A DNA stretch of 64,000 nt from positions 13,392-77,391 of the forward strand of contig JAPLVH010000006.1 of NCBI GenBank assembly GCA_026397205.1. The letters are read 5' to 3'. This DNA comes from Candidatus Berkelbacteria bacterium. Its GTDB lineage: Bacteria; Patescibacteriota; UBA1384; XYA2-FULL-43-10; CAINNR01. Under the pieces are notes generated by a model that saw only the letters and a program-made list of their open reading frames with translations, did no database searches and was not told the origin of the DNA. Position numbers and translations under genes: made by a program. Of this stretch, positions 1 through 64,000 are shown in pieces. Position 1 is the first letter of the stretch. The number at the start of each line of letters is the position of its first letter.

Positions 1-1292
1 CTTTTGATGATATTCACCATTTCTTGAAAAAAAATGGCGTCTATTACTGGTTATCGGAAAATTCCGACGCCGTCGGTGGCGGCGGCGATTATTATTCTCG
101 AACCGGCTCGCAAACCGACAGCACTTTTGTCATCAAATCGCTCCAGCTCGACAAAACCTTTACCAAGGGCTCGACAAATATGATTCAACAGACAACCGAT
201 TCTCACAACGATACTTTTGTCGTGGATACGACTGTCGGGACGAAAGTTGACGAAACAAAGTGGGGCGATCTCTATCTCTGGCAAAGCACAGAGATTACCA
301 AGTCGGTCGGCAACGCCAAGGTTGCGCTTTACTACATTCTCCGCAATGACGGAATTAGAATGATTTATTGGCCCGATCCAAGCTTTCGCGGTGATGACGG
401 CTCGCTGAACGCCGATTGGACAAACTCCGCCGGCCAGAGCGACAAGTTTTCCCAAATTTCCGTTTCCGGTTGCGGCGCAGTTGGTGGCACTTTTCCCTTG
501 ATTATTGACAACGCTTCTTTGCAGAGCAAAATCCAAATCGGCACCGCTGGAAATACCGGAATTTACACCTTTCCCTCAACTTCGACGATGGTTGATTTTG
601 GTTATCAAGTTTATTTGATGGATTTAAACCCGACCAAAGTTTCAAAGGAGACATTTGCTGGAAATCTCGGCATCATCGCGATTCAGGATGGCTATGGCAA
701 CTGGGCGGCATTTTTGAATGAGAATTATCGGCCACAGGCCGAGTGCGGCAAACCAGTAATTTATCTTTATCCGACAAAAAGGGAAAATGTTTCGGTCAAA
801 GTTGGTGCCGACATTAGAAAATCCGATCCGATCTATAACGGTGGCTGGAATGTTTTGGCCGATCCGACCGGCTCTCTAAATATCGCTGGCAAAATTTACG
901 ATTCGCTTTTTTGGGAAGGCACCGGCTGGGGAAAATATCCGGAGATAACTTCCGGCACGGTTGTAAAATCATCGGAGGTTTCGGCAACAATTTCAAATCA
1001 ATTATCATCAATGGGATTAAACAACAAAGAAATTTCTGATTTCAAAGATTTCTGGTTACCGAAGATGCCGGCAACACCGTATGTCCGGCTGACTTGGCTG
1101 ACAAATAACCAGATGAATATTTTGGCACCGCTCGCCGTGTCGCCGAAACCGGATTCGGAAATTCGGGTTTTCCTTGATTTTGAAGGACTCTCATCGCCGA
1201 TAAATATCACCCAACAAATTTTGCCAAAATACCAGCGCAGTGGATTTACTTTGGTTGAGTGGGGCGGACTTTTAAGAATCAAAAATAATTAA
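1..1292 (+). CDS. Hypothetical protein, probably 5'-partial; the frame is open back to the window edge. No recognisable domain; Gly/Thr/Ser-rich.
   Basis: Long ORF (tool start 24, TTG) with no in-frame stop upstream. Followed closely by the next gene. Confidence 0.45.
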   Translation, partial: FDDIHHFLKKNGVYYWLSENSDAVGGGGDYYSRTGSQTDSTFVIKSLQLDKTFTKGSTNMIQQTTDSHNDTFVVDTTVGTKVDETKWGDLYLWQSTEITKSVGNAKVALYYILRNDGIRMIYWPDPSFRGDDGSLNADWTNSAGQSDKFSQISVSGCGAVGGTFPLIIDNASLQSKIQIGTAGNTGIYTFPSTSTMVDFGYQVYLMDLNPTKVSKETFAGNLGIIAIQDGYGNWAAFLNENYRPQAECGKPVIYLYPTKRENVSVKVGADIRKSDPIYNGGWNVLADPTGSLNIAGKIYDSLFWEGTGWGKYPEITSGTVVKSSEVSATISNQLSSMGLNNKEISDFKDFWLPKMPATPYVRLTWLTNNQMNILAPLAVSPKPDSEIRVFLDFEGLSSPINITQQILPKYQRSGFTLVEWGGLLRIKNN

Positions 1293-1306
1293 TCGCGGAG
1301 GGTTTT

Positions 1307-1876
1307 ATGAAAACTTGGCTGAAGATTTTGATTACGGTGATTCTGACGACAGCGATTGTTGGCGGTGGGACATACTATTATATGTCTCGAAAAGCGACGA
1401 GGGACAAGAATAACTTGCAGACACAAATTGATGATTTGAATAAGCAGGTCGCGACGCTAAAAACCGCGACAACGGCGGCAACACCGGCGACGGTTGCCGA
1501 TGCTTGGAAAAATTATGCAAACACGACTTACGGTTTTACTTTGACTTTTAATGATTTGTGGAAAGGCGCCACAATCATTTCCGGGACGAAAACTGATCCC
1601 AATGCTGTTGATGAACTTTATCTTTGGGTCCCGACAACCGATAAAACTTGGCAGACAACAAAAGCCGGCTATTGGTATCCAATAATAATTTCTGTCTACA
1701 CGCCGGACAATTGGAACACAGTTCAAAATCAGGCAATCGAAGGTGCACCGACTTTTCTCGGTCAGACCGCAAGTTATGTTTTTGGCTATAATCAGTCGCA
1801 AGCCGACCCGAAAGACGGTGCAGCCATTTTCGCCAACATCACAGCATTAATGAAAACCTTTGTCTTGACGAAGTAA
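1307..1876 (+). CDS. Hypothetical membrane-anchored protein (N-terminal TM helix, coiled-coil-like segment).
   Basis: 189-aa ORF. RBS-like GGAGGG 8 nt upstream of ATG. Hydrophobic N-terminus 'ILITVILTTAIVGGG'. Rho-independent terminator immediately downstream. Confidence 0.5.
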   Translation: MKTWLKILITVILTTAIVGGGTYYYMSRKATRDKNNLQTQIDDLNKQVATLKTATTAATPATVADAWKNYANTTYGFTLTFNDLWKGATIISGTKTDPNAVDELYLWVPTTDKTWQTTKAGYWYPIIISVYTPDNWNTVQNQAIEGAPTFLGQTASYVFGYNQSQADPKDGAAIFANITALMKTFVLTK

Positions 1877-1895
1877 AAACAGAGTGACGAAAAAA

Positions 1896-1929
1896 ATCAA
1901 TCCTATCAAAAGTGGGATTGATTTTTTTG
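1896..1929 (+). terminator. Rho-independent terminator
   Basis: Stem ATCAATCC / GGATTGAT with an 11-nt loop, followed by TTTTTTT. Confidence 0.6.
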
Positions 1930-2041
1930 ATGTCTTCGTTTATCGTTAAGAAGTAGGGAGGCGGCTCTCTGTTTTTCGTCTCATCCATTGTTTTATTTGT
2001 AATTTCGTTCTTGGTATTATTCGTAAATTTGTAGGGACTAA

Positions 2042-3100
2042 ATGAAATCACCGCTTTCTTTCATCTTCAACCGATTTTCCCACGACATTGGGATTGATTT
2101 GGGTACCGCCAACTCTTTGGTTTATGTCTCCGGCCGCGGCATTGTCATCTCCGAGCCGTCGGTTGTCGCCATCAATAAAAAAACCAAGGAGATTTTGGCG
2201 ATCGGCGAAGAAGCCAAGCGGATGGTCGGCCGAACACCGGCCCACATTGTCGCCGTCCGGCCGTTGGTTGACGGCGTCATCTCCAATTTTGAAGTCACTG
2301 AGCAGATGCTCCGATATTATTTTGATAAAGTTCAACGAGAAAAATTTTCCCTTTTTCCACATCCGCGAGTCATCATTGGAATTCCTTACGGCGTAACCGA
2401 AGTAGAAAAACGAGCGGTTGAAGAGGGCGCAATCGCCGCCGGCGCCCGGGAAATTTATCTGATTGAGGAGCCAATCGCCGCGGCGATTGGCGCCCGTCTA
2501 CCGGTTCAGGACCCGGCTGGCTCAATGATTGTTGATATCGGCGGTGGCACGACTGAGGTGGCAATTATGTCGCTCGGCGGAATTGTTTCATCAAGATCTT
2601 TGCGGATTGCTGGCGATGAGATGAATCAAGATATTATTCAATATGCCAGGGACGAATTTAATTTGCTCCTCGGCGAACGAACGGCGGAGGAGATCAAAAT
2701 TAAAGTCGGCGCAGCGATACCGATAAAGGAGAAATTGGAAACACCGATGCGCGGCCGTGATTTGGTCTCCGGTCTACCGAAAGAAATTATCGTTGACTCG
2801 GCGCAAATTAGCCAAGCAATTTCCAAGTCGGTTTCGGCAATAATTGATGCGGTCAAGGTGACAATGGAGGAGTCGCCACCCGAACTTTTGGCTGATATCA
2901 TGGACCGGGGTATCATGCTCGCTGGTGGTGGAGCGCTTTTGCGCGGTCTCGACATACTGATTGCCGCCGAAACCCGGACCATCGTCCACATTGCCGATGA
3001 TCCACTAACCTGCGTCGTTCGTGGCACCGGAATTGTTTTGGAGGATATTGATATGCTTTCTGGAGTGCTGGTGCCAAATAAGTTTAAAAAAAGAATGTGA
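2042..3100 (+). CDS. mreB: Rod shape-determining protein MreB (actin-like ATPase)
   Basis: N-terminal 'IGIDLGTANSLVYV', 'DIGGGTTEVAI', 'GGGALLRGLD' actin/MreB motifs. 352 aa. Followed by mreC/mreD/PBP2. Confidence 0.9.
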   Translation: MKSPLSFIFNRFSHDIGIDLGTANSLVYVSGRGIVISEPSVVAINKKTKEILAIGEEAKRMVGRTPAHIVAVRPLVDGVISNFEVTEQMLRYYFDKVQREKFSLFPHPRVIIGIPYGVTEVEKRAVEEGAIAAGAREIYLIEEPIAAAIGARLPVQDPAGSMIVDIGGGTTEVAIMSLGGIVSSRSLRIAGDEMNQDIIQYARDEFNLLLGERTAEEIKIKVGAAIPIKEKLETPMRGRDLVSGLPKEIIVDSAQISQAISKSVSAIIDAVKVTMEESPPELLADIMDRGIMLAGGGALLRGLDILIAAETRTIVHIADDPLTCVVRGTGIVLEDIDMLSGVLVPNKFKKRM

Positions 3101-3108
3101 AAAGGAAA

Positions 3109-3267
3109 GCTCTAAATTCTAAATCCTAAGCTCTAAACAAATAAAACCAATGTTAAAAATTTCAAATAAATCCAAAGCTAAAACCGGAAAATTTTTATTT
3201 GACATTATTTGATTTTCATTTGAGTTTTGCATTTATTTGTTTAGAATTTAGAGCTTAGAGTTTAGTG
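3109..3267. repeat. Inverted tandem-heptamer arrays with an ~85-nt central region in the mreB-mreC spacer. Same architecture as the heptamer-array mini-elements elsewhere in the window.
   Basis: Left arm 3109-3145: 'gctctaa attctaa atcctaa gctctaa acaaataaa', four tandem heptamers NYTCTAA. Right arm 3232-3267: 'tttatttg ttagaat ttagagc ttagagt ttagtg'. The central region contains 'atttgacattatttg...gcatttattt', a motif that also occurs at 25.66, 25.80 and 54.93 kb. Confidence 0.6.
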
Positions 3268-4077
3268 TTTTTCATTATGTCCCCAAAACCCAACTCCTCA
3301 ATTTGTATATTAATCATCCTCGTCCTGACGATCTTTTTTCTCATCCCCTCGACTTTGAATCGCAAAGTTTCCGCCGGCATTTCCAGTTTTTTTCGACCGG
3401 TTTCCCGTTCGCTAGTTCACGCTGGCAAAAAAATTGCCAGCGGATTTTCCTTTATTTCGGAAATTTCCGACCTCCGGTCAAAAAATAATCAGCTGACCGC
3501 CGACTTAATCGCCGCCAAAGTTTACAACTCGAAATTGCAGGAATCAGAGTCAGAAAATGCCGGCCTATTAAAACAGCTCGATTATAAAAACGATAATCAA
3601 AATCAAAATCTGGTTCTGGCCGAGGTTGTCGAGCTCGATCCGACAAATTTTTATGACACAATTTCGATTGATCGCGGTACTGCTGACGGAGTTAAGCCGG
3701 GAATGGCCGTCGTCTCTCTCGGGGTTCTCGTTGGTAAAATTGACCAGGTTTTCCCAACTTCGGCAAAGGTGATTTTGATTACCGGCAAAGATTCGATCGT
3801 TCAGGTGATGCTCGGCGAGTCGAGGACAACCGGAATTCTGCGTGGCGGGATCTCCGGCATGACGCTGGAGGACATTCCGATTGATACTCCGGTTGCCGAC
3901 AACGAAAATATTATTACCTCCGGCCTTGGCGGCTTTCTGCCGAAGGGAATTTTTGTCGGCAATGCCGACAAGGAGATTTCCGGCAAATCGGACATTTTCA
4001 AAACACTAAAAGTCATTTCACCGATTGATTTTTCCAAGTTGGAAAGGGTTTTTGTGGTCATAGAAGGAACGACATAA
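3265..4077 (+). CDS. mreC: Rod shape-determining protein MreC. The tool start is GTG at 3265; the ATG at 3277 is also possible.
   Basis: N-terminal TM helix, coiled-coil segment, C-terminal beta domains with 'GMAVVSLGVLVGKIDQV...VILITGKDS' typical of MreC. Position between mreB and mreD. Confidence 0.75.
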   Translation: MFFIMSPKPNSSICILIILVLTIFFLIPSTLNRKVSAGISSFFRPVSRSLVHAGKKIASGFSFISEISDLRSKNNQLTADLIAAKVYNSKLQESESENAGLLKQLDYKNDNQNQNLVLAEVVELDPTNFYDTISIDRGTADGVKPGMAVVSLGVLVGKIDQVFPTSAKVILITGKDSIVQVMLGESRTTGILRGGISGMTLEDIPIDTPVADNENIITSGLGGFLPKGIFVGNADKEISGKSDIFKTLKVISPIDFSKLERVFVVIEGTT

Positions 4078-4087
4078 CTACAAGTTT

Positions 4088-4109
4088 CTTAAGTGACTTA
4101 AGTGACTTA
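4088..4109. repeat. Operon-junction palindrome CTTAAGTGACTTAAG (two overlapping copies) 6 nt upstream of the mreD ATG.
   Basis: 'cttaagtgacttaagtgactta'. No Shine-Dalgarno between it and the ATG at 4115. The same palindrome recurs at 10.87, 13.90, 25.29 and 58.07 kb. Confidence 0.6.
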
Positions 4110-4114
4110 TAATT

Positions 4115-4618
4115 ATGTATCCATTTTTATTTTTCCTTGCCATCTTTTCCACACTACTCCAAACAACTTTGCTGCCATCGCTTTCAATTTACGGCGGAGT
4201 TTTTGAACTTTCACTGATCCTAGCATTGCTACTAATTTTCGGCGGCAATTTCCGCCAAGCGGCATTTTTTTCTTTGGCATCGGCACTTTTTTTGGCCCTT
4301 TTTTCCGGCGAAAGTTTCGGGATATTTTTACTGCCAATAATCGTTGTACTTGCCTGTCTCTATCTTTTTCACTACCGGCGAATCATCACCGGCCCAAGCA
4401 TTTATCTTTCAATCCCCTTTTTTTTCTTTGCTGTTGCCGTCGCCGAGATTGTTGAAATGCTCCTAGCAAAGCAATCGTCGCTGTCGTCGCTCCGACAAAT
4501 CGTCGCCTCCGGAGTTATTTCAACGGTTCTTGGCAGCATTCTCTATTACTTTCAGCGAAAAATCCAGCGATATTTGAATCCGCAAGTCGAACCGATTAGA
4601 GCAATTAATAGGAGCTAG
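4115..4618 (+). CDS. mreD: Rod shape-determining protein MreD (polytopic membrane protein)
   Basis: 167 aa, about five hydrophobic helices. Located between mreC and PBP2 as in the canonical mreBCD-mrdA arrangement. Confidence 0.55.
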   Translation: MYPFLFFLAIFSTLLQTTLLPSLSIYGGVFELSLILALLLIFGGNFRQAAFFSLASALFLALFSGESFGIFLLPIIVVLACLYLFHYRRIITGPSIYLSIPFFFFAVAVAEIVEMLLAKQSSLSSLRQIVASGVISTVLGSILYYFQRKIQRYLNPQVEPIRAINRS

Positions 4619-4620
4619 CA

Positions 4621-6552
4621 ATGGATTTTTTGGGCAACTTTTCCCGTCTTCCGGGCGACAGAAAAAAGCGCCAAGTCGAAGCAAGCGATGACGCTGATTT
4701 TCAATATCAAGATCTGACGCTTGAAGCCCAGGCAAAAATTTCTGATGAAGAAAATCAGCGAAGGCCGTTTCCGGTTTTGAAACTGATAATTTTCCTTCTT
4801 TTCGCTCTGCTTTTGACCCGGATTTTTTATCTTCAGGTTGTCGGCGCCGAAAAAAATCTCAATTTGGCCGTGGGAAACAGCGTTCGCCCGCGTGCGATAA
4901 TCTCCGGCCGTGGCGTCATCAGTGATGTAAACGGAGTTTGGCTGGCGCGCGATGTCCCGAGTTTTGTCCTTGGCGTTTATCCCTCCGACCTGCCGAAAAA
5001 AACTTCCGACCGCGAAGCCGAATACCAGAAGCTGGCGGCTTTGTCCGGCGTTTCCGCCGACGAGATTCGCCGTCGGGTTGATGCCTCCGGACTAACCTCA
5101 ATTCAATTGGAGATTATCAAGCCCGACCTTGGGCGCGAGGAGTCGCTGATTTTACAGGAGTCAACTTCCGGCATGCCGGGCGTTACCGTCTCCGCTCAAT
5201 CAATGCGCCAATATAAAAACGACTCCGGTTTGGCGGAAATTTTGGGCTACACCGGGCTGATTTCCACCGACGAACTTTCGACCGACCCCAATTATCTGAT
5301 GAACGAATACACCGGCAAGGCCGGACTGGAAAAAAGTTATCAGGGTGATTTGCGCGGGACACCGGGAATCGAAAAAGTCGAGGTTAATTCTCACGGCAAA
5401 GTTGCCCAAACTTTGAGCGATTCGTCAAACAAACTTCCAGTTGCCGGGAATAATTTGACTCTAAATATTGATTACAACTTGCAAAAAGTTATGTCCGACC
5501 AGCTGGCGGCCGGCATCGCCGGCTCGGGCACCGGCTCAACCGCCGGCACCGTTGTCGCGATGAATCCGCAAACCGGCGCTGTTTTGGGTATGGTGTCGCT
5601 CCCAAGTTATGACAATAATATCTTTGCTGGCAAAGTTGATTCAAGTGAATATCAGAAACTTTTAGCTGACCCAAACTTTCCGCTCCTAAATCGGGCAACA
5701 ATGGGAATTTATCCTTCGGGCTCAATAATTAAAATCGTTATGGCCGCCGCCGGCATTGACGCCGGCGTCATCACGCCATCAACAGCGATCGAAACGCCGG
5801 CGGAAATTGACATCGGCGATTACAAATTTCCCGACTGGAAATATCACACCGGCCTGACCGATGTCGAGCGGGCAATCGCCGAATCGAATGATATTTTTTT
5901 CTACGCCGTCGCCGGCGGTTATGACAAAATCAAAGGACTCGGCATTAGATTGATTGATAACTATCTCTCGCTTTTTGGTTTCGGCGAGAAAACCGGCATT
6001 GATCTGCCATCGGAGGCCGCCGGCTTGGTGCCGACGCCGGAGTGGAAGGAAAAAGTTCGCGGCGAACCGTGGTATCTCGGCGACAGCTACCACCTCGGCA
6101 TCGGCCAGGGCGACTTTTTGATCACGCCACTGCAAATGGTTCGGGCGGTTTGCGCCATCGCCAACGGCGGAAAATTAGTTGTGCCAGAGTTAGTAAAAAA
6201 TATCACCGACCAGAGCGAAAAAATTGTCCAAACGATGTCGCCAAAAACCCTGCGACAAAATTTTGTTTCGGCCGAAGCGATTGCAACATCGCAAGCCGGA
6301 ATGCGGCAAGCAGTGACTTCGGCATCCGGCTCCGGCCGACTTTTACAGAATTTACCGGTAACTTCGGCGGCAAAAACCGGCACTGCTCAATTTATGAACA
6401 ACCAAAAAGAGCACGCTTGGTTTGAGGCCTACGCGCCATACGAAAATCCGCAAATTGCCATTGTTGTGATGATTGAAGGCGGCGGCGAAGGTTATACCGC
6501 CGCCGGCCCTGTCGCTGATAATATTTTGCAGTACTATTTTTCCCAAAGGTAA
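4621..6552 (+). CDS. mrdA: Penicillin-binding protein 2 (peptidoglycan D,D-transpeptidase MrdA)
   Basis: N-terminal TM anchor; transpeptidase motifs SxxK ('SGSIIK'), SxN-like and 'KTGTAQ'. AGGAG RBS 7 nt before the ATG. Confidence 0.85.
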   Translation: MDFLGNFSRLPGDRKKRQVEASDDADFQYQDLTLEAQAKISDEENQRRPFPVLKLIIFLLFALLLTRIFYLQVVGAEKNLNLAVGNSVRPRAIISGRGVISDVNGVWLARDVPSFVLGVYPSDLPKKTSDREAEYQKLAALSGVSADEIRRRVDASGLTSIQLEIIKPDLGREESLILQESTSGMPGVTVSAQSMRQYKNDSGLAEILGYTGLISTDELSTDPNYLMNEYTGKAGLEKSYQGDLRGTPGIEKVEVNSHGKVAQTLSDSSNKLPVAGNNLTLNIDYNLQKVMSDQLAAGIAGSGTGSTAGTVVAMNPQTGAVLGMVSLPSYDNNIFAGKVDSSEYQKLLADPNFPLLNRATMGIYPSGSIIKIVMAAAGIDAGVITPSTAIETPAEIDIGDYKFPDWKYHTGLTDVERAIAESNDIFFYAVAGGYDKIKGLGIRLIDNYLSLFGFGEKTGIDLPSEAAGLVPTPEWKEKVRGEPWYLGDSYHLGIGQGDFLITPLQMVRAVCAIANGGKLVVPELVKNITDQSEKIVQTMSPKTLRQNFVSAEAIATSQAGMRQAVTSASGSGRLLQNLPVTSAAKTGTAQFMNNQKEHAWFEAYAPYENPQIAIVVMIEGGGEGYTAAGPVADNILQYYFSQR

Positions 6553-6558
6553 TTTTAT

Positions 6559-6601
6559 GTCATTGCGAGAAGTCAAGCAGTCGGCAAACGACGAAGCAAT
6601 C
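6559..6601. repeat. Partial copy of the GTCATTGCGAG...CGAAGCAATC palindromic repeat (left half only)
   Basis: 'gtcattgcgag-N22-cgaagcaatc'. Full copies are at 19084-19154 and 21602-21664. Confidence 0.5.
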
Positions 6602-6892
6602 TTGTTTTTGTCTGGCGGTTTTATTCCCTCCGACGCTCTGATCGGAATCCCAACATTCGCCGGCTGGCGAATCGTCGGGGCGTGTCAAAATCCATGTGCT
6701 TGCATTTTTTCCTTGACTTTTATTTCGCCATTTGATAAATTGATTTTGTTGTTCCAATCCGAAGGGAGCTGGTTGAAGATGCCGGCACGAAAAGTCAGAG
6801 TCAAAAAATAAAAGTCACCGGAGGATTCGACACCGAATTCGTTCAAGAACCGGCCAAAGGCCGAAGGTTCGTATCTTTGGCTAAAAATTCTA

Positions 6893-7087
6893 TTGGCGAT
6901 ATTGATTATTTCATTTGTTGTCGGAGTTTTGGCCGCGATTTATTATGCCGTGATTGCACCACAAAACGCGGCGAGAAATTTCCGTGAAAATCAAAAAACA
7001 ACTTCGAGTTTGTATACTCCCTCTCCGGCCGAAACTGGTCGGAATTTTTGTCTCAAATTTTGGCAAGAAAAACCGGGGAATTTTTAA
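6893..7087 (+). CDS. Possible small membrane protein (64 aa, TTG start). Weak call.
   Basis: One TM helix, 'ILIISFVVGVLAAIYYAVIA'. No ATG start. The stop lies inside a palindrome/terminator. Could be non-coding. Confidence 0.2.
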   Translation: MAILIISFVVGVLAAIYYAVIAPQNAARNFRENQKTTSSLYTPSPAETGRNFCLKFWQEKPGNF

Positions 7088-7180
7088 GCTCCAGCTTAAA
7101 AATTCCCCAAAATGCTTTTTATTTTCTGAATTTCGTGCTTATAATTCGGGAAAAATTAAGCTCCAGCTTATTTTTTCCCG
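7075..7180. repeat. Two tandem, near-identical 34-bp palindromes sharing the core TAAGCTCCAGCTTA. The first is followed by a T-rich tract and may act as a plus-strand terminator.
   Basis: 7075-7108 'ggggaatttttaagctCCagcttaaaaattcccc' is a perfect 16+2+16 palindrome. 7147-7180 'cgggaaaaattaagctCCagcttattttttcccg' has one mismatch. Confidence 0.6.
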
Positions 7181-7198
7181 AAAACAAATTCCAGAAAA

Positions 7199-7228
7199 AA
7201 AATCAAGCCCGGGATTTGGGCTTGTGGG
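7199..7228 (-). terminator. Rho-independent terminator of the minus-strand small-protein gene
   Basis: Minus-strand reading is 'caagcccaaatcccgggcttg' + TTTTTTTT. The stop codon lies at the stem base. Confidence 0.6.
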
Positions 7229-7394
7229 TTTGGGATTTTCGCGTTTTTGGTTTTGAATCCGGATCTGGATGCGTCATTGCGGAACGAATTTGAGTCATTC
7301 GAGCAATTGCTGATTCGTCAAGTTTCATTGCGTCTGAAGGAATTCTTCTGCCAAGGGGAATAACAATAACGGGACCGTCATTTTTCTTCCTCAT
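7203..7394 (-). CDS. Small basic protein (63 aa), unknown function. A complete mono-cistronic unit with promoter, strong RBS and terminator.
   Basis: GGAGGTG 8 nt upstream of the ATG. Divergent promoter TTGAAA-17-TATACT. Terminator at the stop. C-terminus is Lys/Arg/Pro-rich. Confidence 0.5.
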   Translation of the reverse strand: MRKKNDGPVIVIPLGRRIPSDAMKLDESAIARMTQIRSAMTHPDPDSKPKTRKSQTHKPKSRA

Positions 7395-7417
7395 TTCGGT
7401 GACACCTCCATAATTTC

Positions 7418-7446
7418 AGTATAACCTCTTGACAAGATTTTTTCAA
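7418..7446 (-). promoter_or_regulatory. Sigma70-type promoter for the small basic protein gene (minus strand)
   Basis: On the minus strand: TTGAAA (7441-7446), a 17-nt spacer, TATACT (7418-7423). Confidence 0.5.
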
Positions 7447-7457
7447 TCGGCTAAAAT
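7429..7457 (+). promoter_or_regulatory. Sigma70-type promoter for greA. Its -35 abuts the -35 of the divergent minus-strand promoter.
   Basis: TTGACA (7429-7434), a 17-nt spacer, TAAAAT (7452-7457). GGGAG RBS before the greA ATG at 7550. Confidence 0.6.
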
Positions 7458-7549
7458 TACAATATAGTTTAAAAATTAAAAACTGGGCTAGGACATATCC
7501 TCTAAAAAGGGATTTATTTTTTTAGAGCCCGATCAATTAGGGAGAAATT

Positions 7550-8011
7550 ATGATCGAGGAAATTATTCTGACGGCTAGTGGTCGAGCAAAACTTGAAGCC
7601 GAACTAACGAAACTCAAAAATGAGGATTTGAAGGAAGTTGCCGAGCAAATTAAATCCGCCCGGGAACTTGGTGATCTTTCGGAAAATGCCGATTATCATC
7701 AGGCGCGTGAAAAGCAGGCATTTGTTGCCGGCCGAATTGAGGAGATCGAGTGGAAACTTTCGCACGCCCGAATGGCAGAAAAATCAAACGGTTGTAATGT
7801 CGTCGCCATCGGTTGCCGAGCGGTTTTGAAGTCAAGTGACGGAAACGAAAATTATGAAATTGTTGGCGCCACTGAAGCCGATCCAGCAGTTGGAAAAATC
7901 TCCGTTTCCTCGCCGATTGCCAAAGCGATTCTGGGCCACAAAGTCGGCGACAAAGTTGCGGCCGAAACTCCGGTCGGCGAAATTAAATATGAAATTAAAT
8001 CAATAGAATAA
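7550..8011 (+). CDS. greA: Transcription elongation factor GreA
   Basis: 'DLSENADYHQAREKQAFVAGRIEEIE' matches the GreA coiled-coil consensus. 153 aa; C-terminal FKBP-like domain. Confidence 0.9.
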   Translation: MIEEIILTASGRAKLEAELTKLKNEDLKEVAEQIKSARELGDLSENADYHQAREKQAFVAGRIEEIEWKLSHARMAEKSNGCNVVAIGCRAVLKSSDGNENYEIVGATEADPAVGKISVSSPIAKAILGHKVGDKVAAETPVGEIKYEIKSIE

Positions 8012-8018
8012 GCCGATA

Positions 8019-8043
8019 AGTCGTAAGCTTGTAAGCTGTAAGC
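8019..8043. repeat. (TGTAAGC)n tandem heptamer tract just after the greA stop
   Basis: 'cgtaagcttgtaagctgtaagc'. The same heptamer occurs inside ksgA (21181-21203) and, reverse-complemented, in iscU (10701-10730). Confidence 0.5.
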
Positions 8044-8071
8044 AAAAAACCATCCGGAAAGGGTGGTTTTT
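8044..8071 (+). terminator. Rho-independent terminator of greA
   Basis: Stem AACCATCC / GGGTGGTT (one G-U pair), loop ggaaa, then TTTTT. Confidence 0.6.
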
Positions 8072-8296
8072 CGAAAGAAAAAAGACGCGAGTTACCGCGT
8101 CAAGGTTCGGGGTCTAGTTGTTGATAGTGGAGAAAGTAAATTGCGATTTTGGTTTCGAAACGCCGGCGGCAAATCCGGAAGCGAATTTCGTTTCATATTT
8201 CGGAAGTTATTGGTGTCTTTCAGCTTCATGTCAGCCCTCCGATAGTCAGAATCTATTTTTATCCTAGCAAAAAAATCCTTTTGGGGCAAGAGAAAA

Positions 8297-9550
8297 TCAG
8301 CTTTCGATTATTCCGCCGCCCAAAACTTCGTCCCACTTCGCCCGACCAAAGCGGGCTTCGCGGGACGGGCTTCGCCCGTAAATCACCGCCGACTGGCCGG
8401 GTGTAATTGCTCGTTGTGGCTCGGCGAATATGACTTTGATGTTGTCGCTAGATCCTTCGACAAGCTCAGGATGACTTGTGATTTTACAAGTCACTTCCGA
8501 ATGCCGGTATCTGATTTTAACTGAAAGATTTGAATTCTGAATTATGAATTCTGAATTGTGAATAAAATTTAAACTATTGACAATCATTTCTTTTTTGAAC
8601 ACTTCATTGTTGCCGCCAACAATCAACTGATTTTTTTCTTGATTAAATCCAACAACATAAAGCGGTTTTTTATCTTTGATTTTTGATTTGTCATTTTGAT
8701 TTTTGATTTTTGATTTTTGATCTATTAACTTTCTCTGTCCAATCGTATAATTTAGCAAACCTTGATGCTGACCGACAACATTGCCTTCGATATCGACAAT
8801 TTCGCCCGGCAGAAAAAACTTTTCTGGCAAATACCGGCGCAAAAAGTTGCGGTAATCTTTGTCGGCAAAAAAACAGATTTCCTGACTCTCCGGCTTCTCT
8901 TTGACTGGCAAATTATATTTGATCGCCAATTTTCGGACATCGATTTTTTTCATCTCGCCTAGCGGAAATAAAATTTTCGCCAACTGATTTTGATTCAGCC
9001 GGTAAAGCATATATGACTGGTCTTTGGTTTCGTCAACGCCTTTCAACAAATGATATTCCTTTTTACTTTTTGATTTATCATTTTGATCTTTGATTTTTGA
9101 TCTTTGATTTATTCTGGCATAGTGTCCCGTCGCCAATTTTTCGCAACCGATTGCCAATGCTTTTTTCAGAAGCAAATCAAATTTTATTTTTTCGTTACAG
9201 ATAATGCAGGGATTTGGCGTCCGCAAATTTTGATATTCGGTCAAAAAATAATCTACGACAGCTTTTTTGAACTCGCTTTTGGCGTTTATAACATAAAATG
9301 GAATGTTTAATTTCGCCGCTACCGCCCGGGCATCTTCCAGCGCCTGATAATCGCAACAGTGGTTGTCGCGCCGACAAGTTTTGCCATCCGGGAATAAGGG
9401 ACTTGTCCCGCGAAGTCCGCCTTGGGCAGACGAAGTGGGATCGCTCCACAATTTCAAAAACAGCCCGACCAAGTCGTGCCCGTAATCCTTTAGGATTTTT
9501 GCCGCCACGGCGGAATCAACACCACCGGACAGGGCAATTGCTAATTTCAT
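8297..9550 (-). CDS. mnmA: tRNA-specific 2-thiouridylase MnmA, carrying two in-frame heptamer-repeat insertions
   Basis: 'MKLAIALSGGVDSAVAA' PP-loop, catalytic Cys motifs, 417 aa. Inserted peptides 'KSKIKDQNDKSKSKKEY' and 'DQKSKIKNQNDKSKIKDKK' are encoded by (TGATTTT)n tracts. Confidence 0.85.
   Translation of the reverse strand: MKLAIALSGGVDSAVAAKILKDYGHDLVGLFLKLWSDPTSSAQGGLRGTSPLFPDGKTCRRDNHCCDYQALEDARAVAAKLNIPFYVINAKSEFKKAVVDYFLTEYQNLRTPNPCIICNEKIKFDLLLKKALAIGCEKLATGHYARINQRSKIKDQNDKSKSKKEYHLLKGVDETKDQSYMLYRLNQNQLAKILFPLGEMKKIDVRKLAIKYNLPVKEKPESQEICFFADKDYRNFLRRYLPEKFFLPGEIVDIEGNVVGQHQGLLNYTIGQRKLIDQKSKIKNQNDKSKIKDKKPLYVVGFNQEKNQLIVGGNNEVFKKEMIVNSLNFIHNSEFIIQNSNLSVKIRYRHSEVTCKITSHPELVEGSSDNIKVIFAEPQRAITPGQSAVIYGRSPSREARFGRAKWDEVLGGGIIES
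8670..8725. repeat. (TGATTTT)n heptamer tract, in frame inside mnmA
   Basis: 'tatctttgatttttgatttgtcattttgatttttgatttttgatttttgatc'. Confidence 0.7.
9061..9112. repeat. (TGATTTT)n heptamer tract, in frame inside mnmA
   Basis: 'ttttactttttgatttatcattttgatctttgatttttgatctttgattt'. Confidence 0.7.
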
Positions 9551-9651
9551 AATTGAGAGTTAAGAATTCAGAATGCAGAATGTAATTTAGAATTGAGAAT
9601 TTTTCAAAACAAAATCCCCTTCCGCAATTCTAAATTCTGAGATCTTAATTC

Positions 9652-10443
9652 TTAATTGTTTCTACTAAATAATTCATTCCTTCGGACCATCGCAACCAAA
9701 AGTTCGTGCAAAATCGGCGTTCGAAGCTGAGTTTTATACTCGGAAAGTGCTTGAAATTTTGTATCTTCCTCCGATTGACTTAAAGATAATTTCTGCCAGT
9801 TGTGGTTACCATTTGCTAATCGTTTTGGCGGCGTCAAAAATTTATCTTCATGCAAACCAATTGGTCGCGGGTAAAAAGTCGAATGAACCAAATATGAATA
9901 GCCGCTGGCATTTTGGTAATTTGGCAAAAGATTTTTGACTGTTTGACCGATAAATTTGTGATCAGGATTTTGATCCGACGAATCGGGGTAGATAATTATC
10001 GTTGGCGAAAAATTATCAATCTGATTTTTCAACATCGCCGATAAGTCAGCGGCGGAAACTTTTTTTGCCAGATAAAATTCCGGCTGATTCAAAAAAACCA
10101 GGTCGGATGATGATAATCCTAAAATTTCCGCTACTTTTTGAAACTCCGCCCGGCGCTCGGCACCTAAACCGCGACGATTACCATCGGTAACCAGAACGAC
10201 TTCGACTTTGGCGCCAAGATTTTTTGCTTTGACGATAGCTCCACCGGTGGCGATCGTTTCGTCATCCGGGTGTGGTGAAAAAACTAAAACTCGGTCGGAA
10301 CTTTTTATCTGAATCTCCGCCATATTTTCGATCGACGATTGCGGCAAAACCGAATAAAAATGACGATAAACTAGGTAACCGGCAAGTGCCAAAATAGCAA
10401 CGCTGAAAACAATCCAGAGAAATTTTTTAGAAAGAAATTTCAT
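9652..10443 (-). CDS. PIG-L/LmbE family N-acetylglucosaminyl deacetylase, with N-terminal TM anchor
   Basis: 'VFSPHPDDETIATGG' signature of the LmbE-like (PIG-L) family; 263 aa. Confidence 0.7.
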   Translation of the reverse strand: MKFLSKKFLWIVFSVAILALAGYLVYRHFYSVLPQSSIENMAEIQIKSSDRVLVFSPHPDDETIATGGAIVKAKNLGAKVEVVLVTDGNRRGLGAERRAEFQKVAEILGLSSSDLVFLNQPEFYLAKKVSAADLSAMLKNQIDNFSPTIIIYPDSSDQNPDHKFIGQTVKNLLPNYQNASGYSYLVHSTFYPRPIGLHEDKFLTPPKRLANGNHNWQKLSLSQSEEDTKFQALSEYKTQLRTPILHELLVAMVRRNELFSRNN

Positions 10444-10865
10444 TTTTTAAGTATCTTAAGTTGCTTAATTTTCTTCCGATAATCTTTTATCGCTTTCCTC
10501 ACCCCCTCTTCGGCCAAAATTGAGCAGTGGTATTTTGCCGGCGGGAATTTGCCCATCTCGGCGGCGATCTGTTTTGATGTTAGCTTTAACGCTTCTTCAA
10601 GTGATTTACCTTTCACTAGTTCGGTCGCAATAGACGACGAAGCAATCGCCGCCCCACAGCCCAAGGTTTGGAATTTGATGTCGGAAATGTATTCTTCTGG
10701 CTTACCGCTTACTAGCTTACGACTTACGACTTTTATAAAAATTCGCATAACATCCCCGCAATTCGGATTGCCGACAGTTCCGACGCCGTCGGCACCTTTA
10801 ATCTCACCGAGATTTCTCGGGTTTCGAAAATGCTCCATTATTTTTTCACTATATAAATTTTCCAT
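10440..10865 (-). CDS. iscU: Fe-S cluster assembly scaffold IscU/NifU-like, with an internal heptamer-derived insertion
   Basis: Three conserved Cys: 'NPNCGD', 'LGCGAA', 'YHCS'. Insert 'KVVSRKLVSGKP' is encoded by a (GCTTAC)-type tract at 10701-10730. Confidence 0.8.
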   Translation of the reverse strand: MENLYSEKIMEHFRNPRNLGEIKGADGVGTVGNPNCGDVMRIFIKVVSRKLVSGKPEEYISDIKFQTLGCGAAIASSSIATELVKGKSLEEALKLTSKQIAAEMGKFPPAKYHCSILAEEGVRKAIKDYRKKIKQLKILKK

Positions 10866-10871
10866 CTTTAT

Positions 10872-10903
10872 TCTTAAAAATCTTAAGTGGCTTAAGTTAC
10901 TTA
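10872..10903. repeat. Operon-junction palindrome (CTTAAGTGGCTTAAG variant) between the iscS stop and the iscU start
   Basis: 'tcttaaaaatcttaagtggcttaagttac'. No Shine-Dalgarno before the iscU ATG. Confidence 0.55.
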
Positions 10904-12142
10904 TTTCATCGGTGACATATTTCTAAGTTTTTCGACGATTTTTGGCATTACTTCCAATACCTTACCAATTTCCGCCTTGGTTGTCGAGCGGCCGAGGGTG
11001 AAACGAATCGAGCCGTGACACTGCTCTGGGTGCAAACCCATCGAAATCAGGACATGAGACGGCTCAAGCGAGCCGGAGGTGCAAGCCGAACCGGTCGAGG
11101 CGGCAATATTTTCCATATCAAGATTCAATAAAATTGATTCGCCTTCGGCATTCAAAAAAGAGATGTTGACATTCGCCGGCGACCGAAACTCCCGGCTACC
11201 GTTCAAAAATGAATTTGGAATTTTCAAAAGTCCATCGATTAATCCGTTTCTTAAATTTTCAATTCCATTTTTATTATTTATTATTTTTGATTTATTATTT
11301 AAAATTTCCACCGCTTTCCCAAACCCAACAATTCCCGCAACATTCTCCGTCCCGGCTCGCTTTTTATACTCCTGTCCGCCACCAACAATTTGCTGTTTGA
11401 TTTCGACCCCGTCGCGAAGATATAAAAGTCCGACACCTTTGGGTCCGTAAATTTTGTGTGCCGACAGCGTCAAAAGATCAACATGCAAATAGTCAACATT
11501 CATTTCAAAATACTCCGCCGCCTGCACCGCATCAGTGTGAAAAAAAATCCTACCGATATTTTGATCTTTGATCTTTGATTTTTGATTTTGTTTTTCAATC
11601 ATTTTCCCGATTTCCCGAATTGGCTGAACCGTTCCGATTTCGTTGTTGACATACATAATTGAAACCAATACTGTGTTTTTTTTGATTGCCGCCTCGACGT
11701 CGGCAACTTCGATAATTCCGTCGCGATTCGGCTTAACATATGTCGCTTCAATTTTCCCCTCTTCCTCCAACTCCTTGACCGACTGCAGCACCGCATGATG
11801 TTCAAACACACTGGTGATAATATGTGGTTTTTGGTTTTCTTTTTCTATTTTTACTCTGTCATTTTGCATTTTGATTTTTGATATTTGATTTTCTATAATT
11901 CCTCTTATCGCCAAATTGTCGGATTCCGATCCACCCGAAGTGAAAATAATTTCCTCCGTTTTGCAATTCAAAAACTCGGCAATTTTTCGCCGCGCTTCAT
12001 CAACGGCAAAACGCGCTTCCTGGCCGAGACCGTGAATCGAGGACGGATTTCCAAACTTATCGCTAAAATATGGCAGCATCTTTTTCAGCACATTATCATC
12101 CACCAAAGTCGTAGCCGCGTGATCTAAATATATTTTTTTCAT
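10901..12142 (-). CDS. iscS: Cysteine desulfurase IscS/NifS, with two in-frame heptamer insertions. The likely start is M at 12142; the tool ORF extends to 12166 through repeat sequence.
   Basis: 'MKKIYLDHAATT', PLP-Lys motif 'SAHKIYGPKGVGLLY', C-terminal catalytic Cys 'SACTSGS'. Inserts 'QNQKSKIKDQNIG' and 'ISKIKMQNDRVKIEKENQ'. Confidence 0.85.
   Translation of the reverse strand: MKKIYLDHAATTLVDDNVLKKMLPYFSDKFGNPSSIHGLGQEARFAVDEARRKIAEFLNCKTEEIIFTSGGSESDNLAIRGIIENQISKIKMQNDRVKIEKENQKPHIITSVFEHHAVLQSVKELEEEGKIEATYVKPNRDGIIEVADVEAAIKKNTVLVSIMYVNNEIGTVQPIREIGKMIEKQNQKSKIKDQNIGRIFFHTDAVQAAEYFEMNVDYLHVDLLTLSAHKIYGPKGVGLLYLRDGVEIKQQIVGGGQEYKKRAGTENVAGIVGFGKAVEILNNKSKIINNKNGIENLRNGLIDGLLKIPNSFLNGSREFRSPANVNISFLNAEGESILLNLDMENIAASTGSACTSGSLEPSHVLISMGLHPEQCHGSIRFTLGRSTTKAEIGKVLEVMPKIVEKLRNMSPMK
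11558..11598. repeat. (TGATYTT)n heptamer tract, in frame inside iscS
   Basis: 'ttttgatctttgatctttgatttttgattttg'. Confidence 0.7.
11848..11895. repeat. Heptamer tract (GTCATTTTGCATTTTGATTTTTGATATTTGATTTTC), in frame inside iscS
   Basis: Same arm sequence as in the complete elements at 12.2, 23.2 and 26.0 kb. Confidence 0.7.
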
Positions 12143-12300
12143 AAGAAATAAAAAATAAAAAATCAAATATTAAAATGATAAATCAAAATTCAAAAAGGAT
12201 TTCTGGAATCTTTTTCTTTTTTACTCCGTCATTTTGCATTTTGATTTTTTCTAGCTTCAGCTGACCCTGCGGGGATATTTGCATTTGCAATCCTTCGCAA
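12142..12300. repeat. Complete heptamer-array mini-element: left arm (AAAATCA-like)n, central unique segment, right arm (TGATTTT)n, plus a GATAGCTGACCCTGCGGGGA-type module. It overlaps the iscS 5' end and the 3' end of the Phd-like ORF.
   Basis: 'aaaaatcaaatattaaaatgataaatcaaaattcaaaaagg ... ccgtcattttgcattttgattttttctagcttcagctgaccctgcggggatatttgc'. Confidence 0.65.
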
Positions 12301-12480
12301 ATCCTCCATGCATTTTTTACAACCACTACCGGAAACCGCCGACTCAAATTCTTCTTTTGGCAACAAAAACGCCACCGGCTTTGAATAGCGACTGACTTGA
12401 TAAATTTCACCCGCCTCGACCTCTTTCATTACTTTCGAGATTTGATTTTGTAGCTGGTTGATATTAATTTGTTTCATCAT
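12229..12480 (-). CDS. Phd/YefM-family antitoxin-like protein. No cognate toxin gene is evident. The C-terminus is read through the repeat element.
   Basis: N-terminal 50 aa 'MMKQININQLQNQISKVMKEVEAGEIYQVSRYSKPVAFLLPKEEFE' fits the Phd/YefM pattern (sEar.nls.ll..v..ge.v.itr.gkpvAvLv). The ORF terminates inside the mini-element. Confidence 0.45.
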   Translation of the reverse strand: MMKQININQLQNQISKVMKEVEAGEIYQVSRYSKPVAFLLPKEEFESAVSGSGCKKCMEDLRRIANANIPAGSAEARKNQNAK

Positions 12481-12626
12481 TTTCCGAAATTAGTTATTCG
12501 TTATTTGGACCATTCGTCATCCATTTCTGTCATTTCTAATATAACATTTGACCTAACATTTTGTCAAGCATTGCTTTCTGTAAATTTAATTGCTATTATT
12601 GAGATAACCAAACGGAGGTGTTGGCG

Positions 12627-13004
12627 ATGGCACATGTCCGAACACATAGCATTTTCCCCCGGTTTTTGCGCCGTTATATTGAGAAATTCTATCGGCGACA
12701 AAATAACTTCAAAATCGGATTCTATCGGCTAGCGGGAAAAAAGATATTCTTAGACAGCTCTGTTCGAATGCAATTGTGGTCCGATCTAGTGGAAATACTG
12801 GAAAAAGCTGGTTGTCTGATTGTTGACAGCCAGCCAAATTCGGATATCCGTATCAGATTTCATGGCGGAATGTTGATAGCTAGCTTCAAAAACCGTCCGC
12901 ACAACGGAATGGCATCGCCGATTTACAGCAACATCGGATCCAGCGTAAAAATATTCTTTTTCAACTTGGCGGAAAAATTCGGTGGCTTCACCACGGCTGG
13001 CTAG
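12627..13004 (+). CDS. Hypothetical protein (about 126 aa), transcribed divergently from the Phd-like gene
   Basis: GGAGG 9 nt upstream of the ATG at 12627 (tool start 12618). The terminator hairpin overlaps the stop. No recognisable domain. Confidence 0.45.
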   Translation: MAHVRTHSIFPRFLRRYIEKFYRRQNNFKIGFYRLAGKKIFLDSSVRMQLWSDLVEILEKAGCLIVDSQPNSDIRIRFHGGMLIASFKNRPHNGMASPIYSNIGSSVKIFFFNLAEKFGGFTTAG

Positions 13005-13018
13005 CTGTGGTTTTTTTA
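12991..13018 (+). terminator. Rho-independent terminator
   Basis: 'ccacggctggctagctgtgg' hairpin + TTTTTTT. A second inverted repeat (tgtgtaatt...aattacaca) follows at 13024-13060. Confidence 0.5.
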
Positions 13019-13107
13019 TAATTTGTGTAATTAGCTCACGATCGGAAGTGAATTACACAAATCTGAGACCAAATAGTTCTCGCTTAGACACTCGAACGAT
13101 AAAAAAT

Positions 13108-13896
13108 TTAATTGAGTCCAAAAAGTGTCATCGCTTTTTTGGTTGTTGTTCGCTCGACTTCGGTCAAAGAAACTTTTTTAATTCTGGCGATCTCTTCAGC
13201 GACGCGAACGACAAAAGCCGGCTCATTTCTTTTGCCGCGGTACGGCTCCGGCGCCAAATACGGGCAATCGGTTTCGATCATCATCGCACCCAAGGGAATT
13301 GACTCAATCAAAACCTCTCGCGAGCTGTCGCGACCAAAAGTGATATTGCCGGTGAAAGAGATCGCCATTCCGAGCTCCAAAATCTTTTTGGCGAATTCGT
13401 TGTCGCCGGAAAAACAGTGTAGAACGCCACGGATATCTTTTTGGTAGCTTTTGAGGATGGCGTAAATATCGCTTTCGGCTTCGCGGCAGTGAATAATTAC
13501 CGGCTTTCGGAGCTCGATCGAAAGATCCAACATTTGCTCGAAACAAAAAATCTGTTTCTCTCTTGTCGGATATTTTGAAAATTGCGACGAGCGTTTTAAG
13601 TAATAATAATCAAGACCGATTTCACCGACAGCGACAACTTTCGGGTGGGCGGCCAGAGTAAAAAGTCGTTGTTTGGTTTCAATGTCTAGGTCGTTAGCCG
13701 AGTGTGGGTGGACGCCGACGGCGGCGAAGATCTCCGGATACTTTCGCGCCAGATCAACCGATTTTTTTGACGACTCAAAATCAACGCCGACATTGATAAT
13801 TCGACCGACATCATTTTCACCAGCCCGACCCAAAACCTCATGAACTTCGTTTTTGAAGTCGGGAAAATCAAGATGTGTGTGAGTATCGATAAGCAT
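13108..13896 (-). CDS. tatD: TatD-family metal-dependent DNase/hydrolase
   Basis: 'MLIDTHTHLDFPDF' start, conserved His/Glu/Asp positions ('HCFSG', 'ETDCPYLAP'). 262 aa. Confidence 0.85.
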   Translation of the reverse strand: MLIDTHTHLDFPDFKNEVHEVLGRAGENDVGRIINVGVDFESSKKSVDLARKYPEIFAAVGVHPHSANDLDIETKQRLFTLAAHPKVVAVGEIGLDYYYLKRSSQFSKYPTREKQIFCFEQMLDLSIELRKPVIIHCREAESDIYAILKSYQKDIRGVLHCFSGDNEFAKKILELGMAISFTGNITFGRDSSREVLIESIPLGAMMIETDCPYLAPEPYRGKRNEPAFVVRVAEEIARIKKVSLTEVERTTTKKAMTLFGLN

Positions 13897-13902
13897 TTTT
13901 TA

Positions 13903-13934
13903 CCTAAGTTGCTTAGGTGACTTAAGTGACTTAG
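13903..13934. repeat. Operon-junction palindrome (two copies, CCTAAGTTGCTTAGG + TGACTTAAGTGACTTAG) between the upstream gene stop and the tatD start
   Basis: 'cctaagttgcttaggtgacttaagtgacttag'. Confidence 0.6.
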
Positions 13935-13935
13935 A

Positions 13936-14775
13936 TTATCTAAAGAAGCTAACCCAAACCACCGTCGCGATTATGATTGCCGAGGCGATAATATCCCGTT
14001 TTTTCAGATTCTCCTTAAAGTAAAAGGCGGAAAAAAAGTAGACCAGGAGCGGACCCAAAACCAGAATGATCGTCGTTTCAACAACGCCAAGCCGGGCAAA
14101 GCCGTAAAATTTCAAAACCATTTGCACGACACCAAAAGCCGCCGACAAAATTATATAAGCAAAACAGCGTGCCGGCATTGCCAAAAGTTTCGGTCGCCAA
14201 AAGATTAGGAATATAATTGCCATCACCGAAGTTCGGGCAAAATAGAGCGACGCCGGTGAAAAAACGCCGAGAAGCATTTTAATAATGATTGATTCGAGCG
14301 ACATTAAAAGCATCGCTAGCACGATGACGCCGGTGTTACGGCTGATTTGCAGGTGATGATGGCGGAATCGTGAAGCGACCAAAACAATCGAAGCAATACC
14401 ACCGGCAATGAATAGCGGCAAATTCCGCTCATTTGGAAGAAAAATTTCGGAAAAAACGATGGTGAACAGCGGCGCCAAAAGCATTACCATTTCAAAATTG
14501 TGAATCTCCTCCGACTGAATTCCGCGATAATAAAACGAGTTCCAGGTGATGGCGACAATAATCATTGCCAAAAATAGCAAGATATATTTCGTCGTAAATA
14601 GTAACTGCCAGTTGACGACACCGAATTTCGGCAGAAGAAAGGCAGTGATAACTGCCAACCACAAAAAAAGTAGCGGCACAAATCGCTTGACCGGAATTTT
14701 ATAGCGGGAGAGGACAACCTTGTCAACAACCACCCCGCCGGCATAGCCAATTGCAGCGATGAATGATTCAATCAT
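13936..14775 (-). CDS. Polytopic membrane protein, possibly an EamA/DMT-type transporter
   Basis: 279 aa, about 9-10 hydrophobic helices in two halves. No diagnostic motif recognised. Confidence 0.35.
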   Translation of the reverse strand: MIESFIAAIGYAGGVVVDKVVLSRYKIPVKRFVPLLFLWLAVITAFLLPKFGVVNWQLLFTTKYILLFLAMIIVAITWNSFYYRGIQSEEIHNFEMVMLLAPLFTIVFSEIFLPNERNLPLFIAGGIASIVLVASRFRHHHLQISRNTGVIVLAMLLMSLESIIIKMLLGVFSPASLYFARTSVMAIIFLIFWRPKLLAMPARCFAYIILSAAFGVVQMVLKFYGFARLGVVETTIILVLGPLLVYFFSAFYFKENLKKRDIIASAIIIATVVWVSFFR

Positions 14776-14831
14776 AAAAGTTCAAAATTAAAAGTGAAAA
14801 GTGAAAAATTATAATTTAAAACTTGAAAATA

Positions 14832-15110
14832 TCATTTAACCCTCAGTCCCGAATACTCCGAAAGAGTTTTCAAAGTTTCTCGGACCGACGGGTTGCCCGT
14901 GTTTTCAACATTAACCGAATAATTTTCCGCCAACTTGGTAATTACTTCGTCAGCCCAAGAAGGAGTCAAAACTTTGATACCGGAGAAATCAACGACAATC
15001 GTTTCCTTTTTGTCTACATCTCTCAAATGAGATGACATAACCAAAAACGCTTCTCTACCAGCCGGACGAGAAACCAAAATGTCACCAAATTTTACCAATT
15101 CAATTTTCAT
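14832..15110 (-). CDS. STAS-domain / DUF4325-like anti-sigma-antagonist-type protein
   Basis: 92 aa, 'IVVDFSGIKVLTPSWADEVITKL' resembles SpoIIAA-like STAS folds. Immediately downstream of a GHKL ATPase gene. Confidence 0.45.
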   Translation of the reverse strand: MKIELVKFGDILVSRPAGREAFLVMSSHLRDVDKKETIVVDFSGIKVLTPSWADEVITKLAENYSVNVENTGNPSVRETLKTLSEYSGLRVK

Positions 15111-15116
15111 AATATT

Positions 15117-15683
15117 TTAGTTAGAAATAATTGCCAAACAGCCGTTAATTTTTCCTGACTGACTAATTTTCATTTCATTATTTAGCTCGGCTTTGGCCGA
15201 ACCGGAAATGAAAACCAGATGGCTTTCTGTTTGTTTCACACTTTCTTTGACAAATTTCAATCCGTTACCACGAGACTCCGGTGCCCGACCGGAAATTTTT
15301 TCGTTGAAAGCAGTGTCCAAAGCTTCTTGATCATTTTTCAACTCCGGTTTTACTCGTTTCAAAGTTTTTAAAATTCCCTGGCCACGATCGGCTAAAATTA
15401 TTGTCAGCTTTTTGCCGTCAATTTCATAAGCGAAGAAAATTCCAACAATATCCGGCCAGTTCCCCAAATTGTGGTCGAATGAATTATTCCCAATCTCACT
15501 AGCGATTGCTGACAAAATATAAACATCGTTTTCCGGAATCTCAGAATTGTTGAGAAGAAAATTCACCATCGAATCAAATCGAGGTTGAAAAATGTCTCTT
15601 GTGGCACAATAATACTTTTCTTCGATTTGAAAAGCCGTGTCGGATTCTGCCCATTTTTGAGCCAAATTAATAATTTTTTTCAT
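15117..15683 (-). CDS. GHKL-type ATP-binding protein (anti-sigma-factor/RsbW-like serine kinase)
   Basis: HATPase_c boxes: N-box 'EIGNNSFDH', G1 'ADRGQGI', G2 'RGNGLK'. 188 aa with no sensor or transmitter domain. Confidence 0.6.
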   Translation of the reverse strand: MKKIINLAQKWAESDTAFQIEEKYYCATRDIFQPRFDSMVNFLLNNSEIPENDVYILSAIASEIGNNSFDHNLGNWPDIVGIFFAYEIDGKKLTIILADRGQGILKTLKRVKPELKNDQEALDTAFNEKISGRAPESRGNGLKFVKESVKQTESHLVFISGSAKAELNNEMKISQSGKINGCLAIISN

Positions 15684-15703
15684 GTTTTGATTATATCAGA
15701 AAT

Positions 15704-17131
15704 TTATTTCTCAATTCGTGGGAAAAGCGGTTCGGGTTTTAAGGTTTCCAGTTGATGTTTCATTTTGTCCGCGGTTTCCGGCATAAAGTAGGAAATCGGC
15801 GTGACCAGATTCGACAGCGACCGATGGACTTCCGACAAAACCTCAACCAGTTTTCCACTGTCGGACTTCGCCAACTCCCAAGGTTTACTTTGGTCAATAA
15901 ATTGATTTAATTCGGCAATGACTTTCCAAATTTCCGTTAGCGCTTGATCGAATTTCAATTCCTCGATCAGATTTAATATTTTTATGTTTGTTTCTGGTTT
16001 TTCTTCATTTGTTTCGGATTTCGATATTCGGATTTTGTATTTATTTATCATACTTATCGTTCTCTGCAGCAAATTCCCCAACCCGTTCGCCAGGTCAGAT
16101 TGATAACGTGCCGCCAATTTTTCCTCCGAGACATCGCCGTCTTGACCAAAAGGAACTTCACGCAAAAGAAAATAGCGAACGGCATCAACGCAATATTTTT
16201 CCGCAAGCTCTACCGGATCAAGAACATTGCCGAGCGACTTACTCATCTTTGCGCCACCGGAAGTAAAAAATCCGTGAGCGAAAACTTTTCGCGGAATTTC
16301 CTCACCGATCGCCAACAAAAGTGCCGGCCAAATAACGCAATGGAATTTGATAATGTCTTTGCCGACGAGATGTAAATCAGCCGGCCAAAAACGATGAAAT
16401 TCCCGAACATCTTCGCCATAACAGATCGCCGAACAGTAATTAAAAAGTTCATCGAGCCAAACATAAATCGTTTGATTTTTATCCCATGGCAAAGGGAGGG
16501 CAAATTTGGCATTTTGGCGCGAAACGGCGATGTCTTCCAATCCTTGCGAGATAAACGACAAAACTTCGTTCTTGCGTTCATCTGGTGCAATGATTAATTC
16601 GTCACTCTTGATTTTTTTTGTTAAAATTTCGCCATATTCCGACAGTTTGAAAAACCAATTTTTTTCCTTGACGATTTCCGGCTTCGTTTTGTGTTCCGGA
16701 CAAACTCCGTCAACTAAATCTGACTGTTTGACAAACGCCTCGTGGCCGACACAATACAAACCTTCGTAATCCTTTTCATACAATTTCCCCGATTCTTTTA
16801 GTTTGATGAAGAATTTTTCGACCGCTTTTTCGTGGCGCGGTTCGGTTGTCCGAATAAAATCATCGTTGGAAATGTTTAATTTTTTCCAAGCCGACTTAAA
16901 TTTCGGTGCCATCTCGTCGACAAATTCCTCCGGCTCTTTGCCGGCTTTTTCAGCGCTGGCGGCGATTTTGCTACCATGCTCGGCGACACCGGTCAGGAAA
17001 AAAACCTCGTCGCCGCGGGCGCGATAAAACCTTGCCAAAACATCGGCGGCGATTGTCGTATAAGCCGAGCCGACATGCGGTTTATCATTGACATAATAAA
17101 TCGGAGTTGTGATGTAAAACTTTTTGTTCAT
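15704..17131 (-). CDS. metG: Methionyl-tRNA synthetase, short form lacking the C-terminal tRNA-binding extension
   Basis: 'PHVGSAY' HIGH-type motif, 'KMSKSLGNV' KMSKS motif, 475 aa. Confidence 0.85.
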   Translation of the reverse strand: MNKKFYITTPIYYVNDKPHVGSAYTTIAADVLARFYRARGDEVFFLTGVAEHGSKIAASAEKAGKEPEEFVDEMAPKFKSAWKKLNISNDDFIRTTEPRHEKAVEKFFIKLKESGKLYEKDYEGLYCVGHEAFVKQSDLVDGVCPEHKTKPEIVKEKNWFFKLSEYGEILTKKIKSDELIIAPDERKNEVLSFISQGLEDIAVSRQNAKFALPLPWDKNQTIYVWLDELFNYCSAICYGEDVREFHRFWPADLHLVGKDIIKFHCVIWPALLLAIGEEIPRKVFAHGFFTSGGAKMSKSLGNVLDPVELAEKYCVDAVRYFLLREVPFGQDGDVSEEKLAARYQSDLANGLGNLLQRTISMINKYKIRISKSETNEEKPETNIKILNLIEELKFDQALTEIWKVIAELNQFIDQSKPWELAKSDSGKLVEVLSEVHRSLSNLVTPISYFMPETADKMKHQLETLKPEPLFPRIEK

Positions 17132-17168
17132 AATCCAATCGTATCAAATCGAAGTTCTCTCGTAAAGC

Positions 17169-17204
17169 TTGACAAAGCCAAAATTTTTGTGTACTATATA
17201 TAGT
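17169..17204 (+). promoter_or_regulatory. Strong sigma70-type promoter (TTGACA-17-TACTAT) overlapping a 12-bp palindrome, ACTATATATAGT
   Basis: TTGACA 17169-17174; TACTAT 17192-17197; palindrome 17193-17204. The same palindrome plus 'CCACGCT' recurs at 29365-29395. Confidence 0.6.
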
Positions 17205-17234
17205 AAACGACCACGCTCCACAGGGGGCGAGACG

Positions 17235-17393
17235 ATGAGTAAGCTTCTCGAGGTTGCAATGGGAATAGGTTTGGTGTGTATAGCTGCCGGACTTTTGACG
17301 ATCTTCGCCTGTTTGTGTAATGGCAGAAAAACTCGAGAATTCGAAACCATAAATCACATTTCTCTTGACGGCCAACCGCTAGCCCCACACTAG
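17235..17393 (+). CDS. Small hydrophobic membrane peptide (52 aa), stand-alone transcription unit
   Basis: AGGGGG 6 nt upstream of the ATG. 'MSKLLEVAMGIGLVCIAAGLLTIFACLCNGRK...' has a single TM helix. Terminator overlaps the stop. Confidence 0.45.
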   Translation: MSKLLEVAMGIGLVCIAAGLLTIFACLCNGRKTREFETINHISLDGQPLAPH

Positions 17394-17411
17394 CGGCTTT
17401 TTTTTATTTTC
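17377..17411 (+). terminator. Rho-independent terminator
   Basis: 'ccgctagccccacactagcgg' + CTTTTTTTTATTTT. Confidence 0.65.
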
Positions 17412-17431
17412 GCCAAAGAAAAAAGCGACCA

Positions 17432-17899
17432 TTATTCGGCCGCTTCAATGTTTTGTTTTAATTCTTTTTCTTTTTGCCGTAAAATCCAGATTCCAAACAG
17501 AGTCGCGTACAAGGCCGACGCCGATTCCAATGCAAGAAACAACTGGAAATGTCGGCCATCAGCCAAAAAAACCAGTAGAATCGTCAGCGACGCAACTAAT
17601 CCGAGCAACCAAAGACATCGGAAAATAATTCGAGATGACTCGGAGTTTACCAGCTCTGGCAAAACACGCTTTTCTTCCAAAAGATATGCAATGCAGAAAA
17701 TACAGGCGGAAGAAATCCCAAGAAATGCGATCGCGGCTAAAATCAACCCAACAAGTTGCAACGCGTACAAATCAACTGATGGATGTCTGGCAGAAAAAGT
17801 CAGACCAGAACATGTGAGCGCCATTGGAGCCACTCCGAGCCACAAAACAAACATCATGATATTAAACAGCGTCTTGAAAAGATACTTCGCCGTCACCAT
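17432..17899 (-). CDS. Hypothetical membrane protein (four TM helices)
   Basis: 155-aa ORF. Hydrophobic segments with no recognised family. Confidence 0.4.
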   Translation of the reverse strand: MVTAKYLFKTLFNIMMFVLWLGVAPMALTCSGLTFSARHPSVDLYALQLVGLILAAIAFLGISSACIFCIAYLLEEKRVLPELVNSESSRIIFRCLWLLGLVASLTILLVFLADGRHFQLFLALESASALYATLFGIWILRQKEKELKQNIEAAE

Positions 17900-17971
17900 T
17901 TGTCTTCGCCTCCGGAACCTGGAATACCTATTTTATACCACAACGAGAAAAATTTTACAATGCAAAAATTC

Positions 17972-18748
17972 TTAATTCTCAATTACATTCTGAGATCTTA
18001 ATTTTGAATTCTTAATTATCACCACAAATTCGCCTTTTATTTTATGATTTTTTAGGCCAGAAATGATGTCGGCAATTTTGCCGCTCCAATATTCTTCAAA
18101 CTTTTTTGTCATTTCGCGGGCGATGAATATCTCTGTGTCGGCGGCAAAAAAAACTGATATATCTTTCAGTGTCCGCTCGATTCTCTGTGCCGATTCGTAG
18201 ATAACGACCGGACATTTTAGTGCCGATAATTCTTTCAGTTTTGTCTGCCGACCTTTTTTCTTCGGCAAAAAACCGGCAAAGTAAAATTCTTTGTCAACAA
18301 TTCCCGAAACACTAACCGCCGCCGTCAACGCCGACGGTCCGGGAATTGGAATGATTTGGATTTCATTTCCATCATTTTGACTTTTGATTTTTGATTTTTG
18401 AATTAATTTCTGTCCCGGATCAGAAATTCCCGGCGTGCCATTATCGCTGACATAAGCCGCATTTTCACCATCACTTATCCGCCGAATCACCATTTCAATT
18501 TTCTCCTCCGACGAATGCCGGTGAAGTGAGATCAACTCTTTTTTGATTCCCATGTGATGTAAAAGTCCACCGGCAACTCGAGTATCTTCGCAAACAACAA
18601 AATCAACGGCTGATAAAATCTCAATCGCTCGTTTCGTTATATCGCCCAAATTCCCAATCGGCGTCGCCACAATGTAGAGTATCCCCTGTTTCATCTTGAC
18701 AAAAGTGTAGCATTTTTTTTCAAAATATGATAGTATCTGGAAAGACAA
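17972..18748 (-). CDS. rsmI: 16S rRNA (cytidine1402-2'-O)-methyltransferase RsmI, with an in-frame heptamer insertion
   Basis: 'ILYIVATPIGNLGDIT...EDTR' tetrapyrrole-methylase-fold RsmI signature. Insert 'KSKIKSQNDGNE'. Confidence 0.8.
   Translation of the reverse strand: MSFQILSYFEKKCYTFVKMKQGILYIVATPIGNLGDITKRAIEILSAVDFVVCEDTRVAGGLLHHMGIKKELISLHRHSSEEKIEMVIRRISDGENAAYVSDNGTPGISDPGQKLIQKSKIKSQNDGNEIQIIPIPGPSALTAAVSVSGIVDKEFYFAGFLPKKKGRQTKLKELSALKCPVVIYESAQRIERTLKDISVFFAADTEIFIAREMTKKFEEYWSGKIADIISGLKNHKIKGEFVVIIKNSKLRSQNVIEN
18369..18404. repeat. (TGATTTT)n heptamer tract, in frame inside rsmI
   Basis: 'ccatcattttgacttttgatttttgatttttgaat'. Confidence 0.7.
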
Positions 18749-18774
18749 AACGCCACCGGAAAGGGGTAGCGATT

Positions 18775-19044
18775 ATGAAACTTCTGGTTTCAGCCGACAT
18801 CGACCCCTGCGATGGGGGCGAAATCTTGAGTTATGTTTTTCTCGAAGTTACGCTGAGAGACGAAGAAGTCGGAGTGATAACTGCGATTGAAAGTTGCATA
18901 AAAGAAAATAATCCGGACGAATTCTTTTCCAGATTTGATAGAGCTTTTTTAGATTTTGTATCGGGGAAAATAATGATCCGCCCACCATTCAATAATCCGT
19001 ATCCGAATGCTTTAATTCGTGGAATTGCAATCCTTTCGAAATAA
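18775..19044 (+). CDS. Hypothetical small protein (about 90 aa)
   Basis: AAAGGGG RBS before the ATG at 18775 (tool start 18727). Terminator follows. Confidence 0.4.
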   Translation: MKLLVSADIDPCDGGEILSYVFLEVTLRDEEVGVITAIESCIKENNPDEFFSRFDRAFLDFVSGKIMIRPPFNNPYPNALIRGIAILSK

Positions 19045-19047
19045 TCC

Positions 19048-19080
19048 AGCCCACCCGAACCATAGGTTCGGGCTTTTTAT
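19048..19080 (+). terminator. Rho-independent terminator
   Basis: 'agcccacccgaaccataggttcgggct' + TTTTTATTTT. Confidence 0.6.
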
Positions 19081-19083
19081 TTT

Positions 19084-19154
19084 GTCATTGCGAGCCATTG
19101 AGCAAAGCGAAAGGCGAAGCAATCCTTTAAGATTGCTTCGTTCCTCGCAATGAC
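19084..19154. repeat. Long nested palindromic repeat GTCATTGCGAG...GAAGCAATC-ctttaa-GATTGCTTC...CTCGCAATGAC (copy 1)
   Basis: 11-bp outer stem and 9-bp inner stem. Lies downstream of the Nramp-like gene. A second copy at 21602-21664 brackets a two-gene minus-strand unit. Confidence 0.65.
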
Positions 19155-19164
19155 AAAGGGAAAA

Positions 19165-20667
19165 CTATTTCAGCCACTGTAAAATCATCATCAAAATTAG
19201 TGCCATCATGACTACGAAAGCAAACCAACCGCCGGCGTTTGACCAAAATTTATTTTTGTGTTCGCCCATAATTTCTTTTGAATTGGCGATTTTTAAGGTG
19301 ATGACGAGCAAAATCGGAACTAAAATTCCGGCGATAACTTGCGAATAGAGTAGCATTCGCATCGGGTCAATGCCGAAAAGCGCCACCAGTCCGGAGGCGA
19401 GGACGGAGAAAATTATGACAATGTAAAAACCGCGGGCCTCGGAAAATTTTCTGTCGAGTCCTTCGCGCCAGTGAAAAACATCGGAGATAACATAAGCCGA
19501 TGTCGCCGCCATCACCGGCAGAGCAATTAGCCCGGCGCCCAAAATCCCGATCGAAAACAGGGCAAAGGAGAAATTTCCGGCTAATGGTTTTAGCGCCAGC
19601 GCTGCCGATTGTGGCGAGGAGATAAAAACATTTTTGCCGGCGAAAACCGTCGCTGTCGCGACGATGATAAAAAACGAGATCATATTCGACCAAATCATTC
19701 CGGCGGTGACGCCGGTTTGGGTCTTGCCCAGATCCTTGACCCGAACATTCTCCTCGACTTCCTCGGTCGTCTGCCAGAAAAAATTGTAAGCTGAAAGCGT
19801 ACCACCAACCAAGGCGACCGCTACCAGCCACCAGTCATGACCAAATGATATTGAAGGCAAAAAAGTGCCGTGAAGAATCTGCATCCACGGCGGGTGCATC
19901 ATAAATGTTGAAACGACATAAGCCAGAAGTGCCAAAGTGACAACAAAAAGATAACGGCTGATAACGGCATAACCTTTGGTGACGAGAAAAATCGCAATCA
20001 AAAGTCCGATCGGCAGAATCAACCAAAACCAGCTGATGCCGAGAATCGTGCCTAAAATATTGGACATCGCCGCAATGTCGGCGCCGATGATGATAAAATT
20101 TGTAATTAAAATTGCCAGCGCCACCGGCACACCGACACGCATTCCAAATCTTTCGCTGATAATTCGGCCAAGTCCCTTTTTTGTCACAACACCGATTCTG
20201 GCGGTCATCTCTTCGATGGCGATCAACATCGGCGTCGAAATCAACAAAAGCCAGAGTTGCGAGAAGCCGGCAATTGCGCCGGACTGGGCGTAGGTGACGA
20301 CCGAACTGGGATCGTCATCGGCCGAACCGGTGATAACGCCCTTGCGTGAATAAAGAAAAAAATCCCGAATATTTCGACGTTTTTTATAGGGCAGGGAGAC
20401 AATCCGCCCAAGTTCGCCAGCAACTAATTTTGCGCTCTCCGACTCAACTTTAGCGGTAATTTTTGCTCCGCTGGCAACTTCTCGGCCAGCAAATTCAACC
20501 ACCTCTTTGCCGGCATTAGCTCCGCCGGCAATGACATCGTAAAAACCCTCTCCGACTTTCTCGACACCACTGCCAACCTGGCCGACATCACTGACAGCTC
20601 GCCTAACCTCGGGGATTTTTTCTTTGGCTGATTTTTCTTTCCCTATTTTTGAATTTTGATCTGTCAT
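19165..20667 (-). CDS. Nramp-family-like divalent metal cation transporter with an N-terminal soluble extension
   Basis: 'GSADDDPSSVVTYAQSGAIAGFSQLWLLL' resembles the Nramp 'DPGN...QAGA.FGY.LLW' motif. About 11 TM helices; 500 aa. Confidence 0.5.
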   Translation of the reverse strand: MTDQNSKIGKEKSAKEKIPEVRRAVSDVGQVGSGVEKVGEGFYDVIAGGANAGKEVVEFAGREVASGAKITAKVESESAKLVAGELGRIVSLPYKKRRNIRDFFLYSRKGVITGSADDDPSSVVTYAQSGAIAGFSQLWLLLISTPMLIAIEEMTARIGVVTKKGLGRIISERFGMRVGVPVALAILITNFIIIGADIAAMSNILGTILGISWFWLILPIGLLIAIFLVTKGYAVISRYLFVVTLALLAYVVSTFMMHPPWMQILHGTFLPSISFGHDWWLVAVALVGGTLSAYNFFWQTTEEVEENVRVKDLGKTQTGVTAGMIWSNMISFFIIVATATVFAGKNVFISSPQSAALALKPLAGNFSFALFSIGILGAGLIALPVMAATSAYVISDVFHWREGLDRKFSEARGFYIVIIFSVLASGLVALFGIDPMRMLLYSQVIAGILVPILLVITLKIANSKEIMGEHKNKFWSNAGGWFAFVVMMALILMMILQWLK

Positions 20668-20695
20668 TTTGATTTTTAATTTTTGATTTTTGAAT
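20647..20695. repeat. (TGATTTT)n heptamer tract spanning the 5' end of the transporter gene and the gap to ksgA
   Basis: 'tttgaattttgatctgtcattttgatttttaatttttgatttttgaattt'. Confidence 0.65.
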
Positions 20696-21554
20696 TTACA
20701 ACATTATATAATTTTAGCCAGTCCTCAATTGTCAATTCTTGCGCTCTGATTTTTTCCGACAACCCCGCACTTTTAATTATATCAGATGCTTCGGTTTTAG
20801 AGATATGAAGTCCGGCGGCCAAATTATTTTCCAAGGTCTTTCTTCGGCTAGCAAAACCAAATTTGACAATTCGAAATAGATCCGCTTCCTTAACTTTACG
20901 CTTTTCGCTTTTAGTTTTGAGTTTGATAATCGCCGACTCAACTTTTGGCAGCGGGAAAAACGAAGTTGATTTTACAATGTCGACAATTTCCACATCGGCA
21001 TAAAACTGAACTGAAACCGACAAAAGCGACATCTCGCCAGGACGAGCAACAATTCGTTCGGCAACTTCTTTCTGCACCAACAAAACCATCAACTCCGGTT
21101 TGTTGTCCGCTTCCAAAAATTTTCTAATGATGGCAGAAGTAATATTGTAGGGAATATTTGCGACGACTTTGTAGTCATAAGCCGTAAGCTGTAAGCTGTA
21201 AGCCGATAAATCCAGATCCAGCGCGTCTTCATTTACTATTTTAATTTTTACTTTGTCATTTTTCTTGCGATAGCTGACCCTGCGGGGATTTTTGATATTT
21301 GATATTTGATTTAGAAGTTCGGCGAGAAAGTCGTCTTTTTCAATTGCCACGACCCGGCCGGCTCGGCTGACAAGTTCCTCGGTCAAAACTCCCAGCCCCG
21401 GCCCGATTTCGATGACGGTGTCGGTTGATTTTAAATCCGCTGCTTCGACGATTTTCGCCAACACCTCATCGTCAACCAAAAAATTCTGCCCCATATTCTT
21501 TTTCGCCCAAATTTTATTCGCCTGCAAGAATTGAATCAGTTCTTCTTTGTTCAT
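20676..21554 (-). CDS. rsmA: 16S rRNA (adenine1518/1519-N6)-dimethyltransferase RsmA/KsgA, with heptamer insertions
   Basis: 'MGQNFLVDDEVLAKIV...VIEIGPGLGVLTEEL' KsgA signature. Inserts 'SAYSLQLTAY' and 'KNPRRVSYRKKNDKVKIKI'. Confidence 0.85.
   Translation of the reverse strand: MNKEELIQFLQANKIWAKKNMGQNFLVDDEVLAKIVEAADLKSTDTVIEIGPGLGVLTEELVSRAGRVVAIEKDDFLAELLNQISNIKNPRRVSYRKKNDKVKIKIVNEDALDLDLSAYSLQLTAYDYKVVANIPYNITSAIIRKFLEADNKPELMVLLVQKEVAERIVARPGEMSLLSVSVQFYADVEIVDIVKSTSFFPLPKVESAIIKLKTKSEKRKVKEADLFRIVKFGFASRRKTLENNLAAGLHISKTEASDIIKSAGLSEKIRAQELTIEDWLKLYNVVNSKIKN
21181..21203. repeat. (TGTAAGC)n heptamer tract, in frame inside ksgA
   Basis: 'gccgtaagctgtaagctgtaagc'. Confidence 0.65.
21245..21318. 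repeat. Mini-element fragment (GATAGCTGACCCTGCGGGGA module + (TGATATT)n arm), in frame inside ksgA
   Basis: 'gtcatttttcttgcgatagctgaccctgcggggatttttgatatttgatatttgatttag'. Confidence 0.7.
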
Positions 21555-21601
21555 ATTCTTATCTTATCTTTTCTCTCCACTTTGAGCAAGAAAAATGATT
21601 T

Positions 21602-21664
21602 GTCATTGCGAGCCATCAGCGGAGGCGCGGCAAACTTTTTGGATTGCTTCGTTCCTCGCAATGA
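21602..21664. repeat. Copy 2 of the GTCATTGCGAG...CTCGCAATGAC palindromic repeat
   Basis: 'gtcattgcgagccatcagcggaggcgcggcaaactttttggattgcttcgttcctcgcaatgac'. Confidence 0.65.
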
Positions 21665-21673
21665 CGAAATTCC

Positions 21674-21702
21674 TTGACAAATTCAAACTTCTGCGCTAAG
21701 AT
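21674..21702 (+). promoter_or_regulatory. Sigma70-type promoter
   Basis: TTGACA (21674-21679), a 17-nt spacer, TAAGAT (21697-21702). GGAGG RBS before the ATG at 21741. Confidence 0.5.
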
Positions 21703-21740
21703 CTTTTTAGTCGCAACATCACCAACCGGAGGCGAGAACA

Positions 21741-22118
21741 ATGCCATTTGTGACCGTCAGGCATTCGAAATTCGTCGCAGTCCCAATATTCTTCACGAAT
21801 ATGCATCACGATTTGCCAAGAATTGTTGCCGATGCTTTGTCGTGTGGAGATGAAAACGGTTCCTTGTCTCCAAAAGACATAGAAATAAAGTTTGAAGCAC
21901 AGGGACCACACGATGTCGATAATTACGATGTTGAAATCCTTGTCACAGCAATGGATTTTCCGAGCCGGAAAGCAAACATACAAGAAAGAGCCGCGTTGAT
22001 TGCTGACAAACTATTGCCAAGAATTCCTCGTCTTGACGAAAAGTATCAGATTTGTGTATTCGTAACACTTTCACCGGCAGGTTTTGCCGAGCAAACTCGT
22101 ACTATACGAGAATCATAA
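21741..22118 (+). CDS. Hypothetical protein (125 aa). Begins Met-Pro; membership of the tautomerase superfamily is possible but unsupported.
   Basis: Promoter and RBS present. 'MPFVTVRH...'. No recognised motif. Confidence 0.4.
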   Translation: MPFVTVRHSKFVAVPIFFTNMHHDLPRIVADALSCGDENGSLSPKDIEIKFEAQGPHDVDNYDVEILVTAMDFPSRKANIQERAALIADKLLPRIPRLDEKYQICVFVTLSPAGFAEQTRTIRES

Positions 22119-22150
22119 ATCACATTGTGGTGCCAAACGCGCCACTTTTT

Positions 22151-23107
22151 TTATTGCTTGAGTTCTTCGACCAAAACGTTAGAACAACCGGCCGACGGAC
22201 AACCAAGTTGAGTGAGATAAGTTTGCGACAAATCGAGAACCACGCCATCCGGTGGCGAAGCGTTGCCCCAAGTGGCGTTGACGCTGACGATGATTGATTT
22301 GTTGCCTGACGAAATTCGGATTAAAGTTCCTTTTGGATATTTTGAAATGCCGGAAACAACATAGTTTGAAACCAGCGTCATCGTCGCCCGACCACGAACC
22401 GAGGAAAGTACCGTAACTTTCGTTCCGGTGTAATGAATTTCAGTTTTTGCTTCTTTGGTGATTTCAGTCGACAAAAGTGTCCGCTCAACCTCTTCGCCGT
22501 CTTCGCGACGAACGCGGTAGGTTAATTTTTTCTCGCCATTTATGCCAGCTTCAGTTCGTTTTTTGCCATAATCGAGATTTGGATCATCTTTATTTACAAT
22601 TTGGAAAGCGATCGGTTTCGTCTCAACAATATTTGTAATCGCAACTCTGGTGATGATAATTTTATCGCCATCGGCAATGGCCGAATCTAATTTGAAATTG
22701 GTTTTGTCATCGGTGCCGAGTTCGATATTTTTCTCGGTCAAAAGCTCACCGGCGGTTTTCAGCCAACTGCGAAAAATTATGGCTTTTTTGCCGTCAATAA
22801 TTGTGATCGCCGGCGCTTGATGAACAGTAATAACACTTCCAATTCTCGCCTCCGGATCAGGCAAAGTCGAGGCACGATCTTCGGGGTTGATCGTGATGCC
22901 GAGATCTTTGGCAATTACCTCGACCTTCAAACTACGGCTTGTACCGACGACTTCCGACGACTTTCCCGATGGCGCAATAACGATAAATTTGTAAGCAAAA
23001 CTTGGCGACGATTCGATGACTCCTGATGCCAGCGATTTTCGAGAAACAAAAAAGCCAGCGAAAATGATGGAAACCAAAACAATCGAGATGATAAAATTTC
23101 GACGCAT
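22151..23107 (-). CDS. Secreted/anchored cell-wall protein with G5-like and C-terminal 3D (MltA-like double-psi) domains
   Basis: N-terminal TM/signal. 'YTGTKVTV' G5-like segment. C-terminal 'GTLIRISSGNKSIIVSVNATWG...DGVVLDLSQTYLTQLG' resembles 3D-domain consensus. Confidence 0.45.
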   Translation of the reverse strand: MRRNFIISIVLVSIIFAGFFVSRKSLASGVIESSPSFAYKFIVIAPSGKSSEVVGTSRSLKVEVIAKDLGITINPEDRASTLPDPEARIGSVITVHQAPAITIIDGKKAIIFRSWLKTAGELLTEKNIELGTDDKTNFKLDSAIADGDKIIITRVAITNIVETKPIAFQIVNKDDPNLDYGKKRTEAGINGEKKLTYRVRREDGEEVERTLLSTEITKEAKTEIHYTGTKVTVLSSVRGRATMTLVSNYVVSGISKYPKGTLIRISSGNKSIIVSVNATWGNASPPDGVVLDLSQTYLTQLGCPSAGCSNVLVEELKQ

Positions 23108-23110
23108 AGG

Positions 23111-23236
23111 ATTATTATATCAAATATCAAATATCAAAGATCAAAATGTTGGTCGGCACTCCGTGCTGAGATTTTTATATTCTTTTTACCTTTTTCATCT
23201 ATCATTTTGATTTTTGATATTTTATTTTTGATTTTT
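23111..23236. repeat. Complete heptamer-array mini-element (intergenic): (ATCAAAT/ATCAAAG)n arm, core TTGGTCGGCACTCCGTGCTGAGATTT, unique segment, inverted (TGATTTT)n arm
   Basis: 'tatcaaatatcaaatatcaaagatcaaaatgttggtcggcactccgtgctgagattttta...catctatcattttgatttttgatattttatttttgatttttcc'. Fills the whole gap between two minus-strand genes. Confidence 0.7.
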
Positions 23237-23238
23237 CC

Positions 23239-25284
23239 TCAGATTTCCTCCTTCACTTCCTCCGGAATTTCCTCGAGGAAGCGCGACGGCAGATTCATTG
23301 TGAGCTTGCCAAAATAGGTTCGTTCGCCGGCATAAAGCAAATACAGCGTTTTTTGCGCCCGAGTCATTCCGACATAACACAGCCGGCGCTCCTCTTCGAC
23401 TTGATCCGGCTCAAATTCACTTCTGGAGTGCGGCAGAATCCCCTCCTCGAGACCGATAACGAAAACAATCGGAAATTCCAAACCCTTGGCCGAGTGGAGC
23501 GTCATTAATGTGACAACATTTTCATTTGATTTTATCTCGTCGGAGTCCTGATAGAGTGCGACCTTTTCTAAAAAATCATCGAGCGGACTTTCGCTGTCAG
23601 CCGTTTCGTTGTAAGTCGCAACCGTTTTTAATTCGAGAATATTTTCCCAACGACCCTCGCCCTCGGCCGTGCCGTCGAGAATAAAGTCCTTATAGCCGGA
23701 ACTCTCAGTGATGATGTCAATCATATCGGCAACCGACAAATTATCTTTACGCTCGCGAATTCCGTTGATCCAGGATAAGAATTTGGCGATTTTTTCTGGC
23801 AGCTCAACCGATAAATTTTCGGCGGCAAAATATTTTTCCAAGGTCTTAGCGCCTATTCCTCGCGGAGGGAGGTTTATCGCCCGCTCAAAGGAAACTCGAT
23901 CGTTCGGATTGGCGACCAAACGGAGATAGGCCAAAATGTCTTTGACTTCGCGCCGTTGGTAGAAGCGAATGCCGCCGACGACCCGATAGGGAATTTCGTA
24001 ACGCAAAAACGCTTCTTCGACCGCCCGGGATTGGGCGTTGGTGCGATACAAAACGGCAAATTGAGAAAAGCTTGTAGTTTGTAGTTTGTAGTTTGTAGAT
24101 AAATCCAAAAATCTAGCCACGGAGTGGCTACCATCATTTTGATTTTTGATTTTTGATTTTTGATTTTGCGCAAGAGATGTAATCTCTTGCGCAACAAACT
24201 CCGCTTCATCTTTTTCATTTAACGCTTCGTAAATCTGGATTTTCTGACCATCGGGATTATCGGTCCACAAAGTTTTCTCGGTTTTGTGCCGATTATATTT
24301 AATTAAAGCATCGGCGCCGACCAAAATATTTTTTGTCGAGCGATAATTTTGCTCAAGTTTTATCACCTTCGTTTGGGGAAAATCGCGCTCAAAATTTAAG
24401 ATATTTCGAAAGTTGGCGCCGCGAAAACCGTATATTGACTGCGAATCATCGCCGACGACACATAAATTTTTATGAATTTTCGACAGCTGGCGAATCCAGA
24501 GATACTGAACCTGGTTCGTATCCTGATATTCGTCAACCAAAATGTATTTGAAAATCCGCTGATATTTTTCCAGAGCCGTTGGGTTATCATCGAAAAGTTT
24601 GACGCAGTTCAAAAGCAAGTCATCGAAATCCATCGCCCCGATTGATTTTAGATATTTTTGATATTCCGCGTAGACATCGCGAACAATTTCATCAAAGTGT
24701 GAGTTGGCGTATTTGGAATACTCTTTTGGACCGAGAAATTCATTTTTCGCGCCAGAAATGTGAGAAAGAATGGCGTTTGGATTGTAATTTTTCGGATTGA
24801 TATTTTGATCGCGCATGATTTTCTTCACCACCGAAAGCTGGTCCTGCGAATCATAAATTGTAAAATTCGACGGGTAGCCGATATGCTGGGCCTCGCGTCG
24901 CAAAATCTTGACGCAAATTGAGTGGAAAGTGCCAAGCCATGGTAGTTTGTAGTTTGTAGAATTTTCTTCGTCATTCCAGTGAAGATGGGAATCTACTGAT
25001 AGTCCAGCCACGGAGTGGCTACCATCATTTTGATTTTTGATTTTTGATTTTTGATTTAGCAGAATTTCCATTCGCGCTTTCATCTCTCCCGCCGCTTTGT
25101 TGGTAAAAGTGACACAAAGGATATTGAAAGGTGAAACTTTTTTTTCTGATATCAAAAAAGCCAGTCGGTGCGTCAACGCCCGGGTTTTGCCGCTGCCGGC
25201 ACCAGCCAGGATTAACACCGGCCCTTCGGTTGTCCGAACCGCTTCCTGTTGTGGCGGGTTTAGTCCTTCGAAAATGTTTTTCAT
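23239..25284 (-). CDS. pcrA: UvrD/PcrA/Rep-family ATP-dependent DNA helicase, with two composite repeat insertions
   Basis: Walker A 'AGAGSGKTRALTHR', motifs Ia-VI ('TFHSICVKILR', 'VDEYQDTN', 'NYRS', 'TLHSAKGLEF'). Inserts '...NQKSKIKNQNDGSHSVAGLS...STNYKLP...' occur twice. Confidence 0.85.
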   Translation of the reverse strand: MKNIFEGLNPPQQEAVRTTEGPVLILAGAGSGKTRALTHRLAFLISEKKVSPFNILCVTFTNKAAGEMKARMEILLNQKSKIKNQNDGSHSVAGLSVDSHLHWNDEENSTNYKLPWLGTFHSICVKILRREAQHIGYPSNFTIYDSQDQLSVVKKIMRDQNINPKNYNPNAILSHISGAKNEFLGPKEYSKYANSHFDEIVRDVYAEYQKYLKSIGAMDFDDLLLNCVKLFDDNPTALEKYQRIFKYILVDEYQDTNQVQYLWIRQLSKIHKNLCVVGDDSQSIYGFRGANFRNILNFERDFPQTKVIKLEQNYRSTKNILVGADALIKYNRHKTEKTLWTDNPDGQKIQIYEALNEKDEAEFVAQEITSLAQNQKSKIKNQNDGSHSVARFLDLSTNYKLQTTSFSQFAVLYRTNAQSRAVEEAFLRYEIPYRVVGGIRFYQRREVKDILAYLRLVANPNDRVSFERAINLPPRGIGAKTLEKYFAAENLSVELPEKIAKFLSWINGIRERKDNLSVADMIDIITESSGYKDFILDGTAEGEGRWENILELKTVATYNETADSESPLDDFLEKVALYQDSDEIKSNENVVTLMTLHSAKGLEFPIVFVIGLEEGILPHSRSEFEPDQVEEERRLCYVGMTRAQKTLYLLYAGERTYFGKLTMNLPSRFLEEIPEEVKEEI
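24071..24169. repeat. Composite mini-element inside the helicase gene: (GTTTGTA)4, inverted core AGCCACGGAGTGGCT, (TGATTTT)5
   Basis: 'gcttgtagtttgtagtttgtagtttgtagataaatccaaaaatctagccacggagtggctaccatcattttgatttttgatttttgatttttgatttt'. The core is the reverse complement of the intergenic core motif CACTCCGTG. Confidence 0.75.
24941..25058. repeat. Second composite mini-element inside the helicase gene: (GTTTGTA)n, spacer, core, (TGATTTT)5
   Basis: 'ggtagtttgtagtttgtag...agtccagccacggagtggctaccatcattttgatttttgatttttgatttttgattt'. Confidence 0.75.
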
Positions 25285-25323
25285 AAGTTGCTTAAGTTTC
25301 TTAAGTGACGTAAGTCACTTATT
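25285..25323. repeat. Operon-junction palindromes immediately upstream of the helicase start codon
   Basis: 'taagttgcttaagtttcttaagtgacgtaagtcacttat' includes AAGTGACgtaaGTCACTT. Confidence 0.55.
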
Positions 25324-25659
25324 CATAATAGCCGAAAAAAATCCACTCGGCAATCAAAAAAGGCGCAGGATTTACTTGCTTATAGGGAACAAAAATTTTA
25401 ATTATTGCCCTGCAGTATCACTACGCCTTTGAGGGGTGTCGCGAAAACGACTTAGAATCGCTTCGTGGCATCCCTCAATTGATATTTTATCTATCAAGAG
25501 ACACCTTTCACGTTTCTTTTTTCCCCGTGTTCTTTGTCCTTACCAAATTTTTTTGATTTTCTGATTTACTTTTTCTTTTTGTTTTATTTGGTTTGGTTTT
25601 GGCAAGGAGATCAGAAAAAAAATTTCTAATGTCAAATTTCTAATTTCTAAAAAATATTT

Positions 25660-25838
25660 GACATTTGTAATTAGGAATTAGGCATTTATTTCTAACTTCC
25701 TTGCCAACGGTAAAATCAACGAAAAAACTCCTCGGAAGAGGAGCACATTAAAAATTTCAAATGACTAATTTCTAATGCCAAACAAAATCCATTTGACATT
25801 TGTAATTTGGAATTAGGCATTTATTTTATTCGCCCCTC
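25660..25838. repeat. Two direct copies (about 36 nt each) of ATTTGACATTTGTAATTNGGAATTAGGCATTTATTT, with (ATTTCTA)n tracts
   Basis: Copies at about 25663-25700 and 25800-25838. Related copies at 3206-3240 and 54930-54965. Confidence 0.5.
25720..25745 (-). terminator. Possible minus-strand rho-independent terminator in the long intergenic region
   Basis: Minus-strand reading 'ctcctcttccgaggag' + TTTTTTC. No annotated minus-strand gene upstream of it in the gap, so possibly a small RNA. Confidence 0.35.
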
Positions 25839-25968
25839 CAGACGAATGAGTGCTATTAAATTGTTAATGTTATATTTATTATAACGCACAATTCCCCAAT
25901 TTGTCAAGACATAAAGCGACTATTTTCGATCAGACAAAAAATTAGTCAGTGTGGAAATAGATAATTTA

Positions 25969-26073
25969 TATCAAAAATCAAAATGTTGGTCGGCACTCCG
26001 TACCGGGATTTTATTTCTTTAGATATATTTTATTTGTCATTTTGATTTTTGATATTTGCTTTTTGATTTTCTT
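25969..26073. repeat. Complete heptamer-array mini-element (intergenic). The right arm runs into the promoter of the downstream gene.
   Basis: 'tcaaaaatcaaaatgttggtcggcactccgtaccgggattttatttctttagatatattttatttgtcattttgatttttgatatttgctttttgattttc'. Confidence 0.7.
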
Positions 26074-26090
26074 TCCGATTTGACTTATTG

Positions 26091-26099
26091 TGCTATAAT
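26091..26099 (+). promoter_or_regulatory. Extended -10 promoter element (TGcTATAAT) for the TPR gene
   Basis: 'tgtgctataat' about 17 nt upstream of the ATG at 26116. It sits just downstream of the mini-element arm, in the 'ccgatttgacttattg' segment, so whether the element supplies it is unproven. Confidence 0.4.
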
Positions 26100-26115
26100 A
26101 TATCAAGAGGCAAAT

Positions 26116-26586
26116 ATGAACCGTGATCGGACAAAAAGCACAATACTCTATTTGCTGGTTTTGGTAGTTCTGGCGACGAGTTTCATCATTTTTGGTGTTT
26201 TTTATTTGAAAGACGCCAAAACTTCCGACAAAAATTCAACGACTTCGACCGCAACTGTGCCGACCGGCGATAATCAAAACCAGAATTTGGAGGAACTACC
26301 CCCCGACCAAAAACTTTACGCCGCGGCGATCGAGAGCATTGACGCTAAAAATTATAATCAGGCGATCAGTAATTTAACCGAGGCGATCAAGGAAAATCCC
26401 GACAATCCGAGTTACTATTCGGTAAAATCGGAGGCCGAGGTTTTGGCCGGCAAAAAAGATGATGCAATCGCAACGCTCGAAGCCGGATTGAAAATCAATC
26501 CGGACAATGAGGTCCTAAATTCCAAGCTGGATGTTCTTCAGAAGAATGATCTGGCGCCGGCGAATCAGGATACGCCGAGACAGTAA
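26116..26586 (+). CDS. TPR-repeat protein with N-terminal membrane anchor
   Basis: Likely start 'MNRDRTK' (tool start 26056). TM helix, then TPR-like 'YNQAISNLTEAIKENPDNPSYY...AGLKINPDN'. Confidence 0.5.
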   Translation: MNRDRTKSTILYLLVLVVLATSFIIFGVFYLKDAKTSDKNSTTSTATVPTGDNQNQNLEELPPDQKLYAAAIESIDAKNYNQAISNLTEAIKENPDNPSYYSVKSEAEVLAGKKDDAIATLEAGLKINPDNEVLNSKLDVLQKNDLAPANQDTPRQ

Positions 26587-26619
26587 AAAATTCCAAATTT
26601 CTAATTTCTAATTTCAAAA

Positions 26620-27573
26620 ATGGGATTGAAGCGAGGGGCAAAACTGGCAACGATTTTTGCGGCGGTGGTAATTGTTGCGCTGCCGGTTTTTGCTTTCGCT
26701 TCGCATGTCGAACTGCGAACCGTCAATGCTCGCCAGGCCTATCTCGACACTTTTTTCAATAAAACTGTTGCCCAACTGATTTATGACGAATCAACCCAAC
26801 ATAATGTTAACCCCCGGCTGATTTTGGATGTTCTGCAGCGGGAAAGTTCGGCGATTACCCAATCAACGCCGTCTTCGGACACTCGCCGCGCTTGGCCGAT
26901 GTTTTATAACTACGATGAAAGCATGGCGTCGTGCTTGACTTCGGGCATAAACTGCACCGACGCGAAATACAACAAACCGGATTACAGTTATCGGGCAGAA
27001 AATTACGGTGGTGTCGGCCAACAAATCGCCTACGCCACCGCTCAACTTCGAAATCTTCATGACTCTGCCGGCTATTGCGGCGGCGGACTGGCGGTTTCGG
27101 TTGATGGAAACACAATTACCACCGACAACGCCGGGTCGTGCGCGCTTTACAAATACACACCGCACATTGTCTCCTACAACACCGGTTCGGCATTTTACAC
27201 CAACTGGCAAAGCTGGTGGAGTGGAACGCCAAACGGCGGCAGTTACTCGGCGACAAATATTATTTCCGAGGATAATTTCGCTAATGACAGTCCGATGACA
27301 ACCGATCAAATCAACAGCTTCTTGACCGGAAAAGGCAGCTGGCTCGGTGGTCTTATGATTGCCGAATACATCTCTGTTCCCTATCCGGTTCTGGTTGCCG
27401 ACGCGCCGGCGCGGAAATCCGGTGACGCTAACGGCGACGGCAATATTGATCTGCTAGATCTGTCAATTCTCGCGACTTGGTGGGGCACTTCAAACACTGA
27501 TGCCGACTTCAATCACGACGGCACGGTTGATCTACTCGACTTATCAATCCTGGCAAGCCAGTGGGGACAATAA
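26620..27573 (+). CDS. Secreted protein with a C-terminal dockerin type I repeat pair
   Basis: Signal/TM 'LATIFAAVVIVALPVFAFA'. C-terminal 'DANGDGNIDLLDLSILATWWG...DFNHDGTVDLLDLSILASQWG' matches the dockerin calcium-binding repeat consensus. Confidence 0.55.
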   Translation: MGLKRGAKLATIFAAVVIVALPVFAFASHVELRTVNARQAYLDTFFNKTVAQLIYDESTQHNVNPRLILDVLQRESSAITQSTPSSDTRRAWPMFYNYDESMASCLTSGINCTDAKYNKPDYSYRAENYGGVGQQIAYATAQLRNLHDSAGYCGGGLAVSVDGNTITTDNAGSCALYKYTPHIVSYNTGSAFYTNWQSWWSGTPNGGSYSATNIISEDNFANDSPMTTDQINSFLTGKGSWLGGLMIAEYISVPYPVLVADAPARKSGDANGDGNIDLLDLSILATWWGTSNTDADFNHDGTVDLLDLSILASQWGQ

Positions 27574-27576
27574 AAT

Positions 27577-27615
27577 CAATTAACCTAATTGACCTAATTA
27601 TTCTAATTAACCTAA
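27577..27615. repeat. Tandem 9-mer array (TAATTRNYC)x4 upstream of the four-helix-bundle gene
   Basis: 'caattaacc taattgacc taattattc taattaacc taa'. Confidence 0.55.
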
Positions 27616-27618
27616 AAA

Positions 27619-27987
27619 ATGCCAGAAGCTCCAAGCCACAAAAGAAAATATGATCTCGAGGAAAGAACGGCGGCCTTTGGAGAAAATGTTATTCGACTTC
27701 TGAAGAAAATTGAAGATAACAGTATCACCAAGCCAATCAAAACCCAACTTACGAAATGCGCAACGAGTGTCGGAGCTAATTATTGTGAAGCTGATGACGC
27801 TGAAAATCCGCAAGATTTTAAACATAAAATCGGCATTTGCAAGAAAGAATCTAGGGAGTCGAAACACTTTCTTCGCATGCTGGCAGTCGCAACTCCCAAA
27901 CTGAAGGATGAGATTCCAATCCTCTGGCAAGAAGCCAAGGAATTAAACTTGATATTCAACACAATTTATCGCTCAGTGAAAAAATAG
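27619..27987 (+). CDS. Four-helix-bundle protein of the 23S rRNA intervening-sequence / DGR Avd-like family (TIGR02436-like)
   Basis: 'SVGANYCEADDAENPQDFKHKIGICKKESRESKHFLRMLA' fits the family pattern (S.GANiaEg...DFi.kl.ia.kE..ET.yWL). 122 aa. Confidence 0.5.
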   Translation: MPEAPSHKRKYDLEERTAAFGENVIRLLKKIEDNSITKPIKTQLTKCATSVGANYCEADDAENPQDFKHKIGICKKESRESKHFLRMLAVATPKLKDEIPILWQEAKELNLIFNTIYRSVKK

Positions 27988-28024
27988 ATTTCTTTTTGGG
28001 GCTTTGGTTATTGGTATTTGTTTA

Positions 28025-28060
28025 GAATAATTAGTATAATTAGAACAATTAGAATAATTT
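28025..28060. repeat. Inverted 9-mer array (GWAYAATTA)x4 downstream of the four-helix-bundle gene
   Basis: 'gaataatta gtataatta gaacaatta gaataattt' is the reverse-complement orientation of the upstream TAATTNNNC array. Confidence 0.55.
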
Positions 28061-28070
28061 GGAGGGTTCG

Positions 28071-29306
28071 GTGAAAAGGATTATTTCAATTCTTGTGATA
28101 TCGGCGATGCTCGTAATCTTTCTGCCAACCTCAACCCTGGCGGCTGGCGGCGTTTATGCAACAGGCGGCGGCGCGAAAACCGTCGGTGATTCTTTTACCG
28201 TCACGGTGGCGGCATCGGGCGCGACTTTTAACGCTCTCGAGGGCACGATCTCTGTTTCCGGACCAGTTTCGATTACCAGCTTTTCCGCCGGCGGCGCGAC
28301 CTGGACCTCGGTACCGGCGAACGGAACACATTTTGTCGGGATGATAATTCCGGCAACAACATCCCTAACAGTTGCAACAATTCGCCTGAAAGCGGCTGGA
28401 GTCGGCTCGGGCGCGGTTTCAATTTCTTCGGTTCGATTGGCAAATGCCGGCTCGGAGGTTGGCTCTGGCGCCGGATCTGCCAGTTTTTCAATCGCCAAAG
28501 CGCCACAACTGGCTAGTGTGACAGTGACTTCATCGTCTCACCCCGATCAAGCAACGGCCTATGACACAACAACGATCGCTCTCGCTTGGAACAAAGCTAG
28601 CGGCGTTGACGGTTTTTCCTATCTTTTAGACCAAGCGGCGGCGACAACACCGGCGGCAAAAATTATTGATGCCGCCACCAGTGCGACACACGCTAATAAA
28701 GCAATCGGAATTTACTACTTCCATATTCGCGCTCACAACACCGATGGCTGGGGGCCGACGACGCACTTCGAAATTCAGATCAAAGCGCCGGACGCTAAAG
28801 TTGACACAACACTTCCCCAACCAACAAATATCAAAATTGAAAAGTCGGATAATTTTGTCAATGATATTGAAAAAGGCACAATTTCCGGCCTGAAAATTTC
28901 CGGCGTCACCGTTCCGGCCTACACGGCAAAAATTACCTTGACTCCGGTGGTTACGATTCCCGACGGCAAAGTTTTAACCGCGGTTGCTGGTGATGATGGC
29001 AGTTTTGAAATTTTGATTGATTGGGCAATTCCCGCCGGCCGATATTCGCTGACTGTTCAAGGGCAGAAAGATCTGTCACTGACACCGGTTTCCGACCCGA
29101 CGATTTTTGAAATCTCGCAGGCCAAAGGCGGCGCCATCAACATTTTGACCGACGCCGACAGCAACCCGCCGACAATTTCCTCGGCGGTTAAATCAGCGAC
29201 ACGAAATTGGAAACTAATCAGCGAAATCGCCGGCGGTGTTTTAATCTTGTTTTTGATCGGACTTTTGATTTATCTCCGCCGCCGCAAATCCCGAAGAACT
29301 ATTTAA
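28071..29306 (+). CDS. Cell-surface protein, Ser/Thr/Ala/Gly-rich, with signal peptide and a C-terminal TM anchor + RRRKSRR stop-transfer. Possible glycoprotein.
   Basis: Likely GTG start at 28071 after GGAGGG. 'ILVISAMLVIFLPTSTLA' signal. C-terminal 'IAGGVLILFLIGLLIYLRRRKSRRTI'. Confidence 0.5.
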   Translation: MKRIISILVISAMLVIFLPTSTLAAGGVYATGGGAKTVGDSFTVTVAASGATFNALEGTISVSGPVSITSFSAGGATWTSVPANGTHFVGMIIPATTSLTVATIRLKAAGVGSGAVSISSVRLANAGSEVGSGAGSASFSIAKAPQLASVTVTSSSHPDQATAYDTTTIALAWNKASGVDGFSYLLDQAAATTPAAKIIDAATSATHANKAIGIYYFHIRAHNTDGWGPTTHFEIQIKAPDAKVDTTLPQPTNIKIEKSDNFVNDIEKGTISGLKISGVTVPAYTAKITLTPVVTIPDGKVLTAVAGDDGSFEILIDWAIPAGRYSLTVQGQKDLSLTPVSDPTIFEISQAKGGAINILTDADSNPPTISSAVKSATRNWKLISEIAGGVLILFLIGLLIYLRRRKSRRTI

Positions 29307-29364
29307 TTTATTGTTCGAGAAGGAACGATCTACGAAGTAAACCTGTGGTCGAGAACTCTTTGAC

Positions 29365-29395
29365 TACTATATATAGTATATACCGCCACGCTTGT
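29365..29395 (+). promoter_or_regulatory. Second copy of the ACTATATATAGT palindrome + CCACGCT motif, upstream of the glycosyltransferase gene
   Basis: 'ttgactactatatatagtatataccgccacgcttg' matches 17169-17215 ('ttgacaaa...gtgtactatatatagtaaacgaccacgctcc'). Confidence 0.35.
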
Positions 29396-29497
29396 CAAGC
29401 GCTGATGATTTTGCTAAAATCAGAGATATTAAATCTACTATCTCGGATCACCGACGGATTTTACCCTGTGGGCGGGGATGAAAGCTAAATTAAAAAA

Positions 29498-30337
29498 ATG
29501 AAAAACGCTCTGGCAGAAAAAACTTTTGTCGTTGTTGTCACCTTTAATCCGGAGGTTGATCTTTTGAAAAAAAACTTGCGGGCGATTTCCAGTCAGTTTG
29601 CTAATATTTTGATTGTTGACAACGATTCAAAAAACATCGCCGAGATCGAAAAGTTGGCGGCGCGGCTGAATGTCAAAATCGAAAAGTTGGCGGAAAATTT
29701 CGGTATCGCCAAAGCCCAAAATGTCGGGCTGGCGGTGGCAAGCCGGAAAAAATTTGGTTGGCTCCTGACGATGGACCAGGACAGCATAATTCCAAAAAAT
29801 TTGTCGGCAGAGTATCAAAAAGTTTTGGAGTCGCACGATAATGTCGGTTTGATCGGCTGGAATCAACAACCGAGAAAAAATGATCCAGAAGTGAAAGATA
29901 GTTGGTGGATTATTAGTTCCGGTTGCCTATACAAAATTTCAGTGCTGGAGGAGTGCGGCAAATTCGACACTAAATTGTTTATTGATCACGTTGATGATGA
30001 CATAAACATTAGAGTTAGAAATTTAGGATACAAAACTTTAATAACCAAAAAAGTTGATTTGCATCATCAGTTGGGGACAAGAACCCTACACAAAACAATC
30101 CGTGGCGCAGTATATTTTGCCCATAATCCTGTTAGGGTTTATTATATTGTCAGAAATGGAGTGGTAATTTTCAAGAGATACTTCTTTTCCCAACCTCTTT
30201 GGATGATGTATGAAATAAAAAATAATATTCGCGAAGGAATTTACTTGCTCTTATATCAACCGAACAAATTCAAAAACTTTTTTCTGTTGCTCCGCGCCTG
30301 GTTCGACGGACTAACAAATCGGCTGGGGAAATATTAG
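29498..30337 (+). CDS. GT2 family glycosyltransferase (rhamnosyltransferase-like)
   Basis: 'FVVVVTFNPEVDLLKKNLRAISSQ...ILIVDNDS' and a DxD-like 'DQDS' motif. 279 aa. Confidence 0.7.
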   Translation: MKNALAEKTFVVVVTFNPEVDLLKKNLRAISSQFANILIVDNDSKNIAEIEKLAARLNVKIEKLAENFGIAKAQNVGLAVASRKKFGWLLTMDQDSIIPKNLSAEYQKVLESHDNVGLIGWNQQPRKNDPEVKDSWWIISSGCLYKISVLEECGKFDTKLFIDHVDDDINIRVRNLGYKTLITKKVDLHHQLGTRTLHKTIRGAVYFAHNPVRVYYIVRNGVVIFKRYFFSQPLWMMYEIKNNIREGIYLLLYQPNKFKNFFLLLRAWFDGLTNRLGKY

Positions 30338-30390
30338 GTCTAAAATTTTGAGTTTAGCGCTTTATTAGCGCAACATCGGCGATGGCATTT

Positions 30391-31095
30391 TCACCGGAGA
30401 GACCACTCTTCTTGAAGTGTTAAGATCACATAACTTTCTACCCTACCACTAACCACATCACAGTCAAAACCCAGAGATCGAAAATATTCCTGATATTCCA
30501 CTTCCGTTGCCTTCTCAATTTCTTTGACAGTTGACGATGGAATTCTTGGATTTTTGTGGCCGAAATCGATGATGATTTTCCCATCCTTTTTTAAAATTCT
30601 TTTGTACTCCCGAATTATTCGCTCAATCTGGTTTCCTCCAACTTCCGAGATATGAAATAACGCACCCATTCTCTCATGAATTATGTCTGCACTTCCGTCA
30701 GCAACTGGCATATTACGCGAATCGCAAGCAATTGCAAAGTAAGAGACATGTTTTAACTCGATTTTTGAATTCTCAACAACAGCATTTTTAGTATCTCCAA
30801 CTGTTTTCAAGGCAAAATCAGTCGCAATAATAGTTTGACTCGGCGGATTTTCTTCGGCGTCAAGAATTTCGTCGATCTTTTCTGCGACGCCAACCGCTTT
30901 TTCTCCCCTGCTGACGGATGACATAATAAAAACCAAACTTTCGTTTTTCATTCGCTCGACTATCCCCGACGATAAAAGCACAAGTATGACATCACTTACC
31001 GTGTCCTCAATCGAAGTTTCGATCCCATTTTCAGTATCCGAATACGGCGACTCGCCGTAATATTCTTGCCAGTCCTGAATTAATTTTTCCGACAT
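30391..31095 (-). CDS. Hypothetical protein with a C-terminal class I SAM-methyltransferase-like fold (degenerate)
   Basis: 'IIATDFA...ADIIHERMG...ILKKDGKIIIDF' resembles MTase motifs I, II and III. Weak. Confidence 0.35.
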   Translation of the reverse strand: MSEKLIQDWQEYYGESPYSDTENGIETSIEDTVSDVILVLLSSGIVERMKNESLVFIMSSVSRGEKAVGVAEKIDEILDAEENPPSQTIIATDFALKTVGDTKNAVVENSKIELKHVSYFAIACDSRNMPVADGSADIIHERMGALFHISEVGGNQIERIIREYKRILKKDGKIIIDFGHKNPRIPSSTVKEIEKATEVEYQEYFRSLGFDCDVVSGRVESYVILTLQEEWSLR

Positions 31096-31097
31096 GA

Positions 31098-33293
31098 TTA
31101 TCTCCTTGTTAAAACAACATCAGCAATGGCATTTTCACCGGAGACATTGGTGATTGTGACGCTATCGCCTTTTTTAATGCTGATTTTTCCCAGATCTTTC
31201 CGGGCAAACTTTTCCTCGCCCAAATTTTTTTGGATTTCATATTTGGAATTAGAAATTTGTAATTTGAAATTACCTGCTGTTCCGCCGTCCCCGTCCAAAT
31301 ATCTCACCTGCAAGTCATAGTCGCCCGTCTCGGTGATTTTTCCGCCCAATGTTGAGCCAGCTGCATCGGTGTAAATAAAATCCTGCCCGAGGTTGGCAAA
31401 GAGCAATTTCCGCCAGAAAAAATATCTGCCACGAGTCCAACCATCTTTGTAATTCGAAAATTCCGTCGCCCAGTCAGACAACGGTAGAAATGTCATCGAC
31501 GAATCATCCTTGAATTTTTGGATATTTGGATTTTCTCCTGTTTCATTTGAAATTTGTAATTTGTCATTTGAAATTTTATAGATGAATATTCTATTCCCAA
31601 ATTGACGATCGAGATACAATCCTTTTTTATTTTCCGCCAATGTTTTCATGTCGTCGTTCATCCACTTGTCACGAATCGTCAAATTTTTTTCACCAAGAAT
31701 TCCGCTGACTTGGTAGTATTTCGATCCCATGTCAGCGCGAACAATGGCACAATCAACACCGGCTGATTGCAAAAGTGCCGCGGTTTCTCCGTTATCATTC
31801 GGCTCTAAAAAATGCGAGGTAATTTTGTTTCTTTCGTACATCTGACTCGACGGCAAAACTAGTTGCGACGAATCCTCGGTTAAGTACGGAATGCCAAGAG
31901 CCAAGGCAATCAAATCAGAGTTGGCGGCGGCTGGCGAATTGTCATTTAAAAAATAATTGAAATCCAAACTCGGCGGATAGTAAACTTTCTGGCAATAATT
32001 CTTGTTCGATTGGAAAAAATTCGCTGCTTGATTGTATTCCTCCGGAATTTGCTGAAGCGGCAAAAAACCGGCGTAGTTGAAGCTGAAATAGGGCCAAATT
32101 ATCGCCAGCGTCAAGAAAAAAGTGATGGCGATGACCGCGACTCGACCGATTTTGCCGGAAATTTTTGAGACGATGGTATTAGCGCCAAAAACAAATAATG
32201 AGATCAGCGAAAACGCCAGCAGAAATTCGAAGTGATAGGTTTCCCGAAACACCGCCAGCAGTGAAAAGTGATTGAAAACAAAGGTGTAAAAACCAGTGAA
32301 AAATTTTGTCGGCCCGATGGTGAAAGGTAAAATCAATAGTGATGAGACAATGAGCGCCAAAACCAAATGGCGATTTTTGTGGTCAAAAATCGCCAAGAAA
32401 GCAATCAGATAAATCAAACCGAAAGCCAAAAGTATAACCGGCAATTTCGACAAGGGATAAAAATAATCTATCGTAATGTGGTGGTCGGAAAGCATCAAGA
32501 CATTTCGAAGTGAATGCGGCAGGTCAGCAATAAATTTAAGCGTTACCGCCTGGCCGGCTGAGCCGGTGGTCGTTGCCGTCCGGCTTGCGAGACCGATAAT
32601 AACCCAGGGTGAATTGGCAACGATCATCGCCAGCGCAAGTTTTGAGAGATTGATGATTTTGCCGACGATGATTTTTCGTTTCGGCCAAACGAAAACTTCG
32701 ACGATCAGGAAAAAAATCGTCAGAACTCCAGCCTGAATTTGAGAAATTATCAGAGAAAGTAAAAAAGCCAAATATAAATATCGGCAAAATGATTTTTTCC
32801 GTTCGTTAAAATAGCCGTCGAGAAAAAACGGCAAAGCGGCAGCAGCAATAAGCGAAAATTCAAAACCGACGATCGTCCGAATGAAAATGTATGGCGAAAG
32901 TCCGTAGGCCAGCCCAACAAAAAATGCTATTAATTTGGAACCTGATCGGCGCGAAGTGAAAAGATAAAAACCGTAAGCGGCAAAAACCGAGGTCAAAGGA
33001 ATGAAAATTTTGAAAGCAATTCCCGGTGTGATATGTAAAAGTCCAAAAAAACCGAGCAAAACTGTCGCATATTTGCCGAAAGCCGAGACGACGCCGAAAT
33101 TGGTTTGGCTAAAAAGTTGTCTCCAGACCTCGCTCGAATTGAAAATCGGCCAACTCCAATCGTATTTGAAGGGAATTCCCGGTTGGCGAATCGCCGGTAA
33201 TATTATTGCCACGATGATTGGGGCACAAAGAAAAAACAACCGGTGCCGGCCTAAAAACTGCCAGAAAATTGTCGAGAACTTTTTTTTTGTCAT
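31098..33293 (-). CDS. Large polytopic membrane protein with a C-terminal extracytoplasmic domain (GT-C-like / YfhO-like glycosyltransferase candidate)
   Basis: 731 aa; about 12 N-terminal TM helices followed by a soluble domain of about 300 aa. Lies within the glycan island. Confidence 0.45.
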   Translation of the reverse strand: MTKKKFSTIFWQFLGRHRLFFLCAPIIVAIILPAIRQPGIPFKYDWSWPIFNSSEVWRQLFSQTNFGVVSAFGKYATVLLGFFGLLHITPGIAFKIFIPLTSVFAAYGFYLFTSRRSGSKLIAFFVGLAYGLSPYIFIRTIVGFEFSLIAAAALPFFLDGYFNERKKSFCRYLYLAFLLSLIISQIQAGVLTIFFLIVEVFVWPKRKIIVGKIINLSKLALAMIVANSPWVIIGLASRTATTTGSAGQAVTLKFIADLPHSLRNVLMLSDHHITIDYFYPLSKLPVILLAFGLIYLIAFLAIFDHKNRHLVLALIVSSLLILPFTIGPTKFFTGFYTFVFNHFSLLAVFRETYHFEFLLAFSLISLFVFGANTIVSKISGKIGRVAVIAITFFLTLAIIWPYFSFNYAGFLPLQQIPEEYNQAANFFQSNKNYCQKVYYPPSLDFNYFLNDNSPAAANSDLIALALGIPYLTEDSSQLVLPSSQMYERNKITSHFLEPNDNGETAALLQSAGVDCAIVRADMGSKYYQVSGILGEKNLTIRDKWMNDDMKTLAENKKGLYLDRQFGNRIFIYKISNDKLQISNETGENPNIQKFKDDSSMTFLPLSDWATEFSNYKDGWTRGRYFFWRKLLFANLGQDFIYTDAAGSTLGGKITETGDYDLQVRYLDGDGGTAGNFKLQISNSKYEIQKNLGEEKFARKDLGKISIKKGDSVTITNVSGENAIADVVLTRR

Positions 33294-33558
33294 CTTGAGC
33301 GAAGTCGAAAGATCTTATCCAGAATAGTCTTATTGTTCGAGCAATCTAGTGAGAACTATTTTCCCTCGACTATCAACTGCCGACTGTCAACTATTTACTA
33401 TTTTTATTCTATCAATTCCTCCGCATAAAAAAAAGCCCCGGCAGAAGCCAGGCATATTAGATTAATCGCAAAAAGCAAAAATTTTTTATCAATTTCATTC
33501 GATCGAATTTTTTCGATTATTGATTAATTTTAGCCCGAGATTACAGCTTTGTCAAACC

Positions 33559-34608
33559 TCAAAAAAACTTTTTCACAAAAGCCAAAATTCCCTGTTTCCA
33601 GGGCGCCCGGTGAGAAACACCGCTCTTGCCTTCAATATTATTCAAATTCGCCAAATACCATTTGTAATTCCGAAGTAGTGCGTTTTTGTTGGAAAATTGT
33701 GGCCGAAACCCGAGAACTTTTTTTGCTTTGTTAATTGAAACCGATGAATCGGTGGCCGCGGTTTCGTAAACCCATTTATAAAGCGGGGAAAGGTGAAGTT
33801 TTTCCAAAAAACGCAATATCAAAATCATCGGTCTGGCGGGAAAGGTTTTAATTTTTTTGCCGAAACCGGCGGCGTCAAGAACGGATTGATAATCTTCGCG
33901 CATTGTGGTAAATTCTTCGGCGGCGATGTTGAAAGTGTCGTCAACTTTTTTTGATGATAGAGTCAGACAAAGAAAGATCGCTTGGCACAAATCTTCGACA
34001 TCTAATAATTGATAGCGATTTTTGCCATTGCCGATCAGCGGAAAGCCGTGTCCGGATCTCGCCCAGTCGTAAAACATGGCAAAAACTCCGAGTCGCTCCG
34101 GGCCGATGAAAGATTTCGGTCGGATTATTGGGATAACCAAATCACGACGACGAAATTTTAGGCACTCCTTTTCGGCGGCGATTTTTGCTTCGCCATATGG
34201 GCCGACGCCGACTAATTTGTCGTTTTCGACCAAAGGATGATGATCAGGAATACCGTAAACCGCGGTTGACGATATCATAACTACCCGCTTGATTTTATTC
34301 TTCACCGCCGCGCTTAAAACATTTCTGGTACCAAGGACATCGGTCGAAAAAATATCTTTCTTACTATATAAAGGCAAAGCCGCTGCTGTGTGGACAATCA
34401 GGTCGCAACCAGCCATCGCCCGTTCCAGCTCCTTGTGATTGCGGATATCGCCGTAAATTGCCCGAACCTGAAACTTCTCCGGATAATCAAACGGCGCCAA
34501 ATCGTAAGTGATGATTTCATAACCCGAAGCCAAAAGATAGCGGACCAAATTGATGCCCAGGAATCCGCTTCCGCCGGTGATAAAAATTTTTCGCTTTACT
34601 TTGGACAT
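33559..34608 (-). CDS. NAD-dependent epimerase/dehydratase (extended SDR, sugar nucleotide-modifying)
   Basis: 'KIFITGGSGFLGINLVRYLL' Rossmann GxxGxxG. YxxxK-type catalytic region 'YGEAKIAAE'. Confidence 0.75.
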   Translation of the reverse strand: MSKVKRKIFITGGSGFLGINLVRYLLASGYEIITYDLAPFDYPEKFQVRAIYGDIRNHKELERAMAGCDLIVHTAAALPLYSKKDIFSTDVLGTRNVLSAAVKNKIKRVVMISSTAVYGIPDHHPLVENDKLVGVGPYGEAKIAAEKECLKFRRRDLVIPIIRPKSFIGPERLGVFAMFYDWARSGHGFPLIGNGKNRYQLLDVEDLCQAIFLCLTLSSKKVDDTFNIAAEEFTTMREDYQSVLDAAGFGKKIKTFPARPMILILRFLEKLHLSPLYKWVYETAATDSSVSINKAKKVLGFRPQFSNKNALLRNYKWYLANLNNIEGKSGVSHRAPWKQGILAFVKKFF

Positions 34609-36245
34609 AATTTTCTTTTGATTTTTAGAATTTTAGACCATGTTTGAATCAAAATTCCCGATTTTTGACCGAAAATTTCGACCGATTTGAGCGACTTCTT
34701 CAACTCCGATTTAGTTTTGAAATCGTCCAGAATATTCAGCGATCTTGGCAATTCGATTTTTAGGTGCGCATCGCCAGCGACAATTTTTGGTTTGTGGTAT
34801 TTTTCCGCCAGATTTTCGGCGAAATTATTGGCTGACTGAAAAAGATTCCGCGAGTTAAAAATCTCGACAATGTCAATTTGGTTGATGATCTTTTCCGACA
34901 ACTCCCGATTGATCGCCGACCTACGAACTGTGTCGCCCGGGTGCGGCAGGCAAACCAGTCCACCCTGGCGCTTGATCTCCTCAATCGCCTCCGCCAGTAG
35001 TGTAAATTTAGCAATTTTCTTCTCTAAAAACAAACCGATAATTTCGCCCTCCGGCGTTCGAATCTCCTCGCCGATTATCACCAGCGGATTTCCGGCGGCA
35101 ATTTTTTTGACTGCCAACGCGCCGGCAATTTCGTTGTGGTCGCAAATTGCGACGATGGTAATTTTATTTTCCCGACAATATCCGACGATATCTTCCGGCG
35201 TCAATCGGCCATCAGATGAAAAATTAGTATGAACATGAAACAGCATTTTGACTTTTCCGACTGCCGACTGCCGACTGCCTCTTGCGCTAGCTGACTCTGT
35301 GGGGACTGCCGACTTTTTGCCAAATCTCCTTTCGGCAACCAATAAAAAAAATGTTCCGACAATGACGGCAAACCAGAGCGTCACCGCCCGAATCAGAATC
35401 GTTGCAAAAGCCGCCGTGCCTGAGTTGATTGACAAAAATTTCAGTAAACCGGCGATTGAACCATCGGTGACTCCAAGACCGGCCGGAAGCATCATAACCG
35501 CACCGATAATCGTCGAGAAACAGTAAACGAAAAAACCGGCGAAAACGCTGATATTTAATTTTAGAAGAACGAGAATTAAATAAAAATCTAGCGCCTCAAA
35601 TGACCAGGCGATAATCGAAACAAAAAAGGGAAAAATAATCCTTTTGGGCAGAAGCAAATTGTAAGAGGTTTCATAGAGATCCATAATTCGATTTGCGTGT
35701 TTCGAAACAAATTTTATTTTGGTTAAAAACCTAAAAAACGTTAACCCGACCGGCCTGATCAAAATCACTAAAATAACTGCCACGATCAAGAAAAATATTA
35801 TCCAGATGACATTTTTTCCATATGAAAAACCGTAGGCGCCGATTGCAGAAATTGTCAGAAAAGCCATCAGGTCCGCCAACCGGTCGGCAAAAACAATCGG
35901 CGCGGTTCGCGACACCGGAACATTAAATCCGGTCTTCAAAAAATAGGATTTAACCACTTCGCCGAGTTTTCCCGGCGTGATAGTTAACGATAGGCCGGAG
36001 ATAAAAATGATAAACGAGTCAATCGGCGGAATTTTTATCCTTAAAATTTTCAGATAGTATTGCCATTTGATAAACCGAACAAGATAATTTGAAAAAGCAA
36101 TGACAAGTAGCAGTGGCAAATACCTCCAATTAAAACCGGTAAATGCCTGCAGAAGACCGTTCTTGACTCCCCAAGCCGCCAAAATCAGGTAGACGACAAC
36201 CGCAAGCGCCAAACTGTAAATAATCTTTCTGGAAATATTTTTCAT
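34596..36245 (-). CDS. Fusion protein: N-terminal UPF0104 (lysylphosphatidylglycerol-synthase-TM-like flippase) domain + C-terminal PHP-domain phosphoesterase. The linker is encoded by a heptamer mini-element.
   Basis: TM region about 300 aa. 'MLFHVHTNFSSDGRLTPEDIV...ICDHNEIAGA' is PHP. The linker 'SAVPTESASARGSRQSAVGKVKM' is encoded by the 35247-35322 repeat. Confidence 0.55.
   Translation of the reverse strand: MKNISRKIIYSLALAVVVYLILAAWGVKNGLLQAFTGFNWRYLPLLLVIAFSNYLVRFIKWQYYLKILRIKIPPIDSFIIFISGLSLTITPGKLGEVVKSYFLKTGFNVPVSRTAPIVFADRLADLMAFLTISAIGAYGFSYGKNVIWIIFFLIVAVILVILIRPVGLTFFRFLTKIKFVSKHANRIMDLYETSYNLLLPKRIIFPFFVSIIAWSFEALDFYLILVLLKLNISVFAGFFVYCFSTIIGAVMMLPAGLGVTDGSIAGLLKFLSINSGTAAFATILIRAVTLWFAVIVGTFFLLVAERRFGKKSAVPTESASARGSRQSAVGKVKMLFHVHTNFSSDGRLTPEDIVGYCRENKITIVAICDHNEIAGALAVKKIAAGNPLVIIGEEIRTPEGEIIGLFLEKKIAKFTLLAEAIEEIKRQGGLVCLPHPGDTVRRSAINRELSEKIINQIDIVEIFNSRNLFQSANNFAENLAEKYHKPKIVAGDAHLKIELPRSLNILDDFKTKSELKKSLKSVEIFGQKSGILIQTWSKILKIKRKLCPK
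35247..35322. repeat. Mini-element variant: (CCGACTG)3, GCTAGCTGACTCTGTGGGGA module, CTGCCGACT. Forms the inter-domain linker of the UPF0104-PHP fusion.
   Basis: 'ttttgacttttccgactgccgactgccgactgcctcttgcgctagctgactctgtggggactgccgactttttgcc'. A related 'caactgccgactgtcaact' is at 33378-33400. Confidence 0.65.
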
Positions 36246-36246
36246 C

Positions 36247-37116
36247 TTAGTGGTATGAATATATTAAAGCTATGGCGCCGAGCCAGAAAACAAAGGTCAT
36301 TATCAGCTGTTTGTCTCCGAGAATAACTTGAACCGGATCGCCACCATCACTGCGATTATAAATCAAATGAAAATAGCGAAAGATGCCGAAAACCACCAGC
36401 GGAGTGGTATAAATCAAGCGATCGGTTTGAAAATGAGCGACGGTTGCCGGATCAATAGTATAAAGAGCGTAAAAAACAACCGAAATTCCGGCGGTCAGCG
36501 CCAGCATTTGGTCAATAAAACTCTCGGTGTATTCACTGATTGATCGGCGGTGAGCTTTATTTTCCTCCGACAGAATCAGCATTTCGTTCTTTCGTTTGCC
36601 GAAAGCCAAGAATAGTGAAATAAAAAAGGTGCAAAGAAGAAGCCAGTGCGACGCCGAAACATTGATCGCCAGGGCACCGGCGATCACCCGAAGAACATAA
36701 CCGAGAGAGATAATCATTACATCAACTATCGGCAAATGTTTCAGACCGAAAGTATAAAACAAATTGATGATTAAGTAGAACAAGCAGATGTAGTACACTT
36801 TGACACCGACAAAAGTTGCCAGCGCTGTGCCGGCGACGAGTAATAGAGCAAAAAAGATGAATGCCTGCCAAACTTTGATTTTTTTGGCGGCAATCGGCCG
36901 AAACTTTTTTGTCGGATGAAACCGGTCACGACGAAAATCAAAAATATCGTTTAGAACATAAATCGCCGAAGCAAAAAGGGAGAAAGCCAGAAAAGCGGAC
37001 ACCGCCTGCCAGACGCTTGCCGACTCGAACTTGAAGGCGAACAAGAGCGGAGCAAAAATCAAGAGATTTTTGACCAACTGTTTCGGCCGAAGAAGTCGGA
37101 GAAAATCAATCATCAC
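36247..37116 (-). CDS. UbiA-family prenyltransferase (decaprenyl-phosphate phosphoribosyltransferase-like)
   Basis: 289 aa, about 8 TM helices. 'KNLLIFAPLLFA' N-terminal motif and Asp-rich 'NDIFDFRRD' prenyl-diphosphate motif. Confidence 0.55.
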   Translation of the reverse strand: MMIDFLRLLRPKQLVKNLLIFAPLLFAFKFESASVWQAVSAFLAFSLFASAIYVLNDIFDFRRDRFHPTKKFRPIAAKKIKVWQAFIFFALLLVAGTALATFVGVKVYYICLFYLIINLFYTFGLKHLPIVDVMIISLGYVLRVIAGALAINVSASHWLLLCTFFISLFLAFGKRKNEMLILSEENKAHRRSISEYTESFIDQMLALTAGISVVFYALYTIDPATVAHFQTDRLIYTTPLVVFGIFRYFHLIYNRSDGGDPVQVILGDKQLIMTFVFWLGAIALIYSYH

Positions 37117-40100
37117 TTTTCCTCCGTTTCAGTTATTAGGTCAATTTGGACGCCGTTATCCAGAAATCTTCGCTCCTGCCCGGAAAAAATGTTGTAAGTG
37201 GCCGAGGTGCCGAATGAATAATTATTTTTTATGCCGACAGCGATAACGGATTCGGCCAAATTTTTGAAAGCCAGATTAAACTTTGTCCGATCGGACGAAG
37301 AGTAGTTGTCAAAAGTAATTTTTTCACTGCCGATGGTAATAATAATTTCCGAAGTCGGTTCAAGTTCGCAGACAAAAAGATCTTCAAAGTTCGCTTTGGC
37401 GCGAAATTGATTGACGACTCGAATCTGCTCCGGCCAATCGGAAGTTTTCGGCTGGTCCCGGATTACTGCCGATGCCAGCGGCAACGACTCCTCGCCGACA
37501 ATTTGCAAAATCGGCTTGCCAAGATTTTTTACATAAATAAAATTATTCTTATCAACTAATCTTGGATAGGTTTCGGGATTGATGTCAATAAAAACCGAGG
37601 TCAGATCGGTATAAAGTTGTCTCTTATTGATCAGATTTATTAACTCGCTCTCACCGATAATTTGATCCTGGTTGCGATAAAAAATTTGCTTTTTGCTATC
37701 ACCTAGCGGCGCTTTCTTGTAAATAATTTGCTCCGAATCGCTTTTAATTAAGCCGTCAGTGATAAAATAATTACCTTTATCTTCGGCCATTATTTTTAGA
37801 TCTTTGGAGCTTCTATAATATTCCCGAGCTAAAATAATCTCCTTTTCCAGCACCGGATAAAAAAAGCTAAACTGACAAATAAAAATCAATAAAATCAGCG
37901 TCGGATACGACCAGTTTCTGAAAAGTTGGCGAAAATTTGCCACTGCCAGAGCTACAAGCAGTGACATCGGAGCAAAAAGTGGCGCAACAAATCGGCTGTC
38001 GGCGAAAGTCGCGATGATCATCAAAAAATAGGGCAAAAACCAGAGCAGAAGTTTTTTCTTTTTGACAAAATAAACTCCAAGCAAACTGAAAAACAGCATC
38101 AGTGAAAATGTCAGCATTTTTAAAACTTTGAAGAGTTCTGCCGGCAGTTGATTCATACTTATCTCGTTACCGGAAAGGTCACCGTCGAGGGCAAAAAGAT
38201 ATTGAATTTTGCTTAGCGCCAATTTGGAAAACACAAGCGGATTTCTGACAATCCACTTCGCTGCGACTCTGGTAGATTTATGATCCAACTGGCTTTCGCT
38301 CAAAGTCGCACCACCGGTAATTCCGTTTTCCGTCAGATAATCCCTGCTCGGCCAAAAAGCCGCCCGGCCGTTAATATTATATGGATTATTTCCAAGCAAA
38401 TAGTTGATGCCGCCGTTGGTCGAAATCAAAACCGCTGATTTGGCGACAATAGTTGACCTCGCCGACCAGCCAATGACCGGGATCAGCGCCCAAATTAGAA
38501 AAACCAGAACCGTTTTGTTTAGCTTTCGTTTCCAAATCCAAGAGAAAAAAAATAAAAGGCCAAAAACCAAAAGATAAATCAGGAAAGTCGGTCGGACCAA
38601 AATCAACCAACCGAAAGCCAAACCGGAAACGATTAGCGTCAGATAGCGATAACGGTTTTTTTGACCGAGAAAATAATAGTAGAAAAAAGCCGAAATGATT
38701 AGCAGTGACAGCGTCAGTGATTCAGTCCAAAAGCTGTTGTTGATGAGATAAATCGTGAAATTTCCGCCGTAAATGGCGGCAGTGATTGTGGCGATTTTCC
38801 GGCCGAAATATTTTTTTGCCAGCAAAAAAAGCAGAACGATGCTGATTAAAAATAACATCACCTGAGCGACTATTACCAATCTCCAGGAATTAAATTTGAT
38901 CAGATAAATCAAAGCAATAAACAGTGGGTAGCCCGGTGGACGATAAGTGCTGGCACCGTGACCGACGATATTCGGCAAAAAATTTTCCGCGTAAATATGC
39001 GACTGGGCCAAACTTTTTGCCAGCCGGTTATAATCGTAGGAATCAGCGAGAAGCAGGTTCGGATTGTTCGGGTAATGGAAAAAAAATAGGACTGAAACCG
39101 CCGTCGCCAGCAACAAAATCAGAAAAAGCCATTTATTTTCTAAAAATATTTTCCAAAAATTTTTTATCATCGTATTTAACTTTGGGGTTAAGATGAATTT
39201 TTTAGAATATATTCGATCATTAAAGGTGATAAAACAGAGATAAACAAATAGCGCTAGACTGATTAATGACATTATATCAGTCACGGGTCCCAGTAATTGA
39301 TGATTGGTCAAAATAGTTTGCATCAGATTAAAATCTCGGCCGAAACCGTAAAAAAGAAAGTCCTGGGCGAAGAAAAAAATACTGACAAAAAGATAGATTA
39401 AAAAATAGCGCTTATTAAGAACGGCTATGAGCGCCAGTAGCGGAATCATTAAAAAATAGTGGTTAATTAATATCCCGGTCTCCAACATAAAATAGCCGTA
39501 AACTCCCAGAGCGGCAGCAAAAATAATTATTTCTCTCTTTTTACTTTTGCTCCGCAATAGATAGCGAACATTGAAAAAAGTAAAGATCAGAAAAATAAGA
39601 TGGCCGATATAAGATATCCTAACACCAAAAAGCTTGCTGTTCAGGTTGCCGGAGACAATTTTGGGTCCGAGGTGGTATTGGAAAAACCACCAGGCGTTAA
39701 GCGCCTCACTGGTTAGCTGTGAAGTATTAAAATTTTTTACCGATAGCACATTTGTTGCCATACTTAGGGCATGATGGCTAACAATAAACGGCAGAGAGAT
39801 AATCAGGGCGGTGATAATGGTTACGGTACTGGCCAATAAATTTTTCCTCCAGCCGATATCTTTTAATCCGGCGAAGAAAATAATCGGAGCAATCAAAATT
39901 CCCTGGGGTTTGGTCATAAACGAAAAGGCAAGGAGAATATAGGAGTAGAGGGTTTTTTTGTTGTAAGCAAAAATCACCGACATCACGACAAAAAAAGCGC
40001 AAAGCATATCTTGATATCCCTGAATCGGCGAATTCAGCAGGACTAATGGGCTTAGCCAAAAGAGTAGCGCCGCCCACCTGGCTTCATTTGGTGATCTTAT

Positions 40101-40550
40101 TTTTTTGACAAACAGATAGACCGCCGCCGCAATTAAGATTGAGGCGACAAGTGGAATCAGATTATTAAAAAAATTATAAAGCCGGGCGTTTGGCATCTCC
40201 GGACGAATCATTTTATACAGATGACCAGTTGTAAATAAGGCATAAATCAACACCGGCGGTTGGGTGCACTGAAAGACATTGCGAAGATATTTATAAGAGT
40301 CGTAGGGAATCATTCTCCGTGTTTGCTGATTAATTTCCACCAGCGACGCATGGCCGATTAGAGGCAAGACTTTTTTGTCCTCCTCCCCGTAAATATTTAA
40401 GAGGCTTTCTTTGGAAGCATATTCCGACCAGGCCTTCCACCACTCAACATCCTGCGTGCCAAGAAAAAAACTTCCAGTGATCCTGATCACCAGTCCTATG
40501 ACCAGCAAGATAATAAATATACTATTTTTGATCTTAATTTTTTTGAACAT
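37113..40550 (-). CDS. Giant (1145 aa) polytopic membrane glycosyltransferase with two PMT/ArnT-like GT-C modules
   Basis: Two separate blocks of about 12 TM helices (residues about 1-440 and 470-880), each with ArnT/PMT-like loops (e.g. 'YRPPGYPLFIALIY'). C-terminal soluble domain. Confidence 0.55.
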   Translation of the reverse strand: MFKKIKIKNSIFIILLVIGLVIRITGSFFLGTQDVEWWKAWSEYASKESLLNIYGEEDKKVLPLIGHASLVEINQQTRRMIPYDSYKYLRNVFQCTQPPVLIYALFTTGHLYKMIRPEMPNARLYNFFNNLIPLVASILIAAAVYLFVKKIRSPNEARWAALLFWLSPLVLLNSPIQGYQDMLCAFFVVMSVIFAYNKKTLYSYILLAFSFMTKPQGILIAPIIFFAGLKDIGWRKNLLASTVTIITALIISLPFIVSHHALSMATNVLSVKNFNTSQLTSEALNAWWFFQYHLGPKIVSGNLNSKLFGVRISYIGHLIFLIFTFFNVRYLLRSKSKKREIIIFAAALGVYGYFMLETGILINHYFLMIPLLALIAVLNKRYFLIYLFVSIFFFAQDFLFYGFGRDFNLMQTILTNHQLLGPVTDIMSLISLALFVYLCFITFNDRIYSKKFILTPKLNTMIKNFWKIFLENKWLFLILLLATAVSVLFFFHYPNNPNLLLADSYDYNRLAKSLAQSHIYAENFLPNIVGHGASTYRPPGYPLFIALIYLIKFNSWRLVIVAQVMLFLISIVLLFLLAKKYFGRKIATITAAIYGGNFTIYLINNSFWTESLTLSLLIISAFFYYYFLGQKNRYRYLTLIVSGLAFGWLILVRPTFLIYLLVFGLLFFFSWIWKRKLNKTVLVFLIWALIPVIGWSARSTIVAKSAVLISTNGGINYLLGNNPYNINGRAAFWPSRDYLTENGITGGATLSESQLDHKSTRVAAKWIVRNPLVFSKLALSKIQYLFALDGDLSGNEISMNQLPAELFKVLKMLTFSLMLFFSLLGVYFVKKKKLLLWFLPYFLMIIATFADSRFVAPLFAPMSLLVALAVANFRQLFRNWSYPTLILLIFICQFSFFYPVLEKEIILAREYYRSSKDLKIMAEDKGNYFITDGLIKSDSEQIIYKKAPLGDSKKQIFYRNQDQIIGESELINLINKRQLYTDLTSVFIDINPETYPRLVDKNNFIYVKNLGKPILQIVGEESLPLASAVIRDQPKTSDWPEQIRVVNQFRAKANFEDLFVCELEPTSEIIITIGSEKITFDNYSSSDRTKFNLAFKNLAESVIAVGIKNNYSFGTSATYNIFSGQERRFLDNGVQIDLITETEEK

Positions 40551-40566
40551 AGTTAGAAATTGAAAT

Positions 40567-41445
40567 TCAGTGCTTGATTAAAATTGTAAACAACTTCGTG
40601 GTTGCAAGATCGGCTTTAGAGTATCTCTGAAAATCTTTTGAAATTGCTGGGGCGGGCGCTAGCGCCTTTTTTTCGACTTCGGACCGGCAAAATATCTCTT
40701 GCAAGTCGTTAATCATAAATTCTTTTTTGTAGTCCGATGCTCTTAACCGATTAGTGTAAAAAATTGTGCCACGAGTTAATTTATTCCAACGATCTTCGCC
40801 ATAACGATAAAAATTGAGAGGGCAGATAACATTGATATGATCGCGCAAATCAATCTCATGAATCATTATTCCGCCTTTTTTTATATATCTTGAAAGATTT
40901 TTTATTGCCGCCGGCAACTTTTTTCTGTCAATATGTTCAAAAACAGCTTGGGAAATTACAACATCAAAGGTGTTTTCGAAAGATTTATTGAAATGGGTAA
41001 TATCTAATTTTCTAAATTTGAATGGGGGTTTAATTTTAATTTTGTCACCATTAAATTTAATAAATGATTTGACCTCGGACCAATATTTTTTGCTGATTTC
41101 TCCGACAATTTTCTTCTCGTTCCTTATCCAGTTCGCGTCCGTGAGTAAATTGGAGTATAAATCCGTTGCCAGCCAGGACTTGCAACCTGCGGCGACAAAA
41201 AAGTAGCCCATACCAACCGAGCCGCCCGAACCGACTTCAAGCACCGAGAGACCGGAAAGTGACAGACCGGCTTTGTCCAGATACTTTTTCAGCAATAAAT
41301 ACTCTCGGCGATAATCATCCAGCGATCGCTTTTCCCAAAAAGAGAAAAACGAATTTACCGCCGGCAAATGAACAATCTTTAAAAGAATTGGCGTGGCGCC
41401 AATTTTTTGGATAAAATTAAGTCCTTTTCTGGTTATTGATTTCAT
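40567..41445 (-). CDS. Class I SAM-dependent methyltransferase
   Basis: Motif I 'VLEVGSGGSVGMGYF', motif post-I 'ATDLY'. Confidence 0.6.
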   Translation of the reverse strand: MKSITRKGLNFIQKIGATPILLKIVHLPAVNSFFSFWEKRSLDDYRREYLLLKKYLDKAGLSLSGLSVLEVGSGGSVGMGYFFVAAGCKSWLATDLYSNLLTDANWIRNEKKIVGEISKKYWSEVKSFIKFNGDKIKIKPPFKFRKLDITHFNKSFENTFDVVISQAVFEHIDRKKLPAAIKNLSRYIKKGGIMIHEIDLRDHINVICPLNFYRYGEDRWNKLTRGTIFYTNRLRASDYKKEFMINDLQEIFCRSEVEKKALAPAPAISKDFQRYSKADLATTKLFTILIKH

Positions 41446-42128
41446 CGGCGATGAGAGTTCGGATCAAAGATTATAATAATGACCAAAAATCCAATCAAAA
41501 CGGCCAAAAGTATTTCATAGCAAAGGGAAAATTTCCGGTCTTGACTAAATTTATTCCACGATTCTCTGGCGATGTGTTTGATATTTTCATGATAAATAAT
41601 TCTCGGCGAAGTGTTGATAAATTCGTCAGGATTCATATCGCGGTTAAAAAACTTTAAGCTGTTTTGGGAGTCAAGATCGGACAAGAGGACAAATTTTACT
41701 GCCACCGGTTGAGTATTATCAACTTTAAGCGGCAAAAATTTAATTTGGTTCAGGCCCTTTTTTATCTCGCTGATTTTAATCAGTTTTTGAAAAGTCAGCG
41801 GCTGGTTATTTAATGATTTGTAATTTATCGTTAATTCCAAACTCTTCTGATTTTCTCCGGCGATTAAATAATCTCGATGAAAATAAACTTCCAGGCCAGA
41901 AATTTGGTTGCGAATCGGTGTAAAAGTGAAGGCCGAACTGTCACCGGCTACGTCTAAATTTTGATTTAATCCCTCTGGCTCGGTGTGATAATGATATTCG
42001 GAAAAATCAAAGACTCCGAACCAAAAAATCGTTGCCAGCGCTGCCAGAGACAAAAGAGCGATTGATGTTTTAAGTGGGTTTAGTTTCATTTCTGGATTTG
42101 TAAAGAATAAAAGCCAAAAGGCCAGCAA
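41442..42128 (-). CDS. Hypothetical membrane-anchored extracytoplasmic protein
   Basis: N-terminal TM helix; 228 aa; no recognised domain. Confidence 0.4.
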   Translation of the reverse strand: MLAFWLLFFTNPEMKLNPLKTSIALLSLAALATIFWFGVFDFSEYHYHTEPEGLNQNLDVAGDSSAFTFTPIRNQISGLEVYFHRDYLIAGENQKSLELTINYKSLNNQPLTFQKLIKISEIKKGLNQIKFLPLKVDNTQPVAVKFVLLSDLDSQNSLKFFNRDMNPDEFINTSPRIIYHENIKHIARESWNKFSQDRKFSLCYEILLAVLIGFLVIIIIFDPNSHRR

Positions 42129-43332
42129 AAATTACCAACAGTGTGTGGAAAATTGAGACCACCAGATAGCGGTCAATATTTAGAAGATGATTTGCCGCCA
42201 AACTACTCATGTTCGGAAAAAGTGATGGGTCAAGCGGCGAGAACAGTGTCCAGCTAACCGCAGCCCCATAATAAATTTCAATAAAAAGAAAATAGCTGAC
42301 GAACAAACCAAGCATTGGTAGAAGGGTTTTCCTGTTCTGGGCAAAAATTATGATTAAAAATGGCATAATCCAAACCGGATAGTGCGGATTGAAATAGCCG
42401 AAACTTAAATAAGTCAGAAAAGCGATGGCGGAATAATTTGAGAATTTAAAGAACGACCGTTTTTTATCGTAGTAAAACAAAATCAAAACCAGCAGGTAGA
42501 GAACTGGGAAAATCGAGGTTGTGGTAAAACCGGAACCGATCTGGCCGGAGAAAAACAGTTTGTAACTGTCGCCAAGGGTCAAGTCGGGCAACAAACTGCC
42601 GCCGCCAAGAAAGGAGATTAACTGGCTTATCAGCAACACCGGCAGAAGCCCAGAAATTGAATATTTTATCGCCTCTTTCCAATTTTTGGAGAAATAAATC
42701 ACTAGAAATGGAAGTATTAACAGATAGCTAGTCCGACAAGCCAGCGCTAGGCCAATAAAGATCAAAGACCAAAAGCTTTTATTGCGATAAGCGAAATATA
42801 AAGCCAGAAAGGTAAAAAGCAGGCCGAAAATTTCGTAGCGGCCCCAAATATAAACCGAGTAAAGCGTGAGTGGACACAGGGCCCAAAAGGCGACCATCCG
42901 AAGTTTTCTGGTCCAATCGGGGAAGAGTTTCCAGGCGAAAAACAGCAGAAGCAAGTCGGTGAGTAAAAATGGAAATTTCAGGACGAAAAGCAGCCGAGCC
43001 GAGTGGACGGAATTAACAAAAAGATTGTAGCCATTGGGATTAATACTACCGGTGGTAAAAAACTCCGGCTTAAAGAGCCCGGGCAACTCTCTGGTCAGAG
43101 GTGAAACGGCTTTAAGGTAAAAACAGAGCAGAAATTCCGGGACCGCGCCGCTGATTCGGAAATTGCCACCAAAGGCGTAAAGTGATTCTCTCCAGGTCGC
43201 GGAAAGCAGATCGGCATGAGTAGTTAAAGGCATTAGCAACATTCGGATAAGAAGTCCAACCAAAATCCAAATCAAAACAAGCCGTAACTTTGGTTCAAAT
43301 ATTTTAGCGATAACTTTTTTTAAAGCGATCAT
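42070..43332 (-). CDS. Polytopic membrane protein (GT-C/DUF2029-like mannosyltransferase candidate)
   Basis: 420 aa, about 11 TM helices. Translationally coupled to neighbours. Confidence 0.4.
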   Translation of the reverse strand: MIALKKVIAKIFEPKLRLVLIWILVGLLIRMLLMPLTTHADLLSATWRESLYAFGGNFRISGAVPEFLLCFYLKAVSPLTRELPGLFKPEFFTTGSINPNGYNLFVNSVHSARLLFVLKFPFLLTDLLLLFFAWKLFPDWTRKLRMVAFWALCPLTLYSVYIWGRYEIFGLLFTFLALYFAYRNKSFWSLIFIGLALACRTSYLLILPFLVIYFSKNWKEAIKYSISGLLPVLLISQLISFLGGGSLLPDLTLGDSYKLFFSGQIGSGFTTTSIFPVLYLLVLILFYYDKKRSFFKFSNYSAIAFLTYLSFGYFNPHYPVWIMPFLIIIFAQNRKTLLPMLGLFVSYFLFIEIYYGAAVSWTLFSPLDPSLFPNMSSLAANHLLNIDRYLVVSIFHTLLVIFAGLLAFILYKSRNETKPT

Positions 43333-44255
43333 TGTTTTTTCCCTGATCTGTAAATTATTAAGCCAAAAACTCCTTCAATCAGAGCAAAAATCCAAAGCAT
43401 CAGCGAAACTGACACCGCACCTTCCTTTGTCAATCCAAGACAGGAAGCGAAGAAAATATATAGCCATTCGCGGACTCCCAAACCGCCAATCGAAATCGGC
43501 AACATTGCGCCAAAACAAATAATTGGGACAGCGACAAAAAACCAGCCGATATTTACCTTGGGGTTTATCGCCAAGCCAATTAAAATGGTAATCGCGACGA
43601 CAAAAAAAACATAAACTAGCGACAATAAAAGACAGCGCAGGAAAACCAAAGCTGTTTTTTTGTTTTTGCCAAAAATAGAAACGAAAGCCGAGACCAAAAA
43701 TAGCAAAAAACTGATTGCAAGCCAAACCATCCATTGGTGAATGAATGATGAATAGTGGAAGCTGGTAAAAATAATCGAGGTAGCCAAAATTGTCAAAAGT
43801 CCGCAGAAACCGATCAGCCGGTCCCAAATCAAACTTATGACGCTGGTTTTTAGCCGAACATGGCTACGGGTTTTAAGCAGAATAAATTTGGAAATGTCGG
43901 CACCGACCGGCAGAAATAGTGAAGCAAAAAGGCCAAAAAAATAAAACCGGGTCATTTGCCAGAGAGTCAGATCGGATTTTAACAGGCGCAAAATCAGCTG
44001 ATGGCGTTTTATCGAAAAAAATTCGCTGATAAAAGTCAAAACCAGAGCGAGAAAAATGATTGAAAAATTGAGAGTTGAAAAAACTTTCCCAACGGCCGAC
44101 CAGTTGACTCTAAAAATCAGATAAATTATTAATCCGGCACTGACAATTATCCGCAAAAACTTTCCGGAAGTGCTTTTATCTTGCCAATCAAAAACCTTTT
44201 TACCAAAAACAATTAAAAGTCGAGTTTTTCTTCCTGTTTTCTCCGGCTGGCTCAT
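43329..44255 (-). CDS. UPF0104 family membrane protein (lysylphosphatidylglycerol synthase TM region-like / putative flippase)
   Basis: 308 aa, about 8 TM helices. Charged N-terminus then 'FLRIIVSAGLIIYLIFRVNW', typical of UPF0104. Confidence 0.5.
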   Translation of the reverse strand: MSQPEKTGRKTRLLIVFGKKVFDWQDKSTSGKFLRIIVSAGLIIYLIFRVNWSAVGKVFSTLNFSIIFLALVLTFISEFFSIKRHQLILRLLKSDLTLWQMTRFYFFGLFASLFLPVGADISKFILLKTRSHVRLKTSVISLIWDRLIGFCGLLTILATSIIFTSFHYSSFIHQWMVWLAISFLLFLVSAFVSIFGKNKKTALVFLRCLLLSLVYVFFVVAITILIGLAINPKVNIGWFFVAVPIICFGAMLPISIGGLGVREWLYIFFASCLGLTKEGAVSVSLMLWIFALIEGVFGLIIYRSGKKQ

Positions 44256-44258
44256 TTA

Positions 44259-45407
44259 TTACCACCCCGACTTTATTACTTTGCAAATTCTTTTGACATC
44301 GGCTTCGGAAACTTTCATATGAAGCGGCAAGACAAGGTATTTGTCCTCTATCGCATCCATATTTGGAAGATCGTCGCGCCTGGAGCCAAAAATTGAATAA
44401 CGATCATTTCGATAATGGGTTTGGTTTGATTCGATGTGATTTTCCCGCAACTTTTTCTGCAAATCCCAGCGCTTTTCGGCGATAACAGTGCAAAGCCAAG
44501 CGGCGTGTTCGCGATCGCGATAATTGGCGCCGACAACTTTGATGCCGGAAACACCGGCCAACTCCTGTTCATAAATTGCCAAAATTTTTCGCCGATGGGA
44601 AATTATTTTATCAAACTCTTCCAGACCAGCCAATCCCATCGAAGCGGCAATGTCGGTCATCTGGTATTTATAGCCGACTTCTTTGATGTCGTTCTCCCAA
44701 GTTCCCTTCTGTTTCGACGATCGGTCAATACCAAACCAGCGAATCCTCTTTGCTTGATCGAGCAGAGATTCATCTTTTATTGTCAGCATTCCGCCATCGC
44801 CGGTGGTAATGTGTTTTATCGCCTGAAAAGAGAAAGTAGTGAATTCGGAAATCGCACCGATGCTTTTGTTCAAATAAGTCGCGCCGAGTGCTTGAGCGGC
44901 ATCTTCAATAATTGGGATTCCCCAATAATCAGCAATCCGGCGAAGCTCGGTCATGTCGCAAGGCAAACCGCCATAATGGACACAAACAATTGCTTTGGTT
45001 TTGTAATCAACCAATTTTTTGACATGGACGGGATCAATATTCATTGTATCCGGTTGGATATCGGCAAACTTGACTTTCGCCCCCATATAATGAAACGGAA
45101 TGTTGGTTGCGGTGCAAGTGAAAACCGGAACGACGACTTCGTCATCCTTTTTGATGTCGGCCAAAATGTAAGCCAAATGCAAAGCATCAGTGCAGGAGCC
45201 AACGGCCAATGGCGAAAAACCCTTGGCGAATCGAGCAGCGAACTGCTGTTCAAAAAGATCAACTTTCGGCCCCTGACCGATCCATCTGGTTGACAAGGTC
45301 TGACTGACATTTTCAATCGCCTTTTTCGGAATGTAGGGGTGAAAAAGGACAATATTATCATCAACCGGATCAAGAAGTCCCATATCTTTGGTTTTTGTCT
45401 CCGCCAT
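44259..45407 (-). CDS. DegT/DnrJ/EryC1/StrS-family PLP-dependent sugar aminotransferase (ArnB-like)
   Basis: 'GIPIIEDAAQALGA' and PLP-Lys region 'FSFQAIKHITTGDGG'. 382 aa. Confidence 0.8.
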   Translation of the reverse strand: MAETKTKDMGLLDPVDDNIVLFHPYIPKKAIENVSQTLSTRWIGQGPKVDLFEQQFAARFAKGFSPLAVGSCTDALHLAYILADIKKDDEVVVPVFTCTATNIPFHYMGAKVKFADIQPDTMNIDPVHVKKLVDYKTKAIVCVHYGGLPCDMTELRRIADYWGIPIIEDAAQALGATYLNKSIGAISEFTTFSFQAIKHITTGDGGMLTIKDESLLDQAKRIRWFGIDRSSKQKGTWENDIKEVGYKYQMTDIAASMGLAGLEEFDKIISHRRKILAIYEQELAGVSGIKVVGANYRDREHAAWLCTVIAEKRWDLQKKLRENHIESNQTHYRNDRYSIFGSRRDDLPNMDAIEDKYLVLPLHMKVSEADVKRICKVIKSGW

Positions 45408-45419
45408 TTCGTCTCCCGA

Positions 45420-47270
45420 TTATTTTTTAAACACTATGATAAATTTATTACCAATGACTATTTTTTGCAAGAAAAAGTCAAGTGATGAGACAAACACTGC
45501 TAGCGGGTAGAAAAAACGAAGTAAAAAAATCTGCTTCGGATTGACGGCTTTTGTGTTTGTCAACTCGATACTTTTCTTGCCGCGATTATTTATTTTGATC
45601 TGAGAGATATCAATCAGGAGCAGAATTATTTCAGTGAAAAAGTTGGAAAAGGTTTTATAATAATCGGCGGAAAATCCGGCCTGATGGAATCTTTTTTTAA
45701 CCGTATCTGCCGATTCCTCAAACTGGAAACCGCGAATTTTTTTGCCCAGACTGATTTTTTCCCGGATTTTATTTATCAGCCGTCGCCGGTTCCCATCATT
45801 CAAAGTCAGAAGAATCTTGCCCTTCGGTTTTAAAATTTTGCTCAAGCGACGAATTTCAAGATCGGGATTTTTGAAGTAGAAAAAAGTGTCAACAACCGTT
45901 ATCAAATCGAATTTCTGATTTTTAATTTGGCGAAGGTCGGTAAAAAATTTTGGCACCGTTCCTAAAACTTTTTTTGCCTCGACGATTATTTCTTTCTCCG
46001 GCTCAAGGTAAGACCAGCGGTCGCCGTATTTTTGGTATTTCCCGGCAATCGCGCCGGTGCCGGTGCCGATATCCAAACAGTTTGGAAACGTTTTCTCGCC
46101 GGCGAAAAAACGCTTAATTTCCTGAAGTTTCTGCCGTTTGCCAAGATGGTAACGCAAAATCGAATTTTGCCACGGCTCTCCTGTTCGACTATTTGCTTCC
46201 GCGACATTGTAAATTAATCTTATATACTTTTCGGCGCAAAGATCAAGAGCGTAAATACTCTCGGCTGCCGTTCTTCCGCTCCTGCCGATACTTTTTCTTA
46301 ATTTTTCGCTTTCGATTAATTTCTTCAAAACCAAAATCCACTCTTTTTCATCCTTAACCAGAAAACCGTTTTCGCCGTTTTTTATTGCCGTTTTGTTCAG
46401 CCCGACATTGCTGGCGACGGTCGGAATTCCCATGGCGAAATAGACAATCATTTTATAACCCAGCCGCCCCCGGTTAAACGGCGAATTGTCAAGTGGCATT
46501 AGGCCGATGTCAAATTTTCGAAGATTTCCGACTTCGCTTTTTTCTGTCCAAGCGATATTTTCAACCTTTATTTTGTCAAATTTGACCTCATTGCCACCGA
46601 TGTTGTGTAAAACGACATCATTTTTTTCGGCAATTTTATCAAGAACGCTCTTCAAAGACAAAAGGAGATAAGTTGTTGTCGGGCTTCCAAGCCAGCCGAT
46701 AACGATCTGTTTTTTGCTCGGTTTTTTTGCCGGTTGATATTTTTTTGTGTCAATCGGCGCCGAAATAATTTCAAGATTTTTATTAAATTGTTTTGCGTAG
46801 CGCAAAAGATAGGAATTTTCGGCTAAAACATAGGCCGATTTTTTCAGAATTCGGCTCAATAATTTTTTTCGATAGCTGAACAACCAAGCAGAAATCCGGT
46901 TTTTTTTCACTCCCGGATTCGGTTGCCAAATCGCATCATCGAATTCATAAATGATTTTCCGATTAAAAAGTCGCAAAATACTGAACTGCAAAAACGGCAG
47001 GGTGTCCTTTTGGACAACAACGACATCATAACCGAGAGCAGAAATGACATCAATGTAGCGGCGAAAAAAATTTCCAATTAAAACGGCGCCAGTCCTGATT
47101 TTTAAAAAAAAGGGGCTGTCGTTTTGAGAGATAATTTTCAGCTCTTTGGTCAGGAGCGGCTTGACGGAAAATTTCAAACCGGCCTTTTTAAAATTCGGCA
47201 AAAATTGGTAAACCCTGACTCGGCTTGACGGTCCGGTTTCGTCGTATTGGGTCAAAAACAGAACTTTCAT
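45420..47270 (-). CDS. Bifunctional fusion: N-terminal GT4 (GT-B) glycosyltransferase + C-terminal class I SAM methyltransferase
   Basis: GT4 'EGFPLSxxEAxAxGxP'-like region 'GIPTVASNVGLNKTAIKNGENGFLV'. MTase motif I 'CLDIGTGTGAIAG'. Confidence 0.6.
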   Translation of the reverse strand: MKVLFLTQYDETGPSSRVRVYQFLPNFKKAGLKFSVKPLLTKELKIISQNDSPFFLKIRTGAVLIGNFFRRYIDVISALGYDVVVVQKDTLPFLQFSILRLFNRKIIYEFDDAIWQPNPGVKKNRISAWLFSYRKKLLSRILKKSAYVLAENSYLLRYAKQFNKNLEIISAPIDTKKYQPAKKPSKKQIVIGWLGSPTTTYLLLSLKSVLDKIAEKNDVVLHNIGGNEVKFDKIKVENIAWTEKSEVGNLRKFDIGLMPLDNSPFNRGRLGYKMIVYFAMGIPTVASNVGLNKTAIKNGENGFLVKDEKEWILVLKKLIESEKLRKSIGRSGRTAAESIYALDLCAEKYIRLIYNVAEANSRTGEPWQNSILRYHLGKRQKLQEIKRFFAGEKTFPNCLDIGTGTGAIAGKYQKYGDRWSYLEPEKEIIVEAKKVLGTVPKFFTDLRQIKNQKFDLITVVDTFFYFKNPDLEIRRLSKILKPKGKILLTLNDGNRRRLINKIREKISLGKKIRGFQFEESADTVKKRFHQAGFSADYYKTFSNFFTEIILLLIDISQIKINNRGKKSIELTNTKAVNPKQIFLLRFFYPLAVFVSSLDFFLQKIVIGNKFIIVFKK

Positions 47271-48244
47271 TTCTTTTTGATTATTTTTTTGATGACATAG
47301 GGTTTTTTATTTTGCGATTCGTAGTAGGTCCGCATCATAAGCTCGGCTAAAATTCCGGTTAGAATTAATTGGATGCCGACGATTAAAAACATCATCGAAA
47401 TTGTCGGTAGCGGCGTTCGGCTGATGGAGATATCGGAGATGATTTTTAAAAGTAGCGACCAAATTGCGAAGCCAATGCTTAAAGCGATGGCATAAAATCC
47501 GTACTTGCCGAAAAAATGCATCGGCCGGCTCATATATTTATGGAGAAATTTCAAAACCTGCAAATCAAGAATTACCTTAAAAATTCTCGAAAATCCGTAT
47601 TTGCTTTTGCCGGCAACTCTAGACCGGTGATTGACGACAACTTCGGTGACCCGACCACCGGACCAAAGGGCATAGACGGAAATGAAGCGGTGCATTTCGC
47701 CGTAAAGTTGAACGCCGGCGATAACATCGCGACGATATGCTTTTAATGAGCAGCCGTTGTCGTGGATTTCGACGCCGGAGGACCAGCGGATAATCCAGTT
47801 GGCGATTTTTGACAGCAGAACGCGGATGAATGCGTCACGGCGATTTTTTCGCCAGCCGGAAACGACAGAATAGCCCTCTTCGATTTTTTCGACTAATTTC
47901 GGAATGTCAGCTGGATCATTTTGCCGGTCGCCATCCATCGGAATAATAATTTCGCCACGCGACTCAACGATGCCGGCCGACAGCGCCGCCGTCTGGCCAA
48001 AATTACGCTCGAAATCAATGACAGTAACTCTTTTGTCTTTACTGGCAAGTTGATTTAAAATCCGAAGCGAATTATCAGTCGAGAAATCATTAACGAAAAT
48101 GATTTCATAACTCCGATCGGTTAATAAAAAAACTTGTCGAATTTCGTCATAAAGTTCTTCGATATTTTCCGCTTCGTTATAAACAGGAATAATAATTGAA
48201 ATGTCAATTTTTGCCATTTCTTCTTCGCTTTTCTTTATTTTCAC
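47267..48244 (-). CDS. GT2 polyprenyl-phosphate sugar transferase (DPM1/ArnC-like) with C-terminal TM helices
   Basis: 'ISIIIPVYNEAENI...IIFVNDFSTDNS...IPMDGDRQNDP' DXD motif. Two C-terminal TM segments. Confidence 0.7.
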   Translation of the reverse strand: MKIKKSEEEMAKIDISIIIPVYNEAENIEELYDEIRQVFLLTDRSYEIIFVNDFSTDNSLRILNQLASKDKRVTVIDFERNFGQTAALSAGIVESRGEIIIPMDGDRQNDPADIPKLVEKIEEGYSVVSGWRKNRRDAFIRVLLSKIANWIIRWSSGVEIHDNGCSLKAYRRDVIAGVQLYGEMHRFISVYALWSGGRVTEVVVNHRSRVAGKSKYGFSRIFKVILDLQVLKFLHKYMSRPMHFFGKYGFYAIALSIGFAIWSLLLKIISDISISRTPLPTISMMFLIVGIQLILTGILAELMMRTYYESQNKKPYVIKKIIKKK

Positions 48245-49616
48245 TCTTCCAGGGACCGATCAAAACAATTGTTGCAATTAAAAGGAGAATGAAAATTATG
48301 TTTTCTAGGTTTCTTTGGACCACAACATAATCGGTCTGGCTAAGAATCGCAATGGCAAAAACTAAAATTGCGATCAGTGTTGCAATAAAACGAATTGAAA
48401 AACGGCGATAAACCACAAAGAAAAGGAAAATTGTTGTTGCCAGAAAAGGAAAATCAATTATCGAAGAAAAATAATTATTAGTTCGAATAACCAAAAGTCC
48501 ACTGACAATCGAGAAGTAGATTACAATTTCTGCCGGAACTTGGCGAACAAAAAGTCGAAACCATTGCCAAAGATTAAAAATTTCTGCCGGCAAATTGATA
48601 ATGAACGGCCTAATTTTCGACCAAAAATATATTGCAACTCCCAAACCAATTAAAACCAATGAAACTAAACTGTATTTCGAACTTCTGGCGCTATTGCCAG
48701 GGTCGGTTGAATCATAAGCCCCGGAGTGACTAACAACATTAAAATAATGCGGCAGATTAAGATTTACTGTTGGCGTCACACTTGACGACCAACTTTCGCC
48801 ATCATAAAAGACACCACTGGTGACAATTTCTTTTTTTGATTGATTACTGCCGAGAGCTAAATTCCGTTCCGAGCGAATAAAAGCAAAGCTGTTTTCCGGC
48901 AAACCAATCTCCACCTGGCTGCCCTTGACTGACATTTTTACATCAGAATCAGAAATCACTCTTGAAAATTGATTTAGAGAGCTAATATTTTTAGTGACAA
49001 AAACAGCACGATCAATTTTATAGTTTGTATCAAGCGGCTTGATTCCGGCAAACTGGTTCGAATCACTATGAAAATTTTTCAGGCGATAAAACTGGCCGAA
49101 GCTCTGATCGGTATCATATTCTCCGCCGTTAATTACCAGTCGGTGGTTGATCGGAGCCGAACCGTCGAAGGAGACATAAAGATCATAATTTTGATCTGTT
49201 GCGTAACGGACAAATTTCTGATAATCGGGATCGGAGAAAAGATTGGAAAAATCGGCCGCCAGCGGATCTTTGGTGTCAATTGTGCCGACACCGGCAAGAA
49301 AGTGATCCGGATCGGAAGACCAGAAAAGGTTGCAGTCGGCAAAGTTCTGTGGCCAAATCGTCGAGGAGATGTAAAAATTTCGGACACCGGGTTGATAGTC
49401 GGCAACAATTTTTGCCGAATTGGCAATCACATTGTCATTTTCAGCATCTGCCGCCTCCGGAGAGTCGTCAGTTGTTGGCGAATAGTTAACGGCAATTATT
49501 TCACTTGAACCTAAATTTAATACCGCCGGTGAAGTTTTTAAATAATAACGAAGCCAGAGCCCGATAATAGTCAGAACCAAAACTGCCAAAAATATTATTC
49601 TGGTTTTAATCCTCAT
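48204..49616 (-). CDS. Hypothetical membrane protein (N-terminal TM, large extracytoplasmic domain, C-terminal TM bundle)
   Basis: 470 aa; no recognised domain. Confidence 0.4.
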   Translation of the reverse strand: MRIKTRIIFLAVLVLTIIGLWLRYYLKTSPAVLNLGSSEIIAVNYSPTTDDSPEAADAENDNVIANSAKIVADYQPGVRNFYISSTIWPQNFADCNLFWSSDPDHFLAGVGTIDTKDPLAADFSNLFSDPDYQKFVRYATDQNYDLYVSFDGSAPINHRLVINGGEYDTDQSFGQFYRLKNFHSDSNQFAGIKPLDTNYKIDRAVFVTKNISSLNQFSRVISDSDVKMSVKGSQVEIGLPENSFAFIRSERNLALGSNQSKKEIVTSGVFYDGESWSSSVTPTVNLNLPHYFNVVSHSGAYDSTDPGNSARSSKYSLVSLVLIGLGVAIYFWSKIRPFIINLPAEIFNLWQWFRLFVRQVPAEIVIYFSIVSGLLVIRTNNYFSSIIDFPFLATTIFLFFVVYRRFSIRFIATLIAILVFAIAILSQTDYVVVQRNLENIIFILLLIATIVLIGPWKSENKEKRRRNGKN

Positions 49617-52315
49617 TTTTTCCTCCGACGAAAAGATACGATAAATGGTATCACAAGAAGAAAAGCCAAGGACAAAACCTCGCCGATTGTTTCGAATTTT
49701 TGCGGCTCAAATTCAAGATAGAACACGGCTGATTTTTTGCCGCTGGAATCAATTTTGATCAAGCCAGCTTTTTGTAAATCGCTGACTTTAATCGAAAAAC
49801 CGTTGGCATAGCCGTCGGAAACGAAATGCTGGTCGTCAGCAACAATTGGCTTTGAAAACAAGCCGCCAGAATTTCTCAGTTGCCAGTAGTAATTAAAACC
49901 GTCGAGAAAGTTTAGGACAAAGTCGTCGCTGATGTTGTCGGCAGTAATTCGAAAACCGGTTTCAGATAGCTTATCAAAGGTGATTTTCGGCGGTTGATTT
50001 TTCGGCAACTCCTCATCAACCTGAACAAACAGCGGAACAAGACCGCTCTCGACTTGAAAAATGCTAACGCCGTTATCTAATTTTATTCCGCCGATCTTCT
50101 TCAGAGAGTTGGAGCTTGCAGACAGTGTGTAATTTGAATCGTTTATCTTAAAATTTTCACTGCTTCCGGGCGAGGAACTTTGGAACCAGACAGTCATGTT
50201 TTCACCGCCATTTTCGGCGTAGACCAAATAGCGACCGGCGTTACTCTCAAGGAAACTGGCTTTTTTAAGCTGGGTTAGTGCTTTGTCATTTTCTTCGCGC
50301 AAACCGTTGTCAAGCATTTTATTTTTATTCTGCTCATTCAGCCACCAAATTGTCATTGGAATTTTTTCGCTCAAATCCTTAAGAGAAAAAAATTGATAAA
50401 TCCTGGGATTAGTTGAAACATATTTCGAGAAGGATGTGTCCTGATAGTTAAATGTGAGGGCGGTTTTGTCGCCGAATAAATTATTTAAATTGATCAAATT
50501 ACCGATCTGATAAAAATCATTAACGGAAATTATTTGGTCGGAAATGAAATTGGCCAATATTTTTTGAAAATTTGATTTAATTTCGACCGGTCCGGACATC
50601 GAATCAATTAAATTTGTCTGCGGCAAAAATTTGACGGCAAAAATATCGCCGCTGTCATAGTAGACCTCCACTTTGCCACTTGCCACTAGAGCTTTTAATT
50701 TCGACTCAAAGTCGGTTTCTTGCTTTGTGTCCCAATCATAAATCTGCATATCGCGACGGATGACGATAAGATCGCTACCGGTAATTTTCATCAACGACAG
50801 CAAACTCCCGACATCCTGATTCTTTACCGCTTCAGTTAATTGATAGATTATTTCCGACGGCACCGCTTGACCACGGCTGGAGATGCTGATAACGCCGGGA
50901 ACGGAAGAAAAACTCGGATAAACATCAGCAATTTCATTAAAGGCGCCAGAGAATTTTTGATCGTCGGTTAAAGAAAGTTTGCCGCCAATCGGCAAATAAA
51001 GTGCCCGACTGATCTCTTTATCGTTTGAAACTTTAGCGTCAAATTGATCATAATCGCTCGGCCAGACTTTAGTTCGAAAACGAAAATCGTAATCTTGAGT
51101 ATTGCCGGAAAAAAGCTTTCCAGTCCAAAACGGTATAATATTCAAAAACAGAATAAGAAAAATAATGGCGATATAAATTTTTTTGCCCCGCCAGAGAAAA
51201 ATATTATCCAAAGTAATTCCGATCATTGCTACCAGGGAGAATGTTGATAATGTGGTAAACCGAGCGACATCGCGAATCAAATTCGAAAACGGCAATTTGG
51301 CAACAGTATTTCTATCAACAGAGAAAAGTAAAACCAAGGTCAAGAAAAGCAAAATCAAGTAACCAAGGTGACGACGAAATTTCCGCCAATAAAAAAGAGC
51401 GGAAAAACCGAGTAGTGGAGTGATATAGGCCAGTGGCCAAAGGACATTGGGATAACTATCCTCAAACTGGTAGTTAAATAAACTGCCCCAAAGTTTGATG
51501 ATGTTTGATGAGTAAAGCCGATAGGAAGTGCCGACGCTATCGGCTCCCCAAACCAGAGCGCTACCGGTCACTGCCTTGTCCGGCATAAGCAGAAGCGACG
51601 GCAACCAATACAAATTTAGGAGAAAAAAGGTAGTGAAGGTCACAAATCCGTATTTTAAACCAAGAAAGAAAAGCTCCTTGCCCCGACAATATCCGATAAT
51701 GACAAAGAAAAGTGTCAGCGGATACCAGATCAAGGTTTGTGATTGGATCATCGCTAGAGCAAAAATCAGGCCGGCCAGAACTGCCTGACGGGAGTTTCTT
51801 TGATCAACTGCCTGAATAAAAAAGTAGATAAACAGTGGTAAAAGGGCCAAAGCAAAGAGAACATAAATCCAGCCCATCAAGGCATAATCAAAAAAAATCG
51901 GGCTGAAAATAAAGACCAAGCCGGCTATCATTGCCGGAATCGGTCGAAGACCGATTTTGCCAAGAAAAAGTCGCATGTTGGCGGCGGCGGCGGCAAAAAT
52001 TACCAGTAAAAATAATTTCACTGTCAGTGAGATCGAAACGCCGAGGAGTGCCAAAAGATATGCCGGACCAAAAAAGATAATTGATGTTGGCGCTAACTGG
52101 CGAGTACCAAAAAGCTGACCGGCATGAGTCCAAGACGACAAAAGAGAAGTGAAAGAAACCTTAAGTTGAGAAAAATTCGCCGGCATTCCCCAATCGCCGC
52201 CAGAGATCGAACCGGGCATAATAAACAATTTGAAAAGCACGGCAAAAGATACCAGCAAATAAAATAAAAAATACCAGCGATAATTTGTCAGGAATTTTTC
52301 TTTGAAATTTTCCAT
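49613..52315 (-). CDS. Large (about 900 aa) polytopic membrane protein with an extracytoplasmic C-terminal domain and a terminal TM anchor (GT-C-like candidate). Likely start M at 52315; the tool start is 52399.
   Basis: About 13 TM helices at the N-terminus, a long soluble domain, final TM 'LSLAFLLVIPFIVSFRRRKK'. Confidence 0.45.
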   Translation of the reverse strand: MENFKEKFLTNYRWYFLFYLLVSFAVLFKLFIMPGSISGGDWGMPANFSQLKVSFTSLLSSWTHAGQLFGTRQLAPTSIIFFGPAYLLALLGVSISLTVKLFLLVIFAAAAANMRLFLGKIGLRPIPAMIAGLVFIFSPIFFDYALMGWIYVLFALALLPLFIYFFIQAVDQRNSRQAVLAGLIFALAMIQSQTLIWYPLTLFFVIIGYCRGKELFFLGLKYGFVTFTTFFLLNLYWLPSLLLMPDKAVTGSALVWGADSVGTSYRLYSSNIIKLWGSLFNYQFEDSYPNVLWPLAYITPLLGFSALFYWRKFRRHLGYLILLFLTLVLLFSVDRNTVAKLPFSNLIRDVARFTTLSTFSLVAMIGITLDNIFLWRGKKIYIAIIFLILFLNIIPFWTGKLFSGNTQDYDFRFRTKVWPSDYDQFDAKVSNDKEISRALYLPIGGKLSLTDDQKFSGAFNEIADVYPSFSSVPGVISISSRGQAVPSEIIYQLTEAVKNQDVGSLLSLMKITGSDLIVIRRDMQIYDWDTKQETDFESKLKALVASGKVEVYYDSGDIFAVKFLPQTNLIDSMSGPVEIKSNFQKILANFISDQIISVNDFYQIGNLINLNNLFGDKTALTFNYQDTSFSKYVSTNPRIYQFFSLKDLSEKIPMTIWWLNEQNKNKMLDNGLREENDKALTQLKKASFLESNAGRYLVYAENGGENMTVWFQSSSPGSSENFKINDSNYTLSASSNSLKKIGGIKLDNGVSIFQVESGLVPLFVQVDEELPKNQPPKITFDKLSETGFRITADNISDDFVLNFLDGFNYYWQLRNSGGLFSKPIVADDQHFVSDGYANGFSIKVSDLQKAGLIKIDSSGKKSAVFYLEFEPQKFETIGEVLSLAFLLVIPFIVSFRRRKK

Positions 52316-52328
52316 CGTTTGCCAAAAT

Positions 52329-53282
52329 TTATACTCTCTGATAGCCAAAGATAAATCCACGAATTGAAAACAGCAAACTGATAAAAAGCAAATAGACATT
52401 TAGAAACGGCAAAAGCAAAATTCGCCAGTTTTTATATTCAGCCAGGAACATCAGCTTGGTGTAATAAAAAGCATATACTATTATGAGCGCAATTCCAAGA
52501 GGACGCAAATACGGCACCAACAGCGAGATCAAAAGAAGCTCGCGGAAAAAAGCACTAACGATTTGTTTTGGGGACTGAATGACTCCAAGTCGCAGCATTA
52601 CTCCTTGGGCCTCGGAATACTGGCACTGTTTTTTGATGATGTCACTAAGTGAAAATTTTTTGTCATCGCGGTGAAGATGGATAATCTCCGCCTCAGACGG
52701 AACGATTCTGCCGATTTTTTTCAAGCGGTTGATAATCTCGCCATCTTCGCCGGCGGTCCGAAAATTTTTCTGATCGAAACCGCCGATTTTCAGCAGTGAC
52801 GACTTTCGGAAACAATCAAATTTGCCGTCGAGTCCGGAGTATTTTTTTCCGACTAGTCGCGAGAAAAAAACTTTCTGCCAGAAATTATATTTTTGCCAAA
52901 CTTCTTTTGGATGCAAAACATTGTGGTAAGCGGCGACGATTTCCGGCTGATCTTTTTCGAATGGCTCGATCAATTTTGATAGCGAATTTTTTTTGAATAT
53001 CACATCTTGGTGGAGTGTCACAATCAACTCCGACTTTGATTTTTTGATTCCCTCGTTATAACTCGCCGCCAGCCCAATCGGTTTTTTGTGATTGATAATC
53101 GTCGCATTTTTAAGTTTTTTCGACTTAACAAAACCAGAAATAATTTTAAATGAGTCATCGCGAGAGCCGTCGTTGATTAAAAAAATTTCATCAATTTTGA
53201 TGCTTTGTTTAACCAAACTGTCTAAAGTTTTCTCAATTGTCGAAGCGCCGTTATAAATCGGCACGAGGATGCTGATCGTCAT
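52329..53282 (-). CDS. GT2 family glycosyltransferase. Likely start M at 53282; the tool start is 53318.
   Basis: 'MTISILVPIYNGASTIEKTLDSLVKQS...IFLINDGSRDDS', DxD 'HQD'-region. Confidence 0.7.
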   Translation of the reverse strand: MTISILVPIYNGASTIEKTLDSLVKQSIKIDEIFLINDGSRDDSFKIISGFVKSKKLKNATIINHKKPIGLAASYNEGIKKSKSELIVTLHQDVIFKKNSLSKLIEPFEKDQPEIVAAYHNVLHPKEVWQKYNFWQKVFFSRLVGKKYSGLDGKFDCFRKSSLLKIGGFDQKNFRTAGEDGEIINRLKKIGRIVPSEAEIIHLHRDDKKFSLSDIIKKQCQYSEAQGVMLRLGVIQSPKQIVSAFFRELLLISLLVPYLRPLGIALIIVYAFYYTKLMFLAEYKNWRILLLPFLNVYLLFISLLFSIRGFIFGYQRV

Positions 53283-53283
53283 A

Positions 53284-53955
53284 TTACTTTTTTTTGACGC
53301 TGAAAAGTTCGAAAGCACCGGCAGGAAAACGATAAGTGAAAAATTGCGACAATGATGCGATAATAAACCAGAATGTCCGTGGTTTCAAGCGAATTGATGA
53401 AGTCAGATCATCGCCCATCGTATCATTTTCGACTTCCTGACGGAGAAATTTAACACCGGCGAGTCCGTGACTTTTGAACCCAAGCGATTTCATTTTAGCA
53501 AAATCCCAACCGGAAAGATGTTTTTGCCAAGGATTGTTATCAACCGCTTTCTGTTTAATAAAACCGTTTGGCGAGGTGATAATGACTTTTTTCTTCGCCC
53601 ATTTCTCCGCCAGTTTGATGATTTTTCGGCCGACCGGGGACGGCAAATGTTCCAAAACCTCGATCATAATCACGGCATCAAAGGAATTTTCCGGAAAATC
53701 CAAATCCTCAATCTTTTTTTTCAAATATCGGCTGTGAATTTTTTTCGCCTTCGATTCCGCCAAATAGCGGTCGAAAATTTCAACGCCGACGCTCTCCTTT
53801 ACATTTTGGCAAAACTGAAGCGGTGACGACGGACCGCAACCCAAATCCAGAACACTCCGGCAATCCTTTAGTTCGCGTCGCAAGCAATAGACGACGGTCG
53901 GAAAAAAGGAGTTGATTATTCGGTTATGATAAAGTTTGGCAATTAGTTTTTTCAT
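53284..53955 (-). CDS. Class I SAM-dependent methyltransferase
   Basis: Motif I 'VLDLGCGPSSP', motif II 'FDAVIMIEVLEHL'. Confidence 0.6.
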   Translation of the reverse strand: MKKLIAKLYHNRIINSFFPTVVYCLRRELKDCRSVLDLGCGPSSPLQFCQNVKESVGVEIFDRYLAESKAKKIHSRYLKKKIEDLDFPENSFDAVIMIEVLEHLPSPVGRKIIKLAEKWAKKKVIITSPNGFIKQKAVDNNPWQKHLSGWDFAKMKSLGFKSHGLAGVKFLRQEVENDTMGDDLTSSIRLKPRTFWFIIASLSQFFTYRFPAGAFELFSVKKK

Positions 53956-54012
53956 CCGGTAAATAAATTAATTCGAGTCAATTTCCTTGAATTCAATCTA
54001 TCTTTGTACCAA

Positions 54013-54915
54013 TCAACCAGCGGAATTAGAATTGGCCGCGGTGTGATCGCCAATCCGAGAAAGTAAAACCAAAATCGAGCTGACAAAAGATTTTTCGGCC
54101 GATACTTCAAAAGCGTCCGGGCTTCGCGCAAAAAGATCCGATACTTGGTTTTGATAACGTTTGCCGGCAAAAACCGTCTTGAACATCCTGACCCAAGTAA
54201 ATGTTGGCGACGGCTGATAAATTGATGACAGAGATCGGGTTTGCGACGACAAAATTCGGACGGCTAAAATATAATCTTTAAGAAATACCGCTTTGTGTTT
54301 TTTGAAAATCGACATAAAAGGATAAATGTGAGCCGGAAAGATGTCCGGATGAATCGGCAAGTCCATCCAATCGCGCCGGTAACAGAGGCCAGAGAGTTGG
54401 CCGACCGATTCGATGACTTTTTCAAAAACCTGCCGACCGTCGCTGGCGGAGATTAAACGGTCGGCCGATTCGTCGAGCGGCCGGACAACCCGAACGGCAG
54501 AGTTGACATCATTCTGCTCAAACCAATAATACGGTCGAGTGACGACACCGACATCTTTGTCCATTTTAAAAGCGACAAGAGTTTTTTCCAGCGCTTGCGA
54601 TGACAAAATGTCGTCGTTGCCCATCAAATAAATATATTTCCCTGACGCCAGCTGCCGGCAACGCTCCAAATTACCCGAATAGCCGAGGTTTTTTTCGTTC
54701 CGGAAATATTTAATTCGCCGATCTTTTTTTTGCCAGTTTTTGATCACTTTCTCCGTGTCATCCGGCGAACAATCATCAACGATAATGAGTTCAAAATCGC
54801 TGAAAGTTTGATCCAAAATACTTTTGATCGTCGCGCCAATTATTCCGGCTGACTTATATGCCGGAATCAAAACGGAAAAAGTTGGTTTCGATATTTTCTT
54901 TTTGACATTCGTCAT
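54013..54915 (-). CDS. GT2 family glycosyltransferase
   Basis: 'FSVLIPAYKSAGIIGATIKSILDQTFSDFELIIVDDCSPDDT', 'YLMGNDDIL'. Confidence 0.7.
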   Translation of the reverse strand: MTNVKKKISKPTFSVLIPAYKSAGIIGATIKSILDQTFSDFELIIVDDCSPDDTEKVIKNWQKKDRRIKYFRNEKNLGYSGNLERCRQLASGKYIYLMGNDDILSSQALEKTLVAFKMDKDVGVVTRPYYWFEQNDVNSAVRVVRPLDESADRLISASDGRQVFEKVIESVGQLSGLCYRRDWMDLPIHPDIFPAHIYPFMSIFKKHKAVFLKDYILAVRILSSQTRSLSSIYQPSPTFTWVRMFKTVFAGKRYQNQVSDLFARSPDAFEVSAEKSFVSSILVLLSRIGDHTAANSNSAG

Positions 54916-56096
54916 TTGGATTTTATCCTTTCATTTGACATTTGTAATTTGGCATTTGAAATTATTTTCATTTCCTCGGCGGCGATTGCCTGCCAGCTAT
55001 ATTTTTTTACCACACTTCTACCCCGAGATGCAAGTTTAGCCAAAGATTTTTGATTTTTTAAGAGCGAGGAGATTTTTTCGGCAAAATTTTTCCTCTCGCC
55101 GATTCCCGCCGTCACAACCGCACCGGCAAAAACTTCGGCGTAAACCGGCAAATTCCAAGCGACGACCGGAACGCCGGCGGCAAACGCTTCAGCGATCGCA
55201 ATGCCAAAACCCTCTTCGTGGCTGGGAAAAATAAACAGCTCCGATGATTTTAGAATTTTGTAGGCCACTTCATCCGGCAAAAAACCGAGAATTTCGATGT
55301 TTTTTTTAAGGCCGAGATTCTCGAATTCTTTTCGCAGTTGATCTTTTATCGCCTGACTCCCGCCGCCGATAATTTTTAGTTTGGCGTCAGAATTTTTGGC
55401 AACGACTTCCCGCCAAATCTCCGGCAGATCAAATATTCCTTTTGACGGAACCAGCCGAGCCAAAAAACAAGCTTGGTTTTTATTTTTTTTCGCTTTGATC
55501 TTTTCAAAATATTTCATATCAATGCCGCACGGATTTACGCCAATTTTATTTTTTTCGAGATGATACTTGTGAATTAGTTCTTCTCGAACTTGATAATTGA
55601 TGTTAACGATTTTGTCGGCCCGGCGCTGAATCAATTTTAGACAACGGTTTTGGGAAACGCCGGCAAAGAAATTGATAATTTTATTGCCCGGTCGTTTTCG
55701 CCAGTTTGGATACAGATGGAAAATGCACTGAACCCAAATCGCCGACGGATTTTTACTTTTATATTTCGTCGCCGGCAAAACCTCGGTGATAAAATCCGAA
55801 CCGCAATAAATAATATCGTAATTTTTTTTGACAATTTCTCGCTTCACCCAACGGCTACGCCAAAAATAGGCCGGAAAAATTCCAAAGCGATCAAATTTTT
55901 TCGGCGCAACAATAAAGTTAGCACTCGGAAGACCGCTGGCCATTGACTTCTTTCCGTCAGTCGAAGTCCAGACATCAACTTGAAAATTTTTGCCGATTCG
56001 ATTGAAAATCTTAATCAGCCGCTGGTCACCGCCGCTCATGCCGGCACCAGAAACCCAAAAAGAATTAAGTAATAAAGCAATTTTTGGTTTTTCCAT
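54912..56096 (-). CDS. GT4 family (GT-B) glycosyltransferase
   Basis: 'ELFIFPSHEEGFGIAIAEAFAAGVPVVAWN' is the canonical GT4 EX7E region. Confidence 0.75.
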   Translation of the reverse strand: MEKPKIALLLNSFWVSGAGMSGGDQRLIKIFNRIGKNFQVDVWTSTDGKKSMASGLPSANFIVAPKKFDRFGIFPAYFWRSRWVKREIVKKNYDIIYCGSDFITEVLPATKYKSKNPSAIWVQCIFHLYPNWRKRPGNKIINFFAGVSQNRCLKLIQRRADKIVNINYQVREELIHKYHLEKNKIGVNPCGIDMKYFEKIKAKKNKNQACFLARLVPSKGIFDLPEIWREVVAKNSDAKLKIIGGGSQAIKDQLRKEFENLGLKKNIEILGFLPDEVAYKILKSSELFIFPSHEEGFGIAIAEAFAAGVPVVAWNLPVYAEVFAGAVVTAGIGERKNFAEKISSLLKNQKSLAKLASRGRSVVKKYSWQAIAAEEMKIISNAKLQMSNERIKSK

Positions 56097-56106
56097 TTCT
56101 CAATAA

Positions 56107-56736
56107 TTATTTTTTAGCTGAAACAAAAAGATATTGCGCCAATGATTTAATCACTGGGCTGTTCAAACCACGATTTGCCCTCCCTCTAAGACCAAACCAA
56201 AATGACTCAACACCGACTTCTCTAAAGTTGATTTTTTGGAATAAAATTTTTAGTTCTCCCGAAATGTACTCTCGCAAATGTATAACTTCCCCCAACCGAC
56301 TATCTTCGGACAAAACATACGGATATCTAACTGGTTTTCCAGCAATTTTCATCAACATATTGGAAAAACGAGTTCTGTTTGGGGTTGCCAAAAAAACTTC
56401 ACCATTTTTTTTAAGGACACGATGAATTTCATTCAAAAAAAATAAATCATTTTCGACGTGTTCAATCACATCAAAACTCACAACGACATCAAATTCTTGA
56501 TTCGTGAATGGCAATTTTTTGCCGTCATATTTTATAAAATCGAACTTCTTAACAAATTTTTTCTGCCGAAAATCGTTAATGTCAACTCCAATAACCTCAT
56601 TTCGATCATGAGAAAACATCGAAGTATAATCTCCAGTTCCGCAACCAACATCTAAAATTCTTCTGCCCTTGACTTGATCGGCAAATCTTTTGATTTTATT
56701 TTCGTAGGCAACCATACATTTATCTTTTTTGATCAT
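56107..56736 (-). CDS. Class I SAM-dependent methyltransferase. Likely start M at 56736; the tool ORF extends to 56859 and overlaps the upstream GT2.
   Basis: Motif I 'ILDVGCGTGDYTSMF', motif II 'FDVVVSFDVIEHV'. Confidence 0.6.
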   Translation of the reverse strand: MIKKDKCMVAYENKIKRFADQVKGRRILDVGCGTGDYTSMFSHDRNEVIGVDINDFRQKKFVKKFDFIKYDGKKLPFTNQEFDVVVSFDVIEHVENDLFFLNEIHRVLKKNGEVFLATPNRTRFSNMLMKIAGKPVRYPYVLSEDSRLGEVIHLREYISGELKILFQKINFREVGVESFWFGLRGRANRGLNSPVIKSLAQYLFVSAKK

Positions 56737-56749
56737 CAGGGTGCTTTTC

Positions 56750-57646
56750 TTAATTTCTTTTTCGCATAATAAATTTGACGCCGACCGAAAATCGCAGATA
56801 AAACATTCCAGCGGATAAAATCGGATGAGCCAGAAGTTTTTTCCACTTTCCATTTTCAATAAAAACGGCGAAGTAGCGGTATTTCAAACCGAGTTGACGA
56901 CAGATGTCCGGATCATTTTTTCCCCACTTTTTAATATAAGTATCAAAACTTCCGGCGTAATAACTTTTTTTTGCCAGATATTTTTTTAAATTGAATTCTG
57001 CTTCGTTGTGGTAAATAACTGGGCCAAAATTCTCCGGATAAACTCCGCGTAAACTAATAAATTTTGACATTTTCCATTTTGATATTTTGTCACCAGCATA
57101 TAATAAACCGATTTTGCCGATCTTTTTCATTTTTTTGTCAATGTCCCAATCCTCCGGGCCAGACATTGATTCATCAAACCCGCCGGCTTTAACGAATTTT
57201 TCTTTGCCAAAAAATCTGGCGCCATCAATCACCGTTCCATTATAAAAAGTCCGCTCAAATCGTCGAACTCGGCTCCAAAAGTTTTTTCCAAGAACAATCT
57301 CTGGGATGTGAAGTGCGACAAAAATTTTTTTTGACATTAATTCGACGCAATTGGCGATCAAATTCGGCGCTAAAATCATGTCGCAATCAATAAACATTAC
57401 ATATTTGCCAGCCGACTTTTCGATCATACCGTAATTTCTCTGCGCCGATCGCTCCGGTCCTTTATTATAAACTTTTCTGGTATATTTCATGGCGATCTCT
57501 TTTGTTCGATCGGTCGAGCCGTTGTCAACCAAAATAATTTCGATCGGCTCGTATGTCTGGGCCAAAATTGACTTCATGACATTATCAACATTTTTTGCCT
57601 CGTTTTTGGTCGTGATGACTAAACTGACGAGCGGGTTATTTTTCAT
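56750..57646 (-). CDS. GT2 family glycosyltransferase
   Basis: 'LVSLVITTKNEAKNV...IEIILVDNGSTDRT', 'FIDCDMIL'. Confidence 0.7.
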   Translation of the reverse strand: MKNNPLVSLVITTKNEAKNVDNVMKSILAQTYEPIEIILVDNGSTDRTKEIAMKYTRKVYNKGPERSAQRNYGMIEKSAGKYVMFIDCDMILAPNLIANCVELMSKKIFVALHIPEIVLGKNFWSRVRRFERTFYNGTVIDGARFFGKEKFVKAGGFDESMSGPEDWDIDKKMKKIGKIGLLYAGDKISKWKMSKFISLRGVYPENFGPVIYHNEAEFNLKKYLAKKSYYAGSFDTYIKKWGKNDPDICRQLGLKYRYFAVFIENGKWKKLLAHPILSAGMFYLRFSVGVKFIMRKRN

Positions 57647-58073
57647 TTTTTATCCAAAGTTTTTTATGGTCGAAGTTTTTGGCGATGCGAAAAGTTAAAA
57701 AATATGTCGGCCAGACGGCGCCATTGCAGAAAGTATCATAGAAAAGATGAAATAAATTGGCAAAACCAAGCGAGAAAAACAGCCAACCAAGATTCGGAAA
57801 GATCAAACTGAGCACAATCAGAATTATCGCAAATTCGAAACCGTGAAAAAAAACATAAACTTTTCCCGAATCGTCAAAATGTTTACCGGAAAAAAAATCG
57901 TTTATGTTGAATTTCCAGCCACGATGAATAAAATAGTCAATCAGGTGGTCAGCGTCGAGAAAAAAACCGGAGGCTATGGCCAGCGGAACCGCCCAAAAAT
58001 TGCCAGTTAATTTTCCAACAACCAAACCGATTGCAACTGACAAAACGAAATGAATAAATTCGTCAATAAACAT
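57636..58073 (-). CDS. Small polytopic membrane protein (DUF457/YdjM-like membrane-bound metal-dependent hydrolase candidate)
   Basis: 145 aa, 4 TM helices, conserved His/Asp 'DADHLIDYFIH'. Weak. Confidence 0.3.
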   Translation of the reverse strand: MFIDEFIHFVLSVAIGLVVGKLTGNFWAVPLAIASGFFLDADHLIDYFIHRGWKFNINDFFSGKHFDDSGKVYVFFHGFEFAIILIVLSLIFPNLGWLFFSLGFANLFHLFYDTFCNGAVWPTYFLTFRIAKNFDHKKLWIKNEK

Positions 58074-58095
58074 CTTAAGCTTCTTAAGCGACTTA
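58074..58095. repeat. Operon-junction palindrome (CTTAAGCTTCTTAAG variant) between the rSAM stop and the downstream start
   Basis: 'cttaagcttcttaagcgactta'. Confidence 0.55.
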
Positions 58096-59706
58096 TGTCT
58101 TTTTTTTCGAAAAATCGGTCAGGTGGCCAAGCAATTTCCCGCCGGCACGCCAGAGAAATTTTAAATCATCAGCACTTCGGATGCCACCGATTTTTCGAAA
58201 AATGAATTTCGGTGTCATAAATGACTTATAAAGTCCTTGTGTCAACTCTTTTATGTCCGACTCCGACAACTCCGATTTCATTATGATTTTCCGCTGGTCG
58301 TAATCGTCCCAATTTTTCGTTGTCAGCCAGCCGTTTTTTTGGCACTCTTTAAATAGTGGCGTGCCGGGATAAGGAATAACGATTGTCGCCTGCAAAGTAT
58401 CAACAAAACCCGAGTCAAATAATTTCTTCGACAAAGCGATCGTTCGTTTCGCGTCTTCCAAACTCTCCCACGGATAGCCCATCATTGTCGTAATGTGCGG
58501 CTCGAGTCCAGCCTTTTTCGCCATCCGAACCCCTTTTTCAATTTCGGCGACGCGCAAATTTTTATTAATATGATCGAGAGTTTTCTGATTTGCCGACTCT
58601 AGCCCATACAAAATAAAGCGAAAACCGGCTTTGCCCATTAAATTATATTCTTCTTGCGACAGGGCTTTCAACCGCATATTGCAATCAATTTTGATCTTTT
58701 TGTTGTAGCCGCGAGAAATCATCCCGTCGCAAAATTCTTCAAGCCACGGCCCAATCGGAAACGAGCCGGCGTCGTCCATAACTTCTTTAACTTTATATTT
58801 GTGGATCAGAATTCCGATTTCGTCCAACATTCGCTTGGCCGAATGTTTGCGGTAATCCTTGCCGGGGTAAAGCGTCGTCCAGGAGCAAAATGTGCACTTT
58901 CCCCACCAACAGTCGCGAGCGGAAAAAGTGTAAGTTCCCGGCGTTCGTTTGTAGTTGCCGTTTTTATAGGCGTATAGTTTCCACTTGGTTAAATCCCGAT
59001 CAATCATCGGCAGCTCGTCCAAAATATGATTTAATTCGAAATGTCCGGTATTTTCGAACAGATCCCCTTCCTTCATTTTTCTTGCGATAGCTGACCCTGT
59101 GGGGATCTTTGATTTTTGATCTTTGATTTTTCTAAACCAGATTCCTGCCTCCAATTTTTCTCCGTGATTGATATGGTTCGCAATATTCAGTGCCAAAAAA
59201 TCCCAATCGCCACCGGTGGCGATAAAATCAACCTTTGAATTTTTCATTGACTCCTCCGGCATCGCCGTCACATGATCGCCAACCAAAACGACTTTTACCG
59301 CCGGCATTTCCTTTTTTATCACATCGATGACTTTCCAGTGGCGCTTGACAACCGGTGTTTTGGTTTCAAAGATGATGAGATCGGGACGAAATTTTTTGAT
59401 GCGATCGAGCCAAATTTCCGGCAACAATTCTTCGGCAATGCCATCATCCCACAAGACATCAAATCCTTGCAACTGTAAAAGCGTCGCGACGTAAGCCGGC
59501 ACCATCGGATAAATGTAGGTCGGATTCTTAAACCATTGAAACTGGCGATTCTGCCCAAGACACGGCGTTCCCTTTTTACTCGGCATCGGCGGATAGGAAA
59601 TTGCGATTTTGAATTTTTTATTTTTCTCCAAATGTTCTTTTGTCGGTTTTGAAATGTGTTTAATCGCCATAAGATTTTCATAAAAATAAATATTGAGTTT
59701 CATCAC
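58093..59706 (-). CDS. B12-binding-domain radical SAM protein (class B rSAM), with an in-frame mini-element insertion
   Basis: N-terminal cobalamin-binding-like domain. Cys cluster 'CWWGKCTFC' (CX4CX2C spacing). Insert 'KIKDQKSKIPTGSAIARKMKEG'. Confidence 0.55.
   Translation of the reverse strand: MMKLNIYFYENLMAIKHISKPTKEHLEKNKKFKIAISYPPMPSKKGTPCLGQNRQFQWFKNPTYIYPMVPAYVATLLQLQGFDVLWDDGIAEELLPEIWLDRIKKFRPDLIIFETKTPVVKRHWKVIDVIKKEMPAVKVVLVGDHVTAMPEESMKNSKVDFIATGGDWDFLALNIANHINHGEKLEAGIWFRKIKDQKSKIPTGSAIARKMKEGDLFENTGHFELNHILDELPMIDRDLTKWKLYAYKNGNYKRTPGTYTFSARDCWWGKCTFCSWTTLYPGKDYRKHSAKRMLDEIGILIHKYKVKEVMDDAGSFPIGPWLEEFCDGMISRGYNKKIKIDCNMRLKALSQEEYNLMGKAGFRFILYGLESANQKTLDHINKNLRVAEIEKGVRMAKKAGLEPHITTMMGYPWESLEDAKRTIALSKKLFDSGFVDTLQATIVIPYPGTPLFKECQKNGWLTTKNWDDYDQRKIIMKSELSESDIKELTQGLYKSFMTPKFIFRKIGGIRSADDLKFLWRAGGKLLGHLTDFSKKKT
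59083..59131. repeat. Mini-element fragment (GATAGCTGACCCTGTGGGGA + (TGATYTT)n), in frame inside the rSAM gene
   Basis: 'cttgcgatagctgaccctgtggggatctttgatttttgatctttgattttt'. Confidence 0.7.
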
Positions 59707-59770
59707 AATCGTAATTTCACGATATCAAATTACGGCAACCGGTGCAACATAAAAAATCTGGAAGGTTATT

Positions 59771-59998
59771 TTATTTGATTTTATCGAGATCTTTTTTGTC
59801 GAGTTCGGCGAATTTCAAAATATTATTAAGAGTTCCAGGCTTGATAAACTTGTGATTCGGAACAATCAAAACTTTCTTCCGGCCGTTAGTTTTTTCAAGT
59901 TTGATGTGGCTGCCTTTTTGCCCAACAATTTTGAAACCAAAACCAACCAAAACTTTGAGCAATGTTTTGGCCGAAATTTGTGAGTACTTGGCGATCAT
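59771..59998 (-). CDS. hicA: HicA-family mRNA interferase toxin
   Basis: 75 aa. 'LLKVLVGFGFKIVGQKGSHIKLEK...VLIVPNHKFIKPGTLNNILKFAEL' fits the HicA/YcfA pattern (GSH, P.H). Confidence 0.7.
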   Translation of the reverse strand: MIAKYSQISAKTLLKVLVGFGFKIVGQKGSHIKLEKTNGRKKVLIVPNHKFIKPGTLNNILKFAELDKKDLDKIK

Positions 59999-60208
59999 TT
60001 AACAAACTTTCAATTTTAGTGGCACGACAAATTCTCTTTTGCTTTTTGGCAAGGGATTTTTTCCCAAATACAAATTCACCGCTTCGGAAATGTTGCACAT
60101 CGCTTCTTCAAAAGTTTCTCCTTGGGAAAAACAACCAGGAAGCGACGGAACCGAAACGGAAAAACCGCCGTCATTCTCTTCTTGCATTAGAACAAAGATT
60201 TCTTTCAT
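59999..60208 (-). CDS. hicB: HicB-family antitoxin (UPF0150, RNase-H-like fold without a DNA-binding extension)
   Basis: 69 aa. 'GGFSVSVPSLPGCFSQGETFEEAMCNISEAVNLYL' matches the HicB N-domain pattern. Its stop abuts the hicA start. Confidence 0.6.
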   Translation of the reverse strand: MKEIFVLMQEENDGGFSVSVPSLPGCFSQGETFEEAMCNISEAVNLYLGKNPLPKSKREFVVPLKLKVC

Positions 60209-60246
60209 GATTTTATTTTACCACCAGATTTTTTGATTGTAAATAC

Positions 60247-61224
60247 TTATCGTTCCAATTTCCGAACCGTCAGTCCTTGGACAAAACGAATTCCATACCA
60301 AATGTGAGTTAGAAAGATCATTGGAATTGTTAGAATACCAATAAGCGGATTTTTGTGACGGAGGGAAATGATGACGGCATCAAATAAAAGTCCTAATCCG
60401 TAAGCAATAAGCGGTAAGAAAAACAAAATTCGAAATTCGAAATTCGAAATTCGAAACAATATCGAAAATAAGAAAATTAAATACAAAACAAATAAAGTCG
60501 GGATAAAGTAGCCGATTTTCAAAGATGTCTGCGGATATTTTTTGGCAAAAAAGCCGCGGTGGAGTGCATAGTTTCCGATTTGTTTGAAATGCTTTAAGAG
60601 ATTGGCGCGACGATGGTGGTAGACAATACCGGCCGGGTCATAAATAATTTTGTAGCCGGCACTTACAATGTCGAGACAAAGTTTTGTGTCCTCGCCCGGC
60701 CAATACTGGCAATCAAATCCGCCGACTTCCTTAAAAACATCGCGCCAGATCAGCAAACTGACCGTCGGCCAGTCGTCGCAAGTTCGACGATTTCCGATTG
60801 GTAGATAACGGTTGCGGGTGAAACCGCCACCGAGATACGACTCGAAAATCGCGCCGGAAACTTTTTGCAAAACGCCGTTTGATGACGGCGTCACTGCTGG
60901 ACAACCGACGGCGCCAACTTCAGATTTGCGAAAATTGGGAATCATCTTTTTTAGCCAGTCGCGGCGCGGATAGGCATCATCATCTAAAAAAGCCAGGACT
61001 TTCCCACGGGCAAATTTCAGCGCCAAATCACGCTTTTCTGCCGGTCCGATCTTGCCAGAAGCGATGATTTTTGTTTTTGGCCAGCGGTGAATTTCATCCG
61101 GTCGGTCGGGAAATATTAAAACCTCAAACTCCGGCCAATCGAGTTTCAGAATATGCTCCATTGATTCGTAAATGTAGTCGTTGATCTTTTTAACCGGAAT
61201 GATAATTGAAACTTTGGGTTTCAT
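60247..61224 (-). CDS. GT2 family glycosyltransferase with a C-terminal TM region
   Basis: 'KVSIIIPVKKINDYI...LAFLDDDAYP' DXD motif. Three C-terminal hydrophobic helices. Confidence 0.65.
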   Translation of the reverse strand: MKPKVSIIIPVKKINDYIYESMEHILKLDWPEFEVLIFPDRPDEIHRWPKTKIIASGKIGPAEKRDLALKFARGKVLAFLDDDAYPRRDWLKKMIPNFRKSEVGAVGCPAVTPSSNGVLQKVSGAIFESYLGGGFTRNRYLPIGNRRTCDDWPTVSLLIWRDVFKEVGGFDCQYWPGEDTKLCLDIVSAGYKIIYDPAGIVYHHRRANLLKHFKQIGNYALHRGFFAKKYPQTSLKIGYFIPTLFVLYLIFLFSILFRISNFEFRILFFLPLIAYGLGLLFDAVIISLRHKNPLIGILTIPMIFLTHIWYGIRFVQGLTVRKLER

Positions 61225-61338
61225 AAATCAAAAATTAAATATCAAAGATCAAAATGTTGGTCGGCACTCCGTGCCGGGATTTATTCTTTTTCATCTTTTT
61301 TATTTATCATTTTAATTTTTGATATTTGATTTTTGCTT
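61225..61338. repeat. Complete heptamer-array mini-element filling the intergenic gap: (ATCAAAA)n arm, core TTGGTCGGCACTCCGTGCCGGGATTT, inverted (TGATTTT)n arm
   Basis: 'aaatcaaaaattaaatatcaaagatcaaaatgttggtcggcactccgtgccgggatttattctttttcatcttttttatttatcattttaatttttgatatttgatttttgc'. Confidence 0.7.
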
Positions 61339-63132
61339 TTAGTATCCCATCTCTCGCAAATATTTTATCGTTTTTGTCAGTCCGGCTTCGAGCGAAATTT
61401 TCGGCGACCAGCCGAGAAGTTTTTTTGCTCGGCTGATATCCGGCTTTCGGCGAGTCGGATCGGAAATCGCCGGCGCAACATGAATAATTTTTGACGACGA
61501 CTTCGTCAACTTGATAACTTTTTCCGCCAACTCTAGCATCGTGCACTCCTGCGGATTGCCAATATTGATCGGACCCTCCAGATCCGAGTGGATGAATTTC
61601 ATCTGGGCCTCGATTTGGTCATCAACAAAGCAAAAACTTCTGGTTTGATTTCCACTGCCCTGAATCGTGATTTCTTCGCCAGACAGCGCTTGCTTGATAA
61701 AGTTGGTGACAACCCGACCATCATCCGGATCCATCATTGGGCCGTAGGTGTTGAAAATTCGGACAATGCCACTGTTGAGACTTTTTTGCCGGCGGGCTTG
61801 GTAAATCAGGGCTTCGGCAAATCGTTTGCCTTCATCATAACATGATCGCATTGAATATGACCAAACATTGCCGGAATAACTCTCCTTTTGCGGATGCTCA
61901 AGTGGGTCGCCGTAAATTTCCGAGGTTGACGATTGAAAAAACCGGGCGCTGTTTTTGTGGGCAAACTTTAAAAGATTTTCGACACCGATAGAATTTGTCT
62001 CCAAAGTTTTAATCGGATCGAGATAATACTTCGGTGGCGACGCCGGGCAGGCGTAGTTCAAAACAAAATCAAACTGACCGCGGGATTTTATCGGCTGACA
62101 AATATCGTGTTTGACGAATGTGAATCTGGGAAACCTCTTTAATTGATCGAGATTGCGCCGATTTCCGGTTTGCAAATTATCAATGACGACAACTTCGCCA
62201 CCGGCAGTCAAAATTCTTTTTGCCATATTGGCGCCTAAAAATCCGGCGCCGCCGGCAATTAAATATTTTTTGCCAGCCGGTTTGAGTTTTTTTGTCGTTG
62301 TTTTTTTCGGCGATGACGGCAAATCCAAGGACAATTTCTGGTGGCGATAATAGTTCAAAATCCGAGCGCGGTAAAAAATCGCCAGTGTGTCGGTAATCAT
62401 TTTTATGATCGTTTTCGGACTGATACCGGAAGCGATAGCGTTAAAATCCAGCTCAACCGGTGCCTCAAAAATCCGCCGATAACCAAGCTGATGGGCGATA
62501 ACCAGCATTTCCAAATCGAAAGCGTACTGTTTAACTAATGCTCGCGGCAAAATATCGTTGGCAACATTACGACGCAAAAATTTCAGGCCAGCTTGAGTGT
62601 CGGTGACATTCAGGCCGAAAAGAATTTTGATCAGCCGCGAATAAATCCAGGAGTAAATTTTTCGCCGCGTCGGATAGTTGACCCGGCTGGCCGGATGCCG
62701 TTTTGAGCCAATGACAAAATCGGCATCAAAGATTTCCAGAAGGCGGACGAATTTGTCGAACTGCTTAGGATCAAAATCACCACCGGCATCAGTGAAAGTA
62801 ATAATTTCGCCGGAAGCTTTTTCGGCGCCGAATTTCAGGGCATAACCTTTGCCGTGATTCGGGAAATATTCAAAAACCTTGACATTTTTTGATTTCGCTC
62901 GCCTCGCCTCTTTCGCCGTTTTGTCCGGTGAGCCATCAACGACGACGATAACTTCAAAATCATATGATAATTGATCGTGAGTTCTGACGATTTTCTGAAT
63001 CGTCCGATAGATATTTTTTTCCTCGTTGTAGGCCGGAATGACGATCGAAAGTTTTGGGCGCTGATTTTTCGTCAACTTCAAAACCCTCCCCCGTTTTGCC
63101 CCTCCGGAAGATTTTTGATTTGATTCTGGCAT
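61339..63132 (-). CDS. Bifunctional fusion: N-terminal GT2 polyprenyl-phosphate glycosyltransferase (ArnC/DPM1-like) + C-terminal UDP-glucuronate decarboxylase/UXS-like SDR
   Basis: GT2 'LSIVIPAYNEEKNI...VIVVVDGSPDKT...FTDAGGDFDP'. SDR 'YLIAGGAGFLGANMAKRIL', 'YDEGKRFAEAL'. Confidence 0.7.
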   Translation of the reverse strand: MPESNQKSSGGAKRGRVLKLTKNQRPKLSIVIPAYNEEKNIYRTIQKIVRTHDQLSYDFEVIVVVDGSPDKTAKEARRAKSKNVKVFEYFPNHGKGYALKFGAEKASGEIITFTDAGGDFDPKQFDKFVRLLEIFDADFVIGSKRHPASRVNYPTRRKIYSWIYSRLIKILFGLNVTDTQAGLKFLRRNVANDILPRALVKQYAFDLEMLVIAHQLGYRRIFEAPVELDFNAIASGISPKTIIKMITDTLAIFYRARILNYYRHQKLSLDLPSSPKKTTTKKLKPAGKKYLIAGGAGFLGANMAKRILTAGGEVVVIDNLQTGNRRNLDQLKRFPRFTFVKHDICQPIKSRGQFDFVLNYACPASPPKYYLDPIKTLETNSIGVENLLKFAHKNSARFFQSSTSEIYGDPLEHPQKESYSGNVWSYSMRSCYDEGKRFAEALIYQARRQKSLNSGIVRIFNTYGPMMDPDDGRVVTNFIKQALSGEEITIQGSGNQTRSFCFVDDQIEAQMKFIHSDLEGPINIGNPQECTMLELAEKVIKLTKSSSKIIHVAPAISDPTRRKPDISRAKKLLGWSPKISLEAGLTKTIKYLREMGY

Positions 63133-63139
63133 TTTTAGT

Positions 63140-64000
63140 TCAAAAAGTTTCCCGCCGGAAAAAGGACTTTAACTGCTGGCGCTTTCCAAAAAGATAATAT
63201 ATCATCATTGCGGCAAAAAGCAAAGCAAACGACAAAATTATTATCCGGACGACCAACTCTAGCGACGAATGAAATTTGGCGATCGCTAGAATTTGCAAGA
63301 TTTCCGCCAAAGCGAAAAACCAGATAAAACGAAAATTTCTGACCACCAAGAAGTAATTGACCAAAAGATTTATCAGCGAATAAAGCAGAATTGCCAGACC
63401 GATCTCCGGTAGAAGATAAAATAAATTGATATACTGCGCGCCGTACAAAACGCCGATGATTTTCGCCGGCGCCACGGTGTAAGCGCCAAGAATCAAAAAC
63501 GATCCAACCAAAACCATGAGCAAAGAGTAAAAAAAGAGTGGATAGTGTTTGTCGCCACGGGTTTTTTTCTCGGAGATCATTGGAAACATCACCGAGACGA
63601 CCGGCGAGGTTATATATAGTATGATCTTGCCAACAGTCGAAACGGCGGCGTAGATGCCAGCGATGTCCGGTGGAAAATAGTGCTTGACCAAAATGATGTC
63701 AAGATTGATGGCGATCGCCAGAAGAAGCATCGAGCCGAGCGCCGGCCAGGAGTAATTCAAAATTTCTTTTTTATCGAAAGTGAAATTTTTTTCTGTTCGA
63801 TCCTTCTTGATTTTTTTGAAAATCCCCGATATCGGCCAGAAAGTCAAAGCGTATGTTGCCGCTGTGGCTAGGACAATTCCCAAAAGCGCGCCGGAAACCG
63901 CAAGGCCGATTTTTACCAAGATGATACCGAGCGCCAAACGAGCAGCCATTTCAAAAATCCCAACCGCTGATAGGGCGTAAAATTTCTGGGCGCCCTGCAA
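63140..64000 (-). CDS. Polysaccharide biosynthesis flippase (Wzx/MOP-superfamily-like), C-terminal part only; the gene continues beyond the window end
   Basis: Continuous hydrophobic helices, open frame to the window edge, typical O-unit flippase C-terminal half. Confidence 0.45.
   Translation of the reverse strand: MQGAQKFYALSAVGIFEMAARLALGIILVKIGLAVSGALLGIVLATAATYALTFWPISGIFKKIKKDRTEKNFTFDKKEILNYSWPALGSMLLLAIAINLDIILVKHYFPPDIAGIYAAVSTVGKIILYITSPVVSVMFPMISEKKTRGDKHYPLFFYSLLMVLVGSFLILGAYTVAPAKIIGVLYGAQYINLFYLLPEIGLAILLYSLINLLVNYFLVVRNFRFIWFFALAEILQILAIAKFHSSLELVVRIIILSFALLFAAMMIYYLFGKRQQLKSFFRRETF

What the first reader, a model, noticed from the sequence alone, without database searches (positions are those of the whole stretch)
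29498..64000. A ~34 kb single-strand glycan island combining Arn-pathway-like enzymes with three bifunctional fusions and six methyltransferase genes or domains
The island carries six GT2, two GT4 and at least four large GT-C-like membrane proteins, among them a 1145-aa protein with two PMT/ArnT-like modules. It also has a DegT aminotransferase (ArnB-like), a GT2 polyprenyl-phosphate sugar transferase (ArnC/DPM1-like), a UXS/ArnA-decarboxylase-like SDR fused to a second ArnC-like GT2, a UbiA-type prenyltransferase related to decaprenyl-phosphate ribosyltransferase, two UPF0104 flippase-like proteins and a Wzx-like flippase.

This gene set resembles the lipid-linked aminopentose (Ara4N-type) route of Gram-negative lipid A modification. 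Here it is combined with protein/wall O-mannosyltransferase-like GT-C enzymes and an unusual number of SAM methyltransferases: five recognisable as genes or domains (one of them fused to a GT4), plus a weak MTase-like sixth (30391-31095). There is also a B12-rSAM enzyme. Together these predict a heavily methylated, amino-sugar-containing glycan assembled on a polyprenyl phosphate carrier and transferred outside the membrane.

The fusions GT2+UXS, GT4+MTase and UPF0104+PHP are not arrangements I recognise from characterised systems.
Basis: inference. Interest (0 to 1): 0.7.

Follow-up and report, generated by a model that had tools for sequence, protein, structure and literature searches.

The report
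Mosaic surface-glycan locus in a Berkelbacteria genome

Summary
The gene content is largely as described. Twenty-six glycan genes plus a HicAB-like pair run on the minus strand from 64000 to 30391. The GT2 gene at 29498-30337 is on the plus strand. The three named fusions (GT2+UXS, GT4+methyltransferase, UPF0104+PHP) each recur full-length in five or more independent sequence clusters, so they are not artefacts. Only five class-I methyltransferase domains were found, plus one B12-radical-SAM enzyme. The 1145-aa double GT-C protein is a singleton fusion.

The Ara4N (Arn) reading is mostly not supported. The SDR half of the fusion is a canonical UDP-xylose synthase, not ArnA-type. The DegT protein is closer to other sugar aminotransferases than to ArnB. 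No formyltransferase or deformylase is present.

The best-supported core is 33559-40550: a UbiA-type polyprenyl-phosphate phosphoribosyltransferase, a PHP phosphatase fused to an MprF-like flippase domain, a single SDR, and GT-C transferases. This is a variant of the "three-component pentofuranose" system (Kelly et al. 2024), built with different phosphatase, flippase and GT-C families. The same module occurs in haloarchaea and Streptomyces.

The locus is a mosaic of blocks found separately in other genomes. Verdict: a new variant of a known kind, of moderate interest.

The parts
63140..64000 (-). Wzx-like MOP-family flippase. The 5' end is cut by the window edge, with about 141 residues missing.
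   Evidence: Polysacc_synt and Polysacc_synt_3 hits. It aligns from residue 142 of 427-aa homologs that always sit directly upstream of the GT2/UXS gene in L001, L003, L009 and L012-L014.
61339..63132 (-). Fusion of a DPMS/GtrB/ArnC-class GT2 (residues ~26-265) with a UDP-xylose synthase (residues ~288-597), joined by a Lys/Ser/Thr/Pro-rich linker.
   Evidence: Pfam. The GT2 half's best PDB hits are P. furiosus Dol-P-Man synthase 5MLZ (1.9e-13), GtrB 5EKP and ArnC 9HWJ. The SDR half matches human UXS1 4GLL at 1.6e-89. The fusion is conserved in P0001-P0010. It is split into separate genes in at least 9 loci.
60247..61224 (-). GT2 with three C-terminal membrane helices, the conserved partner of the GT2/UXS gene.
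   Evidence: Pfam, hydropathy peaks, and 54-76% identical orthologs beside GT2/UXS in 16 loci, with two weaker (44%) matches.
58093..59706 (-). B12-binding radical SAM enzyme, HpnJ-like but below the family cut-off.
   Evidence: Radical_SAM and B12-binding hits. HpnJ scores 157 bits against a cut-off of 578. It is conserved downstream of the GT2/UXS block in L013, L014, L016, L024, L026 and L032.
57636..58073 (-). 145-aa membrane protein that travels with the radical SAM gene.
   Evidence: Orthologs lie next to the rSAM gene in most of the 7 loci that carry it (L012, L013, L016, L023 shown). No family was assigned.
56750..57646 (-). Soluble GT2 glycosyltransferase.
   Evidence: Pfam. A 73% identical ortholog is in L023.
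56107..56859 (-). Class-I SAM methyltransferase.
   Evidence: Methyltransf_11 at 71.7 bits.
54912..56096 (-). GT4 glycosyltransferase.
   Evidence: Glycos_transf_1 at 116 bits. Collinear with L014.
54013..54915 (-). Soluble GT2 glycosyltransferase.
   Evidence: Pfam. Orthologs in L014 and L008.
53284..53955 (-). Class-I SAM methyltransferase.
   Evidence: Methyltransf_11 at 47 bits. A 77% identical ortholog is in L008.
52329..53318 (-). GT2 with C-terminal membrane helices.
   Evidence: Pfam, hydropathy, and a 62% identical ortholog in L008.
49613..52399 (-). 928-aa AftD-like GT-C glycosyltransferase: about 13 helices plus a large outer domain.
   Evidence: Sub-threshold PMT_2 hit. It is a paralog of the 731-aa protein (hhalign 98.2%). 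The family profile matches GT-C_AftD-positive proteins at 99.9% probability, E 1.6e-31. It sits a few genes upstream of UbiA in L005, L006 and L008.
48204..49616 (-). 470-aa membrane protein (signal anchor, ~300-aa outer domain, 5-6 C-terminal helices). It always follows the 928-aa GT-C. Function unknown.
   Evidence: Hydropathy. 23-26% identical orthologs hold the same position in L005 and L008. No family hit.
47267..48244 (-). GtrB/ArnC/PgfS-class polyprenyl-phosphate glycosyltransferase: GT2 with 2 C-terminal helices.
   Evidence: The ArnC model scores 189 bits and the PgfS model 173 bits, both over the full length but below the cut-offs. Orthologs begin the same block in L009 and L011.
45420..47270 (-). 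GT4 + class-I methyltransferase fusion.
   Evidence: Pfam. Five further full-length clusters, P0242-P0246, at 41-50% identity.
44259..45407 (-). DegT-family sugar aminotransferase with unresolved specificity.
   Evidence: DegT_DnrJ_EryC1 at 326 bits. No NCBIfam equivalog passes its cut-off. Best PDB hits are 4XAU/4ZWV and CalS13; ArnB scores lower.
43329..44255 (-). Stand-alone UPF0104 (MprF-like) flippase-type protein.
   Evidence: LPG_synthase_TM at 92.9 bits. A counterpart is in the L011 block.
42070..43332 (-). 420-aa polytopic membrane protein conserved next to DegT. A candidate transferase, fold unresolved.
   Evidence: 39% identical ortholog in L009. No family hit. The single-sequence AlphaFold2 model is unusable (pLDDT 52).
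41442..42128 (-). 228-aa bitopic protein of unknown function.
   Evidence: Two hydropathy peaks. A 217-aa gene occupies the same position in L009.
40567..41445 (-). Class-I SAM methyltransferase.
   Evidence: Methyltransf_11 at 33.9 bits. A 40% identical ortholog is in L011.
37113..40550 (-). 1145-aa ORF containing two GT-C modules. Residues 1-~448 (window 39168-40550) are ALG6/ALG3/PimE-like. Residues 462-1145 (window 37113-39167) are PMT_2 type.
   Evidence: PMT_2 at 44.6 bits. N-module fold search. The two halves match separate ~460-aa and ~684-aa proteins everywhere else. Met462 starts the second module.
36247..37116 (-). UbiA-type polyprenyl-phosphate 5-phosphoribosyltransferase (PPPRS/DPPRS-like).
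   Evidence: NCBIfam NF008977 at 276 bits, above the 234 cut-off. M. tuberculosis Rv3806c structure 8J8J matches at E 2.8e-41 over the full length, with the NDxxDxxxD motif aligned.
34596..36245 (-). UPF0104 flippase-like membrane domain (1-~310) fused to a PHP metal-dependent phosphoesterase (~335-549).
   Evidence: Pfam. PHP metal-ligand motifs HxH, DH, E, H and DxH are all present. Fused in P0122-P0127, L095 and L096; split in L092/L093, L098 and L099, and in a haloarchaeal plasmid.
33559..34608 (-). Extended SDR (GxxGxxG, S...YxxxK): candidate epimerase or oxidoreductase acting on polyprenyl-phospho-ribose.
   Evidence: Pfam Epimerase and 3Beta_HSD hits; nearest NCBIfam models are HpnA and OleD. 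71-78% identical in all CPR copies of the module; 48% in Halostagnicola and 42% in Streptomyces, both next to UbiA.
31098..33293 (-). 731-aa AftD-like GT-C glycosyltransferase.
   Evidence: hhalign against the 928-aa family and against GT-C_AftD-positive proteins. Orthologs lie downstream of the module in L008 (46%) and L092 (27%).
30391..31095 (-). Class-I SAM methyltransferase, the weakest of the five.
   Evidence: Methyltransf_11 at 27.5 bits (cut-off 21.2) and Methyltransf_8 at 27.5 bits (cut-off 27).
29498..30337 (+). Rhamnosyltransferase-like GT2 on the opposite strand, converging on the operon.
   Evidence: Glycos_transf_2. TIGR01556 rhamnosyltransferase at 161 bits, below the 200.55 cut-off.

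Best explanation
The region is a variable cell-surface glycan locus of a Candidatus Berkelbacteria (CPR/Patescibacteria) genome. It is assembled from blocks that occur separately in other genomes.

**Proposed working principle (inferred).** Several polyprenyl-monophosphate-linked single-sugar donors are made on the cytoplasmic face of the membrane. They are flipped, and GT-C enzymes then transfer them outside the membrane onto a glycan or protein acceptor. That acceptor is partly built by the soluble GT2/GT4 enzymes and decorated by SAM methyltransferases.

**Module 1 (33559-40550, plus the AftD-like GT-Cs at 49613-52399 and 31098-33293).** This is the best-supported part.
1. The UbiA enzyme transfers ribose-5-phosphate from PRPP to polyprenyl phosphate.
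2. The PHP domain removes the 5-phosphate.
3. The single SDR may epimerise the lipid-linked ribofuranose to another pentofuranose (which one is unknown).
4. The fused UPF0104 domain flips the product.
5. PMT_2, ALG6-like and AftD-like GT-C enzymes transfer it.

**Module 2 (40567-48244).** DegT makes a nucleotide 4-amino sugar. The GtrB/ArnC-class GT2 loads a sugar on polyprenyl phosphate. The second UPF0104 protein flips it, and the 420-aa membrane protein is the candidate transferase.

**Module 3 (60247-64000).** The UXS domain converts UDP-glucuronate to UDP-xylose. The fused DPMS-like GT2 uses it, possibly to make polyprenyl-phospho-xylose, with the adjacent Wzx-like MOP protein as flippase.

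**Basis.** Domain identities, fusions and synteny are shown by tool results. All substrates, products and the acceptor are inferred.
For: **Source organism**
- Products identical to window proteins are recorded as Candidatus Berkelbacteria MAG proteins on an 82-kb contig.

**Module 1**
- UbiA passes the DPPRS equivalog cut-off and aligns over its full length to Rv3806c with the catalytic motif.
- The PHP metal ligands are intact.
- The order UbiA / UPF0104(+)PHP / SDR, with GT-C genes around it, is conserved in L005-L008 and L092/L093 (partly in L095). The same parts lie in divergent orientation on the Halostagnicola plasmid. A Streptomyces plasmid carries a related set with a different phosphatase family.
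- UPF0104 and PHP occur both fused and as adjacent genes.
- A UbiA gene sits 7-51 nt upstream of a UPF0104 gene in about 30 further metagenome loci.
- The 928-aa and 731-aa proteins are homologous to GT-C_AftD-positive proteins.
- Kelly et al. 2024 (PMC11127046) showed experimentally that the combination of PPPRS, phosphatase, flippase, GT-C and an optional single SDR epimerase adds pentofuranoses outside the membrane.

**Module 3**
- The UXS identity is strong.
- The GT2 half is nearest to Dol-P-Man synthase, GtrB and ArnC.
- A UDP-glucose dehydrogenase gene is adjacent in eight distinct related loci.
- GT2 and UXS occur fused or as neighbouring genes.

**Module 2**
- The block recurs in L009 and L011.
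Against: - No activity, substrate or product was tested, and the acceptor is unknown.
- No priming phosphoglycosyltransferase, Wzy polymerase or ligase was recognised in the window.
- No UDP-glucose dehydrogenase is encoded anywhere in the 64 kb, so the UXS substrate must come from elsewhere.
- No 4,6-dehydratase or other keto-sugar-forming enzyme sits in the DegT block here. The L009 relative has an extra SDR at that position.
- A flippase role for UPF0104 is inferred only from homology to the MprF flippase domain and from gene linkage.
- The GT2 half of the fusion lacks membrane helices, and its preference for polyprenyl-phosphate-type enzymes over generic GT2s is modest (E 1e-13 against 1e-9 to 1e-10).
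- Homology of the SDR to the characterised Citrobacter epimerase ORF13 could not be tested.
- The more distant UbiA/UPF0104 pairs (35-41% identity) have a GT2 neighbour and no PHP or SDR, so they may do something else.
Confidence: 0.62

Rival explanations
1. This is the first reader's model: an Ara4N-type lipid-linked aminopentose route. The UXS-like domain releases UDP-4-keto-pentose and DegT aminates it. The ArnC-like GT2 loads it on undecaprenyl phosphate, a UPF0104 protein flips it, and an ArnT-like GT-C transfers it.
For: - The ArnC model is the best NCBIfam hit of 47267-48244 (189 bits, full length).
- DegT, a flippase-like protein and polytopic membrane proteins lie together.
- ArnB structures are among the DegT hits (147 bits).
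Against: - The SDR is a canonical UXS: 303 bits to human UXS1 with all catalytic motifs. ArnA is absent from the hits at E <= 1e-20, and the ArnA model gives 89 bits against 777.
- DegT scores higher on PseC, WecE and LegC models, and on CalS13/AtmS13-type and perosamine enzyme structures, than on ArnB.
- No formyltransferase or deformylase domain was found in the island.
- The UXS gene and the DegT block are 14 kb apart. They belong to different conserved blocks that occur independently in other genomes.
- In relatives, the DegT block has its own SDR.
Confidence: 0.1
2. This is an ordinary Wzx-dependent heteropolysaccharide locus. The GT2/GT4 enzymes, including the one fused to UXS, are Leloir transferases that build a repeat unit on undecaprenyl diphosphate, and Wzx flips it. 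The large membrane proteins act as polymerases or ligases, or as side-chain modifiers only.
For: - A Wzx-like gene heads the operon.
- Several soluble GT2/GT4 enzymes and methyltransferases are typical of such loci.
- dTDP-rhamnose genes flank the Wzx gene in relatives.
- The fused GT2 has no membrane helix.
Against: - No priming transferase or Wzy/ligase family was detected in the window.
- Five GT-C modules, a PPPRS, two UPF0104 proteins and a GtrB/ArnC-class GT2 are far more lipid-monophosphate machinery than side-chain decoration usually needs.
- The fused GT2 is nearest to polyprenyl-phosphate transferases.
- This rival is compatible with module 1 of the best explanation and differs mainly in how module 3 is read.
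Confidence: 0.22
3. One or more of the fusions are assembly or frameshift artefacts of the metagenome-assembled genome.
For: The 1145-aa ORF has no full-length counterpart among 1.84 billion representatives. Its two halves match separate proteins, and the second half starts at an internal Met that aligns with residue 1 of its homologs.
Against:
- For the 1145-aa ORF, the upstream module is open in the same frame up to the junction, and alternative frames carry stops. At most a lost stop codon is involved.
Confidence: 0.06

Closest known systems
Three-component pentofuranose glycosylation system of Citrobacter youngae O1/O2 (Kelly, Duong, Nothof, Lowary, Whitfield, PNAS 2024; PMC11127046)
   Same: - A UbiA-type polyprenyl-phosphate phosphoribosyltransferase that uses PRPP.
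- A dedicated phosphatase for the 5-phosphate.
- A flippase.
- GT-C transferases acting outside the membrane.
- An optional single GalE-like SDR with GxxGxxG and YxxxK motifs that changes the pentofuranose.
   Different: - The phosphatase is a PHP domain, not a HAD domain. It is fused to the flippase-like protein rather than to the UbiA enzyme.
- The flippase candidate is UPF0104/MprF-like, not MATE.
- The GT-Cs are PMT_2, ALG6-like and AftD-like; GT136 membership is untested.
- Several GT-Cs are present, which suggests more than side-chain addition.
- The host is a CPR bacterium, with counterparts in haloarchaea.
Mycobacterial decaprenyl-phospho-arabinose pathway (Rv3806c, Rv3807c, DprE1/DprE2, Rv3789, Emb/Aft GT-Cs)
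   Same: - The Rv3806c homolog passes the NCBIfam equivalog cut-off and matches structure 8J8J.
- AftD-like GT-C paralogs are present.
- The order of steps is the same: phosphoribosyl transfer, dephosphorylation, redox change, flipping.
   Different: - There is no PAP2 phosphatase, no FAD-dependent DprE1, no short-chain DprE2 and no GtrA/SMR flippase.
- One extended SDR stands in place of the two-enzyme epimerase.
Arn (Ara4N) lipid A modification pathway
   Same: A GtrB/ArnC-class GT2, a DegT-family aminotransferase, a flippase step and GT-C transfer outside the membrane.
   Different: - No ArnA-type decarboxylase, formyltransferase, ArnD or ArnE/F.
- The DegT is not ArnB-like.
- CPR bacteria such as Berkelbacteria are generally described as lacking an outer membrane, so a lipid A acceptor is unlikely (general knowledge, not checked here).
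GtrA/GtrB/Gtr(type) and Dol-P-Man synthase / PMT systems
   Same: A GT2 that loads one sugar on polyprenyl phosphate, followed by a flippase and a GT-C. The PMT_2 family includes protein O-mannosyltransferases.
   Different: - One such GT2 is fused to UDP-xylose synthase, which implies a xylose donor. My literature searches found no description of this.
- The flippase candidates belong to other families.

Membership tests
Arn (Ara4N) pathway | ArnA C-terminal UDP-glucuronate oxidative decarboxylase that releases UDP-4-keto-pentose. | tested here: not met
   The SDR domain scores 303 bits to human UXS1, and the next PDB hits score 124 bits or less. ArnA is absent at E <= 1e-20. The NCBIfam ArnA model gives 88.9 bits against a cut-off of 777.
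Arn (Ara4N) pathway | ArnA N-terminal formyltransferase and ArnD deformylase. | tested here: not met
   No formyltransferase or polysaccharide-deacetylase domain was found in any of the 27 island proteins.
Arn (Ara4N) pathway | ArnB UDP-4-keto-pentose aminotransferase. | tested here: not met
   The ArnB model gives 196 bits against a cut-off of 631, below PseC (256), WecE (233) and LegC (219). In the PDB, ArnB scores 147 bits against 196 for 4XAU.
Arn (Ara4N) pathway | ArnC undecaprenyl-phosphate Ara4FN transferase. | tested here: inconclusive
   47267-48244 matches the ArnC model over its full length, but at 189 bits against a cut-off of 529. The PgfS model scores nearly the same, 173 bits. 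This gives class membership only.
Arn (Ara4N) pathway | ArnT (GT83) transferase. | tested here: inconclusive
   PMT_2 is present on 37113-39167, but no PDB sequence hit, ArnT included. The 420-aa neighbour of DegT has no assignable fold.
Three-component pentofuranose system (Kelly et al. 2024) | UbiA-type polyprenyl-phosphate phosphoribosyltransferase with the N-D-x-x-D-x-x-x-D loop. | tested here: met
   NF008977 scores 276 bits, above the 234 cut-off. Structure 8J8J matches at E 2.8e-41, with the sequence YVLNDIFDFRRDRFHPTKKFRP aligned to the Rv3806c motif.
Three-component pentofuranose system (Kelly et al. 2024) | Phosphoribose 5-phosphatase (a HAD-family PRP domain in the prototype). | tested here: not met
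   There is no HAD domain. A PHP phosphoesterase with an intact metal-binding motif takes its place. The function is inferred, and the protein family differs.
Three-component pentofuranose system (Kelly et al. 2024) | MATE-family flippase. | tested here: not met
   The linked membrane domain is LPG_synthase_TM/UPF0104. A MOP-family Wzx-like gene exists but lies 27 kb away, in another block.
Three-component pentofuranose system (Kelly et al. 2024) | GT-C transferase of family GT136. | not testable with these tools
   GT-C proteins are present. No GT136 sequence or model was available for comparison.
Three-component pentofuranose system (Kelly et al. 2024) | Optional single cytoplasmic SDR epimerase (ORF13 type) with TGxxGxxG and YxxxK. 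| tested here: inconclusive
   33559-34608 has ITGGSGFLG and YGEAK, and no signal or membrane segment. The ORF13 sequence is held only as an image, so homology could not be tested.
Mycobacterial DPA pathway | DprE1 (FAD oxidase) and DprE2 (short-chain reductase). | tested here: not met
   No FAD-oxidase domain or classical short-chain (adh_short) SDR was found in the island. Only one extended SDR is present next to UbiA.
UDP-xylose synthase (UXS) family | Full-length similarity to UXS1 with the TSE, YxxxK and RIFNTxGP catalytic motifs. | tested here: met
   The alignment to 4GLL shows STSEIYGD, CYDEGKR and RIFNTYGP conserved. The domain is 50-55% identical to rhizobial proteins named UDP-glucuronic acid decarboxylase family.
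GT-C fold glycosyltransferases | A polytopic fold matching solved GT-C enzymes. | tested here: met
   - The N-module model has pLDDT 90.6. Foldseek gives ALG6 at TM 0.66/0.64, followed by PIG-U, PIG-M, ALG3, PimE, STT3, ArnT and EmbB.
- The C-module hits PMT_2 above the cut-off.
- The 928-aa and 731-aa proteins are assigned through GT-C_AftD homologs.

The most novel reading that the evidence does not exclude
Two uncharacterised enzyme arrangements in this locus may define new routes to lipid-linked pentose donors that are shared by CPR bacteria and archaea.

1. A PHP phosphatase paired or fused with an MprF-like UPF0104 domain. This would dephosphorylate and flip polyprenyl-phospho-ribofuranose. 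It would give the UPF0104 subfamily next to UbiA genes its first concrete substrate.
2. A Dol-P-Man-synthase-like GT2 fused to UDP-xylose synthase. This would make polyprenyl-phospho-xylose, a donor not described in prokaryotes as far as my searches show.

Together with five GT-C modules, these would build a methylated pentose-rich polymer on the surface of an ultra-small bacterium.
Probability: 0.3. Interest if true: 0.65.

Novelty: new variant of a known kind. Interest (0 to 1): 0.5.

Why it matters
- **CPR surface chemistry.** CPR bacteria are uncultured, and their surfaces, which mediate attachment to hosts, are chemically unknown. This locus gives testable predictions: pentofuranose, xylose and amino-sugar residues, heavy methylation, and assembly outside the membrane.
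- **Reach of the known pathway.** The locus extends the recently established PRPP-dependent pentofuranose pathway to new protein families (PHP phosphatase, UPF0104 flippase candidate, AftD-like, PMT_2 and ALG6-like GT-Cs). It also extends it to archaea.
- **An experimental route.** Haloarchaea that carry the same module belong to a group with cultured members and established genetic tools. That offers a way to assign a function to the widespread UPF0104 family and to the conserved SDR.
- **A candidate new enzyme.** The GT2-UXS fusion may be a new lipid-linked xylose donor synthase.

Tried and rejected
- **PDB sequence searches.** The 1145-aa, 928-aa and 731-aa proteins gave nothing.
- **Low-stringency family scans.** Pfam and NCBIfam scans of the unassigned membrane proteins gave only weak hints.
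- **hhalign against the PMT_2 family.** The 731-aa, 928-aa and 420-aa families showed no relation (probability 2-3%). The AftD link was found later, through L092.
- **Structure of the 420-aa protein.** The single-sequence model was too poor to search with (pLDDT 52). No fold is therefore assigned to the 420-aa or 470-aa proteins.
- **Source contig.** An exact-sequence lookup of the GT2-UXS product found nothing. The lookup for P0121 returned only a 2.2-kb contig, so the sequence beyond position 64000 could not be read.
- **Genome scan.** The source genome was not among the hits of the genome-contig scan; the best hit was 78% identical.
- **RNA and mobility signals.** No tRNA or Rfam element is present, and GC content shows no clear foreign-island signature. 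The "island" is a variable locus, not a demonstrable mobile element.
- **Literature.** Searches for polyprenyl- or dolichyl-phosphate xylose, for GT2-UXS fusions, for DPPRS in Patescibacteria and for PHP/UbiA in haloarchaea found nothing relevant.
- **Citrobacter ORF13.** The sequence is available only as an image.
- **Distant UPF0104 homolog.** P0163 (41% identity) has no UbiA neighbour, so the link does not hold for the whole family.

Full report
**1. What is in the sequence**

ORF listing shows an unbroken run of minus-strand genes from the window end at 64000 down to 30391. A plus-strand gene (29498-30337) converges on this run. Pfam and NCBIfam scans of all 27 products give the following.
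- Seven GT2 domains and two GT4 domains.
- Five class-I SAM methyltransferase domains.
- One B12-binding radical SAM enzyme.
- One DegT aminotransferase and two extended SDRs.
- One UbiA-family protein and two LPG_synthase_TM (UPF0104) domains.
- One PHP domain.
- A 5'-truncated Wzx-like gene.
- Several large polytopic membrane proteins (hydropathy).

The upstream 29 kb holds ordinary bacterial housekeeping genes: MreBC, PBP2, GreA, MnmA, MetRS, KsgA and UvrD. There is no tRNA or Rfam element, and composition does not set the region apart.

Two window products are 100% identical to proteins recorded as "Candidatus Berkelbacteria bacterium" on an 82,218-nt contig. The host is therefore a CPR/Patescibacteria bacterium.

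**2. Are the fusions real?**

- GT2+SDR is found in P0001-P0010 at 56-77% identity.
- UPF0104+PHP is found in P0122-P0127 at 51-68% identity.
- GT4+methyltransferase is found in P0242-P0246 at 41-50% identity.

Two of them also occur as separate neighbouring genes in relatives.
- GT2 and UXS are adjacent in L009 and L023. They have an intervening gene in L018, L019, L021, L022, L024, L026 and L032.
- UPF0104 and PHP are overlapping separate ORFs in L092/L093, and separate genes on a haloarchaeal plasmid.

These are therefore genuine fusions of functionally linked genes.

The 1145-aa ORF is different. Among 1.84 billion representative proteins only the protein itself is full-length. Residues 1-~445 match ~460-aa proteins, and residues 462-1145 match ~684-aa PMT_2 proteins. 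Met462 aligns with residue 1 of those homologs. It is a singleton fusion that may be real or may reflect a lost stop codon.

**3. The Arn/Ara4N reading**
- The SDR half of the GT2 fusion is a canonical UDP-xylose synthase. It scores 303 bits (E 1.6e-89) to human UXS1 with the STSE, YDEGK and RIFNTYGP motifs conserved. The next PDB hits score 124 bits or less, and ArnA is not among hits at E <= 1e-20. The domain is 50-55% identical to proteins named UDP-glucuronic acid decarboxylase.
- The DegT protein passes no NCBIfam equivalog cut-off. It scores PseC 256, WecE 233, LegC 219 and ArnB 196 bits. In the PDB it is closest to 4XAU/4ZWV and CalS13 (178-196 bits), then perosamine synthases, then ArnB at 147 bits.
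- No formyltransferase or deformylase domain is present.
- The UXS gene and the DegT block are 14 kb apart, in blocks that occur independently elsewhere.

The specific Ara4N analogy therefore fails on its defining features. What remains is the general class resemblance: a GtrB/ArnC-type GT2 at 47267-48244, a flippase step, and GT-C transfer.

**4. The pentofuranose module**

The UbiA protein (36247-37116) passes the NCBIfam cut-off for decaprenyl-phosphate phosphoribosyltransferase (276 against 234 bits). It aligns over its full length to the M. tuberculosis Rv3806c structure 8J8J (E 2.8e-41), with the NDxxDxxxD loop conserved.

Directly downstream lies the UPF0104+PHP protein. Its PHP domain keeps all canonical metal ligands: HVH, DH, E, H and DAH. 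After it comes an extended SDR with GxxGxxG and YxxxK motifs. That SDR's nearest named relatives act on lipid substrates: HpnA, OleD, and 3-beta-HSD/NSDHL.

The arrangement UbiA / UPF0104(+)PHP / SDR, with GT-C genes nearby, is conserved.
- It occurs in L005-L008 and L092/L093 (partly in L095).
- It occurs as annotated genes on the Halostagnicola larsenii XH-48 plasmid. There, an LPG-synthase-TM protein, a PHP protein and a "decaprenyl-phosphate phosphoribosyltransferase" lie divergent from an SDR (48% identical to the window's) and a "DolP-mannose mannosyltransferase".
- A Streptomyces plasmid carries SDR, UbiA, GT2, a phosphatase of another family, GT2 and an LPG-synthase-domain protein.
- About 30 further metagenome loci have a UbiA gene 7-51 nt upstream of a UPF0104 gene. 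Those distant pairs lack PHP and SDR and carry a GT2 instead.

Kelly et al. 2024 (PMC11127046) established experimentally that four components add alpha-pentofuranoses outside the membrane. These are a UbiA-type polyprenyl-phosphoribose synthase, a phosphatase, a flippase and a GT-C. They also showed that a single GalE-like SDR can convert the lipid-linked ribofuranose into xylofuranose.

The window module has the same logic but different families for the phosphatase (PHP instead of HAD), the flippase (UPF0104 instead of MATE) and the GT-Cs. That paper does not mention PHP, MprF-like proteins or candidate phyla.

**5. The GT-C complement**
- The C-module of the 1145-aa protein hits PMT_2 above threshold.
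- The N-module was modelled with a 22-sequence alignment (pLDDT 90.6, pTM 0.91). Its best structural matches are all GT-C enzymes: ALG6 at TM 0.66/0.64, then PIG-U, PIG-M, ALG3, PimE, STT3, ArnT and EmbB.
- The 928-aa and 731-aa proteins are paralogs (hhalign 98.2%).
- Their joint profile matches two ~730-aa proteins that flank the module in L092/L093 at 99.9% probability, E 1.6e-31. One of those proteins hits Pfam GT-C_AftD at 35.6 bits against a cut-off of 26.

AftD is a mycobacterial arabinofuranosyltransferase (a GT-C; its Pfam family is named for that activity) whose donor is, by established knowledge of the arabinan pathway, lipid-linked arabinofuranose; this fits the module. The 470-aa and 420-aa proteins remain unassigned.

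**6. The GT2-UXS block**

The GT2 half is most similar to Pyrococcus Dol-P-Man synthase (1.9e-13, whole catalytic domain), GtrB and ArnC. Generic GT2 enzymes score less well.

The order Wzx-like gene, GT2/UXS, then a membrane-anchored GT2 is conserved in many Berkelbacteria-like genomes. UDP-glucose dehydrogenase is adjacent in eight distinct related loci.

This supports a route from UDP-glucose through UDP-glucuronate and UDP-xylose to a GT2 step. The end product is possibly polyprenyl-phospho-xylose, with the MOP-family neighbour as flippase. That last step is inference. The window itself encodes no Ugd.

**7. Mosaic structure**
- Window 54013-64000 is collinear with L014, and partly with L012, L013 and L023.
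- Window 48204-54915, 33559-39167 and 31098-33293 are collinear with L008.
- Window 41442-48244 is collinear with L009 and partly L011. L009 has an extra SDR where the window has none.

The locus is thus a recombinant assembly of conserved blocks, typical of variable surface-glycan loci.

**8. Verdict**

The Arn interpretation is mostly wrong in its specifics. The most informative content is a new variant of the three-component pentofuranose system, together with a GT2-UXS fusion that predicts a lipid-linked xylose donor. All chemistry remains inferred.

Noticed in passing
window 59771-60208 (-): Two small ORFs lie in the only sizeable gap of the operon. The 75-aa ORF looks like a HicA toxin and the 69-aa ORF like a HicB antitoxin, judged by eye from their sequences. 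A HicB/HicA pair with Pfam hits also sits beside the same GT2 gene in L001.
   Followed up: partly
window 39167-39230 (-): This is the junction of the two GT-C modules in the 1145-aa ORF. The second module starts at Met462, and the 13 residues before it are predicted to be disordered. No other full-length example exists in the 1.84-billion-protein library, so a lost stop codon or a sequencing error cannot be excluded.
   Followed up: partly
window 33294-33558: A near-consensus promoter-like site (TTGACA, 17 nt, TAAAAT; 33555-33527, minus strand) and a terminator-like hairpin (33452-33437) lie between the SDR gene and the 731-aa GT-C gene. The last two genes may form a separate transcription unit.
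   Followed up: no
window 26056-29306 (+): A TPR protein, a dockerin-domain protein, a 23S-rRNA-IVP-family protein and a 415-aa protein with no family hit border the locus. L005/L006 have a 328-aa dockerin protein and a 419-aa protein of similar size and arrangement near their copy of the UbiA module; homology was not tested. These could be acceptor or surface proteins.
   Followed up: no
L154 (Halostagnicola larsenii XH-48 plasmid NZ_CP007056, 226.4-232.0 kb) and H2, H3, H5 (Natronococcus, Haloterrigena): The Halostagnicola plasmid carries the same five-part module: LPG-synthase-TM protein, PHP protein, DPPRS-annotated UbiA, SDR and a PMT-type GT-C. The SDR is 48% identical to the window's. 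Three other haloarchaeal plasmids carry SDR homologs at 46-49% identity; their neighbourhoods were not examined. I found no literature on this module.
   Followed up: partly
L101-L142 (metagenome contigs): About 30 loci have a ~340-aa UbiA gene 7-51 nt upstream of a UPF0104 gene. In L103 and L125 the pair is preceded by a Crp-family regulator and followed by a GT2. There is no PHP or SDR, so this is a related but distinct cassette of unknown function.
   Followed up: partly
L008 12926-17516: In this relative the UbiA module is followed by SAM synthetase, a PfkB-family kinase, S-adenosylhomocysteine hydrolase and a GHMP kinase. This is a methyl-cycle set that fits heavy methylation of the product.
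   Followed up: no
L082 (Candidatus Iainarchaeum andersonii SCGC AAA011-E11) and L040 (Bathyarchaeia-labelled MAG contig): tblastn matches span both the GT2 and UXS halves of the fusion (49-51% identity) in archaeal-labelled records. I did not confirm that these are single ORFs.
   Followed up: no
L001 13185-14673: A diversity-generating-retroelement-like pair (a bAvd accessory protein and reverse-transcriptase fragments) sits inside the related glycan locus of another Berkelbacteria-type genome.
   Followed up: no
L012 14334-17324 and L023 9954-12899: In two relatives the B12-radical-SAM homolog lies in an ORF of about 980-996 aa. Only the C-terminal ~260 residues of that ORF match the window enzyme. 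This could be a different N-terminal domain or a mis-called start.
   Followed up: no
window 9652-10443 (-) and 13936-14775 (-): A PIG-L-family de-N-acetylase and an EamA-family transporter lie 16-20 kb outside the locus. They belong to families that could serve sugar deacetylation or lipid-sugar flipping, but nothing links them to the island.
   Followed up: no
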